IMG/VR virus record: IMGVR_UViG_3300018475_000004 | Length of the DNA stretch: 64,000 bases | Source of the DNA: a virus | Lineage: Duplodnaviria; Heunggongvirae; Uroviricota; Caudoviricetes | Strand: one strand, 5' to 3' | In this document: positions 1 through 64,000 of the stretch, one piece after another | How the letters are laid out: each line of letters begins with the position of its first letter | Numbering within the stretch: the first letter of the stretch is position 1 | Translations under genes and position numbers: made by a program | The notes under the pieces: generated by a model | The model's database searches: none | Told to the model about the DNA's origin: nothing | Seen by the model: the letters and a program-made list of their open reading frames with translations, nothing else

Positions 1-673
1 CACGCCAACAAGTATCATCATTCTACAAATAAAATTTAGAATAACGTTTGAAATAATTTTTTGTATCTTCATTTAATGGTAAATAAAGATTCAGCGAAAG
101 ATTAGGAGTATCAACACTTATTCCATGCTTTTGAATATAATTGATTTTCGTTTCAACGGGACCTCTAACAGCCGCATAAGTTTTATGCTTACCGTTTTCA
201 TCTTCCCAAGCAATTTCATAACGGCATCTTCTTATATCTCCACGAAAATAAGCTAATTCAGTTAAATCTTGTAATTGTACAATCCAATAAGTTCCTGTAC
301 CAACCCACTCAAAAACCGTTCCAGGAGCAAAGTTATATTCATAGCCCACTGAAATAATTTTATCATCATAATCCATTTTCAACTTATTCGGATTGATAAG
401 TGCGCGGATCGGCGTCCGATCGCTCGCATCTACAGGAATAACTTTTGCACCTTGATAAGAATACCAAACCGCATGGTCTAAAGAACGACGTTTATCTTTA
501 ATCATTCGCTCTTGCTATAGATTACCGCCAGCTTGTCCCATACGAGCTGATTGATGAAGAACTCCATCAACCCCACTCTTCTTTGGATCAAACTTTCTTT
601 TATCATAAACTCCTAATCGGCCTTTCATCAATCTAAAAGGGATTTGACTACTTAAATCATAACCTGATGCCAT
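1..673 (-). CDS. Virion neck/head-closure-like protein, 3' end runs off window (code 15)
   Basis: ATG at 673 with AGGAG RBS; open to window edge if TAG at 515-517 and 23-25 is read as Gln (GGNL*QERMIKDKRRSLD; KFYL*NDDTCWR); position downstream of capsid genes. Confidence 0.6.
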
Positions 674-968
674 GGTTTAGCTCCTACAATAAACTAATGC
701 ATTCAAACACAGTTTTGCGATATAGCTCAAATTCTGTTTCCTAGGTCTTTAATCCCTCTAATTTACATAACATCTGTAAAAATTGCGGGCCTGTAAAAAT
801 TTCATTCAGTCCCGCAATCTCAATAGTTACTGTATCTAATTGTTTCAGCCAATCTTCTTCGTGTTCGCGCATTGGAATTAGCTTCCATAATTGGTTGGTT
901 AAGCGACGAACATTTACTTCAATATCATACACACGAAATTCAAAACCATACTTAGTAATCAAGAGCAC
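657..968 (-). CDS. Hypothetical head-operon protein (code 15)
   Basis: ORF 741-968 continues through TAG 741-743 and 684-686 to TGA 657-659. Confidence 0.65.
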
Positions 969-1530
969 TAGTCTCCATTAAACTGCCCCAGTTGGAGGCA
1001 TATTTACCATCGGCCGTAAATTTACGACGCTTATATAGTCTTTGCATATGGAAAGAATCTCTTCGACTCTCTTCTAACAAAGCTAATAACTTAGATAAAT
1101 GATTAGCTTGAGAAGTCATTTTAAAATCGCTTCCACTATATTTCATACGAGTATTTTCAATTGAAGTTACTTGACGCTGAACCCAACCTTGTTTCATTAA
1201 AAGCGCCAAGATATTAATTTCCTCAGCAGTAAGTTCAACATTAAAATGTGAATTATCTACTAGGACTTTAGGAGTTTCTAATAATTCTCCATCTAAATTA
1301 CCCCAGATAGTACCTAAAATAAATTCATCAGGGGTTACATCACTTTCCAGCTTTTCTGTCAAATTAAGAGTATAATCATAAAGATTTTGTCTAGGAAATT
1401 CAAAACCCGGAATTGCATTAAGCAAAAGATTTTGTAAATCTCTTAATGTATCTTCTGGAGTGAGCTCTAGATAGAGGTCATCGGTAACTTGTCCAAGAAA
1501 GCGATTATAGACAGACGAAAATAATGTCAT
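952..1530 (-). CDS. Putative head-tail adaptor/neck protein
   Basis: 192 aa ORF, TAA stop; position after major capsid; helical C-terminus SIENTRMKYSGSDF. Confidence 0.55.
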   Translation of the reverse strand: MTLFSSVYNRFLGQVTDDLYLELTPEDTLRDLQNLLLNAIPGFEFPRQNLYDYTLNLTEKLESDVTPDEFILGTIWGNLDGELLETPKVLVDNSHFNVELTAEEINILALLMKQGWVQRQVTSIENTRMKYSGSDFKMTSQANHLSKLLALLEESRRDSFHMQRLYKRRKFTADGKYASNWGSLMETSALDY

Positions 1531-1552
1531 ATAATTGCCTCCTTATATTTTA

Positions 1553-2137
1553 TTATTCAGTAGCTTTATCAGCTGCTGGCTCTGTCTTAATAATATTGTA
1601 CTTAGGAGTAGTGGTACGACGACCAGGAGCGACTTCCTCAGTCTTCACTCTACGCTCAGTCTGCTTTAGGATGGTATTTCCACCATTCTCGTCTTCCTTC
1701 TCAGCTTCTCTGTTCTTTAGAGCAGCATCGACATCAAGACCAGTCTTATCTTTCAAAGCCTTTCTCTTACCCAAATCCATTAGAGGAATTTCCAAGCTCA
1801 ACTTCTTGATCAAATCAATAACTCCAGCTGGAGCAAAATCAAGAGCATCTAAGAAAGCATCTAAAGAACCAGTTCTAATCAAAGCAGCAACATCTGCTTC
1901 GCTCATATGATACTCAGGCTCAGTACGAATATTCAAATTTCTTAGAGCAACTTCGTCTTGAATCTGAAGGAACTGGGAAAGAATAACCATACCACCAGGC
2001 TGATAAGTTAGCTTTTCCAATTCAACATCGCTAACTTTCTTTACTTCGCCGGGAGCAAAACTTCTGCGGATTCCGTCTTCTGGAATCTTATAGGTGACCC
2101 AACTAGCACCTCTGTTCTTTACATTAAAAATAGCCAT
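1553..2137 (-). CDS. Hypothetical virion-operon protein
   Basis: 194 aa ORF with AGGAG RBS directly after capsid gene. Confidence 0.7.
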   Translation of the reverse strand: MAIFNVKNRGASWVTYKIPEDGIRRSFAPGEVKKVSDVELEKLTYQPGGMVILSQFLQIQDEVALRNLNIRTEPEYHMSEADVAALIRTGSLDAFLDALDFAPAGVIDLIKKLSLEIPLMDLGKRKALKDKTGLDVDAALKNREAEKEDENGGNTILKQTERRVKTEEVAPGRRTTTPKYNIIKTEPAADKATE

Positions 2138-2162
2138 TGTATTATCTCCTTTTTCTCATAAT

Positions 2163-2201
2163 AAAAAATAGGGGGAAGTGGGGATATCCCCTCTTCCCCC
2201 T
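2163..2201 (-). terminator. Rho-independent terminator after major capsid gene
   Basis: GGGGGAAG-TGGGGA-TA-TCCCC-T-CTTCCCCC hairpin followed on minus strand by a T-tract. Confidence 0.7.
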
Positions 2202-2225
2202 CTAAACTAATTATTTTATATTAAA

Positions 2226-3365
2226 TTAAACCTTTGGGAACTCGTAGTTAGGATTGTAAGTGGACTCAGCATAAGCCTTAACTTCACTTACATAAGCAGT
2301 GCTATCCCAAACAGAGCCAGCAATATCCATCTGACCCAACAAGCTAGCATCAGCGTAAGCGCAGATGTTGTTAGCCAACATAGCTAGAACGCCGACCTTC
2401 TTATAGACGTGAATATCACGAGAACGGTCATAGTTATTGAACTCGTCAACAATGGTATTACCCTCGAAAGCAATCTTCACAGGCTTGGTGTCAGCACCAG
2501 CGGGGATGATGTAGCAGTAACCAGGATTGATTACCTTGCGCATATTGGTCTCATCCTCTAAGCCCTGGGGTAGAATAACAACCTTACGTCCCTTGTAAGT
2601 AGCCAAGTGACCAGTATCCCACAACTGCTGCTTCATGGACTCAGTGTATCTCCAACCCTCGGTAGGAACCATCTTTACGGCAAACTCGTAAGTGCAGTAA
2701 ATGGTAGGCTCACCGTAAGCAGAAGCGATAACCAACAAGCGATCGAATTCCTGCTCGTCGAAACCATTAACAACAGCGATATTAGCAGGAGGCAACTGAT
2801 TGATAGAAGCAGCTAGTGCATGACCAACTTCCTTCATGATCAACTCGTTCATGCCTTCCATGACGATATTAGTTACTTCAGCGAAGTCAACACGTCCATC
2901 CAAGAACTCTTCGAAGCCGATCTGAGCAGCTCCACCGATGGCGCTAGTGCGGACTTCGAAGCTCTCTTCTTCACTAGGACCTAGCTTGAAGACTTCGTAA
3001 ATACCTGCTAGACCAACGCGAGTTACGAACTGCTTAGCGCGCTGACGAACGTCTCTCTTACGACGGAAAATAGGCTTGTCGCCCTGAGCGAACTGCTTGG
3101 TCTCAGCAAACTGCATATAAGCCTGCTCAACCTTCTTAGGCAGAACCTCGTCCATAGTCTCTTCGATAACTGCGAAGATCAGGTGCTTGTTCTCACGATA
3201 CAAAGCGTAAGTACCAGCAATCTCATTGAATTCACGGCGTAGAGTCTCATTTAGAGTCTCATAGTTAAAACTTTCGCCATTGAAGCTGTAAGAAACAGGA
3301 GCAGAAGGGTCAGCTTTTGCTACAGTCTTTGCCAGCTGTACTAAATTTTTCTTATCTAAAGCCAT
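2226..3365 (-). CDS. Major capsid protein (probable HK97 fold)
   Basis: 379 aa, strongly biased codons, follows scaffold and decoration-like genes, followed by terminator; no TAG. Confidence 0.75.
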   Translation of the reverse strand: MALDKKNLVQLAKTVAKADPSAPVSYSFNGESFNYETLNETLRREFNEIAGTYALYRENKHLIFAVIEETMDEVLPKKVEQAYMQFAETKQFAQGDKPIFRRKRDVRQRAKQFVTRVGLAGIYEVFKLGPSEEESFEVRTSAIGGAAQIGFEEFLDGRVDFAEVTNIVMEGMNELIMKEVGHALAASINQLPPANIAVVNGFDEQEFDRLLVIASAYGEPTIYCTYEFAVKMVPTEGWRYTESMKQQLWDTGHLATYKGRKVVILPQGLEDETNMRKVINPGYCYIIPAGADTKPVKIAFEGNTIVDEFNNYDRSRDIHVYKKVGVLAMLANNICAYADASLLGQMDIAGSVWDSTAYVSEVKAYAESTYNPNYEFPKV

Positions 3366-3384
3366 TATACTTCTCTCCTTTCAA

Positions 3385-4203
3385 TTACTTAATTCTAATA
3401 ACCTTGACACCAGGCTGGTGGTCAGGCATAGTGTAAACCTTAGCAACCTGCCATACCATATCGCCAGAAGCATCAGCAACAGGCTCTAAGATACCATCGG
3501 CAGCACGAGGAGCCAATAGATCGAACTCCTTCAAAGAGCCGGGTTCAGCATGGATTAGGTTGGTAGTGTAGTGGTCACCAACATTAGTCTTGAATACACG
3601 AGGAACCATAGTAGTACCTGCGGGCATCATCTTCTCCTGGTAATCACGCAACTTCATGAACAATCTCTTACGAGCGTCTCCCTCGATTTCAGGATTGTTG
3701 ATGTCGTTCATCTCATAGTAGTCATGTACGCTAGAAATAACGCTGTAATCAGCAACTTCGCCAGTCTCAGGATTCTTGATTTCATCCAACTGCTCGAAAG
3801 CGCCGGTAGTAGGATTATAACGCTCTCTTACGCCGTTCATGAAACGGGTAGGACCGTACATCTCCTCAGGCTTGGTGTGATCCAATGGGCTATAAACACG
3901 AGCCTGATAATTGTCTTTTAACATTGCGAACTCGCAATCTAACTGATGCTCACGATACAACTTGATTTCGTTATAAACAAGCATCCACTCGCCTGCACCA
4001 GTAAAGTTTACAAGGCCAGCTGCATAGTCATACTTAACAAACTGTCCCTGCTCTAGAACCTTAATAGCAGGATCAGCAGGCAACTGAGCATAAATCTGAG
4101 CAGTTCTCTGAGCGCTTAGGTGGTTGGGTTCAACCTGACCGTAGCCGACTTCTACGAACTCTGCCTGAGACTTAATATGCTTCTTCAATAATTCTCTAAG
4201 CAT
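3385..4203 (-). CDS. Putative capsid decoration/structural protein
   Basis: 272 aa between scaffold and major capsid; VEPNHLSAQRTAQIYAQLP motif; biased codons. Confidence 0.55.
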   Translation of the reverse strand: MLRELLKKHIKSQAEFVEVGYGQVEPNHLSAQRTAQIYAQLPADPAIKVLEQGQFVKYDYAAGLVNFTGAGEWMLVYNEIKLYREHQLDCEFAMLKDNYQARVYSPLDHTKPEEMYGPTRFMNGVRERYNPTTGAFEQLDEIKNPETGEVADYSVISSVHDYYEMNDINNPEIEGDARKRLFMKLRDYQEKMMPAGTTMVPRVFKTNVGDHYTTNLIHAEPGSLKEFDLLAPRAADGILEPVADASGDMVWQVAKVYTMPDHQPGVKVIRIK

Positions 4204-4230
4204 TTCTATTTTCCTCCTTATTAGTTTTTA

Positions 4231-5757
4231 TTACATTTCACTCGCAACAGAACGCAAGGCTTTAATCCAAGCGGGAACAGTCTCGTCCGCAGGAACTCCA
4301 CCATCCAAATTATAGGTGGTTACGCCATTGTTCTTATCATCATCAAGGTTGAAACTGACCTTGTTGCGAACACAAATAATTGATAGCTTAGCTTCAATAT
4401 CATCCAGAGAATAAGTATCGATGTTCTCAATAACATCCTTCTTGTCATCATCAGACAGCATATAGAAACTGTCAATCATTTTCTCTTTTTCTGCCTTTTC
4501 AATGGACTTCTTAAATGCAGTCAACTCACCAATCTGAGCTTCTAGGTCAGCGATTTTTTCCTGAGCAGCATTATAATTAGTCTCCAAGTCAGAATATTTG
4601 GAGCTTAGCTCTACATATTCTTGAATTTCATCAAGATTGTATTTTTCTTTCTTGCCCTTTTTCTTTTTATCGTCGTCATCTTCGTCTTCGCATTCACACT
4701 CAGACTTAGGCTTGCCGCACTTAGGGCACTTTTCTTCCTCGCCTTCGCCATCTTTCTTTTCAGGCTCGTCATCATCTTCATCCTTCTTGGCGGCCTTCTT
4801 AGACTTGGCATATTCATCAACAGCGACAGGATCAAACTGAGGCTCTTCAGATGGAGTATACTCTTCCATCAAAACAGGTTCAGCAGCGAACTCAATTACG
4901 CCGTCTTCAGCGATGGAGAAATCTAAACGGTAATACTTATCATCGGCAGTAACAACAGCGAACTTCTGCTCACCATCTTCACATACGCTCTCAATAACGT
5001 AAGCATCTTCAACGCGACTATAAAGAGCGGTCCATAAAGCGTCACCGATTTCAACAGCATATCTAGTAAACACTTTTTCTCCTCCTTTATTCAAATATTC
5101 TTTCAATTCGTTCATCATAGAGAATAGTTGCTCTTTAAAGCCATCTTCAAAAGCGAATTGAATGGTAGGTGCAGTAATGTTGGCACCCTCGAAGCAGGGT
5201 TCATTACTTTCACCAAGAGTACAAAGTTTTGAAATAATTGCTTCATTGATAATAAAGAATTTGGGATCTCCATTACCATCTTTTGACCAATGAGCATCTA
5301 ATGTACCTTCATCCAATTCCATGGATTGATTATTTCCATGTGCCAGGATTCTGCGGCACTCTGGATATTGGCCGGTCCATAACCAGCCCTCAGTCATCAT
5401 ATACTCTCGCTCAGTCATTCCATCATCCAAGAACTTTTGGAACCAAACTTTCGCACTCAAATCAACGAAACCGTATGGGCGAGTAGTATCCTTGATCTCG
5501 AACTTTCCATTGGAAATATCAATGATACGATTGTGCTCCTCAAAGTCGCCCTTATCTTCATTATAAAAACCAACGATAGGGCATCCTGGCAATGAATTAG
5601 CCATTTGCTTTGCAACTTCTTTGGTGATGATACTACGGTTACGATTTGGTTCATCGCTTACGTAGCACACCTTAATCTGACATTTAGAAATCAAAGGATT
5701 GAGAGGAGTAATGTTGATAAACTCAACAGGTGTATCTAACTTAATACTTGTATGCAT
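4231..5757 (-). CDS. Prohead protease/scaffold protein
   Basis: 508 aa between portal and capsid; N-terminal protease-like region (QSMEL, PCFEGA), acidic/lysine-rich linker, C-terminal coiled coil. Confidence 0.65.
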   Translation of the reverse strand: MHTSIKLDTPVEFINITPLNPLISKCQIKVCYVSDEPNRNRSIITKEVAKQMANSLPGCPIVGFYNEDKGDFEEHNRIIDISNGKFEIKDTTRPYGFVDLSAKVWFQKFLDDGMTEREYMMTEGWLWTGQYPECRRILAHGNNQSMELDEGTLDAHWSKDGNGDPKFFIINEAIISKLCTLGESNEPCFEGANITAPTIQFAFEDGFKEQLFSMMNELKEYLNKGGEKVFTRYAVEIGDALWTALYSRVEDAYVIESVCEDGEQKFAVVTADDKYYRLDFSIAEDGVIEFAAEPVLMEEYTPSEEPQFDPVAVDEYAKSKKAAKKDEDDDEPEKKDGEGEEEKCPKCGKPKSECECEDEDDDDKKKKGKKEKYNLDEIQEYVELSSKYSDLETNYNAAQEKIADLEAQIGELTAFKKSIEKAEKEKMIDSFYMLSDDDKKDVIENIDTYSLDDIEAKLSIICVRNKVSFNLDDDKNNGVTTYNLDGGVPADETVPAWIKALRSVASEM

Positions 5758-5768
5758 CTTGCTCCTCC

Positions 5769-7367
5769 TTAGCTCATAGATTCTTTATTTTGGATAGTCT
5801 TATCGCTCTTTTGATTGTCTGGTTTCTCCGGTCGGCCCGCAGACTTCTCAGAAGACTATCCTCCTGATTTAGTTTGAGTTTTGTTAGTTTGAGTTTGATT
5901 AGAATTGCCCTTTAAGTCTTGCATATTCATAGTAGAAGACATCAGCGGAGGAATCATAACTTCACTCAAATGTAAAACTTCATTTTCAAAGTAAGCAGTA
6001 TTCAAGATAGCACTCTGAGAATGGCCTAAAGCAATTTGAGGCAACATCTTAGAATATCCTAACTGAACACATTCTTTATACATCTTAGACAACTCTTTGT
6101 AGTTATACTGAGTAGTCTCAAGCATATAGAATCTAAAATTGTATTTCTTTTTATTCGCACCAAAATTCTGTGTTAGTCTATCAAAGAAAACACCAAATTG
6201 TAGCAACAAGGTGCGGACCGCACCTTCATCATTTAGCACAGATAAATTCATTGCTAAATTACTATCAGAGTTAAATAAACTTTGCGGAACACCAAAAGCA
6301 TTATATACACTACGCTCAACTTTCATCAAGTCATCTTGAGTAGTAGTAGTATTCTTATCAGACATATCAATACTTTCAATATCAGCGAAAGTAGTCAATA
6401 CGTCAACACCAACCGCACGCTTCAACATCTAAACAGCATTATTATGAATATCTCTTGCTTCATCGACGTCAAAAATCAAATCACCATTTTTATCTAATGG
6501 GAGTTTCTGAACTACAATTTTCAATAACTTTTGCATTTGCTTTCTACGATCCAAATCCTGAGCCGCATCCAAATCCAAAATAAGAGGAATCGCATTGATA
6601 AATAATGGTAAATCGACACCGCCGAATCCACCATTACTAAAACTAAATTTCACGGTTTTCTCTGGGTCCAACAAATACCAACCACTATCTCTATCCCATG
6701 GACTTTCAGGAAGTAACTTACCACTCTTGTAAGCAGCATATCCCTTCTTGAACTCTTCTGGGAACAAATTCAATACTTTCATTCTGTATCCAGTATCTGG
6801 GAACATAACATCAAAAAACTTCATATTGAACTCAACAGTTGGTAAATTATTCAAACTAAAACGAGAACGGCAATAATTTACAGGCAACTCTTGAATAATA
6901 ATTCCTTTTGAGGTGGGAACGATATATCCATAATAAGCGCCATTCTTGATAACGCCAAGAGCCATATCACCGCAAACTTTTTTGACATATGAATTATCTA
7001 AGAAGTTCAAGACCTTATGGAAATCTCCAACAATCTTTTCTTCTTTGATACTTTCATCGTATACTTCTGGAACAACATACCAATCATAACGATACATAGT
7101 AGCGAAATAATTACATACTCTTTGATAGATACCGCTGGTCTTATAGAAGTAATTAGAAATCTCTCTTAACTTCTCAACATCATTATCCGCAAGCGCACGA
7201 TAAATAACGCCTTTATTGATGATGTTTCTAGTTTCCTTTTGAATTGAACCTAAATTCAAAACGGCATCTTCAAGTGTTTTAGTTCCAATTTTAATTTTAC
7301 CATAGGTAGTTCCACCCATGTCAAAACCTTTGGCACGAATTTCTTCTTGTCTAGTTAACTTATCCAA
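5769..7367 (-). CDS. Portal protein (code 15, 532 aa)
   Basis: ORFs 6429-7367 and 5856-6428 are in frame, separated by TAG 6429-6431; TAG 5856-5858 read through to AGRPEKPDNQKSDKTIQNKESMS-TAA; position terminase-portal-protease-capsid. Confidence 0.8.
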
Positions 7368-7381
7368 AACTCCACCTCCTT

Positions 7382-7738
7382 TTAATATCCTGCTAATTTC
7401 ATGATATAGTCATAAGAGATCAAGTTTTCATCTGTATATGGTATTTCAATTAAACGAAAATCATGTAAAGCACAAAAGCGTCGCTTTTGATTATCATTGT
7501 ATTGCTGTTGATAAAATCCTTTTTTACCACCGAACTTCGCACTTGGTTCATAGTGCTGTTTTCCTTGATATTCAATAATAAAATCAATTTTACCATCATC
7601 ATCAAAAACGACAAAATCAAATCTTAAAGGGCGACCATTGGGGCTCTTTAAGTCAGGGAAGATATATTCCATCTTAAAAGTAAGCTCAGCTTCTTTTAAG
7701 ATTTCTTCAATCTTAATCTCACCGCGAGATGCTCTCAT
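7382..7738 (-). CDS. Small endonuclease-like protein (Vsr/DUF559-like fold)
   Basis: SRGE..I..IL, LRFDF, IEYQGKQHY, LIEIPY motifs. Confidence 0.55.
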   Translation of the reverse strand: MRASRGEIKIEEILKEAELTFKMEYIFPDLKSPNGRPLRFDFVVFDDDGKIDFIIEYQGKQHYEPSAKFGGKKGFYQQQYNDNQKRRFCALHDFRLIEIPYTDENLISYDYIMKLAGY

Positions 7739-7749
7739 GTCAACCCTCC

Positions 7750-9489
7750 TTAATTATAAAACGCCCAATCAGCAGCGTTAAATCTCTTTTTCTTCTTCTT
7801 TTTATCTTCTTCTTGTTTTATATAATACAAACCATATTCAAACGCAGAAAACTTATCCTTCCTAATTCCACGATTTGCTTGTTTCAAAATGATATTTATG
7901 CCTTCATTTTCTTCACGCAAATTCATCATTTCCTCTTTCAATATGGAAGTTAGGGTAAATGGTTGAAGGTATTCTGCCCTTTCCTCAGGCTTCATTTTCT
8001 AACCTTTTGCGGTTCCCAGTAATTTTTCTCTTGCTGTTCTTTCATCAATCAAGAATTTTACCTTACCGGCCGCAAGTTGGCTTTGTGCGTTTGCGTGACA
8101 CTCTGTATTGATTGGCGCATTTGCCTTGATAATATACATAGCATCATATTCAGTATTAGCTGTTCTATACTTTTTATAATAACCTTCATCGTCGTTTTGA
8201 ACGCCAAAGTCAGGATAGAAGTCTCCATTTTCATCATTCTAAGATTTAATCATATAATCAATTAGACCCAAACCAACACCATTACCGTCGATTACGAGAG
8301 TTCTAGCTTTATACTTATAGAACAGTTTTTTCAGCTTAATTGCTTGATCTTCAAAGTGTTCATCAGCCATTGTATAAATATTTACCAAAGACTTGATAGC
8401 AGGGCCTTGCGCCTGCGGCGTCACCTTGAATACACAAACAACAGAATCACATCCCTTACGACCTACGTCGACTGATAGCACATAATAAGCGCCGGCCGCA
8501 GACCTTCCGGAATGTTCATATTCAGGTTGTAATAATTTTCTATTACGAGTAAAATGTTCTCCATTGAAGAATGCATCTTCAACAGTACCAGACCACTTAG
8601 ACTCATACTCACGCTCGAAAGAGGCTTCATTATAAGTACCTTCATTCTTCTGGTCGGTAATGAATGTTTTACTCTGTAATCCCATTGCCACTGGCGTTCT
8701 CCAAGTACCACCAAGCACAATACAGCGATCGGGCTGAGTGACCATACGAACCAAGAAACCAATCAATCTATCATATGGATAAGTTCCTTTATATCCAGCA
8801 GTTGTAATATAAATCTGAGATTTATTCAAAGGTTCTTTTTCATTAGTAGTACCATCTTTCGCACGACGAGAGATAGCCATAACAGGGATAATAACTTCGC
8901 GAAGGATTTGGTCATCAATACCAACACATTCCTCCATTACGCCGCCATGACGACGCTGACCACGCGTAGATTCACGGGCCGCAAGGTTATCCAGAACAGA
9001 ACCATTCTTAAATACATATCGGACTTTATCTTTACCAGTTAAAGTCTTACCTCGTCCCCAGTCAATTTCTCTTTCAAAGCTGGGAATCAATTTACAAATT
9101 TCTTCTACTTTACTTTGTAGAATAGAAGCACCCTGCTCCTTACCACCAGAAGTGACAAACAAGTGAGCATTGGGATATAAAATACAACGGCACATCAATG
9201 CCATAACAGTCAAGAAAGATTTAGAATATGCACGAGGAAAAACCGCATACACATACTAATATCTCATAACGCAACGAAGGAAAACTCTTTGATAGAAATA
9301 AAAACAGAATTCTCCATCTTTTACTTCGGTACTAGTTCCACGTACCATAAAGTCAACGAATAAATCAGGATATTCTCTCCAAAAGGCTATGTACTTTCGT
9401 ATTGTAGGCATAACAGCCTCAACACGTTCCGGAGAAAGACCAATCTTTCTCCGGGATGTTGATAAATCAAGTAAATCTTGTAAAGCCAT
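7750..9489 (-). CDS. Terminase large subunit (code 15, 579 aa)
   Basis: One frame through TAGs at 9256-9258, 8239-8241, 7999-8001; FPRAYSKSF Walker-A-like, VMEEC Walker-B, SVDVGRKG RNase-H-like nuclease and DKFSAFEYG motifs. Confidence 0.88.
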
Positions 9490-10688
9490 TACCGTCTACC
9501 TCGATTCAAGTAATCAGAGTCAGCTTCAGCTTCTTCATCTAAGAAGTCTTGGAAATCCACATAATCTTGATCTTTCAAGGTCTTTTCCAAATCCTCAAGA
9601 CTCAAATCAATATCATCGATAATTGTATCTTCAGTATTTTCAGCTTCAGCCTTATCTTCTTTCTCAATATCACGTAGAGCCTTTTCAACCATGATTGACA
9701 AATTGGTTTCTTCTTCAACCAGAGTTTTAGTATATCTCTGCATATCCGCAATTGTCATATCAACTCTATCTTTTGGAGATTCAATATAATATCTTTCAAT
9801 ATATCCTTGTTTTTCGCACATTTCAATTAGTTCGCCAATTGAATCAACGAAGTCACCACTTTCAGCTTTATTCTGTTGTGCGGTGAACTTACCAGACTTC
9901 ATCAAACTATCATAAACTTTGCTCATCTTTTGGAAGCCTTCAATATCGCCAATGTCGATTAATTGATTCGCCTTTAGAGATGTCTTACATACCAATTTTA
10001 GTGTATCGATGTGTCCGGCACCTTGAATATCATATGATGCCATCATTTCTTCATATAGCTGTTCTAATCGAACCCATTCTTCGGGTTTATAAGTTTTTCC
10101 CCATTTCAAACGCAAATAGGTTTTATCCTCTTCAGTCAAATCATCAACAAAGTCATCTTGACCACCATTTTGCTCTGAAAAATAATCTTCTTCACCAGAT
10201 GCCAAGAATGGATTAGGTTCTTCATACTTTGGTTGTTCGATGATGCCCTGCGGGACGGGGACAGTCGCCTGAGCGACAGCTTGAGCGATTTCAACTGCGT
10301 CATATCCTTGACGCTTCATCGTCTCTTCAATTTTCTTATTCGCAACTTCTTGAAGATGCTCGGTGTGTTCCCAGCGATAATCTCGGAATTGCTTCAATTT
10401 CATTTTTGATAGATATCTACCAATAATTGACAGACCAGTCAGTTTACTGCGGTCTTTACCATATGATGCCAATAATTTATTCCATTCTTCTGGAATATAT
10501 GGAACATCGCATTCTTGTAAAATCCATAAATAAGTATCCGGATTGAAATTGTCTACGTGCATTGTCATACATTTCTTACAAATGCGCAATTTACCATCAG
10601 GATATTTTTCTAAATTATTAGTACCGTAGAACTGGTCGGCCGCCATTGTTCTATTACATTTTTCACAGTAATAAGATTCTTGGGCCAT
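9489..10688 (-). CDS. Conserved packaging-region protein with N-terminal Zn finger (possible terminase small subunit)
   Basis: 399 aa, CxxC...CxxC, stop overlaps terminase start (TAATG). Confidence 0.5.
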   Translation of the reverse strand: MAQESYYCEKCNRTMAADQFYGTNNLEKYPDGKLRICKKCMTMHVDNFNPDTYLWILQECDVPYIPEEWNKLLASYGKDRSKLTGLSIIGRYLSKMKLKQFRDYRWEHTEHLQEVANKKIEETMKRQGYDAVEIAQAVAQATVPVPQGIIEQPKYEEPNPFLASGEEDYFSEQNGGQDDFVDDLTEEDKTYLRLKWGKTYKPEEWVRLEQLYEEMMASYDIQGAGHIDTLKLVCKTSLKANQLIDIGDIEGFQKMSKVYDSLMKSGKFTAQQNKAESGDFVDSIGELIEMCEKQGYIERYYIESPKDRVDMTIADMQRYTKTLVEEETNLSIMVEKALRDIEKEDKAEAENTEDTIIDDIDLSLEDLEKTLKDQDYVDFQDFLDEEAEADSDYLNRGRR

Positions 10689-10732
10689 ATATAAATTCCT
10701 CCTTTACAAAATATGAAAATAGCAGCGAGGAA

Positions 10733-11785
10733 TTACACGCTTTTGGCCTTCGCATTTCTACAGCATTTGCAAATGCTATAAAAACCATCTCGGCTTGTCT
10801 TATTTTTACTAAAGTATTTATTGTGAGCTAATTTGACTTGCCCGCAACGACTGCACTTTTTGTATTTGCCCTTCATTTCATTCATGAAGTACCAATTTAA
10901 GAGTCTATCTTCCGCCTCGGACGCAATGATCTTTGGAATTTTATTACGCCATAAACTTGAGATATATTCCAAACTATGCTTGATCCCAAACTCCATTTGG
11001 ATTTTTTCTTGAATATCAATATTTTGTAATCCATCAATTTTATACTCAACAATTCGTTCATACAATGGATAATTTTTCAAAGCAGCATCCGCAACTCTGT
11101 CAAAGTCATCCATCAAGTACCATAAATCTTTTTCAAACTCTCCCCAACTTTCTTGTTTACATAAGGAGTAGTTACAAAGAATTGCTGAGACTACTTTTGG
11201 ATTACATAAAGAAACACCCTCTGGAACAATATAGCCTTCGTCATCAAACCAGAAATCATCATCTAAAGGAATATCGTGTCTTGAACGAGTGATTTTAGTT
11301 GGTACAATTGGTTTACGATAAGCGTTCTTCAAAACATATTGATCTTTTCGCAATTCAATAATTGTACTCTTAATAATAAATGCTTCTCGCCCGGAGGCAC
11401 TCTTTAATTTTGTTTCCCACATTTTGATGGCGTCGCGCAATTGCTACATACCGGGTATTTCTTCTACATCTTGTTTAGTTATCATTACTTTTGGCTGGAA
11501 AATCGTATTCTTATTATTAGTTATCATATTATAAATGCCGTCTTCGCCATTCTCTAGCTGGGAAACAAGACCTTCATAAGAAGTTTCTCGCTTATTGACT
11601 GTAGCCATACGGTTATCAGTTAATAGTTTGCGCTCCTTTTTCTCTTGTTTCTCCATACAGAGAACTAGATAATCAGCTAAAGTTTCTAGATACGCCTCTG
11701 AGGGATTAGGGGTTTCAGCTAGAATTTTTTCAACCAATTCTCTTCTCTCTTCTGGAGATTCTAAAGTATAATCTAATTTCAACAT
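10733..11785 (-). CDS. Putative transcription regulator with helical domain and C-terminal Zn finger (code 15, 350 aa)
   Basis: ORFs 11444-11785 and 10733-11440 join through TAG 11444-11446 (EEIPGM*QLRDAIK); C-terminal CSRC...CKCC. Confidence 0.6.
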
Positions 11786-12125
11786 GATTATCTTACCTCC
11801 AGTCTCATTGATATTATTATACCAGAAAAATTTTTCATTGTCAAGTTTTTCCGGAAAAATTTTGACACTTTTTATTTATGAAAGAGAATATTTTTTGATA
11901 AACAGGTTTTGACCTCGGACAAGAAACTTGACAAAGAAAAAATTTTTTGATATAATAATTATAAGAAAATAATAAAAGGAGTGTAAGAGTGGAGATTACA
12001 ATAATCTTATGGATGTTTATAACGGTCGCCGCAACGGCTTTTTATTTTTGGACTTCAAGAGTGCCAAAAAATACCTACGATAATCTTAGTGTAACTTCTG
12101 AGTATACTCCGAAGGAAGGATATAT

Positions 12126-12350
12126 ATGGCACAAACGATAGTGATTACCATTTTATGGGCTGTTATGTCGCTCCTGGCAATGATTGAATATGCACCTTTG
12201 TGTAAAGATTTATCGGAAGGTGATAGATTGGCAGTAGGATTGATTTTCATTATTGGTGGCCCAATATTCGCGGCCGCAAATGTGCTTGAGGCACTTTTAG
12301 ATTGTTTTTTACCGGAAGGATGGAGCGACGATGGAGCTAAAGGATATTAA
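12126..12350 (+). CDS. Small membrane protein
   Basis: 74 aa, two hydrophobic segments. Confidence 0.55.
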   Translation: MAQTIVITILWAVMSLLAMIEYAPLCKDLSEGDRLAVGLIFIIGGPIFAAANVLEALLDCFLPEGWSDDGAKGY

Positions 12351-13110
12351 GAGTTATGTAAATGAACGCAAACAAGAGTTGAAGGAAAAAGTTTCTAAAA
12401 TGGAATTTCCTCCCACCCTAGCAATTGTCCAAGTTGGTGAGAATGAAGCATCAAATCGTTATATTAGAAATAAGATGAAAGATTGTGATGAAATCGGCAT
12501 CACCGCACACACTTATTTTTATCCCACAGAAACCACTGAATTTGAATTAGATGACCAATTAGAGCATATGGTTGAATTTTATGACGGCGTCATAGTGCAA
12601 CTACCACTCCCGCCCCATATCCGCGTCAAGGTCGCGCAGGCCGCAATCCCCAGAGAAAAAGATGTGGATGGATTTAGATGTGATAGTTTATTCCAACCCG
12701 CAACTCCTCTTGGAATTATGAATTATTTGGATTATTGTGGTTTCAATTTTGAAGGTAAAGAAGTCATGATTATCGGCAGAAGTGATATTGTCGGTAAGCC
12801 TCTCGCAAAAATGATGACTGATAGGGACGCAACGGTCACCTTGTGTCATAGTCATTCCAAATTGTCAAATCATTTGTATAGTAGTGATTTGATTGTAAGC
12901 GCCGTCGGCAAACCGGGATTTTTGAATTGTTATCCAATTCATGTTCCAGTTGTCGATGTGGGCATAAATTTTGTAGATGGAAAGCTAGTTGGAGATTGTT
13001 ACAATACCGAGGGGCGCAATGTAACTCCAGTCCCCGGAGGTGTTGGTTTATTGACACGATTGGCTCTCTTGGAAAATGTTGTGAAAGCTAAGGAGCTTAA
13101 GGATGGATAA
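12331..13110 (+). CDS. folD: Bifunctional methylenetetrahydrofolate dehydrogenase/cyclohydrolase
   Basis: VQLPLP, EKDVDGF, PATPLGI, IIGRSDIVGKP, TVTLCHS, VVDVGIN, TPVPGGVG motifs. Confidence 0.93.
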   Translation: MELKDIKSYVNERKQELKEKVSKMEFPPTLAIVQVGENEASNRYIRNKMKDCDEIGITAHTYFYPTETTEFELDDQLEHMVEFYDGVIVQLPLPPHIRVKVAQAAIPREKDVDGFRCDSLFQPATPLGIMNYLDYCGFNFEGKEVMIIGRSDIVGKPLAKMMTDRDATVTLCHSHSKLSNHLYSSDLIVSAVGKPGFLNCYPIHVPVVDVGINFVDGKLVGDCYNTEGRNVTPVPGGVGLLTRLALLENVVKAKELKDG

Positions 13111-13414
13111 GTGGGTAAGTATTTTATTAGAAGTGGAAGAAATGTGGGAAGGATCTCGTGAGCGTATGTCGGCCGCATGGTATCCAATGACCGAGGATTA
13201 CAGACGAGAACGAGATTTTTATAAGGCTCGCCGCATTTTAGATATGTATGGATATGATTACTTCCGGATGTTTGTGGAGCGCTGTCCGCACATTCTGGAT
13301 CTAATAGAACAATATGGTTACAGTCCGTGCGAAACAGGCGATGGAAACTGTAGCATGATGTGTATTTTCTATAAGAATGGAGGTTGTACCAATGCCACAA
13401 AGCGGATGGATTAA
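13103..13414 (+). CDS. Hypothetical protein
   Basis: 103 aa, coupled to folD, Cys-rich C-terminus. Confidence 0.6.
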   Translation: MDKWVSILLEVEEMWEGSRERMSAAWYPMTEDYRRERDFYKARRILDMYGYDYFRMFVERCPHILDLIEQYGYSPCETGDGNCSMMCIFYKNGGCTNATKRMD

Positions 13415-13631
13415 TGGTGTTCAGTTGATTCCTGAGAACATGAATTACAAGGTTGACGGTTCTGGTCGAATTATCATCCCGGCGCATTTGAGAAATAAGT
13501 TCCAAATTGAAATTGGCGATAGAGTAGAATATTTTACTGCTTTTATTGACAATAGCTGGTTTTTATGTGTAAGATTGGATAAAGAAGCAACTGAGGCTGA
13601 AAGGGAAAAGCAAAATGCAGAAAATTTATAA
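13392..13631 (+). CDS. AbrB/MraZ-type DNA-binding protein
   Basis: KVDGSGRIIIPAHLRNKFQIEIGDRVEY matches swapped-hairpin AbrB pattern; GGAGG RBS before ATG 13392. Confidence 0.8.
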   Translation: MPQSGWINGVQLIPENMNYKVDGSGRIIIPAHLRNKFQIEIGDRVEYFTAFIDNSWFLCVRLDKEATEAEREKQNAENL

Positions 13632-14118
13632 GTATAGACTGCCAAGAGATGGCGAAGTTGTGACTATCAATGACCATGTTATTGATTGGCTGCATGTAGG
13701 ACTCCAGGATAATTTACCAACGGTCTGGGGTGTTGTAGATTTGGATGGCAATAATCGCCACGCCAAGAGAAGTTGGGATATTGTGGCCTGGGGTACCGGT
13801 TGGGATTTACCGGACGAGGTTTGGATGGATTGCGACTACATTGGAACTTGCGAAGATAGATATGGATATGTTTGGCACTATTTTGCCAGAATGAATACTG
13901 TCTTTGAAGATCCAAGAGAAGAAGAGACGCTTGCGGCGGCCTCTGCCTACGCGATGCCAGGGGACTCCTTCAGTGTAACATTGGACGAGGAAGTATTGAG
14001 ACGAATCTTGGGAAACACAGAGGCTAATTGGAGCGTTATGAACGATACAATTACATATGTTACAAGCAATTGCGCCGACCCAACCAGTGCGACGGCAGTC
14101 ACATTTGCGCGCCAGTAA
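13615..14118 (+). CDS. Hypothetical phage protein
   Basis: 167 aa, overlaps upstream stop, TAA end. Confidence 0.65.
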   Translation: MQKIYKYRLPRDGEVVTINDHVIDWLHVGLQDNLPTVWGVVDLDGNNRHAKRSWDIVAWGTGWDLPDEVWMDCDYIGTCEDRYGYVWHYFARMNTVFEDPREEETLAAASAYAMPGDSFSVTLDEEVLRRILGNTEANWSVMNDTITYVTSNCADPTSATAVTFARQ

Positions 14119-14556
14119 AAATTTGAGGAGAATGGTAAAATACCGTTCTCCTTTTTTTTATCCCAGAATCGTATTCCGAAATTGAAAATTGATTTCAAGA
14201 TTGTATTGCCCAGCGCAAAAGTTTTGGCCTATCGAAAAAAAAGTTTTTCCCGAAATACACCCCCGGTTTTTCATCCGGCAGAAAATACAGAGTCTATTGT
14301 CCATGTCTCTAAACTCTCTGACACATGACAGATACCCACCCCCTACAAAGCACCCCCTAATTGCTCGGCTCGGCGACGTGCGCGCAGAGCCGATTTTGCG
14401 TTATCTTGAGAGGTTCGAGAAAATTTTGCCACATTCCAAAGAAAAAAAATAATAAAAAAATTTCCTAAAACCCCTTGACAAACTCTCACCCGTGTGTTAT
14501 AATAAAGCTACAAAAAACAGAGGAACACACCTCACAAAGTAAAGGAGATAATCACT

Positions 14557-14928
14557 ATGATGCACAACGTAAACGAACTGTACCACATCAACGGACAGAA
14601 GCTCTACACCAAGGACTACATCGAAGCCCACAACATCCCCAAGCGTAACATCTATGACATCCACAACGAAGGTGGTTGGTCCGAGGTCATGTACATCAAC
14701 AACAACAAAGGCATCATCAACATCTACACCGCACAGGGCAAGAAGGTTGGCTACCTCTACGGACAGTACACGTGGTTCGACACAGAGGCTGAGCGTGACG
14801 AGTACAGAGCACAGCGCAACACAGAGAGAGAAGAAGAGACTAAGCGCAACAAGATGCTCAAGGCTATCATGGAACACTACAAGAGCATGAGTACTGAAGA
14901 GCTTGCTAAGGTAATGGCTACTCTGTAA
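14557..14928 (+). CDS. Hypothetical early protein
   Basis: 123 aa, own promoter and AGGAG RBS, C-ending codon bias. Confidence 0.75.
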   Translation: MMHNVNELYHINGQKLYTKDYIEAHNIPKRNIYDIHNEGGWSEVMYINNNKGIINIYTAQGKKVGYLYGQYTWFDTEAERDEYRAQRNTEREEETKRNKMLKAIMEHYKSMSTEELAKVMATL

Positions 14929-15100
14929 GGAGTAGCCACCGACCACGACCCACAGGCTCCCTAACTGGCCCGTAGGGCTAGGCTGTAGAAAAAAAAGTGT
15001 GTAAAATAATAAAAAAAAGCTTGACAAATAACTCCTGTAATGTTATAATAAAGACACAAAGAGAGAGGGACACAACCCAAGAGTAAAGGAGATACACACT

Positions 15101-15268
15101 ATGAAGAACACCATGACCGTCGCTGAACTGATCGCTCTGCTGAACAAGGTAGAAGACAAGAACACCACCGTAGAGTTCCACAGCATCAGCAACAGAGCCT
15201 ACCAGGATACCATCGTAGATGTAAAGACTAGCAAGTACACCAAGCACACCACCATCACCATCAAGTAA
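15101..15268 (+). CDS. Small hypothetical early protein (MTVAELIALL)
   Basis: 55 aa, AAGGAG RBS, own promoter; below ORF-track cutoff. Confidence 0.7.
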   Translation: MKNTMTVAELIALLNKVEDKNTTVEFHSISNRAYQDTIVDVKTSKYTKHTTITIK

Positions 15269-15282
15269 AGGAGGCACACACA

Positions 15283-15501
15283 ATGAACAAGACAGCCATC
15301 AACAAGATGCTCGACATCATCACAGAGCGCAAGCCTAGCCTGCGCGAGACCTATCAGTACAACTACATCATGCGCATGATGGACAAGCCGAAGGGCACAC
15401 TTGCCTATGCAGAGAAGCTGTACGTCAAAGAGAACCTGCGGTCTCTGTGTGCTGTGGCAGGACTAAGCTATGAGAGACTAATCATGAAGGTCTGCAAATA
15501 A
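15283..15501 (+). CDS. Hypothetical early protein
   Basis: 72 aa, AGGAGG RBS, hairpin at stop. Confidence 0.7.
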   Translation: MNKTAINKMLDIITERKPSLRETYQYNYIMRMMDKPKGTLAYAEKLYVKENLRSLCAVAGLSYERLIMKVCK

Positions 15502-15659
15502 GCAGACCTTTACTTGTCTCCGCACACGACCGCCACCTGCCTAGACTTCGGCGAAATGCACAACTCAGCAAATAAAAAACGCAATTCTTTTGTGTATTTT
15601 GACGATTGACAAATCCCATAATTCATGATACAATACAGGTACAAACAACGAAGGAGATA

Positions 15660-15941
15660 ATGACAATGATTAGAAAAGTACTGTGCGTAGGAATGCTGGC
15701 TCTGGCTATGGTGTGCGGATGGATGCTCGTAGACTGTCTCTACAGTGATGCTAATGAAGTAAGTGCTACTGTGTGCGAAGTCAATGCAGAGGCTGTTGCT
15801 TTTGAGGATGCTTCTGGCGAGGTCTGGGTCTGGGAACTGGAAGAGGGAGAATCCTTCGAACTGGGGCAGCAGGTCTGGATTGAGTTTGATGACATGGGTA
15901 CAAATGACATTTACGACGATGAAATTATTAGAATTTTCTAA
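15660..15941 (+). CDS. Hypothetical protein with N-terminal signal/TM helix
   Basis: RBS GGAG before ATG 15660, hydrophobic N-terminus, acidic domain. Confidence 0.65.
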   Translation: MTMIRKVLCVGMLALAMVCGWMLVDCLYSDANEVSATVCEVNAEAVAFEDASGEVWVWELEEGESFELGQQVWIEFDDMGTNDIYDDEIIRIF

Positions 15942-16008
15942 AAAGGGGCTTGACAACAAGCCTCTTTTGTGTTATAATGAAGACAACAAAAGAGAGGAGC
16001 CAAGAGCC

Positions 16009-16188
16009 ATGAAGAAACTGTTCAAATACATCCGCTTCCGCATCTGCCGGAACATCTATTACGCAGACTGGTGTCCTGTGGACAATCGCAAGAATTACAA
16101 GCAAATGTTTGAAAACTTCCTTGCGGCCTTGGGTCTGACCCTCACAGGTCTGGTTGTTATGATTCTGTTCTGTCTGATGGGGTTTTGA
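16009..16188 (+). CDS. Small membrane protein
   Basis: 59 aa, RBS, C-terminal hydrophobic helix. Confidence 0.6.
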   Translation: MKKLFKYIRFRICRNIYYADWCPVDNRKNYKQMFENFLAALGLTLTGLVVMILFCLMGF

Positions 16189-16274
16189 AAAATAAATAAA
16201 AAACCCCTTGACAAATCCCGAAACTCATGTTATAATAAAGGTACAAAAAAGGAAAACAAAAGGAGATAAAAACA

Positions 16275-16589
16275 ATGGCTACTATGAGATTTGAAATGAC
16301 CTACCACGCTAAGGAAGAACGGATTGACAGACTCACCGCTTGCATCCAACATCTGGGATTCAATGAAATCATCAGAGAACAGACAAGCTACCGGCATGGC
16401 GAATACGCAACCAGAAAGCTGACTGATACCGGAATCATTTTGGTAGTCAAGGATGATACCCTCATCACCGGATACATGGGAACGATGGCTCAGGTTTCTT
16501 CCTTCTACTACAATGAAAAGATGCCTGTGGCATTGAAGAACAGAGTCCGCAAGAACAATGAAAAGTATGCGTTTCTGCTGAGAATGTAA
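16275..16589 (+). CDS. Hypothetical early protein
   Basis: 104 aa, promoter and RBS. Confidence 0.7.
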   Translation: MATMRFEMTYHAKEERIDRLTACIQHLGFNEIIREQTSYRHGEYATRKLTDTGIILVVKDDTLITGYMGTMAQVSSFYYNEKMPVALKNRVRKNNEKYAFLLRM

Positions 16590-16667
16590 GGGGAATGAAA
16601 AATTCCCCTTGACAATAAATAAAAAGTATGTTATAATATTTATAGAAAAACAAAGGAGTTGACAACA

Positions 16668-16814
16668 ATGGCAAAGAAGAAAAAGGAACTGGATCGCCGA
16701 GTATTCAAGAAAGAGGGCGAAGAACTTCAGCAGTGGCTGAACTTCCGCAAGAGAGGAAGCAAGGTAGAAAGTGGCAAGCGATACAATCGCCAGAAGTTCA
16801 AGAAAGGAGAATGA
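16668..16814 (+). CDS. Small basic peptide (weakly ArfA-like C-terminus)
   Basis: 48 aa MAKKKKELDRRVFKKEGEELQQWLNFRKRGSKVESGKRYNRQKFKKGE; promoter and RBS. Confidence 0.65.
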   Translation: MAKKKKELDRRVFKKEGEELQQWLNFRKRGSKVESGKRYNRQKFKKGE

Positions 16815-16818
16815 TACC

Positions 16819-17097
16819 ATGTTGAATCCAGTTAGATTCGCAGACCTCTGCGACAATGTCAAAAACATGAACAAAGAACAGTTGCGGGCACTCGCTCAGA
16901 TGTGCGAGGAACGCATTGACGAAAGACAGGAACGGTTTGAACAACTGTGTAATGGCTTCTACAATTATCTGGAAGACATTCAGAGGGAGTTTCCCAATGC
17001 TCATGTCTATCTCATTCATGGCAACGCACAGAAGTTTGATGTGATGGACTGCATCATCCCGCAAAATACTTACGAATGTTGTGAAATTGGGGATTGA
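16819..17097 (+). CDS. Hypothetical protein
   Basis: 92 aa, AAAGGAG RBS. Confidence 0.65.
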   Translation: MLNPVRFADLCDNVKNMNKEQLRALAQMCEERIDERQERFEQLCNGFYNYLEDIQREFPNAHVYLIHGNAQKFDVMDCIIPQNTYECCEIGD

Positions 17098-17144
17098 CAA
17101 ATCCCCAATTACATGGTATAATAAGTACAACAAAAGGAAAGGAA

Positions 17145-17327
17145 ATGATAATAATGGTTGAGAGATGTCCTAATTGCGGAAGCACCGCACAGTTCAAGGT
17201 AGTTTACGAGGGAGAAACTTCCCATCAGCTGTATCGCAAATTCAAATGTGGTTGCGGAGCCACCGCAGAAATCACATACAAGAAAACTGAAATGATTTTC
17301 CGGTCACCTTCTGGAACCAAGCTGTAA
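17145..17327 (+). CDS. Small zinc-ribbon protein
   Basis: CPNCG and CGCG motifs, own promoter. Confidence 0.65.
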   Translation: MIIMVERCPNCGSTAQFKVVYEGETSHQLYRKFKCGCGATAEITYKKTEMIFRSPSGTKL

Positions 17328-17541
17328 AGTGAGAAGAAATTCTCACTTTATTTTTCGGCGCGCCGCCCACGACCCAGCCGGCGCGTTATTTCCATTATAC
17401 CACAGCCCAGCCAATTTGTCAATAGGCAATTTGCACAAAAAACTTTTTTTGAAAAATCCCAAAATAATGCTTGACAAATCGTGATTTATAGTGTATACTA
17501 GGCTTATAAATCAAGGGGCAACCCGGAAAGAGGAACACAAA

Positions 17542-18102
17542 ATGAATGAGGTTATTTTTGAGGGTCTGGTAAAAGAATACAATCGCCGTAAGAACGCAGG
17601 CTTGTCCGCAGGACACATCCAGAAGGCATGGAAAGCAGTTCTGACCGCTTACAAGGCAAATCAGTATGAAGCATGGATGAAGCGGTTCACCGTCAAGGAA
17701 AAAGACAAGGTCGCTTTTAAGTGCGGAAGAGGTAGAACCAACCACACCAAGCATTACATTGATTGGAAGGTGCGGGAAGTGTTCGGCTCTGCTTGCTATC
17801 TGCTCCATGTGTACTTTGTGGAATCTGGTCTGCTGTACGCAAGCAAGATTGGTACAAGCGAACAACCGCAGGAAAGATTTCAGCAGGAAGTCGCCGAGTA
17901 TGAAAAGTTGGCAGGTGCAAAAGTTCGGCTTGAAGTTGTAATGTGCGAACCCTGCCACAACCTCTCCGCCACAATCGCCTGTGAAAGTCGGATGCGTGCT
18001 TATTTCATCGGCAAGTATGAAGAAGCCTATCAGCTGAATGACCGCTTTGTTGGTGTTCTGATTGACCCCAAGGAAGCAAAGAGAGTTGCCAAGCCCTACT
18101 AA
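17542..18102 (+). CDS. GIY-YIG-like nuclease-fold protein
   Basis: CYLL..LLYASKIGTS..ERF..E..MRAYF pattern loosely resembles GIY-YIG. Confidence 0.4.
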   Translation: MNEVIFEGLVKEYNRRKNAGLSAGHIQKAWKAVLTAYKANQYEAWMKRFTVKEKDKVAFKCGRGRTNHTKHYIDWKVREVFGSACYLLHVYFVESGLLYASKIGTSEQPQERFQQEVAEYEKLAGAKVRLEVVMCEPCHNLSATIACESRMRAYFIGKYEEAYQLNDRFVGVLIDPKEAKRVAKPY

Positions 18103-18157
18103 AAAAGGGCTTGACAAAATCTCCAAACTATGATACAATAATCAAGAGGTGAGATAA

Positions 18158-18358
18158 ATGGATAAAATTAAATGTAGATCCCTGACTCATGTGCGGTGCG
18201 GTCTGGTGTTCCCCGAACATGGTACAATGTGGAAAGTCGTGAACTACTCCACCGGAGATGATTTGTGGATCGTGGAATGTTGCTTTGACAAGTCTTTCAC
18301 ACACTACAAAAAAGATGAAGAAATCAGAAAAATTGTTGGAATACCTCTTGACAAATGA
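18158..18358 (+). CDS. Hypothetical protein
   Basis: 66 aa, promoter and GAGGTG RBS. Confidence 0.6.
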   Translation: MDKIKCRSLTHVRCGLVFPEHGTMWKVVNYSTGDDLWIVECCFDKSFTHYKKDEEIRKIVGIPLDK

Positions 18359-18408
18359 GGTATTCCGTGTTATAATTAAGGTACAAAAAAGGAAAGGAAC
18401 TGAATCAA

Positions 18409-18849
18409 ATGACTGTTACAATTAACTTCGACATGGACGGCACAATCGCTGACCTCTACGGTGTCAAGAACTGGCTCCCCTATCTGGAAGCTGAAGATAC
18501 CACTCCCTACGCAATCGCAAAACCTCTGCTGAACCTCTCCGCTCTGGCTCGCAAGCTGAACGCACTCCAGAAGCAAGGCTATCGGCTCTCCGTTATCTCC
18601 TGGACTTCCAAGAGCGGAAGCAAAGAGTACAACGCAAGAGTTACCGAAGTCAAAAAGGTCTGGCTTGCGGAACATCTGCCCTCCGTCCATTGGGATGAAA
18701 TCAACATCGTTCCCTATGGCACTCCTAAGGAAATGTTCTGCCGAACCCCTCTCGACATTCTGTTCGATGATGAGGAACGGAACAGAACTGGATGGACTGG
18801 CATCCCCCACGATGTACAGAACATCATGGAAATTCTCAGAGAAATCTGA
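18409..18849 (+). CDS. HAD-superfamily phosphatase (5'(3')-deoxyribonucleotidase-like)
   Basis: FDMDGTIAD motif I, ISWTS motif II, LFDDE motif IV. Confidence 0.75.
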   Translation: MTVTINFDMDGTIADLYGVKNWLPYLEAEDTTPYAIAKPLLNLSALARKLNALQKQGYRLSVISWTSKSGSKEYNARVTEVKKVWLAEHLPSVHWDEINIVPYGTPKEMFCRTPLDILFDDEERNRTGWTGIPHDVQNIMEILREI

Positions 18850-18924
18850 GAATTTCCTCTTGACAAATCCGAAAACCTATGATACAATAATTACAACAAA
18901 AGAGAACTGAAAGGAATTGATACT

Positions 18925-19296
18925 ATGAATAATCCTAATCTTGCCCATGTTGCTGTCGCTGAGTGTTCTACCCGTGAGAACCGAAAAAGATACAAGTACC
19001 TGTCCGACATTCTGAGCGCCTTATCTGGTTTCGGCGAGTGCGGTGCTACTGCCACACAGATTGCCGAGGTAGTCGGCAGAAAGAGATGGGAGTCTTACGG
19101 CTACCCGATGGAGAAGTACAACCCCGAGTATCATGCTCCCACTGTTCAGCTGATTTCTCAGAATGTGCGGAAGCTGGTCAAGGTCGGCGCAGTCCAGCGC
19201 ACTGAGTTCATCACCGGACGCACCCTCCGCATCCAGGTCGGTCGGAACGAGTGGAAGGACATTCCCGAAAAGATTGTCCTTTTCAATGTGATTTGA
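18925..19296 (+). CDS. Putative winged-helix protein
   Basis: 123 aa; ATATQIAE...ISQNVRKLVKVGAVQR pattern. Confidence 0.5.
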   Translation: MNNPNLAHVAVAECSTRENRKRYKYLSDILSALSGFGECGATATQIAEVVGRKRWESYGYPMEKYNPEYHAPTVQLISQNVRKLVKVGAVQRTEFITGRTLRIQVGRNEWKDIPEKIVLFNVI

Positions 19297-19757
19297 TTTT
19301 GGAATCCCTTTCCAGAAATGGAAAGGGATTTTTCGTCATTTTGCACAAAAGTTCGGCGGCGCGCCCACGGTCCAGGCGCGCCGAATTTGGCACAATAACC
19401 AACCTAGGCATTTATTTTCGGCGATTATTTGTGTATTTTAACGAGTTGACAAATCCCAAAATCTGTGGTACAATGACTGTGTCAAGAGGGGAACCTCGAC
19501 GGAGAAAATCGCCAAGAGAAAGCGGAAAGAGAGAAGTTGCGGACTGACATAGTCCTTGCCCGAGGGTACAAGGAATGAGCTGGGGCAACAATCTAAAACA
19601 GGTCTTTTGAGGCAAGAAGTATCGGAGATAATCAAAAAAGTCCGGAATTTTTTGAGAAAACCTCTTGACAAACCAAACAATCTATGCTATAATACAAATA
19701 CAAGGTGAGGGAAACGATGGTAAGCCCCACCAAATAAATGAAATGAGGTAAAATATT

Positions 19758-20207
19758 ATGGCACACAATTTCTCTTCTATGATGGCACTGGCTCCCAAGA
19801 CTCGTGAAACCTTCAAGGCTCTGCCTGTTGAGTTCACCAAGAAGCAGTTCAATGAGGTTCGTGACCGCTTCTCCGATGGTCGCTATCCCTATTCCGCTTC
19901 CGTCTGTCTGGAAACTGCCCGGGAGTATGGTCTGGTGCAGGTCGTCCGCACTGAGAAGACTACCTACCACAAGGAAGTCCGTGTGGTTATCAACCCCAAG
20001 ACCCACGAGAAGTTCACCGAAGACCAGTTGGATGAACTGTGGTGCAAGAAGCTGGCTCGTGAGTTCGGTCTGCGGTTCGATGGCCATCTGCCCTGCTACT
20101 CTGAACTGCGGAACTTCATGGACTACGCCGAGATGGAGTTTGAGGGTTTCCGCAATGTCTTCTCCGTCAACTGGGCGAAGCTGGAAAAAATGTGTCAGGG
20201 ATTCTAA
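19758..20207 (+). CDS. Hypothetical early protein
   Basis: 149 aa, promoter, GAGGT RBS. Confidence 0.7.
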   Translation: MAHNFSSMMALAPKTRETFKALPVEFTKKQFNEVRDRFSDGRYPYSASVCLETAREYGLVQVVRTEKTTYHKEVRVVINPKTHEKFTEDQLDELWCKKLAREFGLRFDGHLPCYSELRNFMDYAEMEFEGFRNVFSVNWAKLEKMCQGF

Positions 20208-20275
20208 AAAAATCCCTTGACAAACCGGCTATTTTGTGATACAATAAGTTCATCAAAGGAAAGGAATTGATACCA

Positions 20276-20947
20276 ATGAATAAGACAATTTTCTGTACTC
20301 TGGACACCGAGACTGTAGGCGGTGCTTCCACTCCCTCCGGAATGTACAATGTCGGCTGTACCATCCATGACAGAGAGGGTAACATCTTCGCAACCACCAA
20401 TCTTCTGGTGATGGAACACTATGAGGAAATCCGCAACGATGACTATGCCAAGAAGAACTTCCCCATCTATGCCAAGAGACTGGCAAGCGGTGAAATGTCT
20501 GCGGTGACTACCGAAGCCGAGGCAGTCAGCATTGTTTCCAATCTGTGCCACTTCTACGGCGTCAAGTACATCTGTGCTTACAATTCCGCTTTCGACCTTA
20601 CCAAAACTGCCTGCCGTGCGTTGGCTGAGGAGTTCGAGTTCATCGACCTTTGGTTGATGGCAACCCAGACCATCTGCCACCAGAAAGGCTATGCCAAGTT
20701 TTGCCGTGCAAATGGCTTCCAGTCCAGAAGCAAGAACACTTGTGCGACCACTGCGGAAGCCGTGTATGCGTTCATCACTAACGACCCCGACTTCATCGAG
20801 GAACACACGGCTCTGGCTGATGCCATGATTGAAATGCAGATTTTTGTCCGCTGTCTGCGGACACACAAGAAGTTCACCAAGAATGTGCATTGCTGGGATG
20901 CCAAGGGCAAGGAATACAACAAGTGTTTCCCCAAGTGGGCGGAGTAA
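20276..20947 (+). CDS. DEDDh 3'-5' exonuclease
   Basis: LDTET (ExoI), YNSAFDL (ExoII), HTALADA (ExoIII). Confidence 0.85.
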   Translation: MNKTIFCTLDTETVGGASTPSGMYNVGCTIHDREGNIFATTNLLVMEHYEEIRNDDYAKKNFPIYAKRLASGEMSAVTTEAEAVSIVSNLCHFYGVKYICAYNSAFDLTKTACRALAEEFEFIDLWLMATQTICHQKGYAKFCRANGFQSRSKNTCATTAEAVYAFITNDPDFIEEHTALADAMIEMQIFVRCLRTHKKFTKNVHCWDAKGKEYNKCFPKWAE

Positions 20948-21046
20948 TCCGCCCCATCCCCTAAAAAAAATTTTTCAAAAACCTCTTGACAAACCAACTA
21001 ATCCATGTTATAATGTTGGTACAACAAAGGAAAGGAACTGATACCT

Positions 21047-21475
21047 ATGAAGTATGTAATCTCTGTTTTTTACTCCGACGCTGAGGTCACTGTCAAGACT
21101 GACGACCCCGAAATCGCAATCCTGGAACTGCTGAGAGCTGACACGAACGGCAATCATGCCCATGTGTGCGACGGCTACACCGGCGAGGTTCTGGCTCTGG
21201 TGAACCACCCCGACCAGTTCGCCACGGACGAGTTCTCTCTGATGATTCTGGGGGTGCTGATGAAGCACCTCTGGGAACAGGACGAGGAACCCATCCCCGA
21301 ACCCGAACTCGAGGTCGAGCGAGAAATCATCCCCAACATTTTCGAGGTCATGTCCGCCCTGGCCGAACAGCAGAAAGCCGAACTCCTGCCCCCCGAGGAA
21401 CCCGAAGAGTGTATGTCAGCCGAGGACATGGTTTTGAAGGTGATTCAGGTTATGGGCGGAGGTCTGCCCAGCTGA
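21047..21475 (+). CDS. Hypothetical acidic protein
   Basis: 142 aa, promoter and RBS, followed by terminator 21481-21510. Confidence 0.7.
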   Translation: MKYVISVFYSDAEVTVKTDDPEIAILELLRADTNGNHAHVCDGYTGEVLALVNHPDQFATDEFSLMILGVLMKHLWEQDEEPIPEPELEVEREIIPNIFEVMSALAEQQKAELLPPEEPEECMSAEDMVLKVIQVMGGGLPS

Positions 21476-22246
21476 TACGAAAGCCACCCCATTTTTGGGG
21501 TGGCTTTTTCGGCGCGGCGCCCACGGTTGATGGGCGCCGAAATTTTATTATACCACACCGCCAGCCAATTTGTCAAGAGGAAAATTGCACAAATAATAAA
21601 TAATTATTTTTCCCGATTTTGTGTATTTTGCCAATTGCAATCTGGGGGCAGATGTGGTATAGTATTGGTGTCAAGGGGAGGGAACGCCTCGGGAGTTGGG
21701 AAACCCACGCTAGGCGTCGAACTGTTGGCAGAGGCTGTGTACGACCCAACCTTCCGGCACGCAACTTTCTTGAAGAAACTTCAAGAAACCCCTTGACAAA
21801 TCCCCCAAGTTGTGATACAATGTAAGAGAAGTCAAGAGGTTAGCCGTGGTCGGAGGCGGTAGGGCTTGCGGAGCAAGTGACCACAAGATGACCGAACAGA
21901 AGGAAATCTGAAAAAAAACCTCTTGACAAACTCCCCAAGATGTGTTATAATAAGGGTACAAAAGAGGGAAGCATGGCAGAAGTCGTTGAGACAAGACCCA
22001 CGAGAGTCGTGTCAGACCATGACGACAAAGTCCTCGACCGCACGGTCGCTCCGTTGTGCGGAATATAAATGTGAACCAATCCCGAGGCTGTATTAGGGAC
22101 TAGGTGGAGTGAAAGCCAAAAAAAAATTCAAAAAACCTCTTGACAACTGGCTCAAGATGTGATACAATAAGAATGTAAGGAGGAACACCTCTTACAGATA
22201 AATCAAATTTGGGTTGCGACCTACCGCAAGATTGGAGATCGATACT

Positions 22247-22624
22247 ATGGCTAACACTACTTCTTCTTCCGCTCGTCTGACCAAGGCTCAGAAGTTCGCC
22301 ATTCTGGCTGAACTGCCCGCCGTCAAGGCTGACCCCATGCTGTCCGAGTTCATCGCCCACGAAGTTGAGCTTCTGGCAAAGAAGAACTCCGCCGACAAGA
22401 AGCCCACTGCCCAGCAGGAGGCAAATGCCGTAATCAAGACCGCCGTTCTGGAGGTTCTGGCTGACGGCAAGAAGCGCACCGTGTCCGAACTGCTCAAGGA
22501 AGTGCCCGGTCTGCCCGACACCATGACCAATCAGCGCATGAGCGCACTCGTCCGTCAGATGGTCGATGCGGGTCAGGTTGTCCGCTCCGAGGACAAGCGC
22601 AAGGCGTTCTTCGCCATTGCGTAA
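22247..22624 (+). CDS. Winged-helix-like protein, paralog A1
   Basis: LTKAQKF...TVSELLK...TNQRMSALVRQMV..G.V.R; near-identical motifs in 25258-25650. Confidence 0.7.
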   Translation: MANTTSSSARLTKAQKFAILAELPAVKADPMLSEFIAHEVELLAKKNSADKKPTAQQEANAVIKTAVLEVLADGKKRTVSELLKEVPGLPDTMTNQRMSALVRQMVDAGQVVRSEDKRKAFFAIA

Positions 22625-22712
22625 CCCGATGGGGGAGGAAACTCCCCCAAAATTTCCCCTTGACAAATCCAGCAATCTGTGCTATACTTAGTACAGAAAG
22701 GAGATGACCCCG

Positions 22713-23060
22713 ATGGAAGAGAAAATCCAGAAGCTGATGAAGTCGCTGAACATCAGCCGTGAGGAAGCCATCGAACTGATGGACGAAGACAAGCGAATCG
22801 ACAGGGGCGAAAAGTTGTTTGAGCTTGACCCCGAACTGGAAGCGGGCGCAAAGAAAGCACGACAGGCAGACCGCAAGCAGACCACCACCAAAAGAGAGAA
22901 GAAAGCCAAGCCGGAAAAGGCAGAGCTGTGTTCCGCAATGATGGAAGGTCTGAATGGACTGGGAATCACCGAGTTCAATGTCACCAATGCCGAGCGTGAG
23001 TTCCTGTTCACCCACAACGGCACGAAGTACAAAGTCACCCTTGCGTGTCCCCGCTCCTGA
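22713..23060 (+). CDS. Hypothetical protein, paralog B1
   Basis: LMKSL.ISREEA...DK.IDRGE shared with 25750-26118. Confidence 0.7.
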   Translation: MEEKIQKLMKSLNISREEAIELMDEDKRIDRGEKLFELDPELEAGAKKARQADRKQTTTKREKKAKPEKAELCSAMMEGLNGLGITEFNVTNAEREFLFTHNGTKYKVTLACPRS

Positions 23061-23296
23061 GAAATCTGTCCGCCCAGCGCGGACAGATTTTTTGTGCATT
23101 TTGACGAAAAAATAATGCTTGACATTTTCAAAAGAATGTGGTATAATGGCCGGGCGCTGACGAGTGTGGCGCCCGGCATTTCGCTACTAACCCCCTATTT
23201 CAGCAATTTTTCTTGCAAAAATTATTTTTGCAAAACCCCTTGACAAATCCCGAAACCTATGCTATAATTAGGGTACAAATCAAGGAGGTAATCACC

Positions 23297-23509
23297 ATGG
23301 ATAAACTGAAACAGCACATCGATTGGCTTTTGGCTCAGTGCCAGAAGGACGGCAAAGAACTGTGGATTCATCAGGCGTTCGGAGCAGTTCAGTTCTACGC
23401 AATGATTGTGGAGGACAGAGAAGCTTACAACGAGATGGAGTTCATTTGGAACAATGTCTACAAGCCTGCCTTTGAGCGTTGTATCTGGGGACAGAAAATG
23501 TCCCTTTGA
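23297..23509 (+). CDS. Hypothetical protein
   Basis: 70 aa, AAGGAGGT RBS, promoter. Confidence 0.7.
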   Translation: MDKLKQHIDWLLAQCQKDGKELWIHQAFGAVQFYAMIVEDREAYNEMEFIWNNVYKPAFERCIWGQKMSL

Positions 23510-23581
23510 TACAAAATAACTCTTGACAAATTCGCAAACCTATGTTATAATAAAGAAAATTAAATGAGTGAGGTAAATGTT

Positions 23582-23890
23582 ATGTTAGAAATTTTCTTCT
23601 GGGTCTATGTCGCAAGCGCAATTCTGGCTTTCCTGTATCTGTTCGTGTTCGCCAGTCTGGCTATGATTCCCACTTTTAAGGAGTGCAAGGCCAAGGGCAT
23701 GGTCAGGGTCAAACAGCCTACGAACTGGGCAAAGACTTTCATCAGTCTCATCCAGTGCGCTTTGATGATTGGTCTGCCTGTTGTCAATACTTTCTTTGTC
23801 ACGATCTGGCTGTGCAACACTTCCAAGTGTATGGAAACTTGGGAGAGTATCGCATGGGAATGCTTCTGCTATCCCGATGAACTTCCGTAA
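23582..23890 (+). CDS. Membrane protein
   Basis: Two hydrophobic helices, promoter and RBS. Confidence 0.6.
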   Translation: MLEIFFWVYVASAILAFLYLFVFASLAMIPTFKECKAKGMVRVKQPTNWAKTFISLIQCALMIGLPVVNTFFVTIWLCNTSKCMETWESIAWECFCYPDELP

Positions 23891-23954
23891 AATTGGGGGT
23901 TGACAAAACCCCCAATTCATGCTATAATAAAGAAAAACAAATGAGGTGTGTAAA

Positions 23955-24290
23955 ATGTTGAATTTCTTATTAGGTATTCTTGCCGGATACATTATCCTGT
24001 CTTTCATTCACGAAGAACTGTGGGGCCAGAGATGGATGAACTTCATCCAGCTTCCCTATCTGCTCATCACTGGTATTCTGGAAATTATTCTGGAAATCCT
24101 GCTTTTCCCATTCGTTTTCTTCTGGAAACTCTTCCGCAATGTAAGCAAGCCTGTGAAATTGGAAGCAATTCAAAATCTCAAATTGATGGACGATTCCACA
24201 CATCTGTTCGGAAGTATTTATTTTTGCCACGACAAAAAGGCAAAAAGAATTGTCAATAAATTTTTCTTCTACCGAGTAGAAAAGGCTTGA
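23955..24290 (+). CDS. Membrane protein
   Basis: Two hydrophobic helices, promoter and RBS. Confidence 0.6.
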   Translation: MLNFLLGILAGYIILSFIHEELWGQRWMNFIQLPYLLITGILEIILEILLFPFVFFWKLFRNVSKPVKLEAIQNLKLMDDSTHLFGSIYFCHDKKAKRIVNKFFFYRVEKA

Positions 24291-24346
24291 CAAAAGCCTT
24301 TTCTCATGGTATAATGAGAATACAAAAAGGAAAGGAACTGAACACT

Positions 24347-24784
24347 ATGAAAAAGAAAATCTATCTGGCTTCGCCGTTCTTCAATGCTACTGAATTGGTA
24401 GTCTACAAGGAAACCATCTCTCGTCTGCGCTCCGCAGGTTATCCGGTTCATGTACCCCAGGAGCATGAAGTTCCCAACGCATGGGACTTGCCGAACTCTG
24501 ACTGGGCAAAGCGTGTCTTTGAAATGGACATTGAAGCCATCCATGACTGTGATGTGGTCATGGTTCTCAACTTCGGTATGTATTCCGACTCTGGTACGGC
24601 ATGGGAAGCCGGCTTCGGCATGGCAATCGGCAAAGAGGTTGTCCAGGTTCTGTGCGGTTATGAGAACGCAACCTATTCTCTGATGATGGTCAATGGCTGT
24701 CACAAGGTTGTCCATGTTGACAATGTGGAGAACTGGGAAGAAGTCAGCGCCGGAATCAATCTGGAAACGGTCATTCAAAAATGA
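24347..24784 (+). CDS. Nucleoside 2-deoxyribosyltransferase-family protein
   Basis: IYLASPFF, DIEAIHDCDVVM, DSGTAWEAGFG motifs. Confidence 0.88.
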   Translation: MKKKIYLASPFFNATELVVYKETISRLRSAGYPVHVPQEHEVPNAWDLPNSDWAKRVFEMDIEAIHDCDVVMVLNFGMYSDSGTAWEAGFGMAIGKEVVQVLCGYENATYSLMMVNGCHKVVHVDNVENWEEVSAGINLETVIQK

Positions 24785-25257
24785 GTGAGGGGCAACCCTC
24801 ACTTTTTTGTGCAAAATTACCAATTGACATTTCGGCGGCCCGGGCGCGAGTGTGCCCGGGCAGAATTTCCATTATACCATACCCCCAGCAATTTGTCAAG
24901 AGGAAAATGCGAAAAAAATGCACAAATTATTTCTCCCGATTTTGTATACTTTGCCTATTGCAATCCGCTTCTGGCTATGGTATAATACCCTTGTCAGTGA
25001 GGGACAGGCAACAACGCAGGACAGAGCGAGCCGAGCGAAAAAAAAAGTTGAAAAAACCTCTTGACAAACCGCCCAAGATGTGATACAATGAGGGTACAAA
25101 AAGAGAGGGGCAACCCTCCAAGGTCAAGAAAAAAAAAGAAAAAAAGTTCTTGACAAACCGAGCCGAATGTGCTATAATAAGAATGTAAAGAGGAACACCT
25201 CTTACAGAATAAATCATCGACAGGTTCAAGTCGCTAAAACCGAAAGGAATTGATACT

Positions 25258-25650
25258 ATGGCTAACACTACTTCTTCCGCTTCCGCATCCACCAAGCTGA
25301 CCAAGGCTCAGAAGTTCGCTATGATTGCGAACATCCCCGAAGTCGCCAACAACCCCATGCTGGCTGAGTTCATCGCCCACGAGCAGGAACTGCTGGCCAA
25401 GAAGAACTCCGCTGAGAAGAAGCCCACCGCTCAGCAGGAAGCCAACGCAACCATCAAGGCCGGTGTTCTGGCTGTGATGGAAGCCAATCCCAATCAGCTG
25501 TTCACCGTGTCCGAACTGCTGAAAAAGGTTCCCAACCTGCCTGACACCATGACCAACCAGAGAATGTCCGCTCTGGTTCGCCAGATGGTTGATGCAGGCC
25601 AGGTCAAGAGAACCGAGGACAAGAGAAAGGCTTTCTTCTCTCTGGTCTAA
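25258..25650 (+). CDS. Winged-helix-like protein, paralog A2
   Basis: High similarity to 22247-22624. Confidence 0.7.
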   Translation: MANTTSSASASTKLTKAQKFAMIANIPEVANNPMLAEFIAHEQELLAKKNSAEKKPTAQQEANATIKAGVLAVMEANPNQLFTVSELLKKVPNLPDTMTNQRMSALVRQMVDAGQVKRTEDKRKAFFSLV

Positions 25651-25749
25651 CCAGAGAGAGGGGAGAGGGGGAGAAATTCTCCCCCAAACTTTCCTCTTGA
25701 CAAATCCCCCCAAATGTGCTATACTAAGTAAGGAAAGGGGGCAACCACC

Positions 25750-26118
25750 ATGGATAGCCAAATCGAACGCATCATGCGTTCTCTCAAGTGTTCCAGAAGC
25801 GAAGCCGAAGCCATTCTTGCCGATGATAAATGCATCGACAGGGGAGAGCAAATGGACTTTGATTTGAGTCCAGAAGCACACAAACTGGCTATGAAAAACG
25901 CTAATGCGGACACAAAATCGCCAAAAACCACCAAATCCGCACGAAAACCCACCGAAAATCCGGAAAAAGAGGCTGTAATTGCGGAAATCGCCCACTTTTT
26001 AGCGGAAAAAGGCTACGTTTCAGTGGAAATCACCAACAAAACTCGTCAAATTAGCTTCAAAATTGGTGAAAATGCCTACGAATTGACTTTAATCGCAAAA
26101 AGAAAGGCAAAAAGTTAG
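25750..26118 (+). CDS. Hypothetical protein, paralog B2 (ends in TAG)
   Basis: Similar length and motifs to 22713-23060; TAG 26116-26118 followed directly by terminator hairpin. Confidence 0.7.
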   Translation: MDSQIERIMRSLKCSRSEAEAILADDKCIDRGEQMDFDLSPEAHKLAMKNANADTKSPKTTKSARKPTENPEKEAVIAEIAHFLAEKGYVSVEITNKTRQISFKIGENAYELTLIAKRKAKS

Positions 26119-26324
26119 AAAAACCGGGAAAAATCCCGGTTTTTCTTCGTTTTTGTGCAATTTGCACAAATTTCGGCCGGCCCTTTACGTGCGCGCGGGC
26201 CGGTTTTTCGGCAAAATAACCAACTCCAACAATTTTTGGGGCGCATTTTTTGTGCAATACTCCAACTTGATTTTCCCGGAATCGGTGGTATAATTGTATT
26301 ATAAATCAAGAGGAGGTAACCCCC

Positions 26325-26495
26325 ATGAATAAAAAGTGCATTACTGTTAGTGAACTGCTCCGCCAGCTTCAGACCATGGAAGAACTCGGTTTTGGTGATT
26401 CCAAGGTCATTTACATGGATGAACTGTCCATCACCTACAATGTAGAAGAAGGCGTTCACGACCACTACGGCAAAAATTTTGTGGTTCTGGGGTAA
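26325..26495 (+). CDS. Small hypothetical protein (TVSELLRQL)
   Basis: 56 aa, AGGAGGT RBS; N-terminus resembles 15101-15268. Confidence 0.65.
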   Translation: MNKKCITVSELLRQLQTMEELGFGDSKVIYMDELSITYNVEEGVHDHYGKNFVVLG

Positions 26496-26519
26496 CCCAG
26501 AACCATGGAGGGAAAAACA

Positions 26520-26696
26520 ATGGCTAGAATTGAAATTGGTAAGGGTATCCCCTATTCAGAGGTCAAGAAAATGGCCGGCGAACTGATGATACAAAATCCC
26601 CTTGTTAGTTCTGTGCGTGTGACAGTTGAAAAAGATACTTTGAAAATGTGTATTGAATACACAGAATTTTCTAAAAAAGTACTTGACAAACTCTAA
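26520..26696 (+). CDS. Small hypothetical protein
   Basis: 58 aa, GGAGG RBS. Confidence 0.55.
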   Translation: MARIEIGKGIPYSEVKKMAGELMIQNPLVSSVRVTVEKDTLKMCIEYTEFSKKVLDKL

Positions 26697-26743
26697 ATCC
26701 TATGCTATAATGAGTACATCAAATGAGAGAGGAATTGATACCC

Positions 26744-27337
26744 ATGAAGAACATCAAGCTTTTTGAGAGGGAACTGTCCCTCATCCTGGACGAGGATCTC
26801 CGCATGGCGGTCAAGGGATACCTGATCGACCGAGTTCCCGACTACTTCTGGACAGACGGTGCTTCCAGTTCTGGCAAGTATCACCCCAAGATGTCCCAGG
26901 GCGTTGGCGGTCTGGTTCGCCACACCAAGGCGGTTGTCATGTTCGCCGAAGAACTGCTCCGCATGAGTTCTTACGCATACATGAAGGAAGAATACAAGGA
27001 TTTCGTCATTGTCGCCTGTATCATTCACGATACTGTCAAGTATGGTCTGGATGGTTTCGACAAGGCCGAGTACAAGAATCACGCCAGAAATGCGGCGACT
27101 GCTTTCCGTGATTACTGTCTGGTCACTGGTTACGGCGAACCCCATTTTCTGCTTCTGAACGCTGTCTGCGCTCACATGGGTCAGTGGTCTACCGAGAAAG
27201 AGGACAGACCCTTTACCAATGTGGACAGATGTGTCCACATGGCGGACTACATGGCAAGCCGTCCTTTCATCGATATTCCTGCGATTGTCGAGGAATGGAA
27301 TGAGGTTGCCGGACTGGCAGACGAACTGCCTTTCTAA
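26744..27337 (+). CDS. HD-domain phosphohydrolase
   Basis: KYHP, GGLVRHTK, IIHDTVKYG, HMG, VHMADY motifs. Confidence 0.85.
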   Translation: MKNIKLFERELSLILDEDLRMAVKGYLIDRVPDYFWTDGASSSGKYHPKMSQGVGGLVRHTKAVVMFAEELLRMSSYAYMKEEYKDFVIVACIIHDTVKYGLDGFDKAEYKNHARNAATAFRDYCLVTGYGEPHFLLLNAVCAHMGQWSTEKEDRPFTNVDRCVHMADYMASRPFIDIPAIVEEWNEVAGLADELPF

Positions 27338-27414
27338 AAAAAAGTTGTCGGGGGGCTTGACAAATGCCCCCCGACATGGTATAATAAAGAAAATCAAACA
27401 AGGAGGAAAACAAA

Positions 27415-27603
27415 ATGGCTACCTGTGCTGATTCTAATTGCGGTTACTACTGGAAGGACGAGGACGAAGAATACCCCCGTTGCCACTATCCCGATGATGG
27501 CACTCCCGCCCCCTGTGAGTACGACGATGACTACGAACCCGAAGACATTGACGATGACTTCGGCTTCGACCCCTACGAAGGTTGCTACACCTATGATTGC
27601 TAA
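27415..27603 (+). CDS. Small acidic Cys-containing protein
   Basis: 62 aa, promoter and AGGAGG RBS. Confidence 0.65.
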   Translation: MATCADSNCGYYWKDEDEEYPRCHYPDDGTPAPCEYDDDYEPEDIDDDFGFDPYEGCYTYDC

Positions 27604-27616
27604 GGAGGTATGAAAA

Positions 27617-27787
27617 ATGGGTGAATGTCCTTACTGCGGTGCGTCCTTTGATGTGGACGAGTTCGACGATCTGGAAGACAACGGCGATTTTGTCACCGGC
27701 ACTTCCTACACAATCTGCCCCGAGTGCGGTGCAAGCCTCCATGTGACGGCGCACTTCCATTGGGATGGCTGTTTAGAAATCGACTGA
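27617..27787 (+). CDS. Small zinc-ribbon protein
   Basis: 56 aa, CPYCG and CPECG, AAGGAGGT RBS. Confidence 0.7.
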   Translation: MGECPYCGASFDVDEFDDLEDNGDFVTGTSYTICPECGASLHVTAHFHWDGCLEID

Positions 27788-28192
27788 GAAATCAGTCGAT
27801 TTTTTTTTGATTTAGGGGTTGACAAATACCTCGACTTGTGGTATAATAAGGGTGTGGTTCAACGGGCCCTGAACGGAGGTCAGGGCCCGATTTTCCGATC
27901 GGTATACCCCATATGGAATTTTTCTGCTACTTCTAGCGACTTCCGCATATGCCCCGTTCTCCCGAAATCTAGCACCCCACCCCGGAGGGCCGATCGGGAA
28001 TTCTCATATGGCGAAACATTGAATTGAAAGTCCCGATCGGTAAAAATGTTCTTTTTTTTTATTATAACATTTTTTTTATAAAAAATCCAATCTGCGTTCG
28101 GAGAACGCAGAAAGCGCCGATCGGATTTGATTTTTATAAAATTTTTTGATATAATATAAGTACAATAAATAAGAAATGTGAGGTATATACCA

Positions 28193-28660
28193 ATGGTTTA
28201 TGATAAGAACTATTTCCTGGACCAGTTGCGCAATGGTCAGGATATCAATGCAATTGGTCAGGCCATGGCAGATGCCATGAACGCCGCAATGTCTGACTTC
28301 TGTGCTGAGCAGGAGGCCGCCCGTAAGGCCGAGGCAGAGCGTGTCGCCAAGGTGGAGCTGGCCGCAAAGAAAAAGGATCTGGGTCTGAAGATGGTCGACC
28401 TGTTCCGTGATTACGCTGATCTGACTGGCAACACCGCCATGGATGAGATGGAAATCACTGACGATGACCTGGACACTCTGGTTGAGGCCCTGGATCAGAC
28501 TTTCGCCCTGATGGGCGCAATGAAGGAACTGAAGACCGCAATCGATGCTATCCCCGAGGATAAGCTGGTTGGTCTAAATCCTAAGAAGCGTTCCGCCACC
28601 ATTCACGCCAAGAGCGATGATGAAGCTCTAAAGGAATTTTTGGCTCAAATTATGAAGTAA
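28193..28660 (+). CDS. Hypothetical helical protein
   Basis: 155 aa, promoter and GAGGT RBS. Confidence 0.7.
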   Translation: MVYDKNYFLDQLRNGQDINAIGQAMADAMNAAMSDFCAEQEAARKAEAERVAKVELAAKKKDLGLKMVDLFRDYADLTGNTAMDEMEITDDDLDTLVEALDQTFALMGAMKELKTAIDAIPEDKLVGLNPKKRSATIHAKSDDEALKEFLAQIMK

Positions 28661-28992
28661 GATTCTCGTTGTGAAGAAATTCTCATAAGATGATTTCTGA
28701 CTAAGCTACAACTACCAAGAGAAGAGCTACGCTAAGATAATTTTAGAACCCACCCTCTGAAAATGAGGGTGGATTTTTTTATGCCCCAACGGTAACGGTG
28801 ACGAGGAAAAGCGATCGGATAGTCCAGGGGCCGATCGGCCAGAACAATCTCACAATTCTCTTCCAAAAGCAACAAAAAAAGGAGGACCGAAGTCCTCCTT
28901 AATCAAATATATCATCCAAGAGCACAATAAGCTCCCCCAAATCTTCTAACCACTCAACGATCGGAAATACTTTATTCCAGAAGCGAGTCCAC

Positions 28993-29448
28993 TTAGAGTC
29001 CGTAGTTGAATCCTGCGAGCAAATCTTCAATAGTCATTTCCCTCGCCTTCTTCAAGGTTCCCTCAACGTCAATCTCCAGTTTCACATCCGCAGTCGTAGT
29101 TCCAGAAGAAGCAGTAGTATGTACGGTCGGTACAGGCGCAAACTCCACTGTAGCTTTCTTCTCATTATAATAGAAGACTTCCTTGTCCTTCTCTGTGCGG
29201 ATGGGGAAATATTCTCGCTTAGTGTCCTCATGAACAGAGCCTTCCTTATCCAGATAACCAAATCTGAACCACATAGAACCGCTCTTCTTCACGAAAGCAT
29301 TGTCATCATCATAGACGACATAATAAGCACCATTGCCTTTTTGCGCCAGTCCCATTCTATCACAAGAAAAGACCGGCAAATCCTTCCACTTACCAAGTCT
29401 CTGACCAGACTTTGCGGCAGACATTAAATTATTATAGCTAAAAACCAT
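28993..29448 (-). CDS. Hypothetical protein
   Basis: 151 aa, TAA stop. Confidence 0.65.
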   Translation of the reverse strand: MVFSYNNLMSAAKSGQRLGKWKDLPVFSCDRMGLAQKGNGAYYVVYDDDNAFVKKSGSMWFRFGYLDKEGSVHEDTKREYFPIRTEKDKEVFYYNEKKATVEFAPVPTVHTTASSGTTTADVKLEIDVEGTLKKAREMTIEDLLAGFNYGL

Positions 29449-29758
29449 TTTACTTTTCCTTTCAATCGGATTTTCATTTCATTTTTTATTTTGTTCCTCG
29501 GTTTTCATTTCATTTTTTCAATTCATTTTTTGAATACCCCTACTTAGGGCTTTTTGAATTGAAGTTCTTGAATGACCCTCATGACATATTCTACTTTGCT
29601 TTCATCGGGTTTTCTAAAGATTCCCATCTCTTCCCCGATGCGCACGATAGTATTGTCATGAAGATAACCTTCATCTACAAGCATCATATAACCTTTTCCA
29701 CCTTTTCTTTTATACTATAATAATTATAACAATATTTTTTTATAAAATCAAATAAAGA

Positions 29759-29986
29759 TTATACGTACTCTCTAAAATAATCCAATAACTCCTCACACTG
29801 CCTATCTGACATTGGAATTTCTGGTTCATTTTTCTCATACGCATATGGAATATCTCCAATTGGTACTACATATAATACTGGATCCCCAGGTACCATAAAT
29901 ATCTTTACTTCTTCGGCTCCATATGGTAAATCATCAAATCTACCATAAGCAAATCTTACATTACCTTTCGGTCTTTGATATATCAT
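29759..29986 (-). CDS. Hypothetical protein
   Basis: 75 aa, GGAG RBS. Confidence 0.55.
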   Translation of the reverse strand: MIYQRPKGNVRFAYGRFDDLPYGAEEVKIFMVPGDPVLYVVPIGDIPYAYEKNEPEIPMSDRQCEELLDYFREYV

Positions 29987-30038
29987 TCTCCATTATCTCC
30001 TTTATGATGGGGATCCCCGGAGGGGTCCCCTAAAATTT

Positions 30039-30198
30039 TTGCAATTTATTGCAAAAATTAAGTTGCAAAATTGCAATTCAATTTGCAAAATTGTTGCATT
30101 TGTAAGTTATAAGTTAGATTTGTACAATGCAATGCAAAATGCAAACTTTGCACGAATATATTGTTACAATTTTTGCAACTTTGCAACAAATTTTGCAA
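30039..30198. repeat. AT-rich TTGCAA/TGCA palindromic repeat tract (putative origin or binding array)
   Basis: 8 exact TTGCAA and 13 TGCA cores in 160 bp. Confidence 0.75.
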
Positions 30199-30199
30199 A

Positions 30200-30589
30200 T
30201 CAAAATACAAATTCGTTTTCTCTTCTCTTTCTCCAACCATCACTGTGGTCAACAGAAGATTTAGATATATTCAAAATTGTTGCAATTTCAGTTGCAGTTT
30301 TTCCTTCTTGCGCCAACTCATAAATTTGTCTGTCATCAATTTTCTTCTTAGCCCCAGCAGTTTTTCCCATTGCAACTTTCTTTGCATATTGATCCTTACT
30401 ATAATCAATTCTATTTTTCAAAATATTCACAAAAGACTGCGCGATTGCGTCCTCAGGGTGCGCAGGGTCCAGTCCACAGCCATATCGAACGAACTCCGCA
30501 ATGATTCTATCCTGAGTCTCACAGGGTAATCCAGCAATACTATCTAACCATTCTTTGTGAACCACAAATGTTTCAATAGCGCTCATCAT
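30200..30589 (-). CDS. Replication-initiator-like protein (DUF6291-like N-terminus, C-terminal HTH)
   Basis: FVVHKEWLDSIAGLP...IIAEFVRYG N-terminus; GKTATEIATILNISKSSV HTH. Confidence 0.55.
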   Translation of the reverse strand: MMSAIETFVVHKEWLDSIAGLPCETQDRIIAEFVRYGCGLDPAHPEDAIAQSFVNILKNRIDYSKDQYAKKVAMGKTAGAKKKIDDRQIYELAQEGKTATEIATILNISKSSVDHSDGWRKRRENEFVF

Positions 30590-30768
30590 TACCCCTCCTT
30601 TACCAAGGAGTCAAACGCTTTCAGAAGTGCGGGAGTCTCTTGATACACCCAACAATTCAGATGCGGATTCTTGGGATTCTTCATTTCTGTTATATAAGAA
30701 AATCCTAATTGTTGTAAACCAATATGGATTCTTAAAGAGTATACAATTTTTACTTTTGAATTTGGCAT
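30589..30768 (-). CDS. Small DUF5659-like protein
   Basis: 59 aa, IVYSLR...LQQLGF...KNP...CWVYQETPALLKAF. Confidence 0.55.
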   Translation of the reverse strand: MPNSKVKIVYSLRIHIGLQQLGFSYITEMKNPKNPHLNCWVYQETPALLKAFDSLVKEG

Positions 30769-30783
30769 TTCACAAGCTCCTTT

Positions 30784-30921
30784 TTAGTTTCTAACTTTCT
30801 CGTCTAAAAATTCTTTTATTAGACGTCTTATAATCTATGACACAGATAGATCTTCATCTTCTGCATATTGCTGTAATAATTGCTTTTCAATATCATCAAG
30901 TCTTACAGTAATAACGGTCAT
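30784..30921 (-). CDS. Ribbon-helix-helix (CopG-like) regulator (code 15)
   Basis: MTVITVRLDDIEKQLLQQYAEDEDLSVS*IIRRLIKEFL with TAG 30835-30837 in the S-x-I-I-R helix; GGAGGT RBS. Confidence 0.75.
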
Positions 30922-31195
30922 ATAATCACCTCCGTATGATTATTGAAAATTAGGAAAGAAAAATTGTATTACGTTGTCCTACACTGTATTACAACGTATT
31001 ACATTTATATTCTAATTAATTGTATCTTAATTGATTTTGTAAAAATTTTATGATATAATATATATGTAAAGTAAAGGAAAAGATAGTAAAAGAAAAGGTA
31101 ATGCGCTCCGTCAGAAAAGTAAAATTCCGTGTACCGAGCGTAATACAAAATCTTACTGAGTAAGACTGAATAATACGCCAGGAGGTAAAAGAATT

Positions 31196-31465
31196 ATGGT
31201 AGGCTTCACCCCGTCTGTTATTGAAGATGAAGTATATAACATCTGCGAGCAGGTAGACCATCTTGTGTCTTCCAAAGAATATACCAAAGACGCCCTTCAT
31301 GTCGTTGAAGAATACTTTGAAAATTTGGAATATGAAGATCCTCTCTTCCAGTGGAATGAGATCGTTGATCCCTACCCCGATAATTCCGGCGCATCCGTAT
31401 CTTTCGCTTGGATCGAAAATCGTCACCTTCATCACATCTGTTTGAATTTCGCAGGAGGTTTCTAA
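31196..31465 (+). CDS. Hypothetical protein
   Basis: 89 aa, AGGAGGT RBS, first gene after promoter 31031. Confidence 0.65.
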   Translation: MVGFTPSVIEDEVYNICEQVDHLVSSKEYTKDALHVVEEYFENLEYEDPLFQWNEIVDPYPDNSGASVSFAWIENRHLHHICLNFAGGF

Positions 31466-31466
31466 T

Positions 31467-31718
31467 ATGAATCGTTATCGTAATTTCATTCGTATTGCGG
31501 GACGGGATTTCAACATGGACTTCATTGAATCCATTGAAATCTGTGAAGCTATCAATCCCGAGTATGCCGTCGTCAGTATCGAATACAAAGGCCAGAGCAT
31601 TACTTATCCTATCACCGGCACTGCTAAGGAAAACCAAGGGAAACTGGATGAAGCATACTGGGTTCTCCATCGTTCTCCTTCTTTACCCATCCTCAAAACC
31701 GGTATTCAGCGGAGGTAA
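31467..31718 (+). CDS. Hypothetical protein
   Basis: 83 aa, coupled. Confidence 0.65.
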   Translation: MNRYRNFIRIAGRDFNMDFIESIEICEAINPEYAVVSIEYKGQSITYPITGTAKENQGKLDEAYWVLHRSPSLPILKTGIQRR

Positions 31719-31723
31719 TCGTT

Positions 31724-32158
31724 ATGACTAAACAAGAACTGATCCTCGATTTCATCAAGCAGTTCCGAGACTTGGGCGCAGAAAATGCATTTTCCAATGG
31801 AATGTGCTTTCACTTCACAGTTATTCTGCGGCATCGCTTCGGATCGCTCCACTGCCCCATCATGTATGACCAGGTGGCCAATCACTTCGCAACTGAAATC
31901 GAAGGCCGCATTTACGATATTACCGGCGACATCACCGACAACCCCGAGTATCACTGGGAGCGTTGGAGTGATGTAAAGAAGCAAGATCCTGCTCTCGCCA
32001 AGATTATTCGTCGGGATTGTATCCTCAAAATCCCCGACGACCAGCGCAGTTGTGAACTCTGTGCTCATTGTTTCTACGATGAGATTCTGAATTGTTTCCT
32101 CTGCGACTATGACAACGAACCCGTAGACATCTACGGAGTATGCCGGAAGGAGGTATAA
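31724..32158 (+). CDS. Hypothetical phage protein
   Basis: 144 aa, FSNGMCFHF and IYDITG motifs, Cys-rich C-terminus. Confidence 0.65.
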   Translation: MTKQELILDFIKQFRDLGAENAFSNGMCFHFTVILRHRFGSLHCPIMYDQVANHFATEIEGRIYDITGDITDNPEYHWERWSDVKKQDPALAKIIRRDCILKIPDDQRSCELCAHCFYDEILNCFLCDYDNEPVDIYGVCRKEV

Positions 32159-32161
32159 CCA

Positions 32162-32365
32162 ATGATTGCAAGAGTAAATAAGAACTGGGGTATCAATGTC
32201 AAAAACATCAAAGACATTGGTCTTGATGGCGACAAGATCGTTATCACCTGGCTGGACGACAGCACCAACAAGTATCAGGCTGACGATGAAACTATGGCTT
32301 CCATTTATTTCAATCGCTTGATGGATTTGATGGAAGAGTCTATCAGAAAGAATGGTGTAAAGTAA
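32162..32365 (+). CDS. Hypothetical protein
   Basis: 67 aa, RBS. Confidence 0.6.
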   Translation: MIARVNKNWGINVKNIKDIGLDGDKIVITWLDDSTNKYQADDETMASIYFNRLMDLMEESIRKNGVK

Positions 32366-32586
32366 TGGGCAAGGCATACGCGATTCTCTATACAGTATAT
32401 TTCTACGAGACAGATGTTATAAAACACTATAATGGCTTCACTTTTGCAAATTCTATTGCTGAAGCCTGCCATGAAATTGAAGATGAATTTCCCGGGTCAG
32501 TGCGCATTGATATTCAAGCATTCGATTCCTACTTTGAGATCCCCGATGATAAGATGGAATTTTTCAAGGAGATGTTGACAGCATGA
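32365..32586 (+). CDS. Hypothetical protein
   Basis: 73 aa, TAATG coupling. Confidence 0.6.
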   Translation: MGKAYAILYTVYFYETDVIKHYNGFTFANSIAEACHEIEDEFPGSVRIDIQAFDSYFEIPDDKMEFFKEMLTA

Positions 32587-33056
32587 AAATTTGCGGCGAG
32601 TGCGCCTATAAGGCGCTTCAAGACGGGAAGTGTCCTGTCTTTGGACGAGAAATGCCGGTCGAAACACCGGGATGCCCCATCTTCTCAACCACGATAACTA
32701 AATGCGCTCTTTGCGGCAACATCATCATGAGCCAGCCAATCATTGATTACGATCAAGATGGCAATACTCATATCATTTGCCGCAACTGTCTCAGCGCAAC
32801 CCCATGCGAAACCTGCACCCGCGCAAATGTTTGCTACTTCCAGACCGATCATACCTGCCAAGAGCCACCATTCATCATGCATGAAGTGCGACAAGGCAAT
32901 ATGATTATGCAGACACAGATCATGAATCCGAAGCGAGTCATGGCAACCTGCGCCAAGTGCGAGTGCTTCAATGAAGATGGTCTGGATACAAATACATTCT
33001 GCCGCAAACAAGAAGGTTGCGGTTGTAAAAATCAAAAAACGAATTGGAGAGATTGA
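32583..33056 (+). CDS. Cys-rich metal-binding protein
   Basis: 157 aa with multiple CxxC pairs, ATGA coupling. Confidence 0.6.
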   Translation: MKICGECAYKALQDGKCPVFGREMPVETPGCPIFSTTITKCALCGNIIMSQPIIDYDQDGNTHIICRNCLSATPCETCTRANVCYFQTDHTCQEPPFIMHEVRQGNMIMQTQIMNPKRVMATCAKCECFNEDGLDTNTFCRKQEGCGCKNQKTNWRD

Positions 33057-33475
33057 ATATGATTCCTTTTTTTATTCTACTGGGCGCAATCGTAGTAATG
33101 ACTGTCGCAGCCATCTCTATTTGGCTTCATCCCACTAAGCTCGCTAAGGGTATCGTCAGTGGTGCATTGGTTGTCGCAATCATCTTTGCTATCTTCTGCA
33201 TCGCCCTGAACGCCGCGGCCAAGAGCGACCTGAATTATCTGACTGTTCGTTATGACGACCTGATGCTGTATTACAATACCGTTGTATATTCTGATAATGA
33301 ATATGTGCGATACGACTATTACGACAAGGTCAATACTTATAACGAAGCCTACGAAAAAGTGATTGCGGCCTCCGAAAGCAAGTGGAATGGTTGGTTCTAT
33401 CCTGCGGAGGATATTGCCAAGCTGAATACCATTGACTTCACTCTGCATGGAGATAACTTCTATGGAGAAGGATAA
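33044..33475 (+). CDS. Membrane-anchored hypothetical protein
   Basis: Two N-terminal TM helices then Tyr-rich helix. Confidence 0.6.
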   Translation: MERLNMIPFFILLGAIVVMTVAAISIWLHPTKLAKGIVSGALVVAIIFAIFCIALNAAAKSDLNYLTVRYDDLMLYYNTVVYSDNEYVRYDYYDKVNTYNEAYEKVIAASESKWNGWFYPAEDIAKLNTIDFTLHGDNFYGEG

Positions 33476-33806
33476 GGTTCTCGTTTATCGAGATGAGTTC
33501 ATGGAGCAGATGATCAAATGCATCGGCTCTGAAGAATGGAAAAAAGCGTTCAACGATAAGCCCAAGAGCGAACTAACTGCGGCGATGGCTGGCATTGGTT
33601 TTGCTGGTAATTATGCGGCGGTCCATACTATCGAGCGCATTGCCGCCCGCACTGTGCGCCCTTGCCAGTGGTGCGGTGAATGTCCCGTTTGGACCATCGC
33701 ATTTGAAGACGGTTCTGAATTAGACACATGGCCTAAGGTAGTCGTGGAATGTGTGCGGCGTGACTGCCCTGTAGTCGGAGAGGATGTAAGATATGCCCAA
33801 GTTTAA
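33462..33806 (+). CDS. Hypothetical protein
   Basis: 114 aa, CQWCGEC motif. Confidence 0.55.
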   Translation: MEKDKVLVYRDEFMEQMIKCIGSEEWKKAFNDKPKSELTAAMAGIGFAGNYAAVHTIERIAARTVRPCQWCGECPVWTIAFEDGSELDTWPKVVVECVRRDCPVVGEDVRYAQV

Positions 33807-34164
33807 GATTTATGCCGGTTTGTCCGGTGGTTTTGGCGGTGCTCACTATCATTGCACCGATGAGTTCATTGATCATGCTGACGCTGAGCAGTATGCTCGT
33901 GAACTGGCAATGGAAGAGTATGAATCCTATGGCGGCTATCATGGCCTTTATACCTGGGATTCCATGCGCCAGGAAATTGCTGATGAACTGTATGATGGCG
34001 ACATCGAACAGGTTGATCCCGAGGATGTTGATGATCGCATGACTGAAGAAGTCGAAGGTTGGATTACTTATAAGGTAATTCCCGTTCATGATGGTGTCCT
34101 CCTTGATGAAGAAGATGAAGATGGCATATATGATGATGACGACGCAGATTGCTTCTGCGATTGA
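33793..34164 (+). CDS. Acidic hypothetical phage protein
   Basis: 123 aa, YAGLSGGFGGA...YGGYHG motifs. Confidence 0.65.
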   Translation: MPKFKIYAGLSGGFGGAHYHCTDEFIDHADAEQYARELAMEEYESYGGYHGLYTWDSMRQEIADELYDGDIEQVDPEDVDDRMTEEVEGWITYKVIPVHDGVLLDEEDEDGIYDDDDADCFCD

Positions 34165-34212
34165 TTTCTTTTCTAAATAAATTATACAAAAATAAGAAAG
34201 GAAAATCAACTA

Positions 34213-34398
34213 ATGAAAGAATTCTTTGCCCGTCTGATTCTCAATTTCATCTTCATTCTAAGCATTGTAATAGCCTGCGTTTGCGGCATAGGCATTTTCA
34301 TTGCTCTGTTGGAATGTGCTTGGGATGTTATGATCCTGTGCATTATCCTTTGCCCTCTTGGTTGCGCGACCGCCATCACGATTGGATCAATCAAATAA
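34213..34398 (+). CDS. Small membrane protein
   Basis: 61 aa, two hydrophobic helices, terminator follows. Confidence 0.55.
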   Translation: MKEFFARLILNFIFILSIVIACVCGIGIFIALLECAWDVMILCIILCPLGCATAITIGSIK

Positions 34399-34505
34399 CA
34401 CAATTATCAAACCTCCTGGTTCACAGGAGGTTTTTTGATTTTTATAAAAAAATATGATATAATATTTATGTAAGATAAAGAGAGAGGAAAGGGCTGGTAA
34501 AAGTT

Positions 34506-34787
34506 ATGGCTAAGAGATGCTTCGGGTTTTACAATGAAGATGGTGAACGCGAAGTCACCATGGACCTGGATAAAGGTCAGCAAGAACTTCTGAGTTTCTT
34601 GCAGGACTGGGGTTTCCTGTTGGACAGTATCCATATTCAGGACCTGGGTGAAGTGCGCCAATATCCGCCCTATGCCAACTGTCCCGAGTGCGGCAAGACC
34701 TGTATCCTGCTGAGTGGCTTCGGCAATGAAGCTGAGTTCTGGTGTGATGATTGCGGCCTGGACTTTATCGTGGAGGTAGAGGAATGA
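34506..34787 (+). CDS. Zinc-ribbon protein
   Basis: CPECG and CDDCG motifs. Confidence 0.6.
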   Translation: MAKRCFGFYNEDGEREVTMDLDKGQQELLSFLQDWGFLLDSIHIQDLGEVRQYPPYANCPECGKTCILLSGFGNEAEFWCDDCGLDFIVEVEE

Positions 34788-35179
34788 GTTTTCATGGGCC
34801 TGTGATTATTGTGGGAATGGGAAAACCTCCCCTCTCTGAAGAAATGAAAGAAGCTATTGAAAAGGCAGTCCAAGCTATGTGGGCTCCTAAGAAGGAGGAA
34901 AAGAAAATGAAGTATTTCCGTTTACGTGCTTATACTCCTTACTGTGGTGAGGAGCTGACTGCGGTCGCCAAGGGTGAGAGCGAACATGAGGTTCTCGCTT
35001 CCGGCTTACCCGACGATCTGATGGCTGACTGCGCTGCCGAATGGTTCGACCCGGCTGACTATGAAACCTTCGGCTACGAAGACGAAGAAGAGTATGAAGA
35101 AATGTACTACCAGGAGTGCGGCTGTGAGATTGTAGAAATCTCTGAGGCCGAGTATCTGGAAGAGCTGGATCATCTGTAA
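34784..35179 (+). CDS. Acidic hypothetical protein
   Basis: ATGA coupling, AAYTPYCGE-like motif. Confidence 0.6.
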   Translation: MSFHGPVIIVGMGKPPLSEEMKEAIEKAVQAMWAPKKEEKKMKYFRLRAYTPYCGEELTAVAKGESEHEVLASGLPDDLMADCAAEWFDPADYETFGYEDEEEYEEMYYQECGCEIVEISEAEYLEELDHL

Positions 35180-35185
35180 GGAGGA

Positions 35186-35569
35186 GTGAATATGTTTTTT
35201 ATGACCAAGGCTCGTCATGAGCGAGAAATTGCCCAATATGTCTGTGATCTGGATGAAGCTGAACAGGACGTTTCTCATTACCGCCACAGCTGGCTGGAGT
35301 CCGATAAAAAGAATAAAGAACTCCAGAAGCAGCTGGATGATCAGAATATGATTCATCGAGAAAAAGAAGCTGCGGCTCTCCGCATTACCGCGGAAAGTAA
35401 TAAGTTCATGAACGCCGCGATCGAAGCCAAGAGCGAAAATGCTATCCTGCGTCAGATTGTGGAAGATCTGAGTGGCAGGCCTGCGGACGAGCTTATTGCA
35501 GCACATAAACGAGCAGTTCGTCTGCTGGAATATGGTGTGCGTGAAGAGCTAATCGGAAAGAAAGAATAA
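35186..35569 (+). CDS. Coiled-coil hypothetical protein
   Basis: 127 aa, heptad-rich. Confidence 0.6.
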   Translation: MNMFFMTKARHEREIAQYVCDLDEAEQDVSHYRHSWLESDKKNKELQKQLDDQNMIHREKEAAALRITAESNKFMNAAIEAKSENAILRQIVEDLSGRPADELIAAHKRAVRLLEYGVREELIGKKE

Positions 35570-35683
35570 TATCTGATTATCGTTATAATAAGAAGCCTCC
35601 TAGCGCAGAGAGGCTTTTTTGATTTTTATAAAAAAATATGATATAATATATATGTAAGGTTGAGAGAGAAATGAAACAAAGTT

Positions 35684-36850
35684 ATGGAGGAACACTCAAT
35701 GAAGGTAAAAGTAAATTTTAAGAAGCCTACTGTGATGCTGACCGCTGACAAGTATTCTTCCATGCTGAAAGAAATGGAAGATATGCGCCATGACCTGGCT
35801 CTGTATAGAGGCTGGCACGCTGAAGATCAGGGCAAGATTCTGGACCTGATTACCAAACGAGATCAGCAAGCAGCTCTGATTCAGGAGCTGAATGACCAGA
35901 TCGAGGCCAGTGAAACCACTCGCAAGGATGCAGAAGATGCTCTGGTAATCGCCAAGAAGAACGCAACTCTGCGTGAGATGGGCTGGGATATGCTCCACAA
36001 GCAGATTGAAGAGCTTCAGCGCGAAAACCGTGGTCTGCGGATGCAGGTTGACCGTGCGGAAAAGCGAGCTGAAGATGCTGCATATGAGCTGGATACTGCT
36101 AAGCAAACCATCGCCAATCTGCAGGAGTTCCGTGAAGACCTGGGTCAGGAAGTTGATGAAGCCAACCGCACCATTGCCGAGATGGCTACTGAAATCCAGG
36201 AGCTGAAGACTGATCGGAATATCACCATCGCTGAAAATGAGCGTCTGCGCGCTCGCATGGCTGAGAAGGATAAGACCAATGACATCGCCGTCCGCGCCAC
36301 TTCCGAACTGGCTGATATGGTGGTGAATGCTCGCAATGAACGAGACACTGCTCGAACCGAAGCCGAAGACCTGCATCTGGAACTGATGGAGCGTGACTGT
36401 CGAATCGACGAACTGGAAAAGCAGGTTGAGTGGCTGCGAAATAAGAATGAAGAGTGGGCTCAGGTGGCCAATGATCAGAAGAGCACCATCATCAATTACG
36501 AAGCCGTAATTCAGAGCCTGCAGGAAGAGGTAGAGCGTTGGAAGCGCATCGCTTCTGACAATGTCGACCTGGCAAAGCAGTTCCATCATGAAGCTCTGGC
36601 GGCTGAGGAAGAAGCCAAGAGAATGAAGAACTCTTACGATGCTCTATATGAGCAGTCTGCCAGCAACCATGCCAATGCCGAGTATTGGGAAGACCAGACT
36701 CGTCGACTGGAATCTGATGTCGATATCCTGCAGCGCCAGCTCAAGGCAAATGAAGAGGAATACAACAACCTGCGGAAGATGTATGTTGAACTGAGGGATG
36801 CTGCGGCCGTCGCAGCAAGCCATATTCGCAGCAATACGGTCGCTAATTGA
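35684..36850 (+). CDS. Long coiled-coil protein
   Basis: 388 aa almost entirely E/K/A/L/Q-rich helix, own promoter. Confidence 0.75.
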   Translation: MEEHSMKVKVNFKKPTVMLTADKYSSMLKEMEDMRHDLALYRGWHAEDQGKILDLITKRDQQAALIQELNDQIEASETTRKDAEDALVIAKKNATLREMGWDMLHKQIEELQRENRGLRMQVDRAEKRAEDAAYELDTAKQTIANLQEFREDLGQEVDEANRTIAEMATEIQELKTDRNITIAENERLRARMAEKDKTNDIAVRATSELADMVVNARNERDTARTEAEDLHLELMERDCRIDELEKQVEWLRNKNEEWAQVANDQKSTIINYEAVIQSLQEEVERWKRIASDNVDLAKQFHHEALAAEEEAKRMKNSYDALYEQSASNHANAEYWEDQTRRLESDVDILQRQLKANEEEYNNLRKMYVELRDAAAVAASHIRSNTVAN

Positions 36851-37094
36851 TTTTTCAAAAAAAATATGATATAATATATATGTAAGGTAAAGGAAGAAAA
36901 CCTTACAAGTAAGGAAAAACTTCAAAACCCGGCCTACTACACGCTGTAATGAGCTGTAGAGGGGTGAAAACCCTGGGGCATCGTCCCCGCGCTAAGGCAA
37001 CCGTAGCGCCACAGAAATTAGGGAGGTTAGCCGCGAGAATTCAAGAGGTGGTGCGTGAATCCACCTTGTACTCACTTTGAAAGGAATTGATACT

Positions 37095-37358
37095 ATGGAA
37101 TACGATTTTTCCGGTCTGACTTTTGAAGAGCTCCAGAAGATGGAAGCCGCAATCGTCAAAGAGCGTAATGCTCGTAAGGAGGCTCGCTACAATGAATTGG
37201 TTGCCACTCTGTGCAATGCATTCAATGAGCTGAAAAAGGAGTTTCCTACCGCCTGCCTGGATATTGATATCGAGTGCGGCGAGTGTGATTACAGTAACAC
37301 TCTGGATCTGATGGATTACTTCTGCAACGGACTGAAGCCCGCCGACTTTTATCGCTAA
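37095..37358 (+). CDS. Hypothetical protein
   Basis: 87 aa, AAAGGA RBS. Confidence 0.65.
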   Translation: MEYDFSGLTFEELQKMEAAIVKERNARKEARYNELVATLCNAFNELKKEFPTACLDIDIECGECDYSNTLDLMDYFCNGLKPADFYR

Positions 37359-37368
37359 GGAGGAAATT

Positions 37369-37680
37369 ATGGATAAGGTAATTCGTGTTCTGGCCCTGGA
37401 TGATGACAACCATGATTCTATGTTCGCCACTGAAGAGGGCGAGACCTTTGAGAATGCCCGCTTCCTTCTGGAAAAGCTGGGTAAGCCTCATACCGAGACT
37501 TACGATATCCGGGGTTTCTGCCTGATCGATTATGTCGGCCCCGCTGAAAAGCTGGACGATGCTCTGGTAGATTGGCTGTTTGGCTATGTCGGCGGTTTTG
37601 CTATCGCTCCAGAGGGATACACTTATGCAGAAGCCTTTGATCTTCTGTGGGAATCTAGTCAGACGAGGTGGCGTGTATGA
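37369..37680 (+). CDS. Hypothetical protein
   Basis: 103 aa, AAGGAGG RBS. Confidence 0.65.
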   Translation: MDKVIRVLALDDDNHDSMFATEEGETFENARFLLEKLGKPHTETYDIRGFCLIDYVGPAEKLDDALVDWLFGYVGGFAIAPEGYTYAEAFDLLWESSQTRWRV

Positions 37681-37958
37681 GTTGGACTTGCGGGGATAAC
37701 CCCTGTGTAAGAGATGATTGCCCGTATGATTTATGGGCACCCGATCATCGTAACAAAGTGACAAATGTCGCTTTTTCTGCGTATGCTTTTCATCAGCAAG
37801 AGATTGAAGATTATATCAATGCCCTGGCGGCATGCCCTGATCCTAATGATTACGAGGTTCAGCGTAGTCTCGCTCGGCAGATTTTTGGTTATTCTCTCGA
37901 TTGCTTGACTGATGCAGAGATAGAATATATTGAGAAAGAGGTCGCAAAGAGATGGTAA
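37668..37958 (+). CDS. Hypothetical protein
   Basis: 96 aa, overlapping coupling. Confidence 0.6.
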   Translation: MACMSWTCGDNPCVRDDCPYDLWAPDHRNKVTNVAFSAYAFHQQEIEDYINALAACPDPNDYEVQRSLARQIFGYSLDCLTDAEIEYIEKEVAKRW

Positions 37959-39133
37959 GGTCATATGAATTGACTTTTCACGAACTGCAGATCATCATGG
38001 GTGACTTCTCCAAGCTCGTCGATGAAAAAGTTCTGCAGAAGATGCCATATAATATGTGGCGACAAATGACACATCCCTCCGAGCCCGTCAAGGATGTTCT
38101 CGTTGAGTGGGACAATTGGGGTGTCGATATTATCCTAGGTAATACGGTTCATCACTTTGAGGCCGACGACAATAGTTTCGGACAATTTATGATGGATGAT
38201 TACTGTATGGACTGGGAAAGATACGAAGATGGATACTACTCCTCCTATTACCCTGCCCCCAACTGGCGCGACGAAGTAATAAGGGGCGCGTTTGAAGGAG
38301 ACATGAAAAAGGCTTTGAGTGAAGCCAAGGTCGGTATCATTGCTTCCGACCACACCGAGCCCACTGTGGAAATCATGGGCTTAAACACCAAGGCGGACAT
38401 TTCCGCCGTCAATCACATTGAAGAGCGTGTCGCCGCTCTGGAAAGTAAAATCAATACAAACGAAGAAGATAAAAAGGAGAATACTACTATGAAGGGTTTC
38501 AATTTTGATTTCGGTCCTGTCAATCCCGCTGTTGTGAGAATGTCCATGTATGGCCTGGCCATCAAGAATAAGACCGGCACTTTCGTGTCCTACGATGCCA
38601 AAAATGATGAGATCGTCGACGTTGACGTTCTGAACTTCGACGGCGCCAAGTACATCTGGAAGATGCCTGTCGCTATCAAGGACATCGCTATCGGCGATAC
38701 CATTGTCCACCAGAATGTTCCCATGTTCGTTGTGGGCATTTCCGAAGATAAGAAGGCTCTGTTTGCGGTCGACCCTGTGGTCGGTGAGCGCAAGGAGATC
38801 ATGCTGACCCGTTCCCCCTTCGGTTTCCACTTCGCCACCAAGGTTATCAACCTGCTGGGCGGTATGTTCAGCGGTGAGGCAACTGCCGAGAACCCCTTTG
38901 GTAATATGTGGATGTTGATGGCCCTGGGCGATGAGAACAACGACATGAAGGAGCTGCTGCCCTTCATGGTGATGGCTAACGGCGGCATGAATACCATGAA
39001 CCCCATGATGTTCTACTGTCTGATGGGCAAGGAGAACGTTGATCCCATGGCTCTGGCCATGATGATGGGCGCCTTCAATCCCGCACCCGCACATGAGTGC
39101 AACTGCGGTGGTAACTGCGGCAACCATAACTAA
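37952..39133 (+). CDS. Hypothetical phage protein (possible internal start at MKGFNFDFG)
   Basis: 393 aa; Met-rich C-terminus; internal AAGGAG RBS near 38475. Confidence 0.65.
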   Translation: MVRSYELTFHELQIIMGDFSKLVDEKVLQKMPYNMWRQMTHPSEPVKDVLVEWDNWGVDIILGNTVHHFEADDNSFGQFMMDDYCMDWERYEDGYYSSYYPAPNWRDEVIRGAFEGDMKKALSEAKVGIIASDHTEPTVEIMGLNTKADISAVNHIEERVAALESKINTNEEDKKENTTMKGFNFDFGPVNPAVVRMSMYGLAIKNKTGTFVSYDAKNDEIVDVDVLNFDGAKYIWKMPVAIKDIAIGDTIVHQNVPMFVVGISEDKKALFAVDPVVGERKEIMLTRSPFGFHFATKVINLLGGMFSGEATAENPFGNMWMLMALGDENNDMKELLPFMVMANGGMNTMNPMMFYCLMGKENVDPMALAMMMGAFNPAPAHECNCGGNCGNHN

Positions 39134-39233
39134 TCATAAGGCTCCTCTGCTTGGAGCAGAGGAGCTTACTTGATTTTTTATAAAATATTTTGTATAATAT
39201 ATATACAAGATATGAAAAAGAGGTAAAAAGCAA

Positions 39234-40829
39234 ATGAGTTTGTATGATAAGTTGCCAACTGTTGATGTTGACACGCTGTGGAAATACCTGGATCTTTATA
39301 GCGGAGGAAGCCCTCTCCCCCGTGAGGAAATGAACTATTTCCTTCGTTATTGGGATACTGCTAAACAGCCTTTCTACGAGGCTTTTGGTGAAAACTTTAT
39401 CATCAAAAAGGCTGTTTGTTTTGATAAGCCTTGTGAAGACATGGAAGAAGAGATGGAAGACACTCTGCGCTATGGCTGTCCTGTTGCTGCTCTCTTCCGA
39501 AATGAATTCAAGAATCGTATAAGGACAGTATTTCCTCCCTATACCGATGAATATTACAACATGAAGCGTTTCGTAGATGACTACGCGATGCTGGTAAAAA
39601 ATATTTATGACGGACCTGCTATTACCATTCCGGCAATTTTTACCGTGACTGGTCGCCCCTTGCAGGTCAACCAGAACTGTAAGGCCAGTAAGATGCTTGG
39701 TAAGATTGCCGAAGCTCTTAACTGCGCTGAGCACTATGAGGCTTTCCGACAGGCTCACTCCCAGGTTCTGAACCAGAAGCAGATTAGAGGTAATCTGTGT
39801 TTGAGTATTCATCCTCTGGACTTTTTGACCATGAGCGATAATGCTTCTAACTGGGGTTCCTGTATGAGCTGGATGGATGAGCCGGGCGATTATCGACTGG
39901 GAACCATCGAAATGATGAACTCTCCCTGCGTTGTTATCGCCTATGTGGAAGCTAAGGAACCTATGTCTTTGGAATATAACGGAGATACCTGGAACAACAA
40001 GCGTTGGCGCCAGTTGTATGTGGTTTCTCCGGAAATGATTCTTGGTAATCGCCAATATCCTTATAACAGCGACGTCCTCCAGGGAACTACTATCAAGTGG
40101 TTGCGGGAGCTGATGACTCCTTGTAAGCCTTATGGCCCCTACGCAGAAGAGACTTGCCAGATTGAGAATTTCAAGAATAATGTCTTTGGCGGTAACCGGG
40201 TTTATGTAAGTCTGAATATGGATTATATGTATAATGATATTTATAATCAGCGTTTGGCTTATGTGGCACCTGAGTATTTCGCCAAGAATGATCGGTTCTA
40301 TCTCAACGTGTCTGGACCCGCAATCTGCACTGGATGCGGAGAGGTTATTGAGCCAAAAGAAGTTGATCCTTGCGACGTGCGTTGCCGCCGTTGTAATGGT
40401 TACTTCTATTGCTCTCACTGCGGCGAATGGTCCGGTGGAGAGTGCTATACTGGCGGAGATGGAAGACTCTATTGTGAGTATTGCTACTACAATGAGTTGG
40501 AAAGATGTGAGTGCTGTGATGATCACACCAGTGAATCTGATATGCGCCACATCTACATCCAAATGCCAGGAGTAGAAACATTCGATAATTGGAGATACTA
40601 TATCTCCATCTGTAACTACTGCTATCAGCATGGTTGCTATAAGAAAGAATATGGCGAGGTTCTTCTCGTAAAGGACGAATACGGTATCGAGCGTCTTGCG
40701 TTTGACCTTCGCAATATTGACGAAGATGCTCTGGGTGTTGACCTGGATTATCGAACCGTAGATTTGTTGGTGGCAATCCGCAATGCTTCTACGGAAGAAG
40801 AGCGGGATGCTCTAATCGAAAAACTCTAA
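39234..40829 (+). CDS. Conserved phage protein with C-terminal CxxC repeats, paralog 1
   Basis: LCLSIHPLDFLTMSDN...W.SCM motif shared with 44450-45856. Confidence 0.7.
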   Translation: MSLYDKLPTVDVDTLWKYLDLYSGGSPLPREEMNYFLRYWDTAKQPFYEAFGENFIIKKAVCFDKPCEDMEEEMEDTLRYGCPVAALFRNEFKNRIRTVFPPYTDEYYNMKRFVDDYAMLVKNIYDGPAITIPAIFTVTGRPLQVNQNCKASKMLGKIAEALNCAEHYEAFRQAHSQVLNQKQIRGNLCLSIHPLDFLTMSDNASNWGSCMSWMDEPGDYRLGTIEMMNSPCVVIAYVEAKEPMSLEYNGDTWNNKRWRQLYVVSPEMILGNRQYPYNSDVLQGTTIKWLRELMTPCKPYGPYAEETCQIENFKNNVFGGNRVYVSLNMDYMYNDIYNQRLAYVAPEYFAKNDRFYLNVSGPAICTGCGEVIEPKEVDPCDVRCRRCNGYFYCSHCGEWSGGECYTGGDGRLYCEYCYYNELERCECCDDHTSESDMRHIYIQMPGVETFDNWRYYISICNYCYQHGCYKKEYGEVLLVKDEYGIERLAFDLRNIDEDALGVDLDYRTVDLLVAIRNASTEEERDALIEKL

Positions 40830-40919
40830 TTTGATTTTTCAAAAAAAATATTATATAATATATATGTAAGGTAAAGGAAATCCTTACACAAGAAATAAAA
40901 AAATTTTGAAAGGTATAAG

Positions 40920-41336
40920 GTGAAAACTATGGAAAAGATTACTAAGCGTGAGATGTATGAGGCTATCAAGGAGACTTTCGAGACCGGCTCCTGCAAGTTC
41001 GACGCCGCCACTGTTGTGGCTTTCTGTGAAAAGGAGATCGCTTCTCTGGACGCCAAGGCCGCTAAGGCTAAGGAGCGTGCCGCTGCCAAGAAGGCTGAGG
41101 CTGATGTTCTGATGGATCAGGTCGAGGCTGTTCTGACCGATGAGTTCCAGGTCATCGCTGATATCGCTGCCGCTGTTGCGGAAACCAATGCTGATGCCAC
41201 CGTTTCCAAGGTTCAGTATCGCTTGAACAAGCTGGTTGAAGCAGAGACCGCTGAAAAGACTCAGGTTACCATTCCTGCCAGCGCGGGCTCTAAGGCAAGA
41301 AAGGTTATGGCTTACCGATTGATTGCTCGAGACTAA
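40920..41336 (+). CDS. Winged-helix-like protein, distant paralog A3
   Basis: ITKREMYEAI...FCEKEIASL..KAAK...V..VLTDE...TVSKVQYRLNKLVEA architecture like 22247 and 25258. Confidence 0.55.
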   Translation: MKTMEKITKREMYEAIKETFETGSCKFDAATVVAFCEKEIASLDAKAAKAKERAAAKKAEADVLMDQVEAVLTDEFQVIADIAAAVAETNADATVSKVQYRLNKLVEAETAEKTQVTIPASAGSKARKVMAYRLIARD

Positions 41337-41430
41337 TCGCGGACAACTGTCAGTAAAGTCGCATAATTTTGGTCAAAGAGGGATAGATTTCTATCCCTCT
41401 TTTTCATATATATTAGAAGGAGTTGATTTT

Positions 41431-42183
41431 ATGTCAAAAATAATTGACGAACGTGGAAATATATATGAATTTTTAGAAGTTATAGACCGAGCCTAGAATG
41501 ATGCTTCTGGACGAGCCCAGTGGCTATGTAAATGTAAGTGCGGAAAAATGACTATAGTAAAAGGAGCGTCTTTACGGAATGGAAAAACTAAAAGTTGTGG
41601 ATGTTACCAAAAAATAAGAACTAGTGAAGCTTCTACAAAAAATTTAGTTGGACAAACCATTGGAAACTTTACTGTACTAGAGTCTATCATGGGAAGTAAA
41701 GGACAAGAAAGACATAAATGGCGTTGTCGCTGTAATTTATGCGGTAATGAAAATGCCATTATTCAGACTGACAATCTTCATCATCAAGAATCATGTGGGT
41801 GCTTAGTTGAATCAAAAGGTAGTCGAAAAATAAAAGAAATATTAGAGCAGAATAACATTCCTTTTATTCAAGAAAAGCGTTTTAGTGATTTAGTATTCGA
41901 GGATACTAAAAACCCTGCTAGATTTGATTTTTATGTAAATAATTCTTATATTATTGAATATGATGGTAGACAACATTTTATCCAAGGTAATGGAGTATAT
42001 GATAACAAAGAAAAGTTTATAAAAACGAGAGAACATGATCAAATAAAAAATCAATATTGTCATCAACATAGCATTCCAATTATTCGCATTCCTTATACTG
42101 AATTAGATAATATAACTTTGGAAATGCTTCAACCTAAAACATCAAAATATTTATTGCGCGAACCCGGTTCAGCAATCGGCTGA
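41431..42183 (+). CDS. Free-standing homing-type endonuclease (CxCxCG/SCGC repeats plus Vsr-like domain; code 15)
   Basis: ATG 41431 with RBS; TAG 41494-41496 in frame before WLCKCKCG; RFDF, IEYDGRQH, IIRIPY. Confidence 0.75.
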
Positions 42184-42212
42184 CCGGGGCGGCCGCATAT
42201 AAAGGAGGAAAT

Positions 42213-42503
42213 ATGAAAGGTGTAAATTTCGTCCGTGTCAGAGATAATGGTGATGCAACTACCACTTACAATATCTCTGTTACGTCTCCGATGATGCTAA
42301 CCGAGTTCTGTGACAGGGTTATCCAAGAGAATCCTAAGGAATGGGGTAGCGTATATGTAAACAATGAAAAGGTTATGAAGTATTCTCATGGCCGAGGAAC
42401 TGCAATGGGAGCTTTTTACAGATACTGCTGTAAGCCTCTAACTTCTGGATGGGCGAACGGCGGATGGGGCTCTATGGATTATCACATGAAGGTGGAGGAG
42501 TAA
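42213..42503 (+). CDS. Hypothetical protein
   Basis: 96 aa, AAGGAGG RBS. Confidence 0.65.
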   Translation: MKGVNFVRVRDNGDATTTYNISVTSPMMLTEFCDRVIQENPKEWGSVYVNNEKVMKYSHGRGTAMGAFYRYCCKPLTSGWANGGWGSMDYHMKVEE

Positions 42504-42656
42504 AATCCTCCACCATTTTTTCATTAGCCTGCTCCGGCCGGCCCTGGGCGCATGAACCGACAGCCCCAAACGAAAAGTCGACTTAGAAATTTTTTCCTCC
42601 AAAAGTTGAAAAAGAAGAAAAAAATTGATATAATTATTATAAAGGAGATGATATAA

Positions 42657-43460
42657 GTGAAATACTGTGTATCAGGTCGTCAGCCTTATTCTATTCTAAA
42701 GCAGGCTGATGAAGTGCGGGTCGCCTATCGTGACAGAGACCGCATTATGGATTTTGTTGAACAAATTCCAGATAAAAGAATTATTTTAGAAGTTGACAGT
42801 CAAATTGCCCCGATCGAGAAAAAGACCTGGGAGATGTATCAGGAGAAGTTCCCACAATTCTGTGTAGCTATCAGCAACTTACATATGGCAAAGGAAATGG
42901 ATGAAGCTGGCGTCAAATGGTTCTGGCCTTTCCCAATCACAACTTATTATGAGTTGCGTTGGATCATTGCGATGAACCCTTGTTACATTGTGCTTGGCGC
43001 ACCTTTGTGCTTTGAGTTGGCGCAGGTGAAGAAAATCACTAAGACTCCGATTCGTTTCACTCCTAACTTGGCTGTTCCCAGTTATCTGACCCATATGACC
43101 GATGCTCCGAACTTCTGCGGTCCTTGGATTCGTCCAGAAGATGTAAAGCATTATGAGGATTTCATTGAAGTGATGGAGTTCTACAATAAGGATGATAAGC
43201 TCAAGACTGAAGAAGTTCTTTTGGAAGTTTATCAGAAAGGTATTTGGCCTGGCAATTTGAATTTGTTGTTGAGCGAATTGAACTTCAATGTGGATAATCG
43301 TGCCATTGTTGAAGATCTTGGTCCTCGTCGTGTGAATTGCGGCCAGCGCTGCATGGAGACCGGCACTTGCCATTTGTGCGAAAGCGCACTACGGTTTGCC
43401 GATCAGTTGCGTAAAGTCCACGGTGAGCGCATCAAAGAGTCCGCAATTGACAATAAATAA
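42657..43460 (+). CDS. Putative peptidase U32-like (TIM-barrel) protein
   Basis: 267 aa; IVLGAPLCF, FIRPED-like GPWIRPED, C-terminal CGQRC...C..C; family call from recollection. Confidence 0.4.
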   Translation: MKYCVSGRQPYSILKQADEVRVAYRDRDRIMDFVEQIPDKRIILEVDSQIAPIEKKTWEMYQEKFPQFCVAISNLHMAKEMDEAGVKWFWPFPITTYYELRWIIAMNPCYIVLGAPLCFELAQVKKITKTPIRFTPNLAVPSYLTHMTDAPNFCGPWIRPEDVKHYEDFIEVMEFYNKDDKLKTEEVLLEVYQKGIWPGNLNLLLSELNFNVDNRAIVEDLGPRRVNCGQRCMETGTCHLCESALRFADQLRKVHGERIKESAIDNK

Positions 43461-43505
43461 AAAAAATGGTATAATATAATATAAAGAAAAGAAGGAGGAT
43501 ACTTT

Positions 43506-44492
43506 GTGCGAGTCCTAAGTAATCAAGATTATAGATTATTTGAACGCTTAGTATCGTTGACACAAAAAGGATTGCACCAGGCTATGGCACAATACCTAAA
43601 AGAGAAGTATGAGAAAGTAATCGTTACGAAAGATTATATCGTTGCTATTGGAGATATTCCAATTGCGCTGGTCGCTCATATGGATACTGTGTTCAAAAAT
43701 CCCGTAGCTGATTTATATTATGACCAGCGAAAAGGCGTTCTGTGGAGTCCACAGGGTCTTGGCGCCGATGACCGAGCTGGTATTTTTGCCATTTTGAAAA
43801 TTATCCAGAGTGGATTGCGGCCAGCCATTATTTTCACTACCGATGAAGAGAAAGGCGGTTTAGGAGCAACTGCATTGGGAAGCAGAGATTGCCCCATTCC
43901 CAATCTGAAATATATGATTCAGTTAGATCGTCATGGTACTAACGATTGTGTATTTTACGAGTGCTTCAATGAAGACTTCTATGACTACGTTGAAAGCTTC
44001 GGCTTCTGTGAAGCATATGGTTCATTCTCTGACATTAGCTTCTTGATGCCTCAGTGGAATATTTGTGGTGTCAATCTGTCTGTTGGTTATGAAGATGAGC
44101 ATAGTGAAGTAGAAACTCTTCATATTGCTCCATTATATGATACCATTGCGAAAGTCCAGAAGATGTTGTGTGAAACTGAGATTCCGGATTTTGAGTATGA
44201 TGAAATGGTATTCTCTTCTGCTAGTTGGTGGAGAAGTGCTGTAGTGTATGGTCAGCATTGCGGTAAATGTAAAAAGTTATACAGTGAATATGAATTATTC
44301 CCTGTAATCGGCATTGATAGAAAGACTAAGTTCTACTGTCCCGATTGCATCGTTGGTAATGTTGAATGGTGCGATTTGTGCGGCGAGGCATATGAGATTG
44401 AGGACCCCGCCAAAGATAAGAAAATTTGTAAGATTTGTGCGGAGGTAATATGCGAGAAATCGACAGAATCAAAGAACAGTTCTGCGAAGTAA
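43506..44492 (+). CDS. M20/M28-family zinc metallopeptidase with C-terminal Zn ribbons
   Basis: AHMDTV, GADDRAG, DEEKG, QLDRHG, SDI, EH motifs. Confidence 0.85.
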   Translation: MRVLSNQDYRLFERLVSLTQKGLHQAMAQYLKEKYEKVIVTKDYIVAIGDIPIALVAHMDTVFKNPVADLYYDQRKGVLWSPQGLGADDRAGIFAILKIIQSGLRPAIIFTTDEEKGGLGATALGSRDCPIPNLKYMIQLDRHGTNDCVFYECFNEDFYDYVESFGFCEAYGSFSDISFLMPQWNICGVNLSVGYEDEHSEVETLHIAPLYDTIAKVQKMLCETEIPDFEYDEMVFSSASWWRSAVVYGQHCGKCKKLYSEYELFPVIGIDRKTKFYCPDCIVGNVEWCDLCGEAYEIEDPAKDKKICKICAEVICEKSTESKNSSAK

Positions 44493-45856
44493 TTCGTTAT
44501 TCTCAATCAATTCCCGATCCCCAGGTGGATGCTCTATTCCACGACTGGGAGCTTGCCAAGGAAAAGTTTATTGAGAGATTCGGCGGTTTGATTTATGAAT
44601 GGCCGGAACCCATTGAATTTACTTTGGATGAAAAGGAAAAGAGATGTCGGGCAGCTGATTTTGCTACCCAGGTTTATGATACTTTCAATAATCCTGTTTT
44701 GGCTGAGTTTATTGATGAAAATCTGGATGGATTTTTTGAAAATAAAGTTGTAAATGTATGTGAAGGTAGTGACATTCCAAAGGGAATGAAGCTACTGAAG
44801 GCATTTAAGTATTTTGAACATAATCCCATAACCCTGAGAAATATTCAGGACGCAGCGAGCCAGCTTATCCAAGAGAATAAAATCAAGGGTAAGTTATGTT
44901 TTTCAGTTCATCCTTTGGATTTTCTGTCCAGTAGCGAGAACACATATAACTGGCGCAGTTGCCATGCCCTCGATGGAGAATATCGTGCTGGTAATCTGAG
45001 TTATATGACTGACCGCACTACCTTTATGGTTTATCTCAAAGGCATGGATGAAGCAGAACTTCCTAACTTTGGTTCTGTAAAGTGGAACTCTAAGAAGTGG
45101 CGTATGTTGATTCATGAGCATGAAGACAGCACTATCATGTTTGCGGGACGCCAGTATCCATTTAGCTCTAAAAGTGGAATTGATACCGTACTGAATATTT
45201 ATAATAATCTGATTCAACAAGAACATCCATTCGGCTATTATAAGTATTTCAACTGGAAAGATGACTATATCGACAGTTATGTCCCGCATGATGCTAATCC
45301 TGAGGACAATCCTCGGGCATTAAATTGTCAGTATGTAATCGTCAACGGATTCTTAGCTCCACTCCAAGAGGTAGTTGTAGAAGGCAGATATGCTCGTAAT
45401 TATAATGACATTCTTCGTTCTACTTGTTATCGCTATCCTTATTATGCGATTTTCAATAATACTTTGAGCCGAAGCGGTGTAAGAAAGTTGATTGAAAAGC
45501 CCATTGTAGTGGGCGGTTCTGTGCCTTGTCTACATTGCGGCAAAGACTGGGTAGATAATTCAGAAACAATGCGATGTGATAATTGCGAGTTGGCATATGG
45601 CGTAGAAGAGAATGAAAATTATACTCATTGCGCTTGTTGCGGTCGTCGTATGTATGTGGATGATGCATATGTGGCTGGAGATAATGAAGAATTGATCTGT
45701 CAACAGTGTTATGACACAGAGTGTTTCCGCTGCGAAGAGTGTGATTACATATATTACAACTCAGATAAGATTTACTGTGAAGAAACTGAAACATATTTAT
45801 GTCCTCATTGCTACGAAAATAGGAATGAAGGCGGAAGGAATAAAAAATATTTTTGA
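44450..45856 (+). CDS. Conserved phage protein with C-terminal CxxC repeats, paralog 2
   Basis: LCFSVHPLDFLSSSEN...W.SCH motif; GGAGGT RBS. Confidence 0.7.
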   Translation: MREIDRIKEQFCEVIRYSQSIPDPQVDALFHDWELAKEKFIERFGGLIYEWPEPIEFTLDEKEKRCRAADFATQVYDTFNNPVLAEFIDENLDGFFENKVVNVCEGSDIPKGMKLLKAFKYFEHNPITLRNIQDAASQLIQENKIKGKLCFSVHPLDFLSSSENTYNWRSCHALDGEYRAGNLSYMTDRTTFMVYLKGMDEAELPNFGSVKWNSKKWRMLIHEHEDSTIMFAGRQYPFSSKSGIDTVLNIYNNLIQQEHPFGYYKYFNWKDDYIDSYVPHDANPEDNPRALNCQYVIVNGFLAPLQEVVVEGRYARNYNDILRSTCYRYPYYAIFNNTLSRSGVRKLIEKPIVVGGSVPCLHCGKDWVDNSETMRCDNCELAYGVEENENYTHCACCGRRMYVDDAYVAGDNEELICQQCYDTECFRCEECDYIYYNSDKIYCEETETYLCPHCYENRNEGGRNKKYF

Positions 45857-45931
45857 TAAAAAGTTCTGGGTAAAAATTTTCAATCTTTTTATCTGAAAAA
45901 TCATAAAAGATAGAAGGAGAGTGATATTTTT

Positions 45932-46654
45932 ATGCCAAAAACTGGTGAAAATCTTGTTGGTAATACCTATCATAGACTTACTGTTTTATCAAAAAATATA
46001 GAAGCATCAAAACGACATAAACGACCATACTGGGATTGTAAATGTGAATGTGGTAATATAAAAACCATTGCTGGTTTAAGTCTCAAAAATGGAGCAACGA
46101 AAAGTTGTGGTTGCTTGAGAAATGAAAAAGTTTTTGAAGCATTAGCTAAAGATGAAAAAGGTAATGTTTACGGTAAACTTACTGTTCTTGAGATGGACTC
46201 AGAAAGGGATAATTTTGGTCGTATAAAATGGATTTGTAAATGTGAATGTGGTAATATAAAATCAATTAGTGGATCAGACTTACGAACTGGTAATACAACT
46301 AGCTGTGGATGTTTTTCTAGGATTTCAAAAGGTGAACAAAAAATTATTGATATTTTAGAAGAATATCATATTTCTTATATTAGAGAATATAAACCAGAAA
46401 ATTTAGGTCAAAAACGCTTTGATTTTGCCATTTTAGATAATAGTAATAAAATTATTCGTCTAGTTGAGTATGATGGTGAACAACATTATCATGAAAGTAA
46501 TTGGGAGCGTAGTAAATTGTCTCGTACTCAAGCATCAGATGCAGAAAAAAATAATTATGCTATTATAAATAATATTCCATTGGTTCGAATTCCATATTGG
46601 GAATATGATAATATGAATTATGAAATGATTTTTGGAGAAACATTTTTAGTGTAA
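45932..46654 (+). CDS. Free-standing homing-type endonuclease (CxCxCG/SCGC repeats plus Vsr-like domain)
   Basis: Two WxCKCECG...SCGC repeats; SKGE, RFDF, VEYDGEQH, LVRIPYW. Confidence 0.8.
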   Translation: MPKTGENLVGNTYHRLTVLSKNIEASKRHKRPYWDCKCECGNIKTIAGLSLKNGATKSCGCLRNEKVFEALAKDEKGNVYGKLTVLEMDSERDNFGRIKWICKCECGNIKSISGSDLRTGNTTSCGCFSRISKGEQKIIDILEEYHISYIREYKPENLGQKRFDFAILDNSNKIIRLVEYDGEQHYHESNWERSKLSRTQASDAEKNNYAIINNIPLVRIPYWEYDNMNYEMIFGETFLV

Positions 46655-46667
46655 AAGGAGAATTTAT

Positions 46668-46982
46668 ATGGCTCGTGGGCAAATTGCAAAAAATAATGTG
46701 GAACAAAAAATAAAAGAAGCGTTCGGTTCTGATTTCATTGGAACTTACGACAAAAAACTGTATGTGTGGGCGACAGAAAACGGTGAGCGAATTCAAATTG
46801 CACTGTCTTTGACCTGTCCTAAGGTTCCTGTGGCAATTTCTGATAATCCCACTACTGGAGATTTCAACTTTGAAGATGATGCTCCTAATGTAGTGGTTGC
46901 GGCCGGAGCATTCCAGCCAGCAGAAATTACTACTGAGGAAAGAGAGCGCGTCAATGATTTGATGCGGCGTCTCGGTCTGTGA
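46668..46982 (+). CDS. Conserved hypothetical phage protein
   Basis: 104 aa, AAGGAG RBS. Confidence 0.7.
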   Translation: MARGQIAKNNVEQKIKEAFGSDFIGTYDKKLYVWATENGERIQIALSLTCPKVPVAISDNPTTGDFNFEDDAPNVVVAAGAFQPAEITTEERERVNDLMRRLGL

Positions 46983-47345
46983 TACTTTGGGCGGAAACGC
47001 CCAATTTATCTCACAGACTTTTCAAAAATATTACTTCGCTAATTGTGACAAATTTGATTTTTTATAAAAAATTTGTTATAATATATATACAAGATAAGAG
47101 ATTATCTTATGAATCTAAAATATTTTAGAGAAAATCAAACTCGTAAATTGAGTTTTGGAGGTAGTGCCGATATCCCATTGCCTCCCAAATAAAATTGAAA
47201 AAGGGGGTTTTTCTCAATGAAGAAGATCCAGAAGATGATGAATGCTTGGTGGGCTCAACTCGTCAAGCAGGCTCAGATGGAAGCCGAGATTTACGCCATC
47301 TAATCTTGAAGACTCGGATAGTGCGGGGACGCCCGCACGAAATAC

Positions 47346-47420
47346 AGGGTGATCGTTCAACGGCTAGGACTACAGTCTCCAAAACTGTGTATCTAGGTTC
47401 GAATCCTAGTCGCCCTGCCA
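47346..47420 (+). tRNA. tRNA-Trp(CCA)
   Basis: Cloverleaf, ACAGT-CTCCAAA-ACTGT, G73, CCA. Confidence 0.9.
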
Positions 47421-47430
47421 CAAAATTAGA

Positions 47431-47494
47431 TAAAAAATCTTTCTTGATTTTTATAAAAAAATATGTTATAATATTTATGTAAGATAAAGAAAGA
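47431..47494 (+). repeat. 64-bp promoter block identical to 49951-50014
   Basis: TAAAAAATCTTTCTTGATTT...GTAAGATAAAGAAAGA exact at both sites. Confidence 0.9.
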
Positions 47495-47517
47495 CGATTG
47501 AGAAAGGAAATGATACT

Positions 47518-47889
47518 ATGAACAAGCCTCATTTTGATACTCCTACTCAGGTCATGTTCCATGACATTGATGAACCCGGCTCTTGGATTACCGGTATCGC
47601 TTTTGGCGACACTATCATCTGCGCCTGTTGCGGCGGTGTTTATGATATCGACGAGGTCTGCGAGCTGTCCGAGGGTTACGTGGACCAGGCTATCTATCCC
47701 TATGGCACCTGGGTTGATCTCTCCGAAGAAATCTTCGGTGGTGAGTTCCCCAAGGGTTTGGTCACTACTGGCGAGGGCGCTAATGAACGCATCGTAGAAG
47801 AGAGTTTCCTGGAATCTAAGGAATATGAGCAGCATTCCTTTATTTTGGAAGAAGAGGAAGAGACTCAGGCAAGAGCCTCTGAAATCTAA
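47518..47889 (+). CDS. Acidic hypothetical protein
   Basis: 123 aa, CACCG motif, own promoter. Confidence 0.65.
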   Translation: MNKPHFDTPTQVMFHDIDEPGSWITGIAFGDTIICACCGGVYDIDEVCELSEGYVDQAIYPYGTWVDLSEEIFGGEFPKGLVTTGEGANERIVEESFLESKEYEQHSFILEEEEETQARASEI

Positions 47890-48001
47890 GTCAAAAATTC
47901 TTTTTGACTTTCAAAAAAAAATATGTTATAATATATATGTAAGGTAAAGAAAGCGAAATGCACGGTTCACTTTCTTTCTCCATACACAACCTTTTCCATA
48001 A

Positions 48002-48184
48002 AAGACGGTAACAGCGATTCAAAGATTAGCTTGTGGTGCCGCAGGTCGTTGGTTCGAGTCCAACCACCCTTCCCTCACCTGGCAAGGTGGCGTAGGTGAC
48101 TACTAAGGGGAACTTCGGTTCCCTGATATGAAGGGTGTAGCTTAGATTGGTAGAGCAGCGTAAGATCGAAAAAACTCCGTCTTG
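48002..48184 (+). ncRNA. ACAGCAA cassette 1 carrying circularly permuted tRNA-His(GTG)
   Basis: AAGACGG/CCGTCTT stem; tRNA 3' part 48029-48072 precedes 5' part 48130-48160. Confidence 0.85.
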
Positions 48185-48418
48185 AAGCTAAGTAAATATA
48201 ACATATTTGATTTTCAAAAAAAAATATGTTATAATATATATGTAAGGTAAAGGAAATACAAAGAGTATCCCTTTGTGAAGTGCCCAGGCCGTCTATCAGC
48301 GAAGTCCTGGGGCGAGGAACATCGGCAGAAAAATGTATTTTGAGAACCTCTCACGGAATGGGAAGAATAGCTGATAGTATATCGACTCACTGTCATGTTC
48401 TCACCTTACAACACATAT

Positions 48419-48494
48419 GGACGGTTAGCTCAGTCGGTAGAGCAGTAGGCTGTTAACCTACCTGTCGGGGGTTCAAGTCCCTCACCGTTCGCCA
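48419..48494 (+). tRNA. tRNA-Asn(GTT)
   Basis: Cloverleaf with CCA. Confidence 0.92.
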
Positions 48495-48664
48495 AGAGGT
48501 CAAGTATTAAGACCTTTTCAAAAAATAATACTCGGGCCTGTGGTACTCCCTAAATATGGACCACCGAGGTTTCAGCCATGTAGTTTCTCGTAAATATAAG
48601 CCATGGCACTCTCAATTACGGCCCCAGAGTCGAGAGTATAATAAAACTCGTGGGGCACTCATTT

Positions 48665-48750
48665 GGGGATATGGCGGAATTGGTAGACGCGCCGGATTTA
48701 GGCTCCGGTCCCGCAAGGGGTGACGGGTTCGAGTCCCTCTATCCTCACCA
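48665..48750 (+). tRNA. tRNA-Leu(TAG)
   Basis: Type II cloverleaf, CCA. Confidence 0.92.
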
Positions 48751-48850
48751 CACGCTCGTGGAACCGAGCAGTTCTTTTAGATTATCGGCTACTAATTGAA
48801 AGTCTGGGTGGTTGGCAACTCCATCAGAACATAAATAAGTTGCGATATTT

Positions 48851-48927
48851 GGGCTCATAGCTCCAACTGGGAGAGCGCCTGCCTTGCAAGCAGGGGGTTA
48901 CCGGTTCGAATCCGGTTGGGTCCACCA
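48851..48927 (+). tRNA. tRNA-Ala(TGC)
   Basis: Cloverleaf, G3:U70, CCA. Confidence 0.92.
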
Positions 48928-48929
48928 TA

Positions 48930-48999
48930 GTTCCTTTAGTTTAAGTAGGGAGAATGGCTTGAGGGCAAGAGATGTGGGTTCGAGTCCCATAAGGAACAC
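48930..48999 (+). pseudogene. tRNA-like element with degenerate anticodon arm
   Basis: GTTCCTT/AAGGAAC acceptor, D and T arms present; anticodon stem collapsed; no CCA. Confidence 0.65.
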
Positions 49000-49013
49000 A
49001 TATGTAGATGAAA

Positions 49014-49084
49014 GTCCCATTAGTTTAATGGCAGAACGCACGAAGTAATAGGTGTGATACTGGTTCGAATCCAGTATGGGAAAT
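49014..49084 (+). pseudogene. tRNA-like element with 10-nt anticodon loop
   Basis: TCCCAT/ATGGGA acceptor, ACTGG-TTCGAAT-CCAGT T arm, CGCAC-GAAGTAATAG-GTGTG; no CCA. Confidence 0.6.
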
Positions 49085-49473
49085 CTCCGGTTTTTTTATA
49101 ACCAGTTATCCGGTGAGGGGTTATTATTATGATTATGGATAACGACAATAACTCTGTTATAAACTGGGCTTAAAGTTGTTTGGTCATTTACAAGTATTTT
49201 TCGCAGGGGTGTTGGCTTAGAAGTTTGGACTAAAACTAAAACTTCTGAACGAAACTGGGAGGTTATGTGTCAACCAGAAACACTTTCGCAGGTTGCCCGC
49301 CGAGAGAGGCAAACGGCCCACATCGGGTGCTAAGAATAGAGGGTAATTTATTTGTTATCGGCTTCAGCCAGAAATGGAAACCGGACCCGTGATGCTGCGG
49401 ATGGGGGTGCACACCCTGAAATGCGTTTTTCTTGAATGAGAGTTCGCGGAATTCGGATCAAAATCCGCCACAT

Positions 49474-49560
49474 GGGGATATGATGGAATCGGTAGACGTG
49501 TCAGACTCAAAATCTGATGGCCGAGAGGTCGTGTGGGTTCGAGTCCCACTATCCCCACCA
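49474..49560 (+). tRNA. tRNA-Leu(CAA)
   Basis: Type II cloverleaf, CCA. Confidence 0.92.
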
Positions 49561-49713
49561 GCACCGCAGATGTTTGAGTAGGTACCGTCACTGCGGGTAT
49601 AAGTTAAAGACCTAGTACTTACGGGGAAGCGCCATGGGCAGAGTACCGCTGACAACTCTACTGGCCGCAACGGGGTTGTGATTTTACTCGTTGCTTGAAA
49701 ATCACTTTTATAT

Positions 49714-49792
49714 GGGTTATGGGGCTGCTTGGGGTGGCCACCTGTCTGGCAGACAGGATATCAGATCGGTTCGAATCCGATATGATCCACCA
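49714..49792 (+). tRNA. tRNA-Ala(GGC)
   Basis: Cloverleaf, CCTGT-CTGGCAG-ACAGG, CCA. Confidence 0.85.
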
Positions 49793-50028
49793 TTGGCTCA
49801 CGGTGAGCCTGGTTCCTAGGTGGGATCGACAAGAATACACCAGGCGCGACAACGGTGCGAGTACAACAGTTGTAGGCTTCAATGCATGGTCTTCATTATG
49901 CGTCGGTACCTAAGATGCCGTCAATATTGGTTGCTAGCGCCAATTCTAACTAAAAAATCTTTCTTGATTTTTATAAAAAAATATGTTATAATATTTATGT
50001 AAGATAAAGAAAGAGAGGTAAATGAAAT

Positions 50029-50130
50029 ATGTTTGATGATTTCACTACTCAGATTCAATCTGATGAACTGGCAGAAATCCAGGGATGGAATGATGCTATG
50101 GAAGACCCTCGTTATCTTTATGAAGAATAA
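50029..50130 (+). CDS. 33-aa acidic peptide (MFDDFTTQIQSDE...)
   Basis: Own class II promoter, GAGGT RBS, TAA directly before tRNA-Glu. Confidence 0.55.
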   Translation: MFDDFTTQIQSDELAEIQGWNDAMEDPRYLYEE

Positions 50131-50131
50131 T

Positions 50132-50208
50132 GGTCCCATCGTCTAACCGGCATAGGACACCACCCTTTCAAGGTGGAAATCGGAGTTCGAGCCTCCGTGG
50201 GATCACCA
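50132..50208 (+). tRNA. tRNA-Glu(TTC)
   Basis: Cloverleaf with CCA. Confidence 0.9.
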
Positions 50209-50483
50209 GATGGTAAGCCACCAGGAGAAGGAAAACCAGAAAAAACTGGAAATACCGGGGCGAAACCTTTGCCTAAACTGGGCTAAGAAATACAGGTTGC
50301 GTGCGGCCGCAGCACGAGTAAGGGACGTAAAGCGGTGGTTTAAGAGTGTTACCTATAACCAACCGGGCGAGAAAAACAAATGAGCAGGCCCGTTAAAATG
50401 ATAGTCGCGAATATCATCTGCAATCCTGGGCTGGTCGAAAGACCCTGGTCCACCCAAAGGCGCTGGCAACCGGCGCCACATAT

Positions 50484-50559
50484 GGCCCCGTCCTCTAACG
50501 GTTTAGGAGGTCGGCCTCTCACGCCGATAATCCGGGTTCGAATCCCGGCGGGGTCACCA
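50484..50559 (+). tRNA. tRNA-Glu(CTC)
   Basis: Cloverleaf with CCA. Confidence 0.9.
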
Positions 50560-50708
50560 TGCGGCTTGGCCGCTTTATGTAAAAGCGTTAACATGGATTT
50601 GTAAGTTAAACTACCACCGGCTAGGGATACGCAGAGCAATACTGATGCCTTAGATATGTGGCTTAGTGGAAAACGCTATATAAGGAAGCAAAGTAAACTT
50701 ACTAATAT

Positions 50709-50784
50709 AGCTTCGTGGAGCAGTGGAGTGCTCGTCAGTCTGTCACACTGAAGATCGCGGGTTCGATCCCCGTCGAAGCTGCCA
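50709..50784 (+). tRNA. tRNA-Asp(GTC)
   Basis: Cloverleaf, G73, CCA. Confidence 0.9.
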
Positions 50785-50951
50785 TAAGGTATGTTCCCAG
50801 TACCTCGTAGCGGAAAACCTGGGCGTGGAAGAGGAGACGAAAGAATCGCTTTTTTAAGTAGCAAGTTTTGGTGGTGAAACTGCTTTGGGTGTTGATATGA
50901 CCCTAGGGCTTAAGAGCATATTAAAGGATAGCTGTCCAACATCATTTATTT

Positions 50952-51028
<77 letters not shown>

Positions 51029-51224
51029 TTGTAGAGGGATTGAGCTAACCCAGTCCGGACTATAAAAAACTGAAAGCCTTGTAAAAAATGCATGAGGTTT
51101 CAAGAACAGTTTCTCTACTTACCAGATGACTAGGCTCCTGGATTTTTGGAATTCAAGGGACTGCCCCCTTAGAATAGTTAGTCAGGCTTAAAACAGGAAA
51201 CGCAGGACTGTACCTAGTCAATAT

Positions 51225-51300
51225 CCCTCGATAGCTCAGCTGGTAGAGCACTCGGTTCATACCCGGGATGTCGCTGGTTCGAGTCCAGCTCGAGGGACCA
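51225..51300 (+). tRNA. tRNA(CAT), Met or Ile2
   Basis: Cloverleaf with CCA. Confidence 0.85.
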
Positions 51301-51471
51301 GAAGCGCCAGTCATACGCGTTGGTACTGGATAGCCAAAGAGAAGTTCTCAAAATGGGTTGCAAACTGTTGCGATAAAATATTCTCCGCTTTGCCACCCGC
51401 TACTTTGCGGTTCATTTCCTTTCATGTGCGGTCGTGGGGGCTCCGACCGGAAAAAACTCCCCCTTAGATAT

Positions 51472-51545
51472 TGCAGTGGTCGTCTAATGGTAGGACACTA
51501 GGCTCATAACCTGGATACGAGGTTCGAATCCTCCGGCTGCACCCA
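51472..51545 (+). tRNA. tRNA(CAT), Met-like, imperfect acceptor/T junction
   Basis: CTAGG-CTCATAA-CCTGG arm, TTCGAAT loop, ends CCA. Confidence 0.7.
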
Positions 51546-51546
51546 T

Positions 51547-51622
51547 TGCGGGGTAGAGAAATGGTAACTCACTAGCCTCATAAGCTAGAGATTGTCGGTT
51601 CGAGTCCGACCCCACGCAACCA
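51547..51622 (+). tRNA. tRNA(CAT), initiator-like acceptor with bulge
   Basis: TGCGGGG-TA-GAG start, CTAGC-CTCATAA-GCTAG, CCA. Confidence 0.75.
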
Positions 51623-51657
51623 GAATCATAATGATTCTCCTTTCGTTTGTGTTCATA

Positions 51658-51776
51658 AAGACACTCACAGCAAATAGCTTTGTAGCGAGATTAGCTCAGA
51701 TGGGTGAGCAATTGTCTGATAAACAATAGGTCGTTGGTTCGAGTCCAACATTTTGCAAAACAAACAATGTGTCTTG
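51658..51776 (+). ncRNA. ACAGCAA cassette 2 carrying whole tRNA-Ile(GAT) lacking CCA (51685-51757)
   Basis: AAGACAC/GTGTCTT stem encloses unpermuted cloverleaf. Confidence 0.85.
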
Positions 51777-51781
51777 TATAT

Positions 51782-51858
51782 GGGCCGGTAGCTCAGCAGG
51801 TAGTAGCAGTGGACTGAAAATCCACGTGTCGGCGGTTCAATCCCGCCCTGGCCCACCA
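51782..51858 (+). tRNA. tRNA-Phe(GAA)
   Basis: Cloverleaf with CCA. Confidence 0.9.
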
Positions 51859-52147
51859 ATAGTCGGATAGGAGACTATATAATCAAAACCCTATCGTCAA
51901 GACCGGCATCAGGAGATCCACATCATTGGTTTCCTTTCTGTGGTACTTTTGTCATTGTGTTTTTCATTTTATGCCTCCTCATAAAAAATATACAGCGCGA
52001 TGTGGCTGCCGGAAACGTATCCTTTTCTATATATCTCGAAATATATAGAAACAAAAACTACTATATAGCAGAGAGTTTTTACATCTAGGCTCGGGTGAGT
52101 TTGTTTTTTACTCTGCTATTTCTAATGAAAAATTTCGGAGGAATATA

Positions 52148-53170
52148 ATGCAAGATTTATCAATTATTATTCCTGTTTATAATAATCGAGCAGGCTTAAT
52201 TTCGACTCTGTTATCTATTGGTGAAATCGCATAGACTGTCCTTGATTGGGGCATTAAAGTTATCATAGTTGATGATTGTTCTACCGAAGTGAACTATGAT
52301 GACATTCCTCAATTATTTACTTCATTTGTAGATATAACTTTATTTCGATTATCTGAAAATTCAGGACCAGGTCAAGCAAGACAATATGGTTTAGACCATA
52401 GTGATACTGAATATGTTATGTTTTTGGATGCAGGAGATGTATTATCTTTTCCAACTCATTTTATTCAGCTAATGGATTTGGTTTTGCGTCATCCAGATAT
52501 TAAAGTATTTTCATGTGGTCGAGAAGGTATTTCTGATACTCGTCAAATAGGCTATGTTGGTCCAGCGCATAATAAAATTCATGGAAAAATTTATCGATTG
52601 GATTTTCTGAAAAATTATAATATTAGATTCATTTCTGATCATTATTATTCAGAAGATATTGGATTTAATTTAGCTTGTCGATTAGTTTGTGCAGAATTAG
52701 AGCGACGAAAAAATGAGACTCAATTATTTGAATTTCCTAAGCCGATTACAACTGAATTATTCGATGGAAATTCTATTACTCGTAAAAATAATGGTGAGTT
52801 TAAATATACCGAGAATTATGGTCTTGGGTATAATTTAGTTCATGCTCTTGAAATTGCTTTATCGAACGGTGTTCATCCTTCTATTATTGAAGTGTATGGA
52901 TATGAAAATTTAATCTGTCAATATATTTTCTTTTACGAAGCATATACCCATCAAAAAGGTCTTGAAAAAAGTTTAGAGGGATGCCGTTATTGGTATCGAA
53001 ATTTTAAGTATTGTATTCCTAAATTCAATGAGCAATTACTAACTAAAGTATATAATGATATGATGAAAAAATTATATGCAGAAGATGTAGAATATGCTTT
53101 CAATACAACTATTCCTAAATTATCTTTTTGGGATTTTATAAATCTTCTGGAAAAAGAAGATAAAGAGTAA
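52148..53170 (+). CDS. GT2-family glycosyltransferase (code 15, 340 aa)
   Basis: MQDLSIIIPVYNN...GEIA*TVLD...IIVDDCSTE joined through TAG 52232-52234; GPGQARQYG, FLDAGD, SEDIGF motifs. Confidence 0.9.
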
Positions 53171-53188
53171 GAGCAATCTTACTCATAT

Positions 53189-53278
53189 GGACGTGTGGGA
53201 GAGAGGCTTAATCCAGCTCCCTGCTAAGGAGCCGACCTCGTAAGGGGTCCGCTGGTTCGAATCCAGCCACGTCCGCCA
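53189..53278 (+). tRNA. tRNA-Ser(GCT)
   Basis: Type II cloverleaf, G73, CCA. Confidence 0.92.
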
Positions 53279-53452
53279 AGAGCAGAGAAGTACAATTTGC
53301 TTAGTGATGTATAGTGTAGGTAGGAAAGAGCACGCCAAAATGGAGGTCATATGCCAGAGTAGGTAACCCGGACGCCTAAGAAGCTCACCCGGTGCATCAC
53401 GCAGGCATCTAACGCCAAGGGCTTGCGGCCGCCAGTAAGTGTCGCATTATAT

Positions 53453-53540
53453 GGAGGAGTAAGCATAATTGGTACTGCCACGGTCTAGAAAACCGTTCGT
53501 CCGCAAGGGCGTGCAGGTTCGAGTCCTGTCTCCTCCGCCA
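53453..53540 (+). tRNA. tRNA-Ser(AGA)
   Basis: Type II cloverleaf, ACGGT-CTAGAAA-ACCGT, G73, CCA. Confidence 0.88.
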
Positions 53541-53697
53541 GCGTCTTTAGGGGCGGGATAGTGGCGTGAAAGTAAATGTGTCATGCAGGTTGTGCTGTTC
53601 CTCACTACATCTTGAATGTAGGAGTTGCATTGAAATTAAAACCCCTCTGTTATACTCCAGGCAGTTATTACGATTCTAGATTCTCGTAGGAGAATAT

Positions 53698-53774
53698 GCC
53701 CCGATAGCTCAGTTGGCCAGAGCATTTGATTAGTAATCAAAAGGTCGTCGGTTCGAATCCGACTCGGGGCTCCA
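53698..53774 (+). tRNA. tRNA-Thr(AGT)
   Basis: Cloverleaf, TTTGA-TTAGTAA-TCAAA, U73, CCA. Confidence 0.9.
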
Positions 53775-53909
53775 TATAGGTGCCTCGAAGTTTGCCCGAT
53801 AAAGGTTTGAGTCCAAAAGGTTGAGACCTAAAGTGCTCAACATAATAAAGGGGATTACAAGCATACCAGAAGCAGAGGTAAATGGAATTTGATAAACAGC
53901 CTATAATTT

Positions 53910-53986
53910 GCGCGCTTAGCTCAGCTGGTTAGAGCATCTGCCTTACAAGCAGGGGGTCACTGGTTCGAATCCAGTAGTGCGCACCA
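53910..53986 (+). tRNA. tRNA-Val(TAC)
   Basis: Cloverleaf with CCA. Confidence 0.92.
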
Positions 53987-54121
53987 CTCTCCGTAGTTGG
54001 TTCCATTTGCCAATATAGATAGAAAAGTTCTTTCGCCGTTGATACCCGCAAATATTGGGAGTAGGTTAGGAAAGTGAGGCACAAGCGCACTGGACCTGCG
54101 CTGGCTACGGAGATACCATAT

Positions 54122-54197
54122 GTGGGTGTAGCTCAGTTGGTAGAGTATCTGATTGCCATTCAGAAGGTCGCGGGTTCGAATCCCGTTACCCACTCCA
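54122..54197 (+). tRNA. tRNA-Gly(GCC)
   Basis: Cloverleaf, U73, CCA. Confidence 0.9.
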
Positions 54198-54355
54198 AAA
54201 GTCATATCGAGGGGTATGGTTGAAGCGGTGCAAGATGGATAGAGTTGGCCATAAACGCGGATAGTCCATGTAGCAGGGTAGATATGATAAAGAGGTACTC
54301 TCTGATGCGGAGAGCTAAGTAGGGAGAAGACCGCACTCATATGCCTCTTTGATAT

Positions 54356-54433
54356 GGTGGGTGTAGCTTAGTTGGTTAAAGCGCCAGATTGTGGCTCTGG
54401 AGATCGCCAGTTCGAGTCTGGTCACTCACCCCA
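54356..54433 (+). tRNA. tRNA-His(GTG)
   Basis: 8-bp acceptor with G-1:C73, CCA. Confidence 0.92.
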
Positions 54434-54512
54434 TAGACAGACACAGCAAATATATTTTTTACTAAAAACGCTTATTTTGGGTTTAAGAAATGTTAAAGTA
54501 ATTTCTGTCTAG
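54434..54512 (+). ncRNA. ACAGCAA cassette 3, cargo includes Pro(TGG)-like anticodon stem-loop
   Basis: TAGACAG/CTGTCTA stem; CTTAT-TTTGGGT-TTAAG. Confidence 0.75.
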
Positions 54513-54517
54513 TATAT

Positions 54518-54594
54518 GCGCCAGTGGCTCAGTAGGATAGCGCAACTGCCTTCTAAGCAGTAGGTCGGGGGTTCGAATCCCTCCTGGCGTACCA
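54518..54594 (+). tRNA. tRNA-Arg(TCT)
   Basis: Cloverleaf with CCA. Confidence 0.9.
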
Positions 54595-54702
54595 CTTAGG
54601 GAGTAGAGTAACGGTGCCCCTTACGAAGTCGAAGCTTGGCTAAGTTCAAGCGACCATGGCGCACACCGCGAATCCTAAATTGAAGAAAAGGAGAAATTCA
54701 AG

Positions 54703-54933
54703 ATGGTTACACCTGTAAAGTTTGAAACCAAGGAAGATTTATTCCGTTTCAGTGAGTTAGCAAGTAAGCAGGATTTCAATATTTTCATCGGTACTGATTA
54801 TGGTCAGTTAGATGCCAAGAGTCTTCTGGCTCTGTTCACCATTCTCGGCAAGGAAGTAAATGTTGTTGCCCCTGATCACGCAAGTGCTGACAAGTTTATG
54901 AAGTTCCTCGATGAGTATAACCGTGCGGTCTAA
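54703..54933 (+). CDS. HPr-like phosphocarrier-fold protein
   Basis: 76 aa, LDAKSLLALFTI matches HPr Ser46 region; lacks N-terminal active-site His. Confidence 0.55.
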   Translation: MVTPVKFETKEDLFRFSELASKQDFNIFIGTDYGQLDAKSLLALFTILGKEVNVVAPDHASADKFMKFLDEYNRAV

Positions 54934-54946
54934 TCCGCACAAATAT

Positions 54947-55023
54947 GCGGGTTTAGCTCAGTTGGATAGAGTACCTGGCTACGAACCAGTAGGTCGGGGG
55001 TTCGAGTCCCTCAACCCGTACCA
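54947..55023 (+). tRNA. tRNA-Arg(ACG)
   Basis: Cloverleaf with CCA. Confidence 0.92.
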
Positions 55024-55172
55024 ATAGAGTCCTCCAGAACTCTTGCGACAAATCGCTAATCTGGATATGGGGATGGGGCCCAAAAGGATCAGAATTAGGT
55101 GGGCTTTATGTTGCGGTTGAGGCGGCCCGCAACAGTTGATTTTCAAAAAAATTTTTGATATAATATATACAT

Positions 55173-55291
55173 AAGGCAGATACAGCAAATAACTTTTTTC
55201 AAGTTCTATAGTCTATTGGATATGACATTTTCCTTCCACGAAAAAGAGACGGGTTCAATTCCCGTTAGAATCAGAAAAATTACCTGCCTTG
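55173..55291 (+). ncRNA. ACAGCAA cassette 4 carrying degenerate whole tRNA-Gly(TCC)
   Basis: AAGGCAG/CTGCCTT stem; TTTTC-CTTCCAC-GAAAA arm, GGTTCAATTCC T loop, no CCA. Confidence 0.8.
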
Positions 55292-55296
55292 AATAT

Positions 55297-55373
55297 GCTC
55301 CAGTAGCTCAGATGGTTAGAGTACACGACTGATAATCGTGAGGTCACTGGTTCGATCCCAGTCTGGAGCACCA
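55297..55373 (+). tRNA. tRNA-Ile(GAT)
   Basis: Cloverleaf with CCA. Confidence 0.92.
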
Positions 55374-55374
55374 A

Positions 55375-55442
55375 GAGGAAGAAACTTCGGTTCAAATCCG
55401 AACATGGGCCCTGTAGTTTAGGTTGGTTTAGAACGCTTCCTC
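55375..55442 (+). ncRNA. Permuted tRNA-like element open at anticodon and closed at acceptor
   Basis: GAGGAAG, T arm TTCGG-TTCAAAT-CCGAA, CATGGG-CCCTG, TA, D arm, CTTCCTC. Confidence 0.7.
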
Positions 55443-55451
55443 CTTTTATAT

Positions 55452-55529
55452 CCGGGTGTAGCTCAGTTTGGCTAGAGCGCGTGATTTGGGATCACGAGGC
55501 CGAGAGTTCGAGTCTCTCCACTCGGACCA
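55452..55529 (+). tRNA. tRNA-Pro(TGG)
   Basis: Cloverleaf with CCA. Confidence 0.92.
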
Positions 55530-55618
55530 GCATAACGCAAACTATCTCATAACTGCACATACTAAAACTTCGGAGTTGTGCCCGACTGGCAGGGAGTAGT
55601 TTTCAGCCTGCCTTATTT

Positions 55619-55694
55619 CGAGATATGGCGCAGATGGTAGCGCGCTTCCTTGGGGTGGAAGAGGCCACAGGTTCGAGTCCTGTTATTTCGACCA
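55619..55694 (+). tRNA. tRNA-Pro(GGG)
   Basis: Cloverleaf with CCA. Confidence 0.9.
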
Positions 55695-55810
55695 GCCTTC
55701 TTTGGCAGTCAAATAAACTTAGTGAGCCGTCTGGTGCGAACAGACAAATTGGTCCAGGCGATAAAGTGGAGAGATAGGCCAATTCAAATAAACGCACTCT
55801 CAAATATTTA

Positions 55811-55947
55811 TAGACACACACAGCAAATTTATTCTATTAAGAATAATATCGGTTCGAGTCCGATACCAACCGCCCTTAGGTTAGTTTGAGAAATTGGTAA
55901 ACTCACTTGTCTGTAAAACAAGCAAATGTCTTAATTAATGTGTCTAG
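55811..55947 (+). ncRNA. ACAGCAA cassette 5 carrying circularly permuted tRNA-Tyr(GTA)
   Basis: TAGACAC/GTGTCTA stem; variable/T arm and ACCAACC precede GGTTAGT, D arm and CTTGT-CTGTAAA-ACAAG. Confidence 0.8.
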
Positions 55948-56015
55948 CATAAAAAATCTTCTTTGATTTTTTCAAAAAAATATGTTATAATATATACATA
56001 AGATAAAGAAAGGAA

Positions 56016-56330
56016 TTGAAGAAGATGCCAAGAATTATTTCAGCCGCAATCAAATTCAAGCCAAAAGGTCATGAATATTTTCAAATCATGTGCGGTCGCC
56101 AGCATTGTGACGTGCTGGAAATGATGTATCAGCTTCGCATTGATTATGAGCGATCCTCAATGGTTCAAGGCTTCTTGACTGATGAAGATCAATTCCTTGA
56201 TCGATATGACGCGGCTCGCGCAGCTTATTTCTCTGGCCAGCTTTCTCCTAACACGGAGCTTTGGCAGAAAATGGCTTCTGATGACCGTTTCCAGAACGCA
56301 CACGCTCTCTATTCGGAGGATTTATGGTAA
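56016..56330 (+). CDS. Conserved hypothetical phage protein
   Basis: IISAAIK...GRQH.D...QGFLTDEDQFLDRYDA...A...GQL...LYSEDLW; probable start ATG 56025. Confidence 0.7.
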   Translation: MKKMPRIISAAIKFKPKGHEYFQIMCGRQHCDVLEMMYQLRIDYERSSMVQGFLTDEDQFLDRYDAARAAYFSGQLSPNTELWQKMASDDRFQNAHALYSEDLW

Positions 56331-56482
56331 GTTGGATACGGTCTTTATTTTGTAAGCATGAATGGCAGTTTCATAAGACTGTCCGAATATGGTGGGACCC
56401 AGAAGCAAATGTCATTGATCAGCAATATGATGTTTATGTCTGTCCCAAGTGTTTGAAAGTAAAAAAAGTAAAGTTCATATAA
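56324..56482 (+). CDS. Small Cys/His protein (LFCKHEW...CPKC)
   Basis: 52 aa overlapping upstream stop, GGAGG RBS. Confidence 0.6.
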   Translation: MVSWIRSLFCKHEWQFHKTVRIWWDPEANVIDQQYDVYVCPKCLKVKKVKFI

Positions 56483-56487
56483 AATAA

Positions 56488-56597
56488 AAGGCACATACAG
56501 CAATTACACATTCTATGTGTTGTGGGTTCAAGTCCCATTTTTCTAGCCATTTTAGAAAATAGTACAATCGGTAGTACAATAGACTTCAAGTGCCTTG
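56488..56597 (+). ncRNA. ACAGCAA cassette 6 carrying circularly permuted tRNA with probable TCA anticodon
   Basis: AAGGCAC/GTGCCTT stem; TCTAT..T arm..TTTTCTA-G-CCA then TAGAAAA, D arm, ATAGA-CTTCAA. Confidence 0.8.
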
Positions 56598-56604
56598 TTT
56601 ATAT

Positions 56605-56680
56605 TGGGGATTGGCGTAATGGTAGCGCGCAGGACTTTGACTCCTGGTCTGTAGGGGTTCGACTCCCTTATCCCCAGCCA
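56605..56680 (+). tRNA. tRNA-Gln(TTG)
   Basis: U1-A72, G73, CCA. Confidence 0.9.
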
Positions 56681-56708
56681 TAAGCCTTTTTATATTCATT
56701 CAACATCT

Positions 56709-56772
56709 AAGACTCTAACAGCAATTTATTTTGGAACAACCTTTTAACTTGTCTACCAGAAACTGAGTCTTG
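56709..56772 (+). ncRNA. ACAGCAA cassette 7, cargo Lys(TTT)-like anticodon stem-loop
   Basis: AAGACTC/GAGTCTT stem; ACAAC-CTTTTAA-CTTGT. Confidence 0.8.
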
Positions 56773-56783
56773 AACATTTATAT

Positions 56784-56857
56784 TCCCGCTTAGTCTAATG
56801 GCAAAACGGCAGACTCTGACTCTGCATTTGGTGGTTCGAGTCCATCAGCGGGAGCCA
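56784..56857 (+). tRNA. tRNA-Gln(CTG)
   Basis: U1-A72, G73, CCA. Confidence 0.9.
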
Positions 56858-57198
56858 AACTCATAGTGGATAATGGCGTTACGTTCCTAATCGGCCGCTG
56901 CCCCAGAAATGCGAAAATGTGTCGAACCTATGAGTTGCCAAAAGTAGGAGTTCTTGGATGGGAACCAAGTATAAATCTCTGAAAAACCTCAAAGGTGGGC
57001 TTTGAAAGTAGCCATCCTATAATGAGTGGTGCGATGCGTACGGCGGACCTTTGGTGTAATAACACATGAGGCAGGTTTGCGGTCAACCTGGCCAAAAACC
57101 GAAATGTGTTCTGCGCGACCGGCCGAAGGGGCAACGGGAATAATGACCCTTCACCAAAAATTTGACTTTTCAAAAAAAATTTGTTATAATATAAATAT

Positions 57199-57277
57199 AA
57201 GGCTCAAACAGCAATTCTTATTCATAAAATTTGCGACTGCAACTCGCTCCAACTGTATGAGAAAAAAGTGAGCCTTG
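57199..57277 (+). ncRNA. ACAGCAA cassette 8, cargo Cys(GCA) anticodon stem-loop
   Basis: AAGGCTC/GAGCCTT stem; GCGA-CTGCAAC-TCGC on TCATA/TATGA stem. Confidence 0.82.
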
Positions 57278-57279
57278 AA

Positions 57280-57965
57280 GCACTCCTGACAGAAACCCTC
57301 CGGTGAATAACCCTGGTGAGTGCGATTTCGACTAATGACTGTCATGAACCTTGATAAGTTTGCAACTCGGTGAAGAACGAATACCATCGTGCCGAGATCC
57401 TCATCCTGCCTGTGGGTACCAGGAGTCCGAAAAGCAATCTTACCGACGATAGCCGGTAATAGGTAGATTCTCTTGTGGTGACATAAGAGAGCCGCCTCCA
57501 AAGGGAGGGCCTGGATGGAGAGGAGTGCAAAGATAACCGCAATCAAAAATACCGTCTTATCGCTTCCGCAATAGACGCCCCCGTGGGGAATAAGCCTTGT
57601 TAGGGATTAGCTGGTGACTGTTCCAGACCAAGGTACACCAATAAGGAAGTCTGCGTTGATGTCGGAGTAATCCGGCTATAAGGTAAGGTCAGGGTACGAG
57701 TAGCTCTATCGCAACGACGAGAAGAAAGATTGGGCTGTTTAGATAGTATGGTTTAATAGACTTAAACAATTCTGAATGGCGAGTGAAAGTTAGAGGCAAT
57801 CAGTCCTCTGCGGGATAGGGTAGGAAAGGCCGCCTCTGGTGTGTCAGAACTACTGGGGCAAGAAGCTTAGGGTCGCTCCCGAAGGCTCAGACTTGTCTCC
57901 CCGGTGATTGAATATGGTTGAAGGTTATAGGGAGTATGACGAAGGTCAGCAAACTTATCAGGTTT
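57280..57965 (+). ncRNA. Probable GOLLD RNA (boundaries approximate)
   Basis: About 690 nt ORF-free structured region between tRNAs; 3' blocks GTAGCTCTATCGCAA, GAATGGCGAGTGAAAGTT..AATCAGTC, GGGTCGCTCCC..GGCTCAGAC, GAATA..GAAGGT..AGTATG..AAGGTC resemble the GOLLD 3' core as I recall it. Confidence 0.68.
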
Positions 57966-57973
57966 ATAAATTT

Positions 57974-58127
57974 GGGAAACTGGCGGAATTGATAAACGCA
58001 CCGGAGCCGAAAGGCTTTTCATTTGAAAAAGGTGTTGGCAAAGACCTTATCCGCAATATGTTTCTATGATTACTGTAAATCCGGCGTCTGAAAAGACTTC
58101 TTGGTTTGAGTCCAAGGTTTCCCACCA
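57974..58127 (+). tRNA. tRNA-Tyr(GTA) interrupted by 67-nt insertion (58006-58072)
   Basis: GGGAAAC/GTTTCCC, A73, CCA, long variable arm; removal gives CCGGA-CTGTAAA-TCCGG. Confidence 0.8.
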
Positions 58128-58493
58128 GGGGCGAAAGAAATGTCGCCTAGCCCCCGTAAAGGCGACAATCAGCGAGTTCATTATTTTTCTCGCTCCACCA
58201 CCCTCCATGCCCAAGGAGATTGAACAAGGCTAAAGCGAAAGTCCTCGCGTGACGTGTTGAGCCTCCAGGTTGCTCGTGCCTGCACAGCGACTGTTTTCAC
58301 AATGCGTCGGGAAGTGTCTGAGCGATGTAGATTTTACCCGGGACAAGTCTACACCGGTAGGTCGTTCAAGTTGAGGTCAGACATATACTGAACAAGGCAT
58401 TTATATTTCGGCAGACACCGTGGCCGGCGTTAGATAATTTATATGATTTAGTTTTGAAATATAGTAGAAGCTAAAAGAAAAGGAGATTTTACT

Positions 58494-58901
58494 ATGTTAT
58501 TTGAAACAAATCGTGACAAAGGTCGCGCAGGTATGGCAATGGCAATTGCCTATTTTGGAGCCAATGGATACACTGTGAATGTTCCTCTAAATGATACTCA
58601 ATGGTATGATTTAGTCATTGAAAAAGATGGTGAATTTAAGACAGTCCAATGTAAAGCAACTGGAAGTTCTGATAATACTATTTCTTTGAGAAGTACTGGC
58701 GGAACCAAGGGCGGTACGTATGATAATGTTCTTAATCATCCAGTTGATTATTTATTCTGTTTAGATGGAAATATGAATATGTATGTCATTCCAGTAGCAG
58801 ATATGAAAGAATATGGCTGTAATAAACAAATTACTCTCCGCACTCAAAAATCTGCAAATGGATAGGGTTTTCAAACTTATCAATATCAGGTGTCTTTATA
58901 A
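58494..58901 (+). CDS. Small PD-(D/E)XK endonuclease (group-I-intron-associated / I-Ssp6803I-like; code 15)
   Basis: KGRAG..A.AYF...GY.V..PL.D...YDLVIE......VQCK; TAG 58863-58865 read through to TAA 58899-58901. Confidence 0.75.
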
Positions 58902-58911
58902 TTAAAGATAT

Positions 58912-59001
58912 GGGTCAGTAAAGCGTTAAGGCAGGCGCCCCGGTCTGTAAAACCGGTCCGTTAACACGGTCGAGTGAGTTCAATTCTCTCCTGGCCCACC
59001 A
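58912..59001 (+). tRNA. tRNA-Tyr(GTA)
   Basis: Type II cloverleaf, A73, CCA. Confidence 0.88.
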
Positions 59002-59771
59002 AGAGGTTCAAACCTCTAAAAAATGAATACCATTCGCTGCGAATATAGGCGGGGCATCCTTTCATTCCCAAAGTCCTCGTAGGGTAAAACGTGAGAACTG
59101 CTCCTATGGCTGAAGGTTCTCGGTGGTATTTGAACTAAATAAGGTTTCACTCCGCCTGGTGACTGTGGTGAAACGATATATCCCGACCCGTGCTGATACG
59201 TATCAGATATTTAGTTCGACGCCCCATATGCGTTAATATGGTAGGTTTTCTTTTGACTTTTACCTCAAGCACATAGTTTGATTTTTTCGCTAAAAAGTCA
59301 AAGAGCAGTTTAGTGTTAAAAAGAAAGTGAGACCTTTACTTATAGTCTACGGTCTGTAAGATAAAGTAATCTCCGCTAAGTTGCGCTTCCCCAGACGAAT
59401 AAATAAATCTGAGCGCCTCTATCGCGAAATGGATAGATGATATTGGGTAGCGATAATTGATTGCAGATTTGCCAACTGCCTTAATGTATAATGATATTAG
59501 AAATCTTGTAGGAACTGACATAGCACATGGACCCCAATTCCATGGTCAGGCAACGAAAAGCAAAAGGTGAATACAAGTGGAAAATCCATATTGAATGATG
59601 ATAAGAGCCGATGGTAAATTAGAAGCAGGTCGGTAGTATATGGCGACTCGTTGTAGTCAGCGCATATAAAGTAGGCTCAAGTTAGATTTCAATGTGGATT
59701 TTTTCTATCCTTTTTACTTTGAAAAGTTGATTTTCTAAAAAATTTTTTGTATAATATATACATAAGAAATA

Positions 59772-59838
59772 AAGGCTCACACAGCAACTAATTTTATGAT
59801 GCAGACTTAAAATCCGTTTATCAGAAAAGCGAGCCTTG
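59772..59838 (+). ncRNA. ACAGCAA cassette 9, cargo Leu(TAA)-like anticodon stem-loop
   Basis: AAGGCTC/GAGCCTT stem; GCAGA-CTTAAAA-TCCGT on TGAT/ATCA stem. Confidence 0.8.
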
Positions 59839-59842
59839 ATAT

Positions 59843-59918
59843 GCCAGTATAGCGTAATTGGCAGCGCAACTGACTTGTAATCAGTAGGTTGTCGGTTCGA
59901 GTCCGACTACTGGCTCCA
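59843..59918 (+). tRNA. tRNA-Thr(TGT)
   Basis: Cloverleaf, U73, CCA. Confidence 0.92.
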
Positions 59919-59946
59919 TAAGTTTTATATAGAAAGGATGATTCCA

Positions 59947-60726
59947 ATGCAGGGTGCTATATTTTCAGGTTATGATGCCCGAGATTACAAATTGGTTTAC
60001 ACCGCTTCTGGCGTAGAATTCCCCGCTGAATTTGAGCTGAAGATGCGTGGTATTAAGAATTAGGGTGCGGTCGGCAGCTGTGTCGCTCACTCTTTAGCTA
60101 GTATTATCGAATACTACAACTATACTCAAACTGGTGATCCCAGTGAAATGAGTGTAGGCTATATTTACGGAAACCGTAATACTTCTGACTATAAAGAGTC
60201 AGGTATGATTATGCGTGATGCTCTTGAAGTTGTTCGTAAATATGGCGACGTCAAATATGATTTATTCCCTTACAATCGTGAAGTCCCCGAAATGATTGAT
60301 CTTTATGAGCGTCAGGGTAAGAAATTATTCAAGCAAGGTTATCCCAACCGCATTAGTCAGTATGCTCGTGTTACCAGTTTCAATGCAGTAAAGGCTGCTT
60401 TGATGGCTGGCAATCCTGTTCTAATGGCTATGTGCTGGTTCGCTGATATGGAAGTTGATGATGAAGGTGTTCTACGCACTGAATTTAAAGGCTACGATGG
60501 CGGACATTGTATGTTCATCTATGGCTGGGATGAGCGTGGCTGGAAGGTCCAGAACTCTTGGGGTGAAGATTGGGGAAATCATGGATGTATGATTATTCCT
60601 TACGATATGCCCATCGAAGAAGTTTGGACTTTGACCGATAATGTAATTGAGAATACTAAGACTAAGAAACCCCATAAGTGTATCGCAAAAGTATGTAATG
60701 CTATTTCTAAAATTTTCAAAAAGTAA
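59947..60726 (+). CDS. C1 (papain-family) cysteine peptidase (code 15, 259 aa)
   Basis: IKN*GAVGSCVAHS (TAG 60061-60063 at oxyanion Gln), GGHCM, VQNSWG motifs. Confidence 0.92.
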
Positions 60727-60739
60727 TAAGAGGTAAATT

Positions 60740-61105
60740 ATGATTTTCGATGAGAACAAGTACAAGTGTTATGGTTATGACGAGAAGAATGAGGACGGTT
60801 CCATCCGTTGTCATTGTGTCGTCGCAATTTCTTCCTATGCTGGCAAGCCTGTAAAGGGTTACGCTAAGTGCCATCCTAATGACCAGTGGGACTGGGAAAA
60901 GGGTAAGGCTCTGGCTATCGCTCGCTGCGCCGAGAAGATCGCTGTGAAGCGCGCCAATCGTGCAAACGCAAAGCTGGCTGAGGCTCAGGATATTCTGGCA
61001 GACGCTATCGCTCATATGAACGATATGCTGAACTACTACATGGATTCCGGCGACGAAGTTATGCTAACCAACACCATGAAGAACGAGATTTTGGCTCATA
61101 TGTAA
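60740..61105 (+). CDS. Conserved hypothetical phage protein
   Basis: YAGKPVKGYAKCHPND.WD.EKGK.LA.ARC motif. Confidence 0.7.
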   Translation: MIFDENKYKCYGYDEKNEDGSIRCHCVVAISSYAGKPVKGYAKCHPNDQWDWEKGKALAIARCAEKIAVKRANRANAKLAEAQDILADAIAHMNDMLNYYMDSGDEVMLTNTMKNEILAHM

Positions 61106-61144
61106 TTATATAGAAGGGGCATTATGCCCCTTCAATAGAGTTAT

Positions 61145-61233
61145 GGACAGGTGGTAGAGTCTGGCTTATTACACCGGTCTTGAAAACCGGCGGGCGTAAT
61201 GCTCCGGGGGTTCGAATCCCTCCCTGTCCGCCA
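61145..61233 (+). tRNA. tRNA-Ser(TGA)
   Basis: Type II cloverleaf, G73, CCA. Confidence 0.9.
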
Positions 61234-61343
61234 TCATTTGTAGTTCAAGAAGAAGAATACCCCGTTCCGGAACTTTTTGGGGAGATCTCTTGCGCTACCC
61301 GCCAAGAGCAAATGAGCCTATAAAATTTAGAGAGGATGATTTT

Positions 61344-61667
61344 ATGATTGGTGTTTACAATCGTGATGTATCAATTCGTAAGGCTTTAAGAAAGCGTAGA
61401 ATCGATCAGCAACACAAGACAAGTTGGAATAATGGAGAACCTGTTACCTGGTATGACAACCTTCACCAGTATTCTAAAAATAAAATCCATTCATCTCATT
61501 ATACCTCCCGCACCCGCAACAAGGGTTCCAGGAGAATAAAGTATGGAAATTATGACCGCGCTATCCATTACAGTGCGGCCGATATGCGGAAGGTCCTTGC
61601 GATGGACGAAGATATGCGGGAGGCTGGCTATCACGCGCCTCGACACAAGCGTTGTCGTTTCGCATAA
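61344..61667 (+). CDS. Basic hypothetical protein
   Basis: 107 aa, R/K-rich, RBS GAGGA. Confidence 0.6.
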   Translation: MIGVYNRDVSIRKALRKRRIDQQHKTSWNNGEPVTWYDNLHQYSKNKIHSSHYTSRTRNKGSRRIKYGNYDRAIHYSAADMRKVLAMDEDMREAGYHAPRHKRCRFA

Positions 61668-61849
61668 TGGGACGCCGCAAGAAAAGACCTGAACTATCTT
61701 ATCACTTCTGGCTTGATACAGATGGATGCTGGTTCTGCAAGAAGAAAAATGCCTGCGGTGGATGTAAAGTATTGAAGCGCTACATCCATGAAAAAGAGAG
61801 AAGTCAGAGAAAAATTTCTCGTGACGAGAAGCGTTGGCTTGACTTTTGA
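61667..61849 (+). CDS. Small basic Cys-cluster protein
   Basis: 60 aa, CWFC..CGGC, TAATG coupling. Confidence 0.6.
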   Translation: MGRRKKRPELSYHFWLDTDGCWFCKKKNACGGCKVLKRYIHEKERSQRKISRDEKRWLDF

Positions 61850-61875
61850 AATTTTTTTTAGTATAATAAATACAT

Positions 61876-62012
61876 AAGGCACATACAGCAATACATTTTT
61901 CAAAATTTAAGGCTGTCAACCCGTAGGCTGCAGGTTCGAGTCCTGTCCCCGTCTCCACGGCGGGGTAGCTCAAGTGGTAGAGCAACGTAAAACGATTTTG
62001 TGATGTGTCTTG
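61876..62012 (+). ncRNA. ACAGCAA cassette 10 carrying circularly permuted tRNA-Asp(GTC)
   Basis: AAGGCAC/GTGTCTT stem; 3' part 61911-61957 ending CCA precedes 5' part 61959-61987. Confidence 0.88.
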
Positions 62013-62023
62013 ATTTATTATAC

Positions 62024-62098
62024 TGCGGTGTCGTTCAAAGGTCAGGACAGGGGTCTCTAAAACCTCGGATGTGAGTTCGATTCTCACCGCCGCTGCCA
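62024..62098 (+). tRNA. Amber suppressor tRNA (anticodon CTA), probably Gln
   Basis: GGGGT-CTCTAAA-ACCTC arm, U1:U72 mismatch, G2-C71, G73, CCA. Confidence 0.9.
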
Positions 62099-62166
62099 AA
62101 GAGATCGTAATTGATTTTTATAAAAAAAAATGATATAATATATACATAAGAGATAAGGAAATAAAA

Positions 62167-62261
62167 AAGGCTCTTACAGCAAGTCTTAAACTTGGATAAT
62201 AAAATTTTTTCTGTACAAAATTTTTAGTAGGTTCGAGTCCTACAAACTATCAAGAGCCTTG
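62167..62261 (+). ncRNA. ACAGCAA cassette 11, cargo D-armless tRNA-like element (GTA loop plus T arm)
   Basis: AAGGCTC/GAGCCTT stem; CTGTACA loop; GTAGG-TTCGAGT-CCTAC. Confidence 0.75.
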
Positions 62262-62268
62262 TCTAAAT

Positions 62269-62355
62269 CCCGGCGTGGTGGAATTGGTAGACACAAGGGA
62301 CTTAAAATCCCTCGGTGGCGACACCGTACCGGTTCGAGTCCGGTCGCCGGGACCA
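62269..62355 (+). tRNA. tRNA-Leu(TAA)
   Basis: Type II cloverleaf, CCA. Confidence 0.92.
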
Positions 62356-62434
62356 CGAATCTTAAATAGAAAGGACTGAGTCCAATGTGGAGGTTTACTG
62401 TCTTCTAACTTCAACAAAAGGAGGTTAGAAGTAA

Positions 62435-62734
62435 ATGAGTAGGTCCTACAAGCACACTCCCCGATCCGGGGATAAGAAGGACAAGTATTTCAAAAGATAT
62501 TCCAACCATAAAATCCGCCGTCTTCCCATCGACGAGCATTCCGCAAAGGGTAAGGCTTATAAAAAAGTTTTACACGATTATTTGATTTGCGACTATGAGA
62601 CAGTCGGCACTTCTTTTGAGCAATATTGGAAGCGTCTCGTCAAAAGATGGCATGAATGGGAATGGCGTTATGCGCCATATCCTGATCGCAATGAGGCATA
62701 TCAAGAATATTGTCGTTGGTACATTCGCAAATGA
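62435..62734 (+). CDS. Basic hypothetical phage protein (MSRSYKHTP)
   Basis: 99 aa, AAGGAGG RBS. Confidence 0.7.
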   Translation: MSRSYKHTPRSGDKKDKYFKRYSNHKIRRLPIDEHSAKGKAYKKVLHDYLICDYETVGTSFEQYWKRLVKRWHEWEWRYAPYPDRNEAYQEYCRWYIRK

Positions 62735-62854
62735 GTTGATTTTTCAAAAAAATTTTTGTATAATATAAATACAAGGAAAAAAGAAAATCTTCTCCCCTTT
62801 CTTTAAGTTCCTATCTTCTCGGGGGCATTCCTCGGAGTGCCCCACCTTTTCGAT

Positions 62855-62929
62855 GCGGGATTAGTACATCGGCTAGTGCGCCTGCCTTCCAAGCAGGATA
62901 GGAGGGTTCGATTCCCTTATCCCGCTCCA
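62855..62929 (+). tRNA. tRNA-Gly(TCC)
   Basis: Cloverleaf, U73, CCA. Confidence 0.9.
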
Positions 62930-63048
62930 TTCTTAACTATCCCAGATTGTTGAACTGGGCCGGCAGGATAAAAACTTACCACTCGATGCATCACTAAAGT
63001 CGAAATTGAGCGTAGTGGTTTCGACAAATAAGGTTAAGAAATTTCAAT

Positions 63049-63218
63049 GAGAGCCATACAGCAAACAACTTTGCATAATGCAAAATCGCTACATCTGGTA
63101 GCTCTATCGTATTTTATCAAATACAATTTTAATGATCAAGAAAGAAGAATGGTTTTTTACTAAAACTCTTTCGGTTCTCTCAAAGTAATTTTATTAAGTC
63201 TTGGTGGTGAGGCTCTCG
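63049..63218 (+). ncRNA. ACAGCAA cassette 12, about 150-nt multi-hairpin cargo
   Basis: GAGAGCC-AT-ACAGCAA ... GGCTCTC-G. Confidence 0.72.
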
Positions 63219-63279
63219 ACACTCATCATCGCCCAGAAACTGATATAAACGAACGAGAGAATCATATATTTATTTGTGT

Positions 63280-63374
63280 AGGCACATCCAGCAAATAATA
63301 ACAAGAAAAAGACATTTTACATTTTAGACGATCAAAATATAAAAAACCTTTTACATAGTTATTTTTAGTGCCTC
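63280..63374 (+). ncRNA. ACAGCAA cassette 13 (CCAGCAA variant), AU-rich cargo
   Basis: AGGCAC-AT-CCAGCAA ... GTGCCT; inner AATAAC/GTTATT stem. Confidence 0.65.
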
Positions 63375-63415
63375 GTGGGCGGAGGGCATCTACTCCGCCC
63401 AATTTTTCTTTATAT

Positions 63416-63492
63416 GCGCCGGTAGCTCAGTCGGTAGCAGCACCTGCCTTTTAAGCAGGGGGTCGTGGGTTCGAGCCCCGCCCGGCGCACCA
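63416..63492 (+). tRNA. tRNA-Lys(TTT)
   Basis: Cloverleaf with CCA. Confidence 0.9.
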
Positions 63493-64000
63493 ACCGGTTC
63501 TGCTTTTGCGCACGGGAGAAATTCCTCAGAACCGCCTTTTGGGACGAGTAAGGTTTTACAGTAGGGACTAAGTGGCAATCGGGTGTCTAGAAATTAGACC
63601 CGACCTAAGCCCTAAGATTAGCCTTTCTCGTTGTTTTTATCATATTTGATTTTTATAAAAAAATATGATATAATATTTATGTAAGATAAAGGAAGAAACA
63701 AATTACTGATTTCTTTACTGCTTACCGGCACTTAGCCATCCGACTGCCGTAAAATAGAGATGACCAAGCAATAAGTATTGCCGTTGTGAGTGAGGACGAC
63801 CGAGAAACTCACCAAGAGTAAACTTGACAATAAGAAAGCAAAGGGTAGCGCGATATTGTGCTAGAGTGCAGAAGGACAGTCCCGGCATAAAGCTAATGTT
63901 GGGTGACAGGCCGCTTGAGGTTGCACTGGAGAGGCGTCCGATTATGTGCTTATTGTAAAAATCCAAGAGGTTCAGCTGGCTTCTTGATTTATCCTTTTGG

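Follow-up and report, generated by a model that had tools for sequence, protein, structure and literature searches.

A large animal-gut phage with probable stage-restricted amber recoding and glutamine predicted at TAG in its late genes

In the phage DNA analyzed here, the reading frames of the terminase, the portal protein, and other genes are interrupted by TAG, which raises the questions of whether TAG is a sense codon in this phage, which amino acid it specifies, and whether it has one meaning in all genes. The window, that is, the whole stretch analyzed, is a 64,000-nucleotide part of the record IMGVR_UViG_3300018475_000004 (Caudoviricetes), which in full comprises 138.8 kb and is about 67% complete. 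The preferred reading, to which we assign a probability of roughly 0.87, is a large animal-gut phage of the Firmicutes-infecting type with stage-restricted amber recoding, in which TAG is read as glutamine late; the host is likely a Firmicute.

A preliminary description of the window had placed 15 in-frame TAGs in 10 genes, and every coordinate and the gene count were verified. TAG is found at all 15 positions on the assigned strand, appearing as CTA on the plus strand at the 11 minus-strand sites and as TAG on the plus strand at 41494, 52232, 58863, and 60061, and PHROG or Pfam matches extend across the TAG positions in all 10 genes. Five of these genes lie in the late, minus-strand block:

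2 to 673, minus strand: virion-module gene of 348 aa, with its N-terminal 224 codons in the window; phrog_31155; TAGs at 23-25 and 515-517
657 to 968, minus strand: late gene of 103 aa; phrog_29637 over residues 6-98; TAGs at 684-686 and 741-743
5769 to 7367, minus strand: portal protein of 532 aa; phrog_2739 (2e-83, residues 58-530); TAGs at 5856-5858 and 6429-6431
7750 to 9489, minus strand: large terminase (TerL) of 579 aa; phrog_15503, phrog_24618, and phrog_2 span the TAGs at 7999-8001, 8239-8241, and 9256-9258
10733 to 11785, minus strand: sigma-factor-like protein of 350 aa; phrog_5767 (residues 32-345) across codon 114; TAG at 11444-11446

The other five are as follows:

30784 to 30921, minus strand: Arc/CopG-type ribbon-helix-helix (RHH) protein of 45 codons; RHH_1, DUF6290, and phrog_876 across codon 29; TAG at 30835-30837
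41323 to 42183, plus strand: HNH homing endonuclease; phrog_374, phrog_4538, and phrog_27240 span the TAG at 41494-41496
52142 to 53170, plus strand: family-2 glycosyltransferase (GT2); PF00535 (2.7e-17, residues 7-167) across codon 31; TAG at 52232-52234
58494 to 58901, plus strand: PD-(D/E)XK endonuclease of 135 aa; PF11645 (7.8e-17); TAG at 58863-58865
59938 to 60726, plus strand: papain-family (C1) cysteine peptidase of 262 aa; PF00112 (4.9e-16); TAG at 60061-60063

The first gene of the late block continues past the start of the window. The proposal that read-through restores a TerL of 579 aa, a portal protein of 532 aa, the GT2, and the peptidase is borne out by the agreement of frames and family matches. 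The RHH gene scores 30.3 bits against Pfam RHH_1 over residues 3-39 (cutoff, 20.5), and in the PD-(D/E)XK endonuclease, where TAG is codon 124 and TAA follows 11 codons on, the phrog_5018 match (residues 8-131) continues beyond TAG. The start of the HNH gene is likely the ATG at 41431, and its paralogues in relatives retain the motif EVI.R......W.CKC.CG on either side of TAG 41494. Outside the listed window genes, a single tape-measure gene encoding 3129 aa contains 36 in-frame TAGs, and a late protein of 451 aa contains nine; a pattern-based locus search with these two proteins as queries returned no relatives.

Over the 138.8-kb record, in-frame TAGs number about 116, 98 of which fall in the late module. 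On the late strand, genome-wide, stop codons flanked on both sides by at least 80 open codons are TAG in 17 instances, TAA in two, and TGA in none. A similar count within the window, with at least 50 open codons on each side, had no discriminating power, as chance ORFs abound in the GC-richer early region. When TAG is treated as sense, the crude coding density, a measure suggested as a check in the preliminary description, rises from 0.724 to 0.783, and the mean ORF length increases from 205 to 303 aa. The resulting gene set ends in 89 TAA and 30 TGA codons, as expected from the earlier remark that true stops are nearly all TAA or TGA. TGA and TAA were also considered as sense codons and were rejected, since neither gave a gain in coding density; for TGA, this result also argues against a working opal suppression in the phage.

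The TAGs are not evenly distributed. The late module contains 98 in 20,051 codons (4.9 per 1000), with TAG making up about 13% of the glutamine-like codons of late genes, and the early/middle block contains three in 7,509 codons (0.4 per 1000), two of them upstream of the real start codon. The early genes, located at approximately 12-47 kb on the plus strand, are each preceded by a near-consensus sigma-A promoter and avoid internal TAG. An interpretation of 13-35 kb as noncoding, based on the lack of long open frames, was rejected, as this region is tightly packed with short early genes that have promoters of their own. Among the early genes, one has TAG as its last codon, next to a terminator:

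25750 to 26118, plus strand: early gene of 122 aa with its own promoter (25697-25725) and a TAG stop at 26116-26118
26117 to 26146, plus strand: intrinsic terminator hairpin, a 13-pair stem followed by a T-run, that begins within this TAG stop

Homologues of this gene have TAA at the same residue (loci L143 and L144) or one residue earlier (L145), and reading through the TAG, which would add 61 residues, would cross both the terminator and the next promoter. By this arrangement, TAG is a true stop in at least one early gene, 25750-26118. Table 15 would over-extend the gene, which makes a blanket table-15 annotation slightly wrong. A uniform code 15, with TAG as sense throughout the genome and no gene ending in it, is thus unlikely to a high degree. 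Such a code would accommodate the crude TAG-as-sense gene set, in which TAA or TGA ends every gene, and the long open extensions that follow most TAG-ending code-11 ORFs, but it is opposed by the TAG placed directly before the 13-pair terminator with TAA at or next to that residue in homologues, by a second TAG-ending ORF just beyond the window (64887-65153, the end lying 8 nt before a tRNA-Met gene), and by the near absence of internal TAG from early genes. The earlier statement that recoding changes annotation over the whole window therefore holds for the late and tRNA-array genes and fails for the early genes.

The identity of the residue at TAG in late genes was approached through homologue columns, which the preliminary description had also named as a check. 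Across 90 related loci, the residues opposite the TAGs of this phage are enriched for glutamine: among approximately 1300 cells, Gln occurs 369 times, TAG 282 times, Lys 170 times, Glu 67 times, Tyr seven times, and Trp once. Glutamine gives the best log-likelihood (-2264 versus -3211 for Lys), and the ranking is the same after dereplication to 40 loci (-963 versus -1315). The reciprocal comparison agrees, in that TAGs of relatives fall on 14.6% of the Gln codons of this phage and on at most 1.1% of the codons of any other residue (Lys, 0.8%). A number of the TAG columns vary, and among the 20 informative sites, five have Lys as their most frequent residue.

Individual sites show the same range. 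TAG 8239 in TerL is opposite Gln in 67 of 80 related loci, TAG 515 is opposite CAA or CAG in 42 of 54, and TAG 741 is opposite CAA in 25 of 54. At TAG 684, 32 loci have TAG and the remainder sense codons; at TAG 23, relatives show GAT, CAA, or TAG; the portal column at 6429 contains TAG (26), Gln (18), and Glu (13); and the column at 11444 varies among N, K, A, and Q. In G005, a standard-code relative, glutamine occupies each of the three TerL TAG sites and six of the 12 tape-measure TAG sites that locus L084 covers. Two motifs had been offered as clues to glutamine. The first, KN*GAVGSC in the peptidase, stands: with TAG 60061 entered as X, it aligns with the Q of “QGxxGSC” in 3ois and cathepsin K, and this codon, judged by alignment to papain-family structures, is the oxyanion-hole glutamine (Gln19 position) of the catalytic site. 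The second, SVS*IIRR in the RHH protein, does not decide the residue. In the GT2, TAG 52232 lies opposite the Q of “nQT” in 6h1j and not in 5tze, an ambiguous alignment that is suggestive of glutamine there. The homologue columns, the reciprocal placement of TAG, and the papain site are three independent lines that support the reading of TAG as glutamine in late genes, as the preliminary description had it.

A candidate decoder is encoded in the window:

62024 to 62098, plus strand: suppressor tRNA with anticodon CUA, detected with ARAGORN and by the Rfam tRNA model (51.5 bits)

The gene is located within a 36-gene tRNA array and just past the range, 1-60726, that the preliminary description covered. 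The tRNA folds into a normal cloverleaf in which U1:U72 is unpaired, G73 is present, and the anticodon loop reads CU-CUA-AA. By the E. coli rules, the GlnRS identity set comprises a weak or unpaired 1:72, G73, G2:C71, G10, and U35. All of these elements (U1:U72, G73, G2:C71, G10, and U35) are present in tRNA-CUA, and the host enzyme may differ from that of E. coli; many Firmicutes are without GlnRS. The base pair at 3:70 is C:G. The D-arm is similar to that of the phage tRNA-Trp. Comparison with the other tRNAs of the phage, pairwise and with MAFFT, did not settle the isotype: tRNA-CUA is 65% identical to tRNA-Cys, 63% identical to tRNA-Trp, and 55% identical to both tRNA-Gln genes. The tRNA body is not clearly Gln-like, so the isotype is assigned from its acceptor end and anticodon and from the homologue columns.

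An exact anticodon-arm search located the tRNA-CUA family in other contigs, and seven of nine other IMG/VR contigs carrying the family have it in the same Ser-UGA / CUA / Leu context. A DNA search for tRNA-CUA gave nothing usable in five relatives, and against the phage collection it returned no nucleotide match. The family search of G001 and G006 gave no matches, which says nothing about the tRNAs of either. The otherwise syntenic G005 is without tRNA-CUA at the corresponding site of the tRNA array, which fits a gain or loss of the tRNA together with a change of code.

Decoding of TAG as a residue other than glutamine (Trp, Lys, pyrrolysine, or Tyr) has a very small probability. The resemblance of the D-arm and anticodon loop of tRNA-CUA to those of phage tRNA-Trp would speak for Trp, the ARAGORN label “Pyl” for pyrrolysine, the rank of Lys as the second commonest aligned residue for Lys, and the Tyr opposite TAG 41494 in distant HNH paralogues for Tyr. 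However, Trp and Tyr are nearly absent from the aligned cells, Lys fits far worse than Gln in the likelihoods and as a target of TAGs in relatives, the catalytic glutamine of the peptidase is written TAG, and tRNA-CUA is an ordinary cloverleaf by its score against the general tRNA model. In addition, when the anticodon of E. coli tRNA-Trp is mutated to CUA, the tRNA accepts glutamine.

The portal and TerL TAGs were also found in contigs from two other samples and studies: contig X4 is identical at all five, and contig X8 is identical at the four that it covers, with both portal sites present in X4 and only 6429 in X8; this identity indicates that the TAGs are not assembly errors. It is scarcely credible that the TAGs are real stops, in genes that are split, pseudogenized, mis-assembled, or expressed by leaky read-through only: although the frames are broken under table 11 and the terminase of the phage phAss-1 is annotated as three pieces in GenBank OQ749652, the interruptions are by TAG alone and never by TAA or TGA, the same essential genes of more than 60 related contigs have in-frame TAGs, often at the same codons, independent samples yield identical sequence, a dedicated tRNA-CUA is encoded, and leakiness cannot sustain the tape-measure gene, which is essential and would contain 36 stops.

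Under stage-restricted amber recoding, the early genes, in standard code, would be translated compatibly with TAG as a stop. tRNA-CUA would then accumulate, be charged with glutamine by the host, probably through U35, G73, and the unpaired 1:72, which are classical GlnRS determinants, and compete with host RF1 at UAG. Given the approximately 13% share of TAG among late glutamine-like codons, full-length late proteins would be produced only once tRNA-CUA has accumulated; these would include terminase, portal, tail, and tape-measure proteins, as well as the products of several tRNA-array genes. The in-frame TAGs, their correspondence to glutamine, the tRNA-CUA gene, the excess of TAG in late genes, and one TAG acting as a true stop are demonstrated here; the early/late timing of recoding is inferred from gene order and promoters, as are the charging enzyme and any regulatory purpose of tRNA-CUA from less direct clues.

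A more specific proposal, which we hold tentatively and at slightly less than even odds, is that TAG has two meanings separated in time, stop in at least one early gene and glutamine at approximately 100 late codons, with the tRNA acting as a translational timer. In that case, a toxin-like ORF beside a tRNA gene would perhaps be TAG-terminated as well, and after the switch, ribosomes would continue through the stops of early messages that end in TAG, yielding extended or disabled products. The tRNA-CUA itself may be a composite, its acceptor end being of the Gln type and its D-arm Trp-like.

As the preliminary description recognized, code-15 gut phages are established. Recoding of TAG to glutamine in gut phages is already well described, and the present phage, whose pattern fits the published model of code-15 phages, is a further case. 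For annotation, table 11 shatters the terminase, portal, and tape-measure genes along with about 30 other late genes, and a blanket table 15 would wrongly extend at least one early gene through its own terminator; a correct annotation would have the code chosen per gene or per module. With this phage, a terminase family that has TGA=Trp and standard-code members gains a TAG-recoded lineage, and this family is convenient material for the study of how fast phage codes flip. Sorted by in-frame stops, related loci of the TerL family contain TAG, TGA, or neither codon. Of the 114 TGA codons in the second group, 78 are opposite Trp codons of the present phage; by alignment, the more distant relatives in the family appear to use TGA as Trp, and some to have no recoding. 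TerL groups with the terminases of SPbeta/YonF-like, Enterococcus, and Geobacillus E3-type siphophages, and the phage recurs in sequencing runs from animal faeces and gut.

Several known systems invite comparison. The E. coli amber suppressors supE (tRNA-Gln CUA) and su7 (tRNA-Trp CUA, charged with Gln) compete with RF1 at UAG. Similar to these, the phage tRNA combines the anticodon CUA, including U35, with G73 and is predicted to insert glutamine at UAG. In contrast, supE and su7 are chromosomal point mutants of low to moderate efficiency, and here a conserved phage gene would serve about 100 essential codons.

In the crAss-like and Lak code-15 gut phages, TAG is likewise reassigned to glutamine (Borges et al. 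bioRxiv 10.1101/2021.08.26.457843; Peters et al. PMC9523058). The present phage shares with them the concentration of in-frame TAG in structural and late genes, a tRNA-CUA of its own, the alignment of TAG to Gln, and early and replication genes that remain compatible with the standard code. It differs in its TerL, which is of a different lineage, in its likely host, a Firmicute rather than a Bacteroidete, and in that no release-factor gene was found here (the search, for an RF-1 domain or a synthetase gene, covered the about 67% complete record and returned neither).

The human gut phage phAss-1 (approximately 136 kb; GenBank OQ749652) has 36 tRNA genes, including tRNA-Sup-CTA, and TAG interrupts its TerL, portal, and tape-measure genes and was interpreted as Gln (Babkin et al. 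2023, PMC10607447). Its authors typed the suppressor tRNA as Gln with tRNAscan-SE, and 83-86% nucleotide identity is given for the two relatives proposed at species level (PMC10607447). The suppressor tRNAs of both phages have an unpaired 1:72, G73, and a CU-CUA-AA loop; phAss-1 has three suppressor genes and comes from the human gut, whereas one suppressor was found here, in a phage of animal faeces and gut. Since the TerL proteins are only 46% identical, the two do not belong to the same genus (Phassvirus), and by this measure the present phage would be at most a distant member of the wider Phassvirus group.

The Agate clade consists of phages of approximately 154 kb with a predicted Firmicutes host and a mixture of codes 11, 15, and 4, in which a homing endonuclease in the early region is recoded (Borges et al. 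bioRxiv 10.1101/2021.08.26.457843). The Agate lineage that was analyzed in detail is TGA-recoded (Borges et al. bioRxiv 10.1101/2021.08.26.457843), unlike the present phage, which is TAG-recoded. In descriptive traits, namely the size class, the likely Firmicutes host, the presence of TAG-recoded, TGA-recoded, and non-recoded relatives, and the TAG in the HNH gene at 41323-42183, the present lineage resembles the published Agate clade.

The window corresponds to the minus strand of positions 10926-74925 of the IMG/VR record (138.8 kb, ~67% complete by CheckV) and differs from the stored genome record at one of its 64,000 bases (22179, G in the window and A in the record). Its organization, in window coordinates, is as follows.

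1-11.8 kb, minus strand: end part of the late structural module, with portal, large terminase (TerL) and sigma-like protein
12-47 kb, plus strand: early and middle genes, many of them short, each preceded by a near-perfect TTGACA-17-TATAAT promoter
12331-13110, plus strand: FolD, bifunctional tetrahydrofolate dehydrogenase/cyclohydrolase (PF02882, PF00763), opening the plus-strand block
14400-28200, plus strand: array of short early genes, each with a near-perfect sigma-A-type promoter ahead of it
28990-30925, minus strand: small block inside the early region, encoding a TAG-containing ribbon-helix-helix (RHH) protein along with an HTH-domain DUF6291 protein; possibly a regulatory module
47-64 kb: tRNA array (36 genes) interspersed with small genes and structured RNAs
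50427-50462, plus strand: DUF3800-XI RNA motif match (47.6 bits), between tRNA genes
57342-57967, plus strand: full-length ROOL RNA (Rfam RF03087, 323 bits; cut-off 99), inside the tRNA array
62024-62098: suppressor tRNA gene, tRNA-CUA
63543-63632, plus strand: partial OLE RNA match covering only model positions 436-595 (52.9 bits; cut-off 50), between tRNA genes

In the early array at 14400-28200, TTGACA-17/18-TATAAT with a 12/12 match and an upstream TG occurs at 22 sites, 19 of them on the plus strand, and 11 further sites match at 11/12; promoter-like sites of any quality number 70, as compared with 28 in dinucleotide-preserving shuffles.

The presence of in-frame TAG codons is confirmed. 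A TAG was found on the implied strand at all 15 positions named in the preliminary description, within 10 genes, and each gene forms a single continuous frame when TAG is read as sense, as had been claimed. Family matches cross the TAG codons:

TerL: phrog_2, phrog_15503 and phrog_24618
portal: phrog_2739 (2e-83)
sigma-like protein: phrog_5767
two virion-module proteins: phrog_31155 and phrog_29637
HNH endonuclease: family match
family-2 glycosyltransferase (GT2): PF00535
PD-(D/E)XK endonuclease: PF11645
C1 peptidase: PF00112
RHH protein, 45 codons: PF01402, above its cut-off

The portal and TerL TAGs are not assembly errors, because they are identical in contigs from other samples (5/5 in X4 and the four covered in X8).

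The interrupting-stop signal is specific to TAG. Across the whole record, stops on the late strand flanked on both sides by at least 80 open codons comprise 17 TAG, two TAA and no TGA. The proposed coding-density comparison, performed crudely, favors recoding: with TAG as a stop, density is 0.724 and the mean ORF is 205 aa long, and with TAG as sense these values rise to 0.783 and 303 aa. TGA and TAA were rejected as sense codons, with no gain in either crude measure. The record contains ~116 in-frame TAGs in a crude gene set. The late module holds 98 among 20,051 codons, a rate of 4.9 per 1000 that amounts to 13% of Gln-like codons; the tape-measure gene (3129 aa, PF10145) alone has 36 of them, and no TAG occurs in several abundant late genes, for example at 2226-5757. 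The early/middle block holds three in 7,509 codons: one is in the HNH endonuclease, and the other two precede the real start codon. In late-module genes of the whole record, the base following an in-frame TAG is A in 46% and T in 10% of cases, and that following CAA/CAG is A in 30-33% and T in 22-23%; late-gene stops are nearly all TAA (33/36).

The identity of the inserted residue was examined by aligning the TAG-containing proteins, with X at each TAG, to relatives from 90 related loci (80 surrounding TerL, 10 surrounding the tape-measure gene), and reading the relatives' aligned codons. Across these 90 loci, TAGs align with Gln 369 times, TAG 282, Lys 170, Glu 67, Tyr 7 and Trp 1. When each residue was scored by its substitution profile within the same alignments, Gln gave the best fit to the homologue columns (-2264 versus -3211 for Lys), as the preliminary description had anticipated, and again after dereplication to 40 loci (-963 versus -1315), with a Gln plurality at 11 of 20 informative sites. 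Reciprocally, relatives' TAGs coincide with 14.6% of this phage's Gln codons, and for no other residue does the share exceed 1.1%. Gln is still the top partner in relatives lacking any in-frame TAG (23/45 and 47/154 cells), and G005, a standard-code relative, has Q at all three TerL TAG sites. The papain-motif claim was borne out: TAG 60061, entered as X, aligns with the Q of QGxxGSC in 3ois and cathepsin K, the oxyanion-hole Gln. The RHH motif, also cited as a sign of Gln, is compatible with it but does not decide the residue, as is true of the GT2 motif. The predicted reading of TAG as glutamine is supported by these alignments.

The tRNA-CUA gene lies just past the range 1-60726 of the preliminary description, and its detection within the window is new. 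It folds into an ordinary cloverleaf with G2:C71, G10, G73, an unpaired U1:U72 and the anticodon loop CU-CUA-AA. Nine other IMG/VR contigs carry tRNA-CUA genes with the same acceptor and anticodon arms, and in seven the Ser-UGA/CUA/Leu context is kept. The 99%-complete G005 has a syntenic tRNA array without tRNA-CUA between Ser-UGA and Leu-UAA and no in-frame TAG in the genes examined; its segment G005:C1:37212-37328 (in locus L096), a 117-nt match to the tRNA model not called by ARAGORN, looks like a tRNA with a ~40-nt insert. Within the phage, the body of tRNA-CUA is 55% identical to each of two tRNA-Gln, 63% to tRNA-Trp and 65% to tRNA-Cys; the D-arm looks Trp-like. The body is thus no nearer to tRNA-Gln than to other tRNAs, which leaves the acceptor end, anticodon and homologue columns as the basis for the isotype. 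The determinants of E. coli GlnRS are U35, G73 and a weak 1:72 pair, and a CUA mutant of tRNA-Trp is aminoacylated with Gln. The ~67% complete record yielded no release factor.

The reading of TAG as glutamine, which had been extended over the whole of 1-60726, holds for late and tRNA-array genes but not for every early gene. The early gene 25750-26118, which has a promoter of its own, closes with AGT TAG, and a 13-pair terminator hairpin starts within this TAG. Three homologues on other contigs (49-73% identity) stop at TAA, which falls at the same residue in two of them and one residue sooner in the other. This TAG is a genuine stop, because reading it as Gln would add 61 codons, through the terminator and the next promoter. 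A second case is likely at 64887-65153 (plus strand), just past the window end, where an 88-aa RelE/ParE-like ORF stops at a TAG located 8 nt upstream of a tRNA-Met gene. Plus-strand TAGs outside the late module are not all stops: in a RuvC-like gene of another plus-strand block, TAG is read through, because the conserved C-terminal motif follows it. The genome is best described as showing stage- or module-restricted recoding rather than a uniform table 15. This confinement to late and tRNA-array genes, with TAG still stopping at least one early gene, is the other new element.

TAG-recoded gut phages are already known, and we agree that the case is not novel in kind. Several studies' metagenomes of animal faeces and gut repeatedly contain near-identical DNA. 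By TerL, the nearest cultured relatives are Enterococcus, Geobacillus E3, Alicyclobacillus and SPbeta/YonF-type phages (33-46% identity). Babkin et al. (PMC10607447) described the gut phage phAss-1 together with a broader set of gut phages that use code 15; with a TerL identity of 46% to phAss-1, the present phage would be at best a distant member of that group. A phAss-1 suppressor tRNA, typed as Gln by the authors of that study, has G73 and an unpaired U1:C72.

The TerL family includes three kinds of loci. Besides those with in-frame TAG, loci L056, L058, L067-L070, L074 and L077-L080 carry 3-19 in-frame TGAs each and no TAG, and L044 (G005), L049, L072 and L075 carry neither. The TGA carriers are more distant (47-60% identity over aligned late proteins, 58-65% in TerL); 78 of their 114 in-frame TGAs align to this phage's Trp, and they therefore appear to use code 4. 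Likewise, in Borges et al. (bioRxiv 10.1101/2021.08.26.457843) codes 11, 15 and 4 are mixed in four of eight clades, and the Agate clade (~154 kb genomes, predicted Firmicutes hosts), compared here by description only, contains TGA-recoded members with close standard-code relatives; the Agate genomes analysed there carry a recoded intron endonuclease within an early gene. [quoted passage not shown]

Follow-up and report, generated by a model that had tools for sequence, protein, structure and literature searches.

Thirteen RNA cassettes in a phage tRNA array

The window, the 64,000-nt stretch of DNA that we analysed, belongs to a 138.8-kb phage record and contains a tRNA array. Scattered through this array are 13 RNA cassettes, all on the tRNA strand (Table 1). 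They share a frame made of a 7-bp terminal helix, the clamp (WAGRCNN/NNGYCUW), which is followed by G, and an unpaired NCAGCAA word that begins 2 nt after the 5′ clamp strand; the remainder is cargo. The complete helix and the G were found in 12 of the 13 copies, with perfect Watson-Crick pairing in 11 and a single G·U in the copy at 61876. The sequence-only reading had located these elements, and both inspection of the sequence and a covariance model upheld them, with one correction: the G of copy 13, thought to be displaced by one nucleotide, falls into place when the copy is read with a terminal U·C mismatch, as in Table 1.

The covariance model, R1, was trained on 4 window copies and 59 foreign copies and was searched with filters off. 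Between 47000 and 64000, its best 13 matches were precisely the 13 elements with exact ends, at E-values of 1e-9 to 2e-3 for 11 of them and weakly for those at 63049 and 48002. A relaxed scan of the whole record gave no further frame copies, and 11 of the 14 occurrences of ACAGCAA on its tRNA strand lie inside frames. Among 63 short members, all 440 of 440 helix cells were paired, five of the seven pairs carried compensatory changes, and the covariation score was reached by none of 500 shuffles. Because these 63 members had been selected for pairing, the fair test is one in which anchors were picked on the 5′ half only (n = 86, from the window phage and 15 other phage loci). A perfect 7/7 partner lay at most 330 nt away for 65 of the 86 anchors, compared with 3 of 86 when the 5′ strand was shuffled. 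The mismatches included 13 G·U or U·G pairs and no A·C, and G directly followed the 3′ clamp strand in 81 of the 86. The proposal of a conserved, covarying RNA module with exchangeable cargo of tRNA origin was thus borne out, and the cassettes are real small-RNA genes.

Table 1. Cassettes and promoters of the array; R1 and YrlA (RF02553, gathering score 69) are covariance models.
Feature	Coordinates	Strand	Cargo	Frame and scores	Surroundings
Copy 1	48002..48184	+	Permuted tRNA-His-like: T arm, 8-bp closed acceptor stem with ~57-nt insert, then D arm	Variant word ACAGCGA; R1 12.1 bits, E 0.3, exact ends; YrlA 43.7 bits	
Copy 2	51658..51776	+	Whole tRNA-Ile(GAU) body 51685-51757, no CCA, weak acceptor stem	R1 E 7e-6	Ends 5 nt upstream of tRNA-Phe
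Copy 3	54434..54512	+	Hairpin with Pro(UGG)-like loop	R1 E 4e-9 (in training set)	tRNA-His immediately 5′; tRNA-Arg 5 nt past its end
Copy 4	55173..55291	+	Whole tRNA-Gly(UCC) body 55202-55273, no CCA	R1 E 8e-6	Starts 8 nt past -10 box of promoter 55136-55164
Copy 5	55811..55947	+	Permuted tRNA-Tyr(GUA)-like body; 438 junction-spanning tRNA-Tyr calls	Clamp UAGACAC; R1 E 3e-6	
Copy 6	56488..56597	+	T arm, 7-bp acceptor-like stem closed by GCCA-holding loop, D-like arm; rejoined halves give weak tRNA calls only	R1 E 3e-7; YrlA 31.7 bits, below threshold	Ends 7 nt upstream of tRNA-Gln
Copy 7	56709..56772	+	Anticodon-stem-loop mimic, loop CUUUUAA (Lys UUU)	Shortest copy; R1 45 bits (in training set)	
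Copy 8	57199..57277	+	Anticodon-loop mimic CUGCAAC (Cys GCA)		Starts 8 nt past -10 box of promoter 57162-57190; ROOL RNA 64 nt downstream, same strand
Copy 9	59772..59838	+	Anticodon-loop mimic CUUAAAA (Leu UAA); 12 nt common to phage tRNA-Leu(UAA) arm		Promoter 59727-59755; ends 4 nt upstream of tRNA-Thr
Copy 10	61876..62012	+	Permuted tRNA, GUC (Asp) anticodon loop intact; loop UCCAC closes acceptor stem	One G·U in clamp; R1 E 1e-5; YrlA 40.8 bits, below threshold	Starts 8 nt past -10 box of promoter 61839-61867
Copy 11	62167..62261	+	Long hairpin and T arm, no D arm	R1 E 5e-7	Promoter 62111-62139; ends 7 nt upstream of tRNA-Leu(UAA)
Copy 12	63049..63218	+	146 nt	Variant clamp GAGAGCC/GGCUCUC; R1 14.6 bits, E 0.07, exact ends	
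Copy 13	63279..63375	+	AU-rich hairpin	Word CCAGCAA; clamp UAGGCAC/GUGCCUC, terminal U·C mismatch, then G; R1 21 bits, E 2e-3	Terminator-like hairpin 63376-63401
Promoter	57162..57190	+			TTGACT, 17 nt, TATAAT
Equivalent promoter	55136..55164	+			
Equivalent promoter	59727..59755	+			
Equivalent promoter	61839..61867	+			
Equivalent promoter	62111..62139	+			

The cargo copies parts of tRNAs

The assignment of the cargo to tRNA-derived classes stood in most cases. Both whole tRNA bodies (Ile and Gly) were recovered, and rejoining the halves of the permuted bodies gave tRNA-His (anticodon GUG) at 48002, tRNA-Tyr at 55811 and an Asp-like tRNA at 61876, the case at 56488 being weaker. Three of the four bare anticodon stem-loops have clear loops, and the Pro-UGG one is less canonical. 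CCA is absent from both whole-tRNA cargos and present in about 33 of the 36 tRNAs of the array, where ordinary tRNAs exist for the same anticodons as the cargo.

In a survey of homologous cassettes, a hairpin with the seven-base loop CU-NNN-A(A/C) was present in 85 of 351 cargos and in 8 of 351 reverse-complement controls. The commonest anticodon among these loops was UUU (Lys), and a T-arm motif was found in 71 cargos. The AGAG-type clamp of copy 12 is also present in other phages (L112, L115 and L124). What distinguishes the window phage is its copy number together with the breadth of its cargo.

The frames are linked to a Ro60-like protein gene

Using one clamp sequence as a search pattern, we matched over 120 assemblies of bacteria, the majority of them Clostridia from gut and rumen. 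These assemblies contain 272 frames, arranged as tandem arrays of 1-6. In 105 of 120 frame loci the frames are followed, mostly on the same strand and at a median distance of 85 nt, by the gene of a protein of about 495 aa. Pfam assigns this protein to DUF2828 and DUF7788; two WYL-type proteins precede it and RtcB comes after, so that the conserved operon reads WYL, WYL, RNAs, DUF2828/DUF7788 protein, RtcB. We found no Pfam TROVE match for the protein. However, its AlphaFold model (pLDDT 84) matched the Ro60 fold over its full length: the top 13 matches in a PDB structure search were Ro60, Rsr or the Ro60 of phage phiLo (E 4e-9 to 2e-5), and in a search of Swiss-Prot models the top matches were Ro60 from five species, followed by telomerase p80.

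The same linkage was seen in phages. Each of 14 frame-bearing phage genomes, that of the window included, has one DUF7788 gene, compared with none of four phages without frame arrays. In a reverse test with the protein as its starting point, frames lay on the strand of the protein in 58 of 80 viral loci (143 frames), and only one frame lay on the opposite strand; most were at most about 1.6 kb upstream of the protein gene or just downstream of it. The strict frame was not found in the other 22 phage loci encoding the protein. In the window phage, the protein (503 aa) is encoded on the cassette strand about 5.2 kb past the last cassette, just beyond the window, with three tRNAs, a methylase gene and a GmrSD/HNH gene intervening. 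As the closest cassette is about 5 kb away and the farthest as much as 20 kb, the linkage is looser here than in most relatives. The earlier suggestion that the frame is a protein-binding scaffold gains support from the tight genetic linkage to a Ro60-like protein gene, although the frame is unlike the published Ro60-binding motifs (GGUCCGA, GNCGAA and CGAA).

A model of Y-RNA-like partner RNAs

Y RNAs combine a tRNA-like module with a terminal stem whose 5′ strand carries a Ro-binding motif, and they sit in an rsr-yrlBA-rtcBA operon (PMC4201824, PMC7790460); the Ro60 of phage phiLo binds Y-like RNAs that are encoded beside its gene (PMC12135203). The linkage and architecture described above make it highly probable that the cassettes are Y-RNA-like partner RNAs of the Ro-like protein. 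We give a probability of roughly three in four to the whole reading, in which they are small stable RNAs whose handle docks the Ro60-like ring protein and whose tRNA-mimic cargo acts as effector. Binding, RNA ends and function are what we infer here. In this model, the RNAs would be made from tRNA-array transcripts, with a promoter, or else the 3′ end of the tRNA before it, defining the 5′ end, and RNase P, by cutting the next tRNA a few bases downstream, defining the 3′ end. The paired ends (WAGRC.../...GYCUW-G) would then present the unpaired (N)CAGCAA, and clamp and word together most probably form the handle on which the Ro60 paralogue of the phage (DUF2828/DUF7788) docks. The cargo would be the effector or mimic module, in the form of whole CCA-less bodies, T-before-D bodies with closed acceptors, or bare anticodon stem-loops.

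Because the cargo copies tRNA parts, the particle would resemble a tRNA to tRNA-binding or tRNA-cutting enzymes. In bacteria, the position of the RNA-protein pair beside RtcB and two WYL regulators places the putative function in tRNA-damage sensing, baiting or repair. If this is true, the phage may use the system to cope with host nucleases that cut anticodon loops. Given that the cassettes are partner RNAs, the odds are roughly even between a bait or decoy for tRNA-targeting nucleases and an adaptor through which tRNA-handling enzymes or damaged tRNA would reach the ring.

Alternative explanations

The frame might act independently of the Ro-like protein, either as a 5′-terminal clamp that both stabilises array transcripts and punctuates tRNA processing, or as a small ligand-binding or catalytic motif, with the co-occurrence reflecting shared genome ancestry. 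Predicted transcription starts coincide with the start of three copies, a tRNA follows most copies at a distance of 4-11 nt, one copy heads the transcript of ROOL RNA, and the first clamp bases, AAGR, are also those with which other predicted transcripts from the repeated phage promoter begin. We nevertheless consider this explanation unlikely, since 66 of the 120 bacterial frame loci have no tRNA nearby and yet the Ro-like gene adjoins the frames in most loci. Furthermore, the linkage is seen in highly dissimilar genomes, both in operons of bacteria and in phages of 119-201 kb, and hardly any frame lies on the strand opposite the protein; a stabilising hairpin would need neither an invariant unpaired CAGCAA nor a fixed clamp sequence. 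Still less probable is the processing or ligation signal proposed in the sequence-only reading. In such a scheme the frame helix would bring the cargo ends together, an endonuclease would remove the frame, and RtcB would ligate a circular or re-ordered RNA that matures to a working tRNA. It would account for the three cargos that yield a tRNA call once rejoined, for N-CCA within the acceptor-closing loop of two cargos (61876 and 56488), and for RtcB in the bacterial operon. But 270 of 351 members have neither T nor D arm, some members of 42-44 nt carry just a mini-hairpin, and no RtcB turned up in the window record or in 13 genomes of frame-bearing phages (at least 92% complete in 11 cases); a ligation signal for permuted tRNAs is therefore unsupported. 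Moreover, two cargos are tRNA bodies in unpermuted order from the outset, yet they end without CCA and their acceptor stems are weak, and for His, Asp, Tyr, Ile and Gly the array contains a normal tRNA in any case. Among the metatranscriptome contigs listed, none was back-joined within a cassette; these contigs are the expression data, in which RNA ends are not visible and DNA may be present. The T-before-D order with a closed acceptor is also the layout of YrlA, which is unspliced (PMC4201824).

It is very improbable that the cassettes belong to a described family, either as ordinary YrlA-type Y RNAs for the canonical host Ro60 (Rsr) or as the skipping-rope motif suggested earlier. YrlA shares the terminal stem and tRNA-like module (PMC4201824), and three cargos score 32-44 bits with its model; all of these are below the gathering score, however, and the score arises in the tRNA-like part and not in the handle. 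Ten copies have no YrlA match at all, the GNCGAA motif is absent from the cassettes, and no Pfam TROVE gene turned up in the window record or in the records of 17 frame-bearing phages, of which at least 10 are over 90% complete. No Rfam 15 family, presumably including skipping-rope, matched the short frames at E up to 10, nor did any match the frames of the bacterial operons. The Rho-independent terminators that follow skipping-rope (Weinberg et al. 2017, PMC5737381) are missing behind 12 of the 13 copies, and DUF3800, the gene related to that motif, was not found in the window phage record. The earlier statement that no such system had been described holds for the RNA family, which was absent from Rfam 15 and the literature searched, but not for the underlying Ro60/Y-RNA theme, which is known. 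Taken together, we favour Y-RNA-like partner RNAs of the Ro60-like protein.

Comparison with known systems

Permuted tRNA genes (Cyanidioschyzon merolae) and split tRNAs (Nanoarchaeum) give rise to working tRNAs through a bulge-helix-bulge and the archaeal/eukaryal splicing endonuclease. Four cargos resemble them in placing the 3′ tRNA part before the 5′ part between pairing flanks, but most members of the frame family have no tRNA body, and the frame-bearing phages show no linked candidate for a ligase or an endonuclease. Skipping-rope and the cassettes have in common that each is a structured RNA, of unknown function, with a link to a protein gene close by.

The Class I RNAs (RF01414) of Dictyostelium and its dictyostelid relatives likewise have 5′ and 3′ ends joined by a short stem, directly past whose 5′ strand comes a conserved motif without pairing, and a remainder that varies in sequence and structure (PMC7919456). 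The RF01414 consensus motif reads UUACAGCAAUU and holds the same ACAGCAA word, followed by U/A. These RNAs have a median length of about 60 nt and many genes per genome, were found in dictyostelids only, and have the RRM protein Rnp1A as the sole direct binder reported (PMC7919456). They differ from the frames in clamp sequence, spacing (about 4 nt versus 2 nt) and 3′ tail, they have no reported tRNA-derived cargo (PMC7919456), and the RF01414 model matched none of the frames.

The closest likeness is to Y RNAs. Like YrlA/YrlB and Yrn1 (RF02553), the cassettes are small RNAs with paired 5′ and 3′ ends (PMC4201824, PMC7790460); as in the Y RNAs of bacteria and phages, the 5′ strand carries, beside the end stem, a conserved motif that is unpaired or bulged, and as in YrlA, a second, tRNA-mimicking module can have its T arm ahead of the D arm, with the acceptor stem closed. 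Salmonella (rsr-yrlBA-rtcBA) and Thermus phage phiLo (Yrl1/Yrl2) likewise encode several distinct RNAs at one locus (PMC12135203), and the genes lie on the strand of a ring-shaped protein with HEAT repeats and a vWA domain, with RtcB in the bacterial operon. In contrast to Y RNAs, the handle is a WAGRC clamp with NCAGCAA instead of GNCGAA or CGAA, the putative partner belongs to the DUF2828/DUF7788 family, with the Ro60 fold but no match to Pfam TROVE, the bacterial regulators are WYL proteins and not RtcR, the cargo range is far wider (bare anticodon stem-loops, whole tRNA bodies and plain hairpins), and the 13 copies are dispersed among tRNA genes. The system is therefore no new kind of system, and is the Ro60/Y-RNA theme in variant form.

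The frame is a conserved, covarying RNA element

All 13 cassettes were present where the sequence-only reading had placed them. We found that each fits one definition on a single strand: a 7-bp covarying clamp (consensus WAGRCNN paired with NNGYCUW), two nucleotides past the 5' strand, the word NCAGCAA, and a 3' clamp strand followed by G. The exceptions among the 13 clamps are a single G.U pair and a single U.C mismatch. The 1-nt offset proposed for the 13th copy is not needed: its better reading is 63279-63375, where the terminal pair is a U.C mismatch. The word NCAGCAA is conserved across the copies with a single ACAGCGA variant, and the base that follows it is W. On the window's strand of the whole record ACAGCAA occurs 14 times, 11 of them inside frames.

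The pairing was examined in the window and 15 other phage loci with anchors placed on the 5' half only. A perfect 7/7 partner lay within 330 nt at 65 of 86 anchors, compared with 3 of 86 when the strand was shuffled, and G followed the 3' clamp strand at 81 of 86. The mismatches included 13 G.U/U.G pairs and no A.C, indicating that the clamp helix is to be read as RNA on the tRNA strand. Furthermore, compensatory changes were detected in five of the seven clamp pairs among 63 short members, a set chosen for pairing, and none of 500 shuffles equalled the observed score. A covariance model built from 59 foreign and four window copies bore out the shared structure: 11 of the window's copies were recovered at E < 0.01, with plus-strand matches only. 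Once its filters were switched off, ranks 1-13 were exactly the 13 window elements. No further frame copy was found in the whole record.

The family extends well beyond this phage. With a 14-base pattern, frames were found in 33 of 108 viral stretches, and the 5' half occurred four to seven times, clustered and mostly on one strand, in each of 16 phage genomes among those tested; as a control, the reversed pattern matched once in 23 genomes. Seventy additional elements came from 14 of 15 phage stretches. A 22-base pattern that holds a single clamp sequence matched more than 120 bacterial assemblies among the matches listed, mostly gut and rumen Clostridia, cultured strains included. Bacterial frames form tandem arrays of one to six, with no nearby tRNA at 66 of 120 loci (again among the matches listed). 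Among the loci compared, the window has the largest panel (13 copies, with no more than 10 at any other locus) and the widest range of cargo. A megablast search of 54000-60000 against GenBank phages returned only a 57-nt tRNA match.

tRNA-derived cargo is frequent yet optional

Two copies carry whole tRNA bodies, Ile-GAU and Gly-UCC, which have weak acceptor stems and no CCA, the sequence that ends about 33 of the array's 36 tRNAs. In four of 13 copies (48002, 55811, 56488 and 61876) the T arm comes first, then a loop-closed acceptor-like stem and then the D arm, and in 56488 and 61876 the acceptor-closing loop contains N-CCA. When the halves were rejoined, ARAGORN called tRNA-His, tRNA-Tyr and an Asp-like tRNA; the calls for 56488 were weaker. 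The short copies hold hairpins with anticodon-like loops.

Among 351 distinct family members, 85 had a seven-base CU-NNN-A(A/C) loop closed by a stem of 4 bp or more, compared with 8 in the reverse-complement controls; the commonest triplet was UUU (Lys), followed by GAA, GUU and GCA. A T-arm motif was found in 71 of 351 members, and 270 had no T arm and no D arm. As some members are just 42-44 nt long and most have no such arm, these results indicate that the frame is the constant part and that tRNA-derived cargo is frequent yet optional.

Frames lie within a tRNA array with uniform promoters

The window comes from the minus strand of an IMG/VR phage record of 138.8 kb, with an estimated completeness of about 67%. 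Its 47000-64000 interval holds 36 tRNA genes, every one of them plus-strand; another three lie past the window end. Several unassigned spacers of 100-350 nt between the tRNAs are GC-rich and apparently structured (for example 49100-49470, 49560-49710 and 50210-50480). Other features are collected in the table. No DUF3800 gene was found in the record despite the DUF3800-XI motif within the array, and the OLE-like stretch, directly behind tRNA-Lys, may be a phage RNA sharing an OLE substructure.

Features in and around the frame array (L253, record bases beyond the window end; L133 and L137, bacterial stretches with Ro-like operons)
Feature	Position	Strand	Detail
DUF2726-like ORF	41548-42183		Around array
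DUF2726-like ORF	45932-46654		Around array
DUF2726-like ORF	L253:3993-4601		Around array
Two weak tRNA-like elements	48930-49083		Rfam 38.6 and 40.8 bits; no ARAGORN call
DUF3800-XI RNA motif	50427-50462		Within tRNA array; 47.6 bits (gathering score 37.8)
ROOL RNA, full length	57342-57967		323 bits (Rfam)
CUA-anticodon tRNA (amber suppressor)	62024-62098	plus	Frame copy 10 ends 11 nt upstream
OLE RNA, 3'-part match	63543-63632		90 nt; model positions 436-595; 52.9 bits (gathering score 50)
Ro-like gene	L253:4858-6369	record minus (window plus)	503 aa; DUF7788 8e-35, DUF2828 6e-28
EcoRI-type adenine methylase and GmrSD-N/HNH nuclease genes	L253:6492-8881		Between tRNA array and Ro-like gene
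Rfam 'tRNAs' of 115-134 nt, long inserts	L137:3060-3304		Adjoin frames in bacterial Ro-like operon
Rfam 'tRNAs' of 115-134 nt, long inserts	L133:5938-6343		Adjoin frames in bacterial Ro-like operon

A promoter of the form TTGAYT, 17 nt, TATAAT is repeated at 13 sites between 47054 and 63674. Its detail is highly uniform (TTGAYTTTT, an A-rich spacer, (TG)NTATAAT, ATATAYRT and a start at AAGR), and the first four bases of the clamp are the same AAGR that starts the phage's other predicted transcripts. Copies 55173, 57199 and 61876 begin 8 nt past the -10 box, at the predicted transcription start; two further copies lie within 30 nt after a promoter, one directly follows tRNA-His, and nine end 4-11 nt upstream of the next tRNA. 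These positions suggest a route by which each copy would be freed as a discrete RNA, through transcription starts at promoters, 3' processing of tRNAs and cleavage by RNase P. Copy 57199, the eighth, heads a transcript that runs on into ROOL, which starts 64 nt downstream of it under the same promoter (57162-57190).

Relatives were present in four gut metatranscriptome runs; being contigs only, they carry neither RNA ends nor strand. ROOL and the OLE-like stretch reached depths of about 10^4, and frame bins about 2-390. The summed contig depth of the first ROOL bin (about 10^4) was far above that of the adjoining ORFs, and the bin 63443-64000 had the highest depth of the region (1,700-13,000). 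No back-joined cargo was seen among the contig joints listed, which come from contigs that hold neither RNA ends nor strand.

A Ro60-like protein accompanies the frames

Clustering of flanking ORFs revealed one protein family at 105 of 120 bacterial loci among the matches listed. The protein is about 495 aa long, is encoded mostly on the frame strand, with a median distance to the array of 85 nt, and matches DUF2828 and DUF7788 in Pfam. In the bacterial operon two WYL-type proteins precede the array, and an RtcB gene directly follows the DUF2828/DUF7788 gene. The long-insert 'tRNAs' adjoining frames in two such operons probably belong to this system as additional tRNA mimics. Cultured strains, including Faecalimonas umbilicata DSM 103426 and Clostridiales bacterium CCNA10, carry the operon.

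A sequence search of the Ro-like protein against the PDB gave no match, so a fold search was required. An AlphaFold model (33 homologues, pLDDT 84) had full-length matches to Ro60-type structures only: phage phiLo Ro60, Xenopus and human Ro60, and Deinococcus Rsr (E 4e-9 to 2e-5), with bare vWA domains next in rank. Among Swiss-Prot models, Ro60 from five species came before telomerase p80. Pfam TROVE, the canonical Ro60 family, had no match in the record or in 17 frame-bearing phage records, because it does not detect the DUF2828/DUF7788 protein. Taken alone, this negative seemed to speak against a Ro link; the probable partner belongs to another Pfam family with the same fold.

The linkage also holds in phages. 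Exactly one DUF7788 gene was found in each of the 14 frame-bearing phage genomes tested, this one included, compared with none in four phages without frame arrays. In the reverse test, starting from the protein, frames lay on its strand at 58 of 80 viral loci (143 frames), with one on the opposite strand. Most of them sat just upstream of the Ro-like gene or directly past it, at a distance that in most other phages does not exceed about 1.6 kb. In this record the gene lies about 5.2 kb past copy 13, with three tRNAs, a methylase gene and a GmrSD/HNH gene between. In total, the RNA-protein pair was found in more than 120 bacterial assemblies (among the matches listed) and hundreds of viral contigs.

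Catalogued RNA families and other partners

Among Rfam 15 families, the frames matched only tRNA and, below threshold, YrlA (E up to 5, 18 kb), and searches of short stretches (E up to 10) and of the bacterial operons likewise gave no other family on frames. The skipping-rope identity tentatively suggested in the sequence-only reading found no match in 46000-64000 (E up to 5) or in short stretches (E up to 10), provided that this motif is, as we take it to be, an Rfam 15 family. Moreover, skipping-rope RNAs are described with a Rho-independent terminator behind the motif (PMC5737381), whereas most window copies run into a tRNA within 4-11 nt; a terminator-like hairpin lies behind copy 13 only, and the other 12 have none.

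YrlA (RF02553) comes closer, since its T-before-D tRNA-like domain and closed acceptor-like stem are present in four of 13 copies. All three copies that scored are among these four. Their best scores were 43.7, 40.8 and 31.7 bits against a gathering score of 69, the other ten copies gave no match, and the GNCGAAN0-1G/CGAA 5' motif of YrlA (PMC4201824, PMC12135203) is absent at that place, which NCAGCAA occupies instead. As to the Ro60 gene expected on the same strand, there is no Pfam TROVE match; downstream on that strand stands the Ro60-fold gene. Membership in the Class I RNAs (RF01414, gathering score 41.5 bits) was also rejected: the record gave four 10-12-bit matches, none in frames, and one short frame searched alone matched nothing up to E 10.

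The idea that the frame is a ligation signal appears weak, given that most members have no tRNA body and that RtcB was not found in the record or its phage relatives. Permuted tRNA genes that are spliced would show a bulge-helix-bulge motif where the halves meet and give a working tRNA, and bacteria and phages are not known to have a splicing endonuclease. The ORFs within or beside the array (a glycosyltransferase, a PD-(D/E)XK nuclease, a papain-like peptidase and DUF2726 proteins) include no obvious candidate for an RNA-binding partner. The MVP-shoulder domain had no match in the record, and none in the control genomes either, which leaves this negative without weight. For pairing in trans, no UUGCUG, the complement of CAGCAA, was found in ROOL or elsewhere in 47000-64000. 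The sequence-only reading knew of no description of such RNAs, and the literature, searched also under DUF2828, permuted tRNA with phage, and Ro60 with RtcB, yielded none, as did Rfam 15.

Proposed role and comparison with known systems

Ro60 and Y RNAs have been studied as an RNA quality-control particle and a human autoantigen. To our knowledge, their bacterial and phage versions are known solely for the canonical TROVE protein. The present data point to a second Ro60-like family (DUF2828/DUF7788) with its own RNA family, and thus to a large uncharacterised branch of Ro60, and the cultured carriers of the operon open the question to bench work. To this the window adds copies at transcription starts and one that heads a ROOL transcript. 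One hypothesis drawn from the modular cargo, and chiefly from its bare anticodon loops, of which Lys-UUU is the commonest, is that the particles sense, bait or repair tRNA damage in phage-host conflict. The common word, moreover, is a lead on the Dictyostelium Class I RNAs, whose molecular role has been open since 2004.

Most likely the frame serves the DUF2828-type Ro60 paralogue as a docking handle while the cargo acts as an effector module that mimics tRNA, because the layout matches the Ro60/Y-RNA theme and because a phage Ro60 that binds adjacent Y-like RNAs provides a precedent (PMC12135203). The protein-binding scaffold proposed earlier agrees with this docking handle and fits the linkage to the Ro-like protein. 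From RtcB and the WYL sensors in bacteria, the tRNA-array setting in phages and the bias towards anticodon loops, we infer a function in tRNA damage during phage-host conflict, where frame RNAs would be either anticodon-nuclease bait or a repair adaptor. More speculatively, we give a probability of about 0.2 to the view that the clamp with ACAGCAA is an ancient handle of DUF2828-branch Ro60-like proteins, common to gut Clostridia, hundreds of phages and the abundant Class I RNAs of dictyostelids, and that phages use it as a display stand. They would then mount on it any part of a tRNA (anticodon loop, closed body or whole CCA-less tRNA), and that part would lure host anticodon nucleases or signal their presence, with a 13-piece panel in this phage.

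Y-RNA systems combine small RNAs with paired ends, a motif by the 5' strand and a tRNA-like module with a ring protein and RtcB (PMC4201824, PMC7790460). Like Ro60/Y-RNA loci, frame loci carry several small RNAs and, on their strand, the gene of a protein predicted to have the Ro60 ring fold, and the bacterial frame operons, like those of Ro60 and Y RNAs, contain RtcB. Class I RNAs are about 60 nt long; their two ends pair in a short stem, a conserved unpaired motif of 11 nt lies beside its 5' strand, and the remainder is variable (PMC7919456). In the Rfam consensus of the Dictyostelium RNAs, UUACAGCAAUU is unpaired after the 5' strand and contains the same word as the frames. The likeness is one of design and word rather than of family membership: frames and Class I RNAs share a short end-joining stem and, right after its 5' strand, a conserved unpaired motif.

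What the first reader, a model, noticed from the sequence alone, without database searches (positions are those of the whole stretch)
48002..48184. Circularly permuted tRNA-His(GUG) with the same 29/30 split and an intact G-1:C73 identity pair
Seen: 3' part GC-TTGTGGT-GCCGC-AGGTC-GTTGG-TTCGAGT-CCAAC-CACCCTTC (48029-48072), a 57-nt hairpin linker with a UUCG loop, then 5' part GAAGGGTG-TA-GCTT-AGATTGGT-AGAGC-A-GCG (48130-48160). Joining GCG to GC restores GCGGC/GCCGC. The 8-bp acceptor is the His hallmark, as in the intact copy at 54356. Both His and Asp 5' parts are followed by TAA and both 3' parts are preceded by TA or TAA. Inference: the identical breakpoint in two unrelated tRNAs argues for a position-specific mechanism rather than random rearrangement.
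Basis: partly seen in the sequence, partly recalled or inferred. Interest (0 to 1): 0.92.

Follow-up and report, generated by a model that had tools for sequence, protein, structure and literature searches.

The report
Phage Y-like RNA mimicking tRNA-His
The back-to-front tRNA-His is real, but it is most likely not a gene for a working tRNA: it looks like the tRNA-shaped part of a small phage RNA whose conserved "handle" probably docks on a phage relative of the Ro60 RNA-binding protein, a pairing common in phages that I could not find described.

Summary
The sequence is as described. At 48029-48160 the 3' part of a tRNA-His (G30 onward, T arm, CACCCTT, C73) precedes its 5' part (G-1, AAGGGTG, D arm, G27-G29). 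ARAGORN calls the rejoined halves tRNA-His(GUG).

It is not a free-standing permuted tRNA gene. It is the cargo of one of 11 (plus 2 divergent) cassettes in this phage's tRNA array. Each has a 7-bp closing stem, two free bases, ACAGCRA and a final G.

The cassette occurs in many phages, on the same strand as, and often beside, a DUF2828/DUF7788 gene. That gene is in 31 of 33 cassette-bearing records but only 1.4% of cultured phage records, and its model folds like Ro60. The layout (stem, T arm, acceptor hairpin, D arm, stem) is that of bacterial YrlA Y RNAs, which the element hits below Rfam's threshold.

An ortholog in a roughly 200-kb relative keeps the acceptor pairing through compensatory changes and carries C73-CCA. 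The 29/30 junction recurs elsewhere, but so do at least three other junction types. No splicing endonuclease or RNA ligase was found.

Best reading: a Y-RNA-like tRNA-His mimic docked on a phage Ro60-like protein, possibly cut by RNase P. This scan met the same family before on other genomes.

The parts
47904..47932 (+). Own promoter: TTGACT, 17 nt, TATAAT, with TG before the second hexamer
   Evidence: 11 of 12 matches. One of 12 near-identical promoters in the array. Conserved in the ortholog L175.
47940..48001 (+). Leader of about 60 nt with a hairpin, between the likely transcript start and the handle
   Evidence: Fold. Conserved in L175. Function unknown. It means the closing stem is not at the primary 5' end here.
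48002..48008 (+). 5' strand of the 7-bp closing stem (AAGACGG)
   Evidence: Pairs perfectly with 48177-48183. This stem covaries across copies and phages.
48011..48017 (+). Handle core ACAGCGA (family consensus ACAGCAA), two bases after the stem
   Evidence: 11 matches of the handle pattern, all on the + strand, about 1 expected. Invariant across phages of seven host genera.
48024..48027 (+). 5' strand of a short flank helix (GATT) next to the junction
   Evidence: Pairs with GATC at 48164-48167. The ortholog has TGACG/TGTCA at the same place, so the helix is kept with a different sequence (by inspection).
48029..48042 (+). Anticodon-arm part: G30-C31, loop TTGTGGT (GTG at 48033-48035), G39-C40, then C41-G42-C43
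   Evidence: Identical in L175.
48048..48064 (+). T arm (GTTGG TTCGAGT CCAAC)
48065..48072 (+). 3' acceptor strand CACCCTT plus C73
   Evidence: Compensatory changes against L175. Followed by CC-T here and by CCA in L175.
48075..48129 (+). Insert in the acceptor loop: three hairpins (48075-48090 loop GGCA, 48092-48103 loop GTGA, 48107-48124 loop TTCG), then GATAT, the leader that precedes the tRNAs examined in this array
   Evidence: 96% identical over 53 nt in a Gly(UCC)-type cassette of another phage, where it follows GCCA. One compensatory A-U to C-G change in the third hairpin in L175. No Rfam match.
48130..48137 (+). G-1 and 5' acceptor strand AAGGGTG
48140..48156 (+). D arm (GCTT AGATTGGTA GAGC)
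48158..48160 (+). G27-C28-G29, pairing with C41-G42-C43 (48040-48042) across the junction
   Evidence: Position 27:43 is G-C here, A-U in the Asp- and Pro-type relatives and C-G in the Gly-type relatives (by inspection).
48164..48167 (+). 3' strand of the flank helix (GATC)
   Evidence: See 48024-48027.
48177..48184 (+). 3' strand of the closing stem (CCGTCTT) and the conserved G
61876..62012 (+). Sister cassette with an Asp(GUC)-type permuted tRNA look-alike, also split 29/30; acceptor loop TCCAC
56488..56597 (+). Sister cassette, permuted tRNA look-alike with the handle in place of the anticodon loop; acceptor loop GCCATTT
55811..55947 (+). Sister cassette, permuted look-alike broken after a Tyr(GUA)-type anticodon arm
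51658..51776 (+). Sister cassette enclosing an Ile(GAU) look-alike in normal order, without CCA
55173..55291 (+). Sister cassette enclosing a Gly(UCC) look-alike in normal order, without CCA
62167..62261 (+). Sister cassette with hairpins and a T arm only
54434..54512 (+). Short sister cassette (hairpin cargo)
56709..56772 (+). Short sister cassette (hairpin cargo)
57199..57277 (+). Short sister cassette (loop CTGCAAC), just upstream of the ROOL RNA
59772..59838 (+). Short sister cassette (hairpin cargo)

Best explanation
The element at 48002-48184 is a gene for a small non-coding RNA of the Y-RNA type, not a gene for a translating tRNA. It is transcribed from its own promoter. Its two ends pair in a 7-bp stem that, with the adjoining single-stranded ACAGCGA and the closing G, forms a handle shared by at least 11 RNAs of this phage and by many other phages. 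I infer that this handle is the docking site of the phage's Ro60-like ring protein (DUF2828/DUF7788, 503 aa, encoded 4.6 kb past the end of the window on the same strand). The rest of the RNA is a complete tRNA-His body drawn in YrlA order: anticodon-arm remnant, T arm, acceptor stem closed by a loop, D arm. The particle would thus display a tRNA-His look-alike. The acceptor loop keeps C73-CC (C73-CCA in the ortholog), a conserved 55-nt three-hairpin insert and the GATAT leader seen before the tRNAs examined in this array. So a second inferred step is that RNase P cuts before G-1, as it does in Mycobacterium smegmatis YrlA, leaving a two-piece RNA held together by the acceptor stem and the handle. 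Shown: the fold, the covariation, the family, and its co-occurrence and co-orientation with the Ro60-like gene. Inferred: binding, RNase P cleavage, and the purpose. By analogy with Ro/Y RNA particles, and with the reported anti-defence role of the Bas63 homolog, the purpose would be to handle, or act as decoy for, damage to tRNA during infection.
For: 1. The handle is real and repeated. The pattern has 11 hits, all on one strand, with about 1 expected. Each hit has a perfect 7-nt partner 56-175 nt downstream, with different sequences.
2. Tests that did not presuppose the stem. Of 44 IMG/VR hits found with the 5' handle plus a T loop, 33 have the 7-bp partner plus G, against 1 of 44 in a control window. 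Of 88 hits, 71 pair at both unconstrained stem positions, where about 14% is expected by chance.
3. RNAalifold on 36 permuted-class members predicts the closing stem, T arm, acceptor hairpin and D stem. 19 of 23 pairs show compensatory changes.
4. Rfam YrlA matches three cassettes of the window end to end at 43.7, 40.8 and 31.7 bits.
5. Partner protein. A family of about 510 aa is the commonest neighbour of the cassette. It carries Pfam DUF2828 and DUF7788 and matches PHROG 850 'RNA-binding protein'. It is present once in 31 of 33 cassette-bearing records and in 13 of 13 that are at least 90% complete, against 710 of 50,697 cultured phage records. In 31 loci holding both, the nearest cassette is always on the gene's strand, at a median of 186 nt.
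6. The AlphaFold model (pLDDT 79) has Ro60/Rsr/TROVE structures as its 13 best PDB matches, E 4e-9 to 6e-6, including Thermus phage Ro60. A DxSxS MIDAS motif is invariant.
7. In seven of nine cultured phages examined (Bacillus, Listeria, Salmonella Felix O1, Mycobacterium, Campylobacter, Staphylococcus, Enterococcus), cassettes lie on the gene's strand within the few kb examined, in several directly abutting the gene. The stem sequences differ while ACAGCAA is invariant.
8. The ortholog L175 keeps the acceptor stem and the third insert hairpin by compensatory changes. Its record has 20 handles on one strand and the DUF7788 gene.
9. Precedent: YrlA RNAs are permuted tRNA mimics encoded by Ro60 genes, and M. 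smegmatis YrlA is cut by RNase P and receives CCA (PMC4201824). A phage Ro60 binds phage Y-like RNAs (PMC12135203). Bas63 gp130, which the preprint's authors describe as structurally similar to Ro60 and as lying directly upstream of that phage's tRNA genes, counters a defence system, and they guessed that some of its 'tRNAs' are Y RNAs (10.1101/2024.10.10.617714).
Against: There is no binding, expression or end-mapping data for this RNA. The RNA contigs laid on the region gave no verdict. The YrlA score is below Rfam's threshold of 69 bits, and the Rsr-binding motif GNCGAAN0-1G is absent. The protein is not recognised by Pfam TROVE. The Ro60-like gene is about 20 kb from this particular cassette, although about 5 kb from the last cassette of the array. 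This copy has a 60-nt leader before the handle, so a 5' processing step must be assumed. A full His identity set, CCA in the ortholog and an RNase P-type leader are more than a mere docking RNA needs, and they leave room for a role that involves charging or maturation.
Confidence: 0.6

Rival explanations
1. It is a true circularly permuted tRNA-His gene. The transcript is cut after G29 and before G30, the ends are ligated (through a circular intermediate or after removal of the linker), and RNase P and 3' processing open the acceptor end, giving a working tRNA-His.
For: The rejoined halves give a perfect tRNA-His with G-1:C73. Pairing between the halves is kept by compensatory changes, and the ortholog encodes C73-CCA. 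The 29/30 junction recurs in several phages with different anticodons. Some phages with the Ro60-like gene carry RtcB or an RNA ligase nearby.
Against: There is no bulge-helix-bulge at the junction; the flanks form a plain helix. No splicing endonuclease, RtcB or Rnl family was found in the held record. RtcB is in 1 of 33 cassette-bearing records and 0 of 13 complete ones. An ordinary CCA-bearing tRNA-His, two tRNA-Asp, a tRNA-Tyr and others already cover the same anticodons. Sister cassettes carry cargo that can never become a tRNA, such as a hairpin only, or closed 3-5-nt acceptor loops. No known bacterial or phage pathway does this.
Confidence: 0.07
2. The cassette is a processing or stabilising device of the tRNA array itself, for example a stem recognised by a host RNase or one that protects transcript ends. 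It would work without the Ro60-like protein, and the tRNA-like cargo would be a by-product of tandem tRNA duplication.
For: Eight of the 11 cassettes sit 5-12 nt upstream of a genuine tRNA, and several start at the transcription start. NCCA plus an AT-rich spacer in 8 of 38 acceptor loops looks like the joint of two tandem tRNA genes.
Against: The tie to the DUF2828 gene is very strong: 31 of 33 records against 1.4%, always the same strand, often within 100 nt, and also in phages where the cassettes stand by the gene and not in a tRNA array. The single-stranded ACAGCAA is invariant, which fits a protein site better than an RNase III-type stem.
Confidence: 0.1
3. The RNA acts mainly as a free decoy for host factors that read tRNA-His (an anticodon nuclease of a defence system, HisRS, or the queuosine-inserting enzyme that reads U33-G34-U35). 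The Ro60-like protein would only stabilise it.
For: The commonest cargo in the family is an anticodon-type hairpin with a 7-nt loop. Excluding 45 T-loop hits, 63 of 224 cassettes have one; shuffled cargo gives 22 loops of any kind, so this control is only rough. His, Asp and Tyr types here all carry U-G-U. The Bas63 homolog of the protein counters a defence system (10.1101/2024.10.10.617714).
Against: No target is known. The anticodons displayed are very diverse. The census is biased by how the loci were fetched. This reading overlaps with, rather than excludes, the best explanation.
Confidence: 0.12
4. It is a decaying rearranged tRNA pseudogene with no function.
For: CCA has decayed to CCT in this copy. 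An intact tRNA-His exists in the array.
Against: It has its own strong promoter. An ortholog shows compensatory changes in three helices and an identical anticodon arm. It belongs to a covarying family spread over many phages.
Confidence: 0.03

Closest known systems
YrlA-type bacterial Y RNAs bound by Rsr/Ro60 (Rfam RF02553; Chen et al. 2014, PMC4201824)
   Same: Both have a closing stem made of the two RNA ends, then T arm, acceptor-like stem closed by a loop, D arm, and a stem in the anticodon-stem position leading back to the handle. Both are encoded on the strand of a Ro60-type gene. YrlA is known in phages as well as bacteria. The M. smegmatis member, with a 7-bp acceptor stem, is cut by RNase P and receives CCA.
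   Different: The handle is different: a 7-bp stem, two bases and ACAGCAA instead of the GNCGAAN0-1G bulged helix. The protein is a DUF2828/DUF7788 family that Pfam TROVE does not detect. The score is below Rfam's threshold. This copy also keeps a full anticodon loop on a three-way junction, a complete His identity set and a 55-nt structured insert in the acceptor loop. The family has many copies per genome with interchangeable cargo.
Thermus phage phiLo Ro60 with Yrl1/Yrl2 (PMC12135203; PDB 9KOP, 9L5Y)
   Same: It is a phage-encoded Ro60-fold protein with small phage RNAs encoded next to it. The structures are among the best matches of the model of this phage's protein (TM about 0.55-0.63).
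   Different: That protein is a recognisable Ro60, and its RNAs carry the CGAA motif. No tRNA-complete cargo or ACAGCAA handle is described there.
Circularly permuted tRNA genes of Cyanidioschyzon merolae, some green algae and Thermofilum pendens (from my own knowledge; reviewed in PMC4090602)
   Same: The 3' half is encoded upstream of the 5' half, and the halves rejoin to a full cloverleaf.
   Different: Those are matured through a bulge-helix-bulge motif by the tRNA splicing endonuclease and a ligase via a circular intermediate, and they supply tRNAs the cell needs. Here there is no such motif, no such enzymes were found, the setting is a bacterial virus, and a normal tRNA-His stands beside it.
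Theta (minimal HDV-like) ribozymes 3' of phage tRNAs (PMC10879173)
   Same: The 55-nt insert also begins right after the 3' end of a tRNA body in a gut phage that recodes TAG.
   Different: No Rfam ribozyme model matches it. I could not draw P2 or P3, and no cytosine follows the last hairpin where the catalytic C should be. Rejected as a member.

Membership tests
Circularly permuted tRNA gene (algal/archaeal type) | 3' half upstream of 5' half; the halves rejoin to a complete cloverleaf | tested here: met
   ARAGORN calls the rejoined parts tRNA-His(gtg), 76 nt.
Circularly permuted tRNA gene (algal/archaeal type) | Bulge-helix-bulge motif formed by leader and trailer around the two processing sites | tested here: not met
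   By inspection. The flanks form an ordinary helix (GATT/GATC, or TTA/TAA abutting the junction). There are no two 3-nt bulges 4 bp apart.
Circularly permuted tRNA gene (algal/archaeal type) | tRNA splicing endonuclease and RNA ligase available | tested here: not met
   PF01974, PF01139, PF09414 and PF09511 gave no match in the 138.8-kb record. Caveats: the record is 67% complete, the host is unknown, and the PF09511 control rang nowhere. RtcB is in 1 of 33 cassette-bearing records.
Circularly permuted tRNA gene (algal/archaeal type) | Joined mature tRNA or circular intermediate exists | not testable with these tools
   Only assembled RNA contigs were available, and none was informative over 48002-48184.
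YrlA Y RNA (Rfam RF02553) | Score at or above Rfam's gathering threshold (69 bits) | tested here: not met
   43.7 bits, E 1.4e-8 locally, full-length match to the model.
YrlA Y RNA (Rfam RF02553) | Order: closing stem, T arm, acceptor-like hairpin, D arm, closing stem | tested here: met
   (consensus fold of 36 relatives with compensatory changes).
YrlA Y RNA (Rfam RF02553) | GNCGAAN0-1G motif in the Ro60-binding stem (PMC4201824) | tested here: not met
   The corresponding place holds ACAGCGA after a 7-bp stem.
YrlA Y RNA (Rfam RF02553) | Encoded within about 4 kb of, and on the strand of, a Ro60 ortholog | tested here: inconclusive
   The strand is the same. The Ro60-like gene is about 20 kb from this copy and about 5 kb from the last cassette. 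In other phages the median distance is 186 nt.
YrlA Y RNA (Rfam RF02553) | Bound by the Ro60 protein | not testable with these tools
   Needs pull-down or gel shift.
Stem + ACAGCAA handle RNAs of phages with a DUF2828 Ro60-like gene (no published description found) | 7-bp closing stem, two bases, ACAGCRA, cargo, complementary strand, G | tested here: met
Stem + ACAGCAA handle RNAs of phages with a DUF2828 Ro60-like gene (no published description found) | A DUF2828/DUF7788 gene in the same genome, on the same strand | tested here: met
   L122:4858-6369 (minus strand of the record, which is the + strand of the window). Family-wide figures.
HDV-like theta ribozyme (for the 55-nt insert) | Nested P1/P2/P3 pseudoknot with a catalytic C at the start of J4/2 | tested here: not met
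   No Rfam hit at E up to 10. Manual threading fails. The consensus fold is three simple hairpins.

The most novel reading that the evidence does not exclude
The element matures into a two-piece, chargeable tRNA-His. RNase P cuts before G-1, the insert is removed and CCA is exposed or repaired, and HisRS, which reads G-1:C73 and the GUG loop, aminoacylates an RNA that is still tethered by its ACAGCAA handle to a Ro60-like ring. That would be an aminoacylatable Y RNA: a particle that presents a live tRNA-His end as bait, sensor or reserve during the fight over tRNAs between phage and host. A still bolder variant is that the handle is then removed and the nick sealed, which would be the first permuted tRNA maturation in a bacterial virus.
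Probability: 0.12. Interest if true: 0.88.

Novelty: new variant of a known kind. Interest (0 to 1): 0.62.

Why it matters
Ro60 and its Y RNAs are an old puzzle, from lupus autoantigen to bacterial RNA decay. This family gives that puzzle a compact, very widespread phage version with a sharply defined RNA handle and swappable tRNA-derived cargo. It offers a first functional lead for DUF2828/DUF7788, found in 1.4% of cultured phage records, including Felix O1, Listeria A511-type, KVP40-type and mycobacteriophages. It also explains unannotated gaps, and possibly some odd 'tRNA' calls, in phage tRNA arrays. It links to a reported anti-defence phenotype of the Bas63 homolog. The His copy studied here is the most tRNA-complete cargo I saw (identity pair, anticodon loop, CCA in the ortholog, RNase P-type leader). 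That makes it the best substrate for asking whether such RNAs are cut, charged or attacked like real tRNAs. For annotation, it warns that 'permuted tRNA genes' in phages are probably Y-type mimics.

Tried and rejected
- Pfam TROVE found nothing in the own record or in 33 cassette-bearing records, apart from one weak hit at E 0.005. The partner protein was found instead by clustering the neighbours.
- blastn of the whole unit against cultured phages matched only the promoter.
- The ORF just upstream (47518-47889) has no relatives in IMG/VR, so synteny could not be followed that way.
- Laying four metatranscriptome runs gave assembled contigs only, mostly 90-99% relatives. No listed piece covers 48002-48184 and no 48160-to-48029 joint is listed. 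No verdict on expression, ends or joining.
- RtcB, tRNA-intron endonuclease, RNA_ligase and T4 Rnl1 families were not found in the held record. The last search had no positive control.
- Recent copy of the resident tRNA-His: rejected. Identity is 69%, no higher than to unrelated tRNAs of the array, apart from a shared 5' stretch (family D16).
- HDV-like/theta, hammerhead and other ribozyme readings of the 55-nt insert: no Rfam match and no workable fold.
- Bulge-helix-bulge at the junction: not found by inspection.
- An exact 24-nt scan for the insert found only three sites in two other contigs, so its spread is narrow or it diverges fast.
- The CGATT/AGATCG pairing given by the single-sequence fold uses bases of the conserved ACAGCGA core and is not kept in the ortholog. 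I prefer GATT/GATC.
Full report
**What is there.** The window is the minus strand of a 138.8-kb IMG/VR phage record estimated to be 67% complete. From 47.3 kb to its end it holds a tRNA array. ARAGORN finds 36 tRNAs, including a CUA suppressor. The array also holds a ROOL RNA, and it is cut into units by a dozen near-identical sigma-70-type promoters.

G30-C31, the loop TTGTGGT, G39-C43, a 5-nt variable loop, the T arm, CACCCTT and C73 lie at 48029-48072. A 57-nt linker follows. Then come G-1, AAGGGTG, TA, the D arm, A26 and G27-G29 at 48130-48160. When the two parts are joined in silico, ARAGORN returns a clean tRNA-His(gtg). It does the same for the Asp-like copy at 61911-61987. In genomic order neither ARAGORN nor Rfam's tRNA model sees the element.

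**The flanks are the key.** Rfam's only notable match to the region is YrlA, the bacterial Y-RNA-like family. It matches end to end over 48020-48188 at 43.7 bits (E 1.4e-8 locally), which is below the curated 69 bits. Two more sub-threshold YrlA matches lie at 61903-62010 and 56488-56599.

YrlA RNAs are themselves permuted tRNA mimics. The RNA ends form a stem that binds Ro60/Rsr, and between them lie a T arm, an acceptor-like stem closed by a loop, and a D arm (PMC4201824).

Looking at the promoter repeats, I saw that several transcripts begin with the same words. The pattern AAGRCNNNNACAGCRA occurs 11 times, all on the + strand and all inside the array, where about one is expected. Each occurrence has a perfect 7-nt complement followed by G, 56-175 nt downstream, and the stem sequences differ: AAGACGG/CCGTCTT, AAGGCAC/GTGCCTT, TAGACAG/CTGTCTA and so on. 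Two more divergent copies lie at 63049 and 63280.

The finding is therefore one member of a cassette family: a 7-bp closing stem, two free bases, ACAGCRA, cargo, the other strand, then G. The cargo varies:
- permuted tRNA look-alikes at 48002, 55811, 56488 and 61876;
- tRNA look-alikes in normal order but without CCA at 51658 and 55173, which ARAGORN had called tRNA-Ile and tRNA-Gly;
- a T arm with hairpins at 62167;
- hairpins alone at 54434, 56709, 57199 and 59772.

Eight of the 11 cassettes stand 5-12 nt before a genuine CCA-bearing tRNA. Several begin at the expected transcription start.

**The family is widespread and its stem is under selection.** Of 88 distinct matches, 71 pair at both stem positions that the pattern left free, where about 14% is expected by chance. 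The ninth and tenth positions pair no more than chance, so the stem is 7 bp. A second scan fixed only the 5' handle and a T loop. 33 of its 44 distinct hits have the 7-nt partner plus G within 260 nt, against 1 of 44 in a control window.

A MAFFT alignment of 36 permuted-class members, folded by RNAalifold without guidance from me, gives the closing stem, T arm, acceptor hairpin and D stem. 19 of 23 pairs are kept through changes on both sides.

**The partner protein.** Pfam TROVE finds nothing in this record or in 33 cassette-bearing records. Clustering all ORFs around the cassettes showed one dominant neighbour, a family of about 510 aa. This record also has it, at L122:4858-6369 on the record's minus strand. 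That is the array's strand, 4.6 kb beyond the window's end.

The protein matches Pfam DUF2828 plus DUF7788 and PHROG 850 'RNA-binding protein' at E 1e-128. DUF7788 is present, once each, in 31 of 33 cassette-bearing records and in all 13 that are at least 90% complete. It is in none of 14 control genomes. By tblastn it is in 710 of 50,697 cultured phage records, or 1.4%. In 31 loci holding both, the nearest cassette is always on the gene's strand. The median distance is 186 nt, and 14 lie within 100 nt.

An AlphaFold model from 16 family members (pLDDT 79, pTM 0.72) has Ro60 structures as its 13 best PDB matches: Xenopus and human Ro60, Deinococcus Rsr and Thermus phage phiLo Ro60, with E from 4e-9 to 6e-6 and TM up to 0.63. 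vWA/MIDAS domains come next, and a DxSxS motif is invariant in the family.

In seven of nine cultured phages I opened, cassettes lie on the gene's strand within the few kb examined; in several they directly abut the gene. The seven are Bacillus Thrax1, Listeria VAfA18, Salmonella Felix O1, Mycobacterium Wigglewiggle, Campylobacter F365, Staphylococcus S-CoN_Ph11 and Enterococcus Ben. Each clade has a different stem sequence, with invariant ACAGCAA and closing G. KVP40 and an Erwinia jumbo phage showed none within 4 kb.

A preprint on Bas63, a phage whose gp130 lies directly upstream of its tRNA genes, notes that gp130 looks like Ro60 and counters the ppl defence system. Its authors guess that some of the 'tRNAs' are Y RNAs (10.1101/2024.10.10.617714). 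I found no paper describing the ACAGCAA RNAs.

Other agents of this scan reached the same reading on other genomes. Their notes led me to look for a Ro60-shaped protein. Every step above was then tested here.

**The His copy in particular.** The linker led to an ortholog. A BLAST of the 57 nt found near-identical copies in two other contigs, and an exact scan found a third site. L175:11245-11560 (minus strand) comes from a record of 402 kb. The 20 handles in that record fall in two blocks about 204 kb apart, and one handle sequence recurs at that spacing, so it looks like two copies of a genome of about 204 kb. It holds the same transcription unit at 89% identity: promoter, leader hairpin, handle, anticodon arm, T arm, insert, G-1 and D arm.

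The differences are telling:
- The acceptor stem changes at 2:71 (A-U to G-C), 6:67 (U-A to C-G) and 5:68 (G-C to G-U).
- The last insert hairpin changes A-U to C-G.
- The short helix next to the junction is GATT/GATC here and TGACG/TGTCA there.
- G-1, C73 and the whole anticodon arm are identical.
- The ortholog reads C73-CCA where this window reads C73-CC-T.

The two halves are therefore kept paired by selection. That record also carries the DUF7788 gene, and all 20 of its handles lie on one strand.

The same insert, with its first 25 nt invariant, sits after GCCA in a Gly(UCC)-type cassette that is also split 29/30 (L047:7560-7775). It folds as three hairpins with GGCA, GUGA and UUCG loops and matches no Rfam family. 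I could not fit an HDV-like or other ribozyme fold to it. What it does is open.

**The breakpoint.** Among 32 parsed permuted-class relatives:
- 14 have all five anticodon-stem pairs made between the two parts, with the handle in place of the anticodon loop. This is the classical YrlA layout.
- Four are split 29/30 with a 2-bp stem and a 7-nt loop left on the 5' side. By eye at least three more join them, with Pro, Gly and Asp loops.
- Two to three are split 28/29.
- Five show no pairing of this kind, and in four of these the break comes after a complete anticodon arm.

So 29/30 is a recurrent way of hanging an anticodon loop and a tRNA body on the handle as a three-way junction. It is not a unique site pointing to a cutting mechanism.

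In 8 of 38 distinct acceptor loops the first four bases are NCCA, where 1 in 64 is expected, followed by an AT-rich run like the leaders of neighbouring tRNAs. This fits an origin from the joint of two tandem tRNA genes. It also fits RNase P cleavage there, which is documented for M. smegmatis YrlA (PMC4201824).

**Against the tRNA-gene reading.**
- The flanks give no bulge-helix-bulge.
- No tRNA-intron endonuclease, RtcB or Rnl-type ligase is in the held record.
- RtcB is in 1 of 33 cassette-bearing records.
- A normal tRNA-His with CCA is at 54357-54433, and the other cargo anticodons are likewise covered.
- Many sister cassettes can never become tRNAs.
- The rejoined sequence is only 69% identical to the resident tRNA-His, so it is an old, maintained element and not a fresh rearrangement.

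**Limits.** Nothing here shows that the RNA exists, where its ends are, or that the protein binds it. The only RNA data were assembled metatranscriptome contigs from animal gut samples, which gave no verdict for this stretch. The held record is incomplete.

**Verdict.** The interpretation needs replacing. This is a Y-RNA-type tRNA-His mimic on a conserved phage handle that travels with a Ro60-like protein. It is a new variant of the Ro60/YrlA kind, with an unusually complete tRNA cargo.

Noticed in passing
window 62024-62098; whole record: There is a suppressor tRNA with anticodon CTA, 12 nt after the Asp-like cassette. Reading TAG as an amino acid lengthens the longest frames of the record (largest 2173 aa to 3129 aa), which fits TAG recoding in part of the genome.
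   Followed up: partly
window 57342-57967: A full-length ROOL RNA (323 bits) lies directly after a minimal cassette (57199-57277). Its region has by far the highest depth in three of four RNA runs.
   Followed up: no
window 63543-63632 (bin 63444-64000): There is a partial match to the 3' part of OLE RNA (52.9 bits, just over threshold) at the end of the array. RNA-contig depth there is as high as over ROOL. It may be part of a larger structured RNA that runs past the window's end.
   Followed up: no
window 48075-48129; L175:11329-11384; L047:7665-7719: A 53-55-nt insert of three tetraloop hairpins, with its first 25 nt invariant, sits between the NCC(A) end and the 5' acceptor strand. It occurs in both His-type and Gly-type cassettes of different phages. 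No known RNA family matches and its function is unexplained.
   Followed up: partly
window 51685-51757 and 55202-55273: Two 'tRNAs' called by ARAGORN and Rfam (Ile-GAT, Gly-TCC) lie inside cassettes and lack an encoded CCA. CCA-bearing copies of the same anticodons lie at 55297 and 62855. They are probably cassette cargo rather than working tRNAs.
   Followed up: partly
window 48244-48418: The next unit has a leader of about 170 nt before tRNA-Asn. Within it, GGCCGTC-TA-TCAGCGA resembles a handle whose complement lies in the 5' acceptor strand of tRNA-Asn itself. RNA contigs of relatives cover this leader.
   Followed up: no
window 50427-50462: There is a match to the DUF3800-XI RNA motif (47.6 bits, above threshold) between two tRNA-Glu genes.
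   Followed up: no
window 13000-35000: Over about 22 kb there is no frame longer than about 270 aa under table 11. Many overlapping short frames lie on both strands, G+C is higher and A exceeds T. Reading TAG through gives minus-strand frames of up to 438 aa, so this is probably the TAG-rich late module.
   Followed up: partly
L122:6492-8881 (record coordinates, just past the window's end): An EcoRI-type adenine methylase and a GmrSD-N/HNH endonuclease gene lie between the end of the tRNA array and the Ro60-like gene. An HNH or homing-endonuclease-like gene follows the Ro60-like gene.
   Followed up: no
224 cassettes from IMG/VR loci: Among cassettes whose cargo has a canonical 7-nt anticodon-type loop, the commonest triplet is TTT (Lys, 13), then CAA (8, partly T-loop look-alikes) and GCA (Cys, 7). 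The sample is biased by how the loci were fetched.
   Followed up: partly
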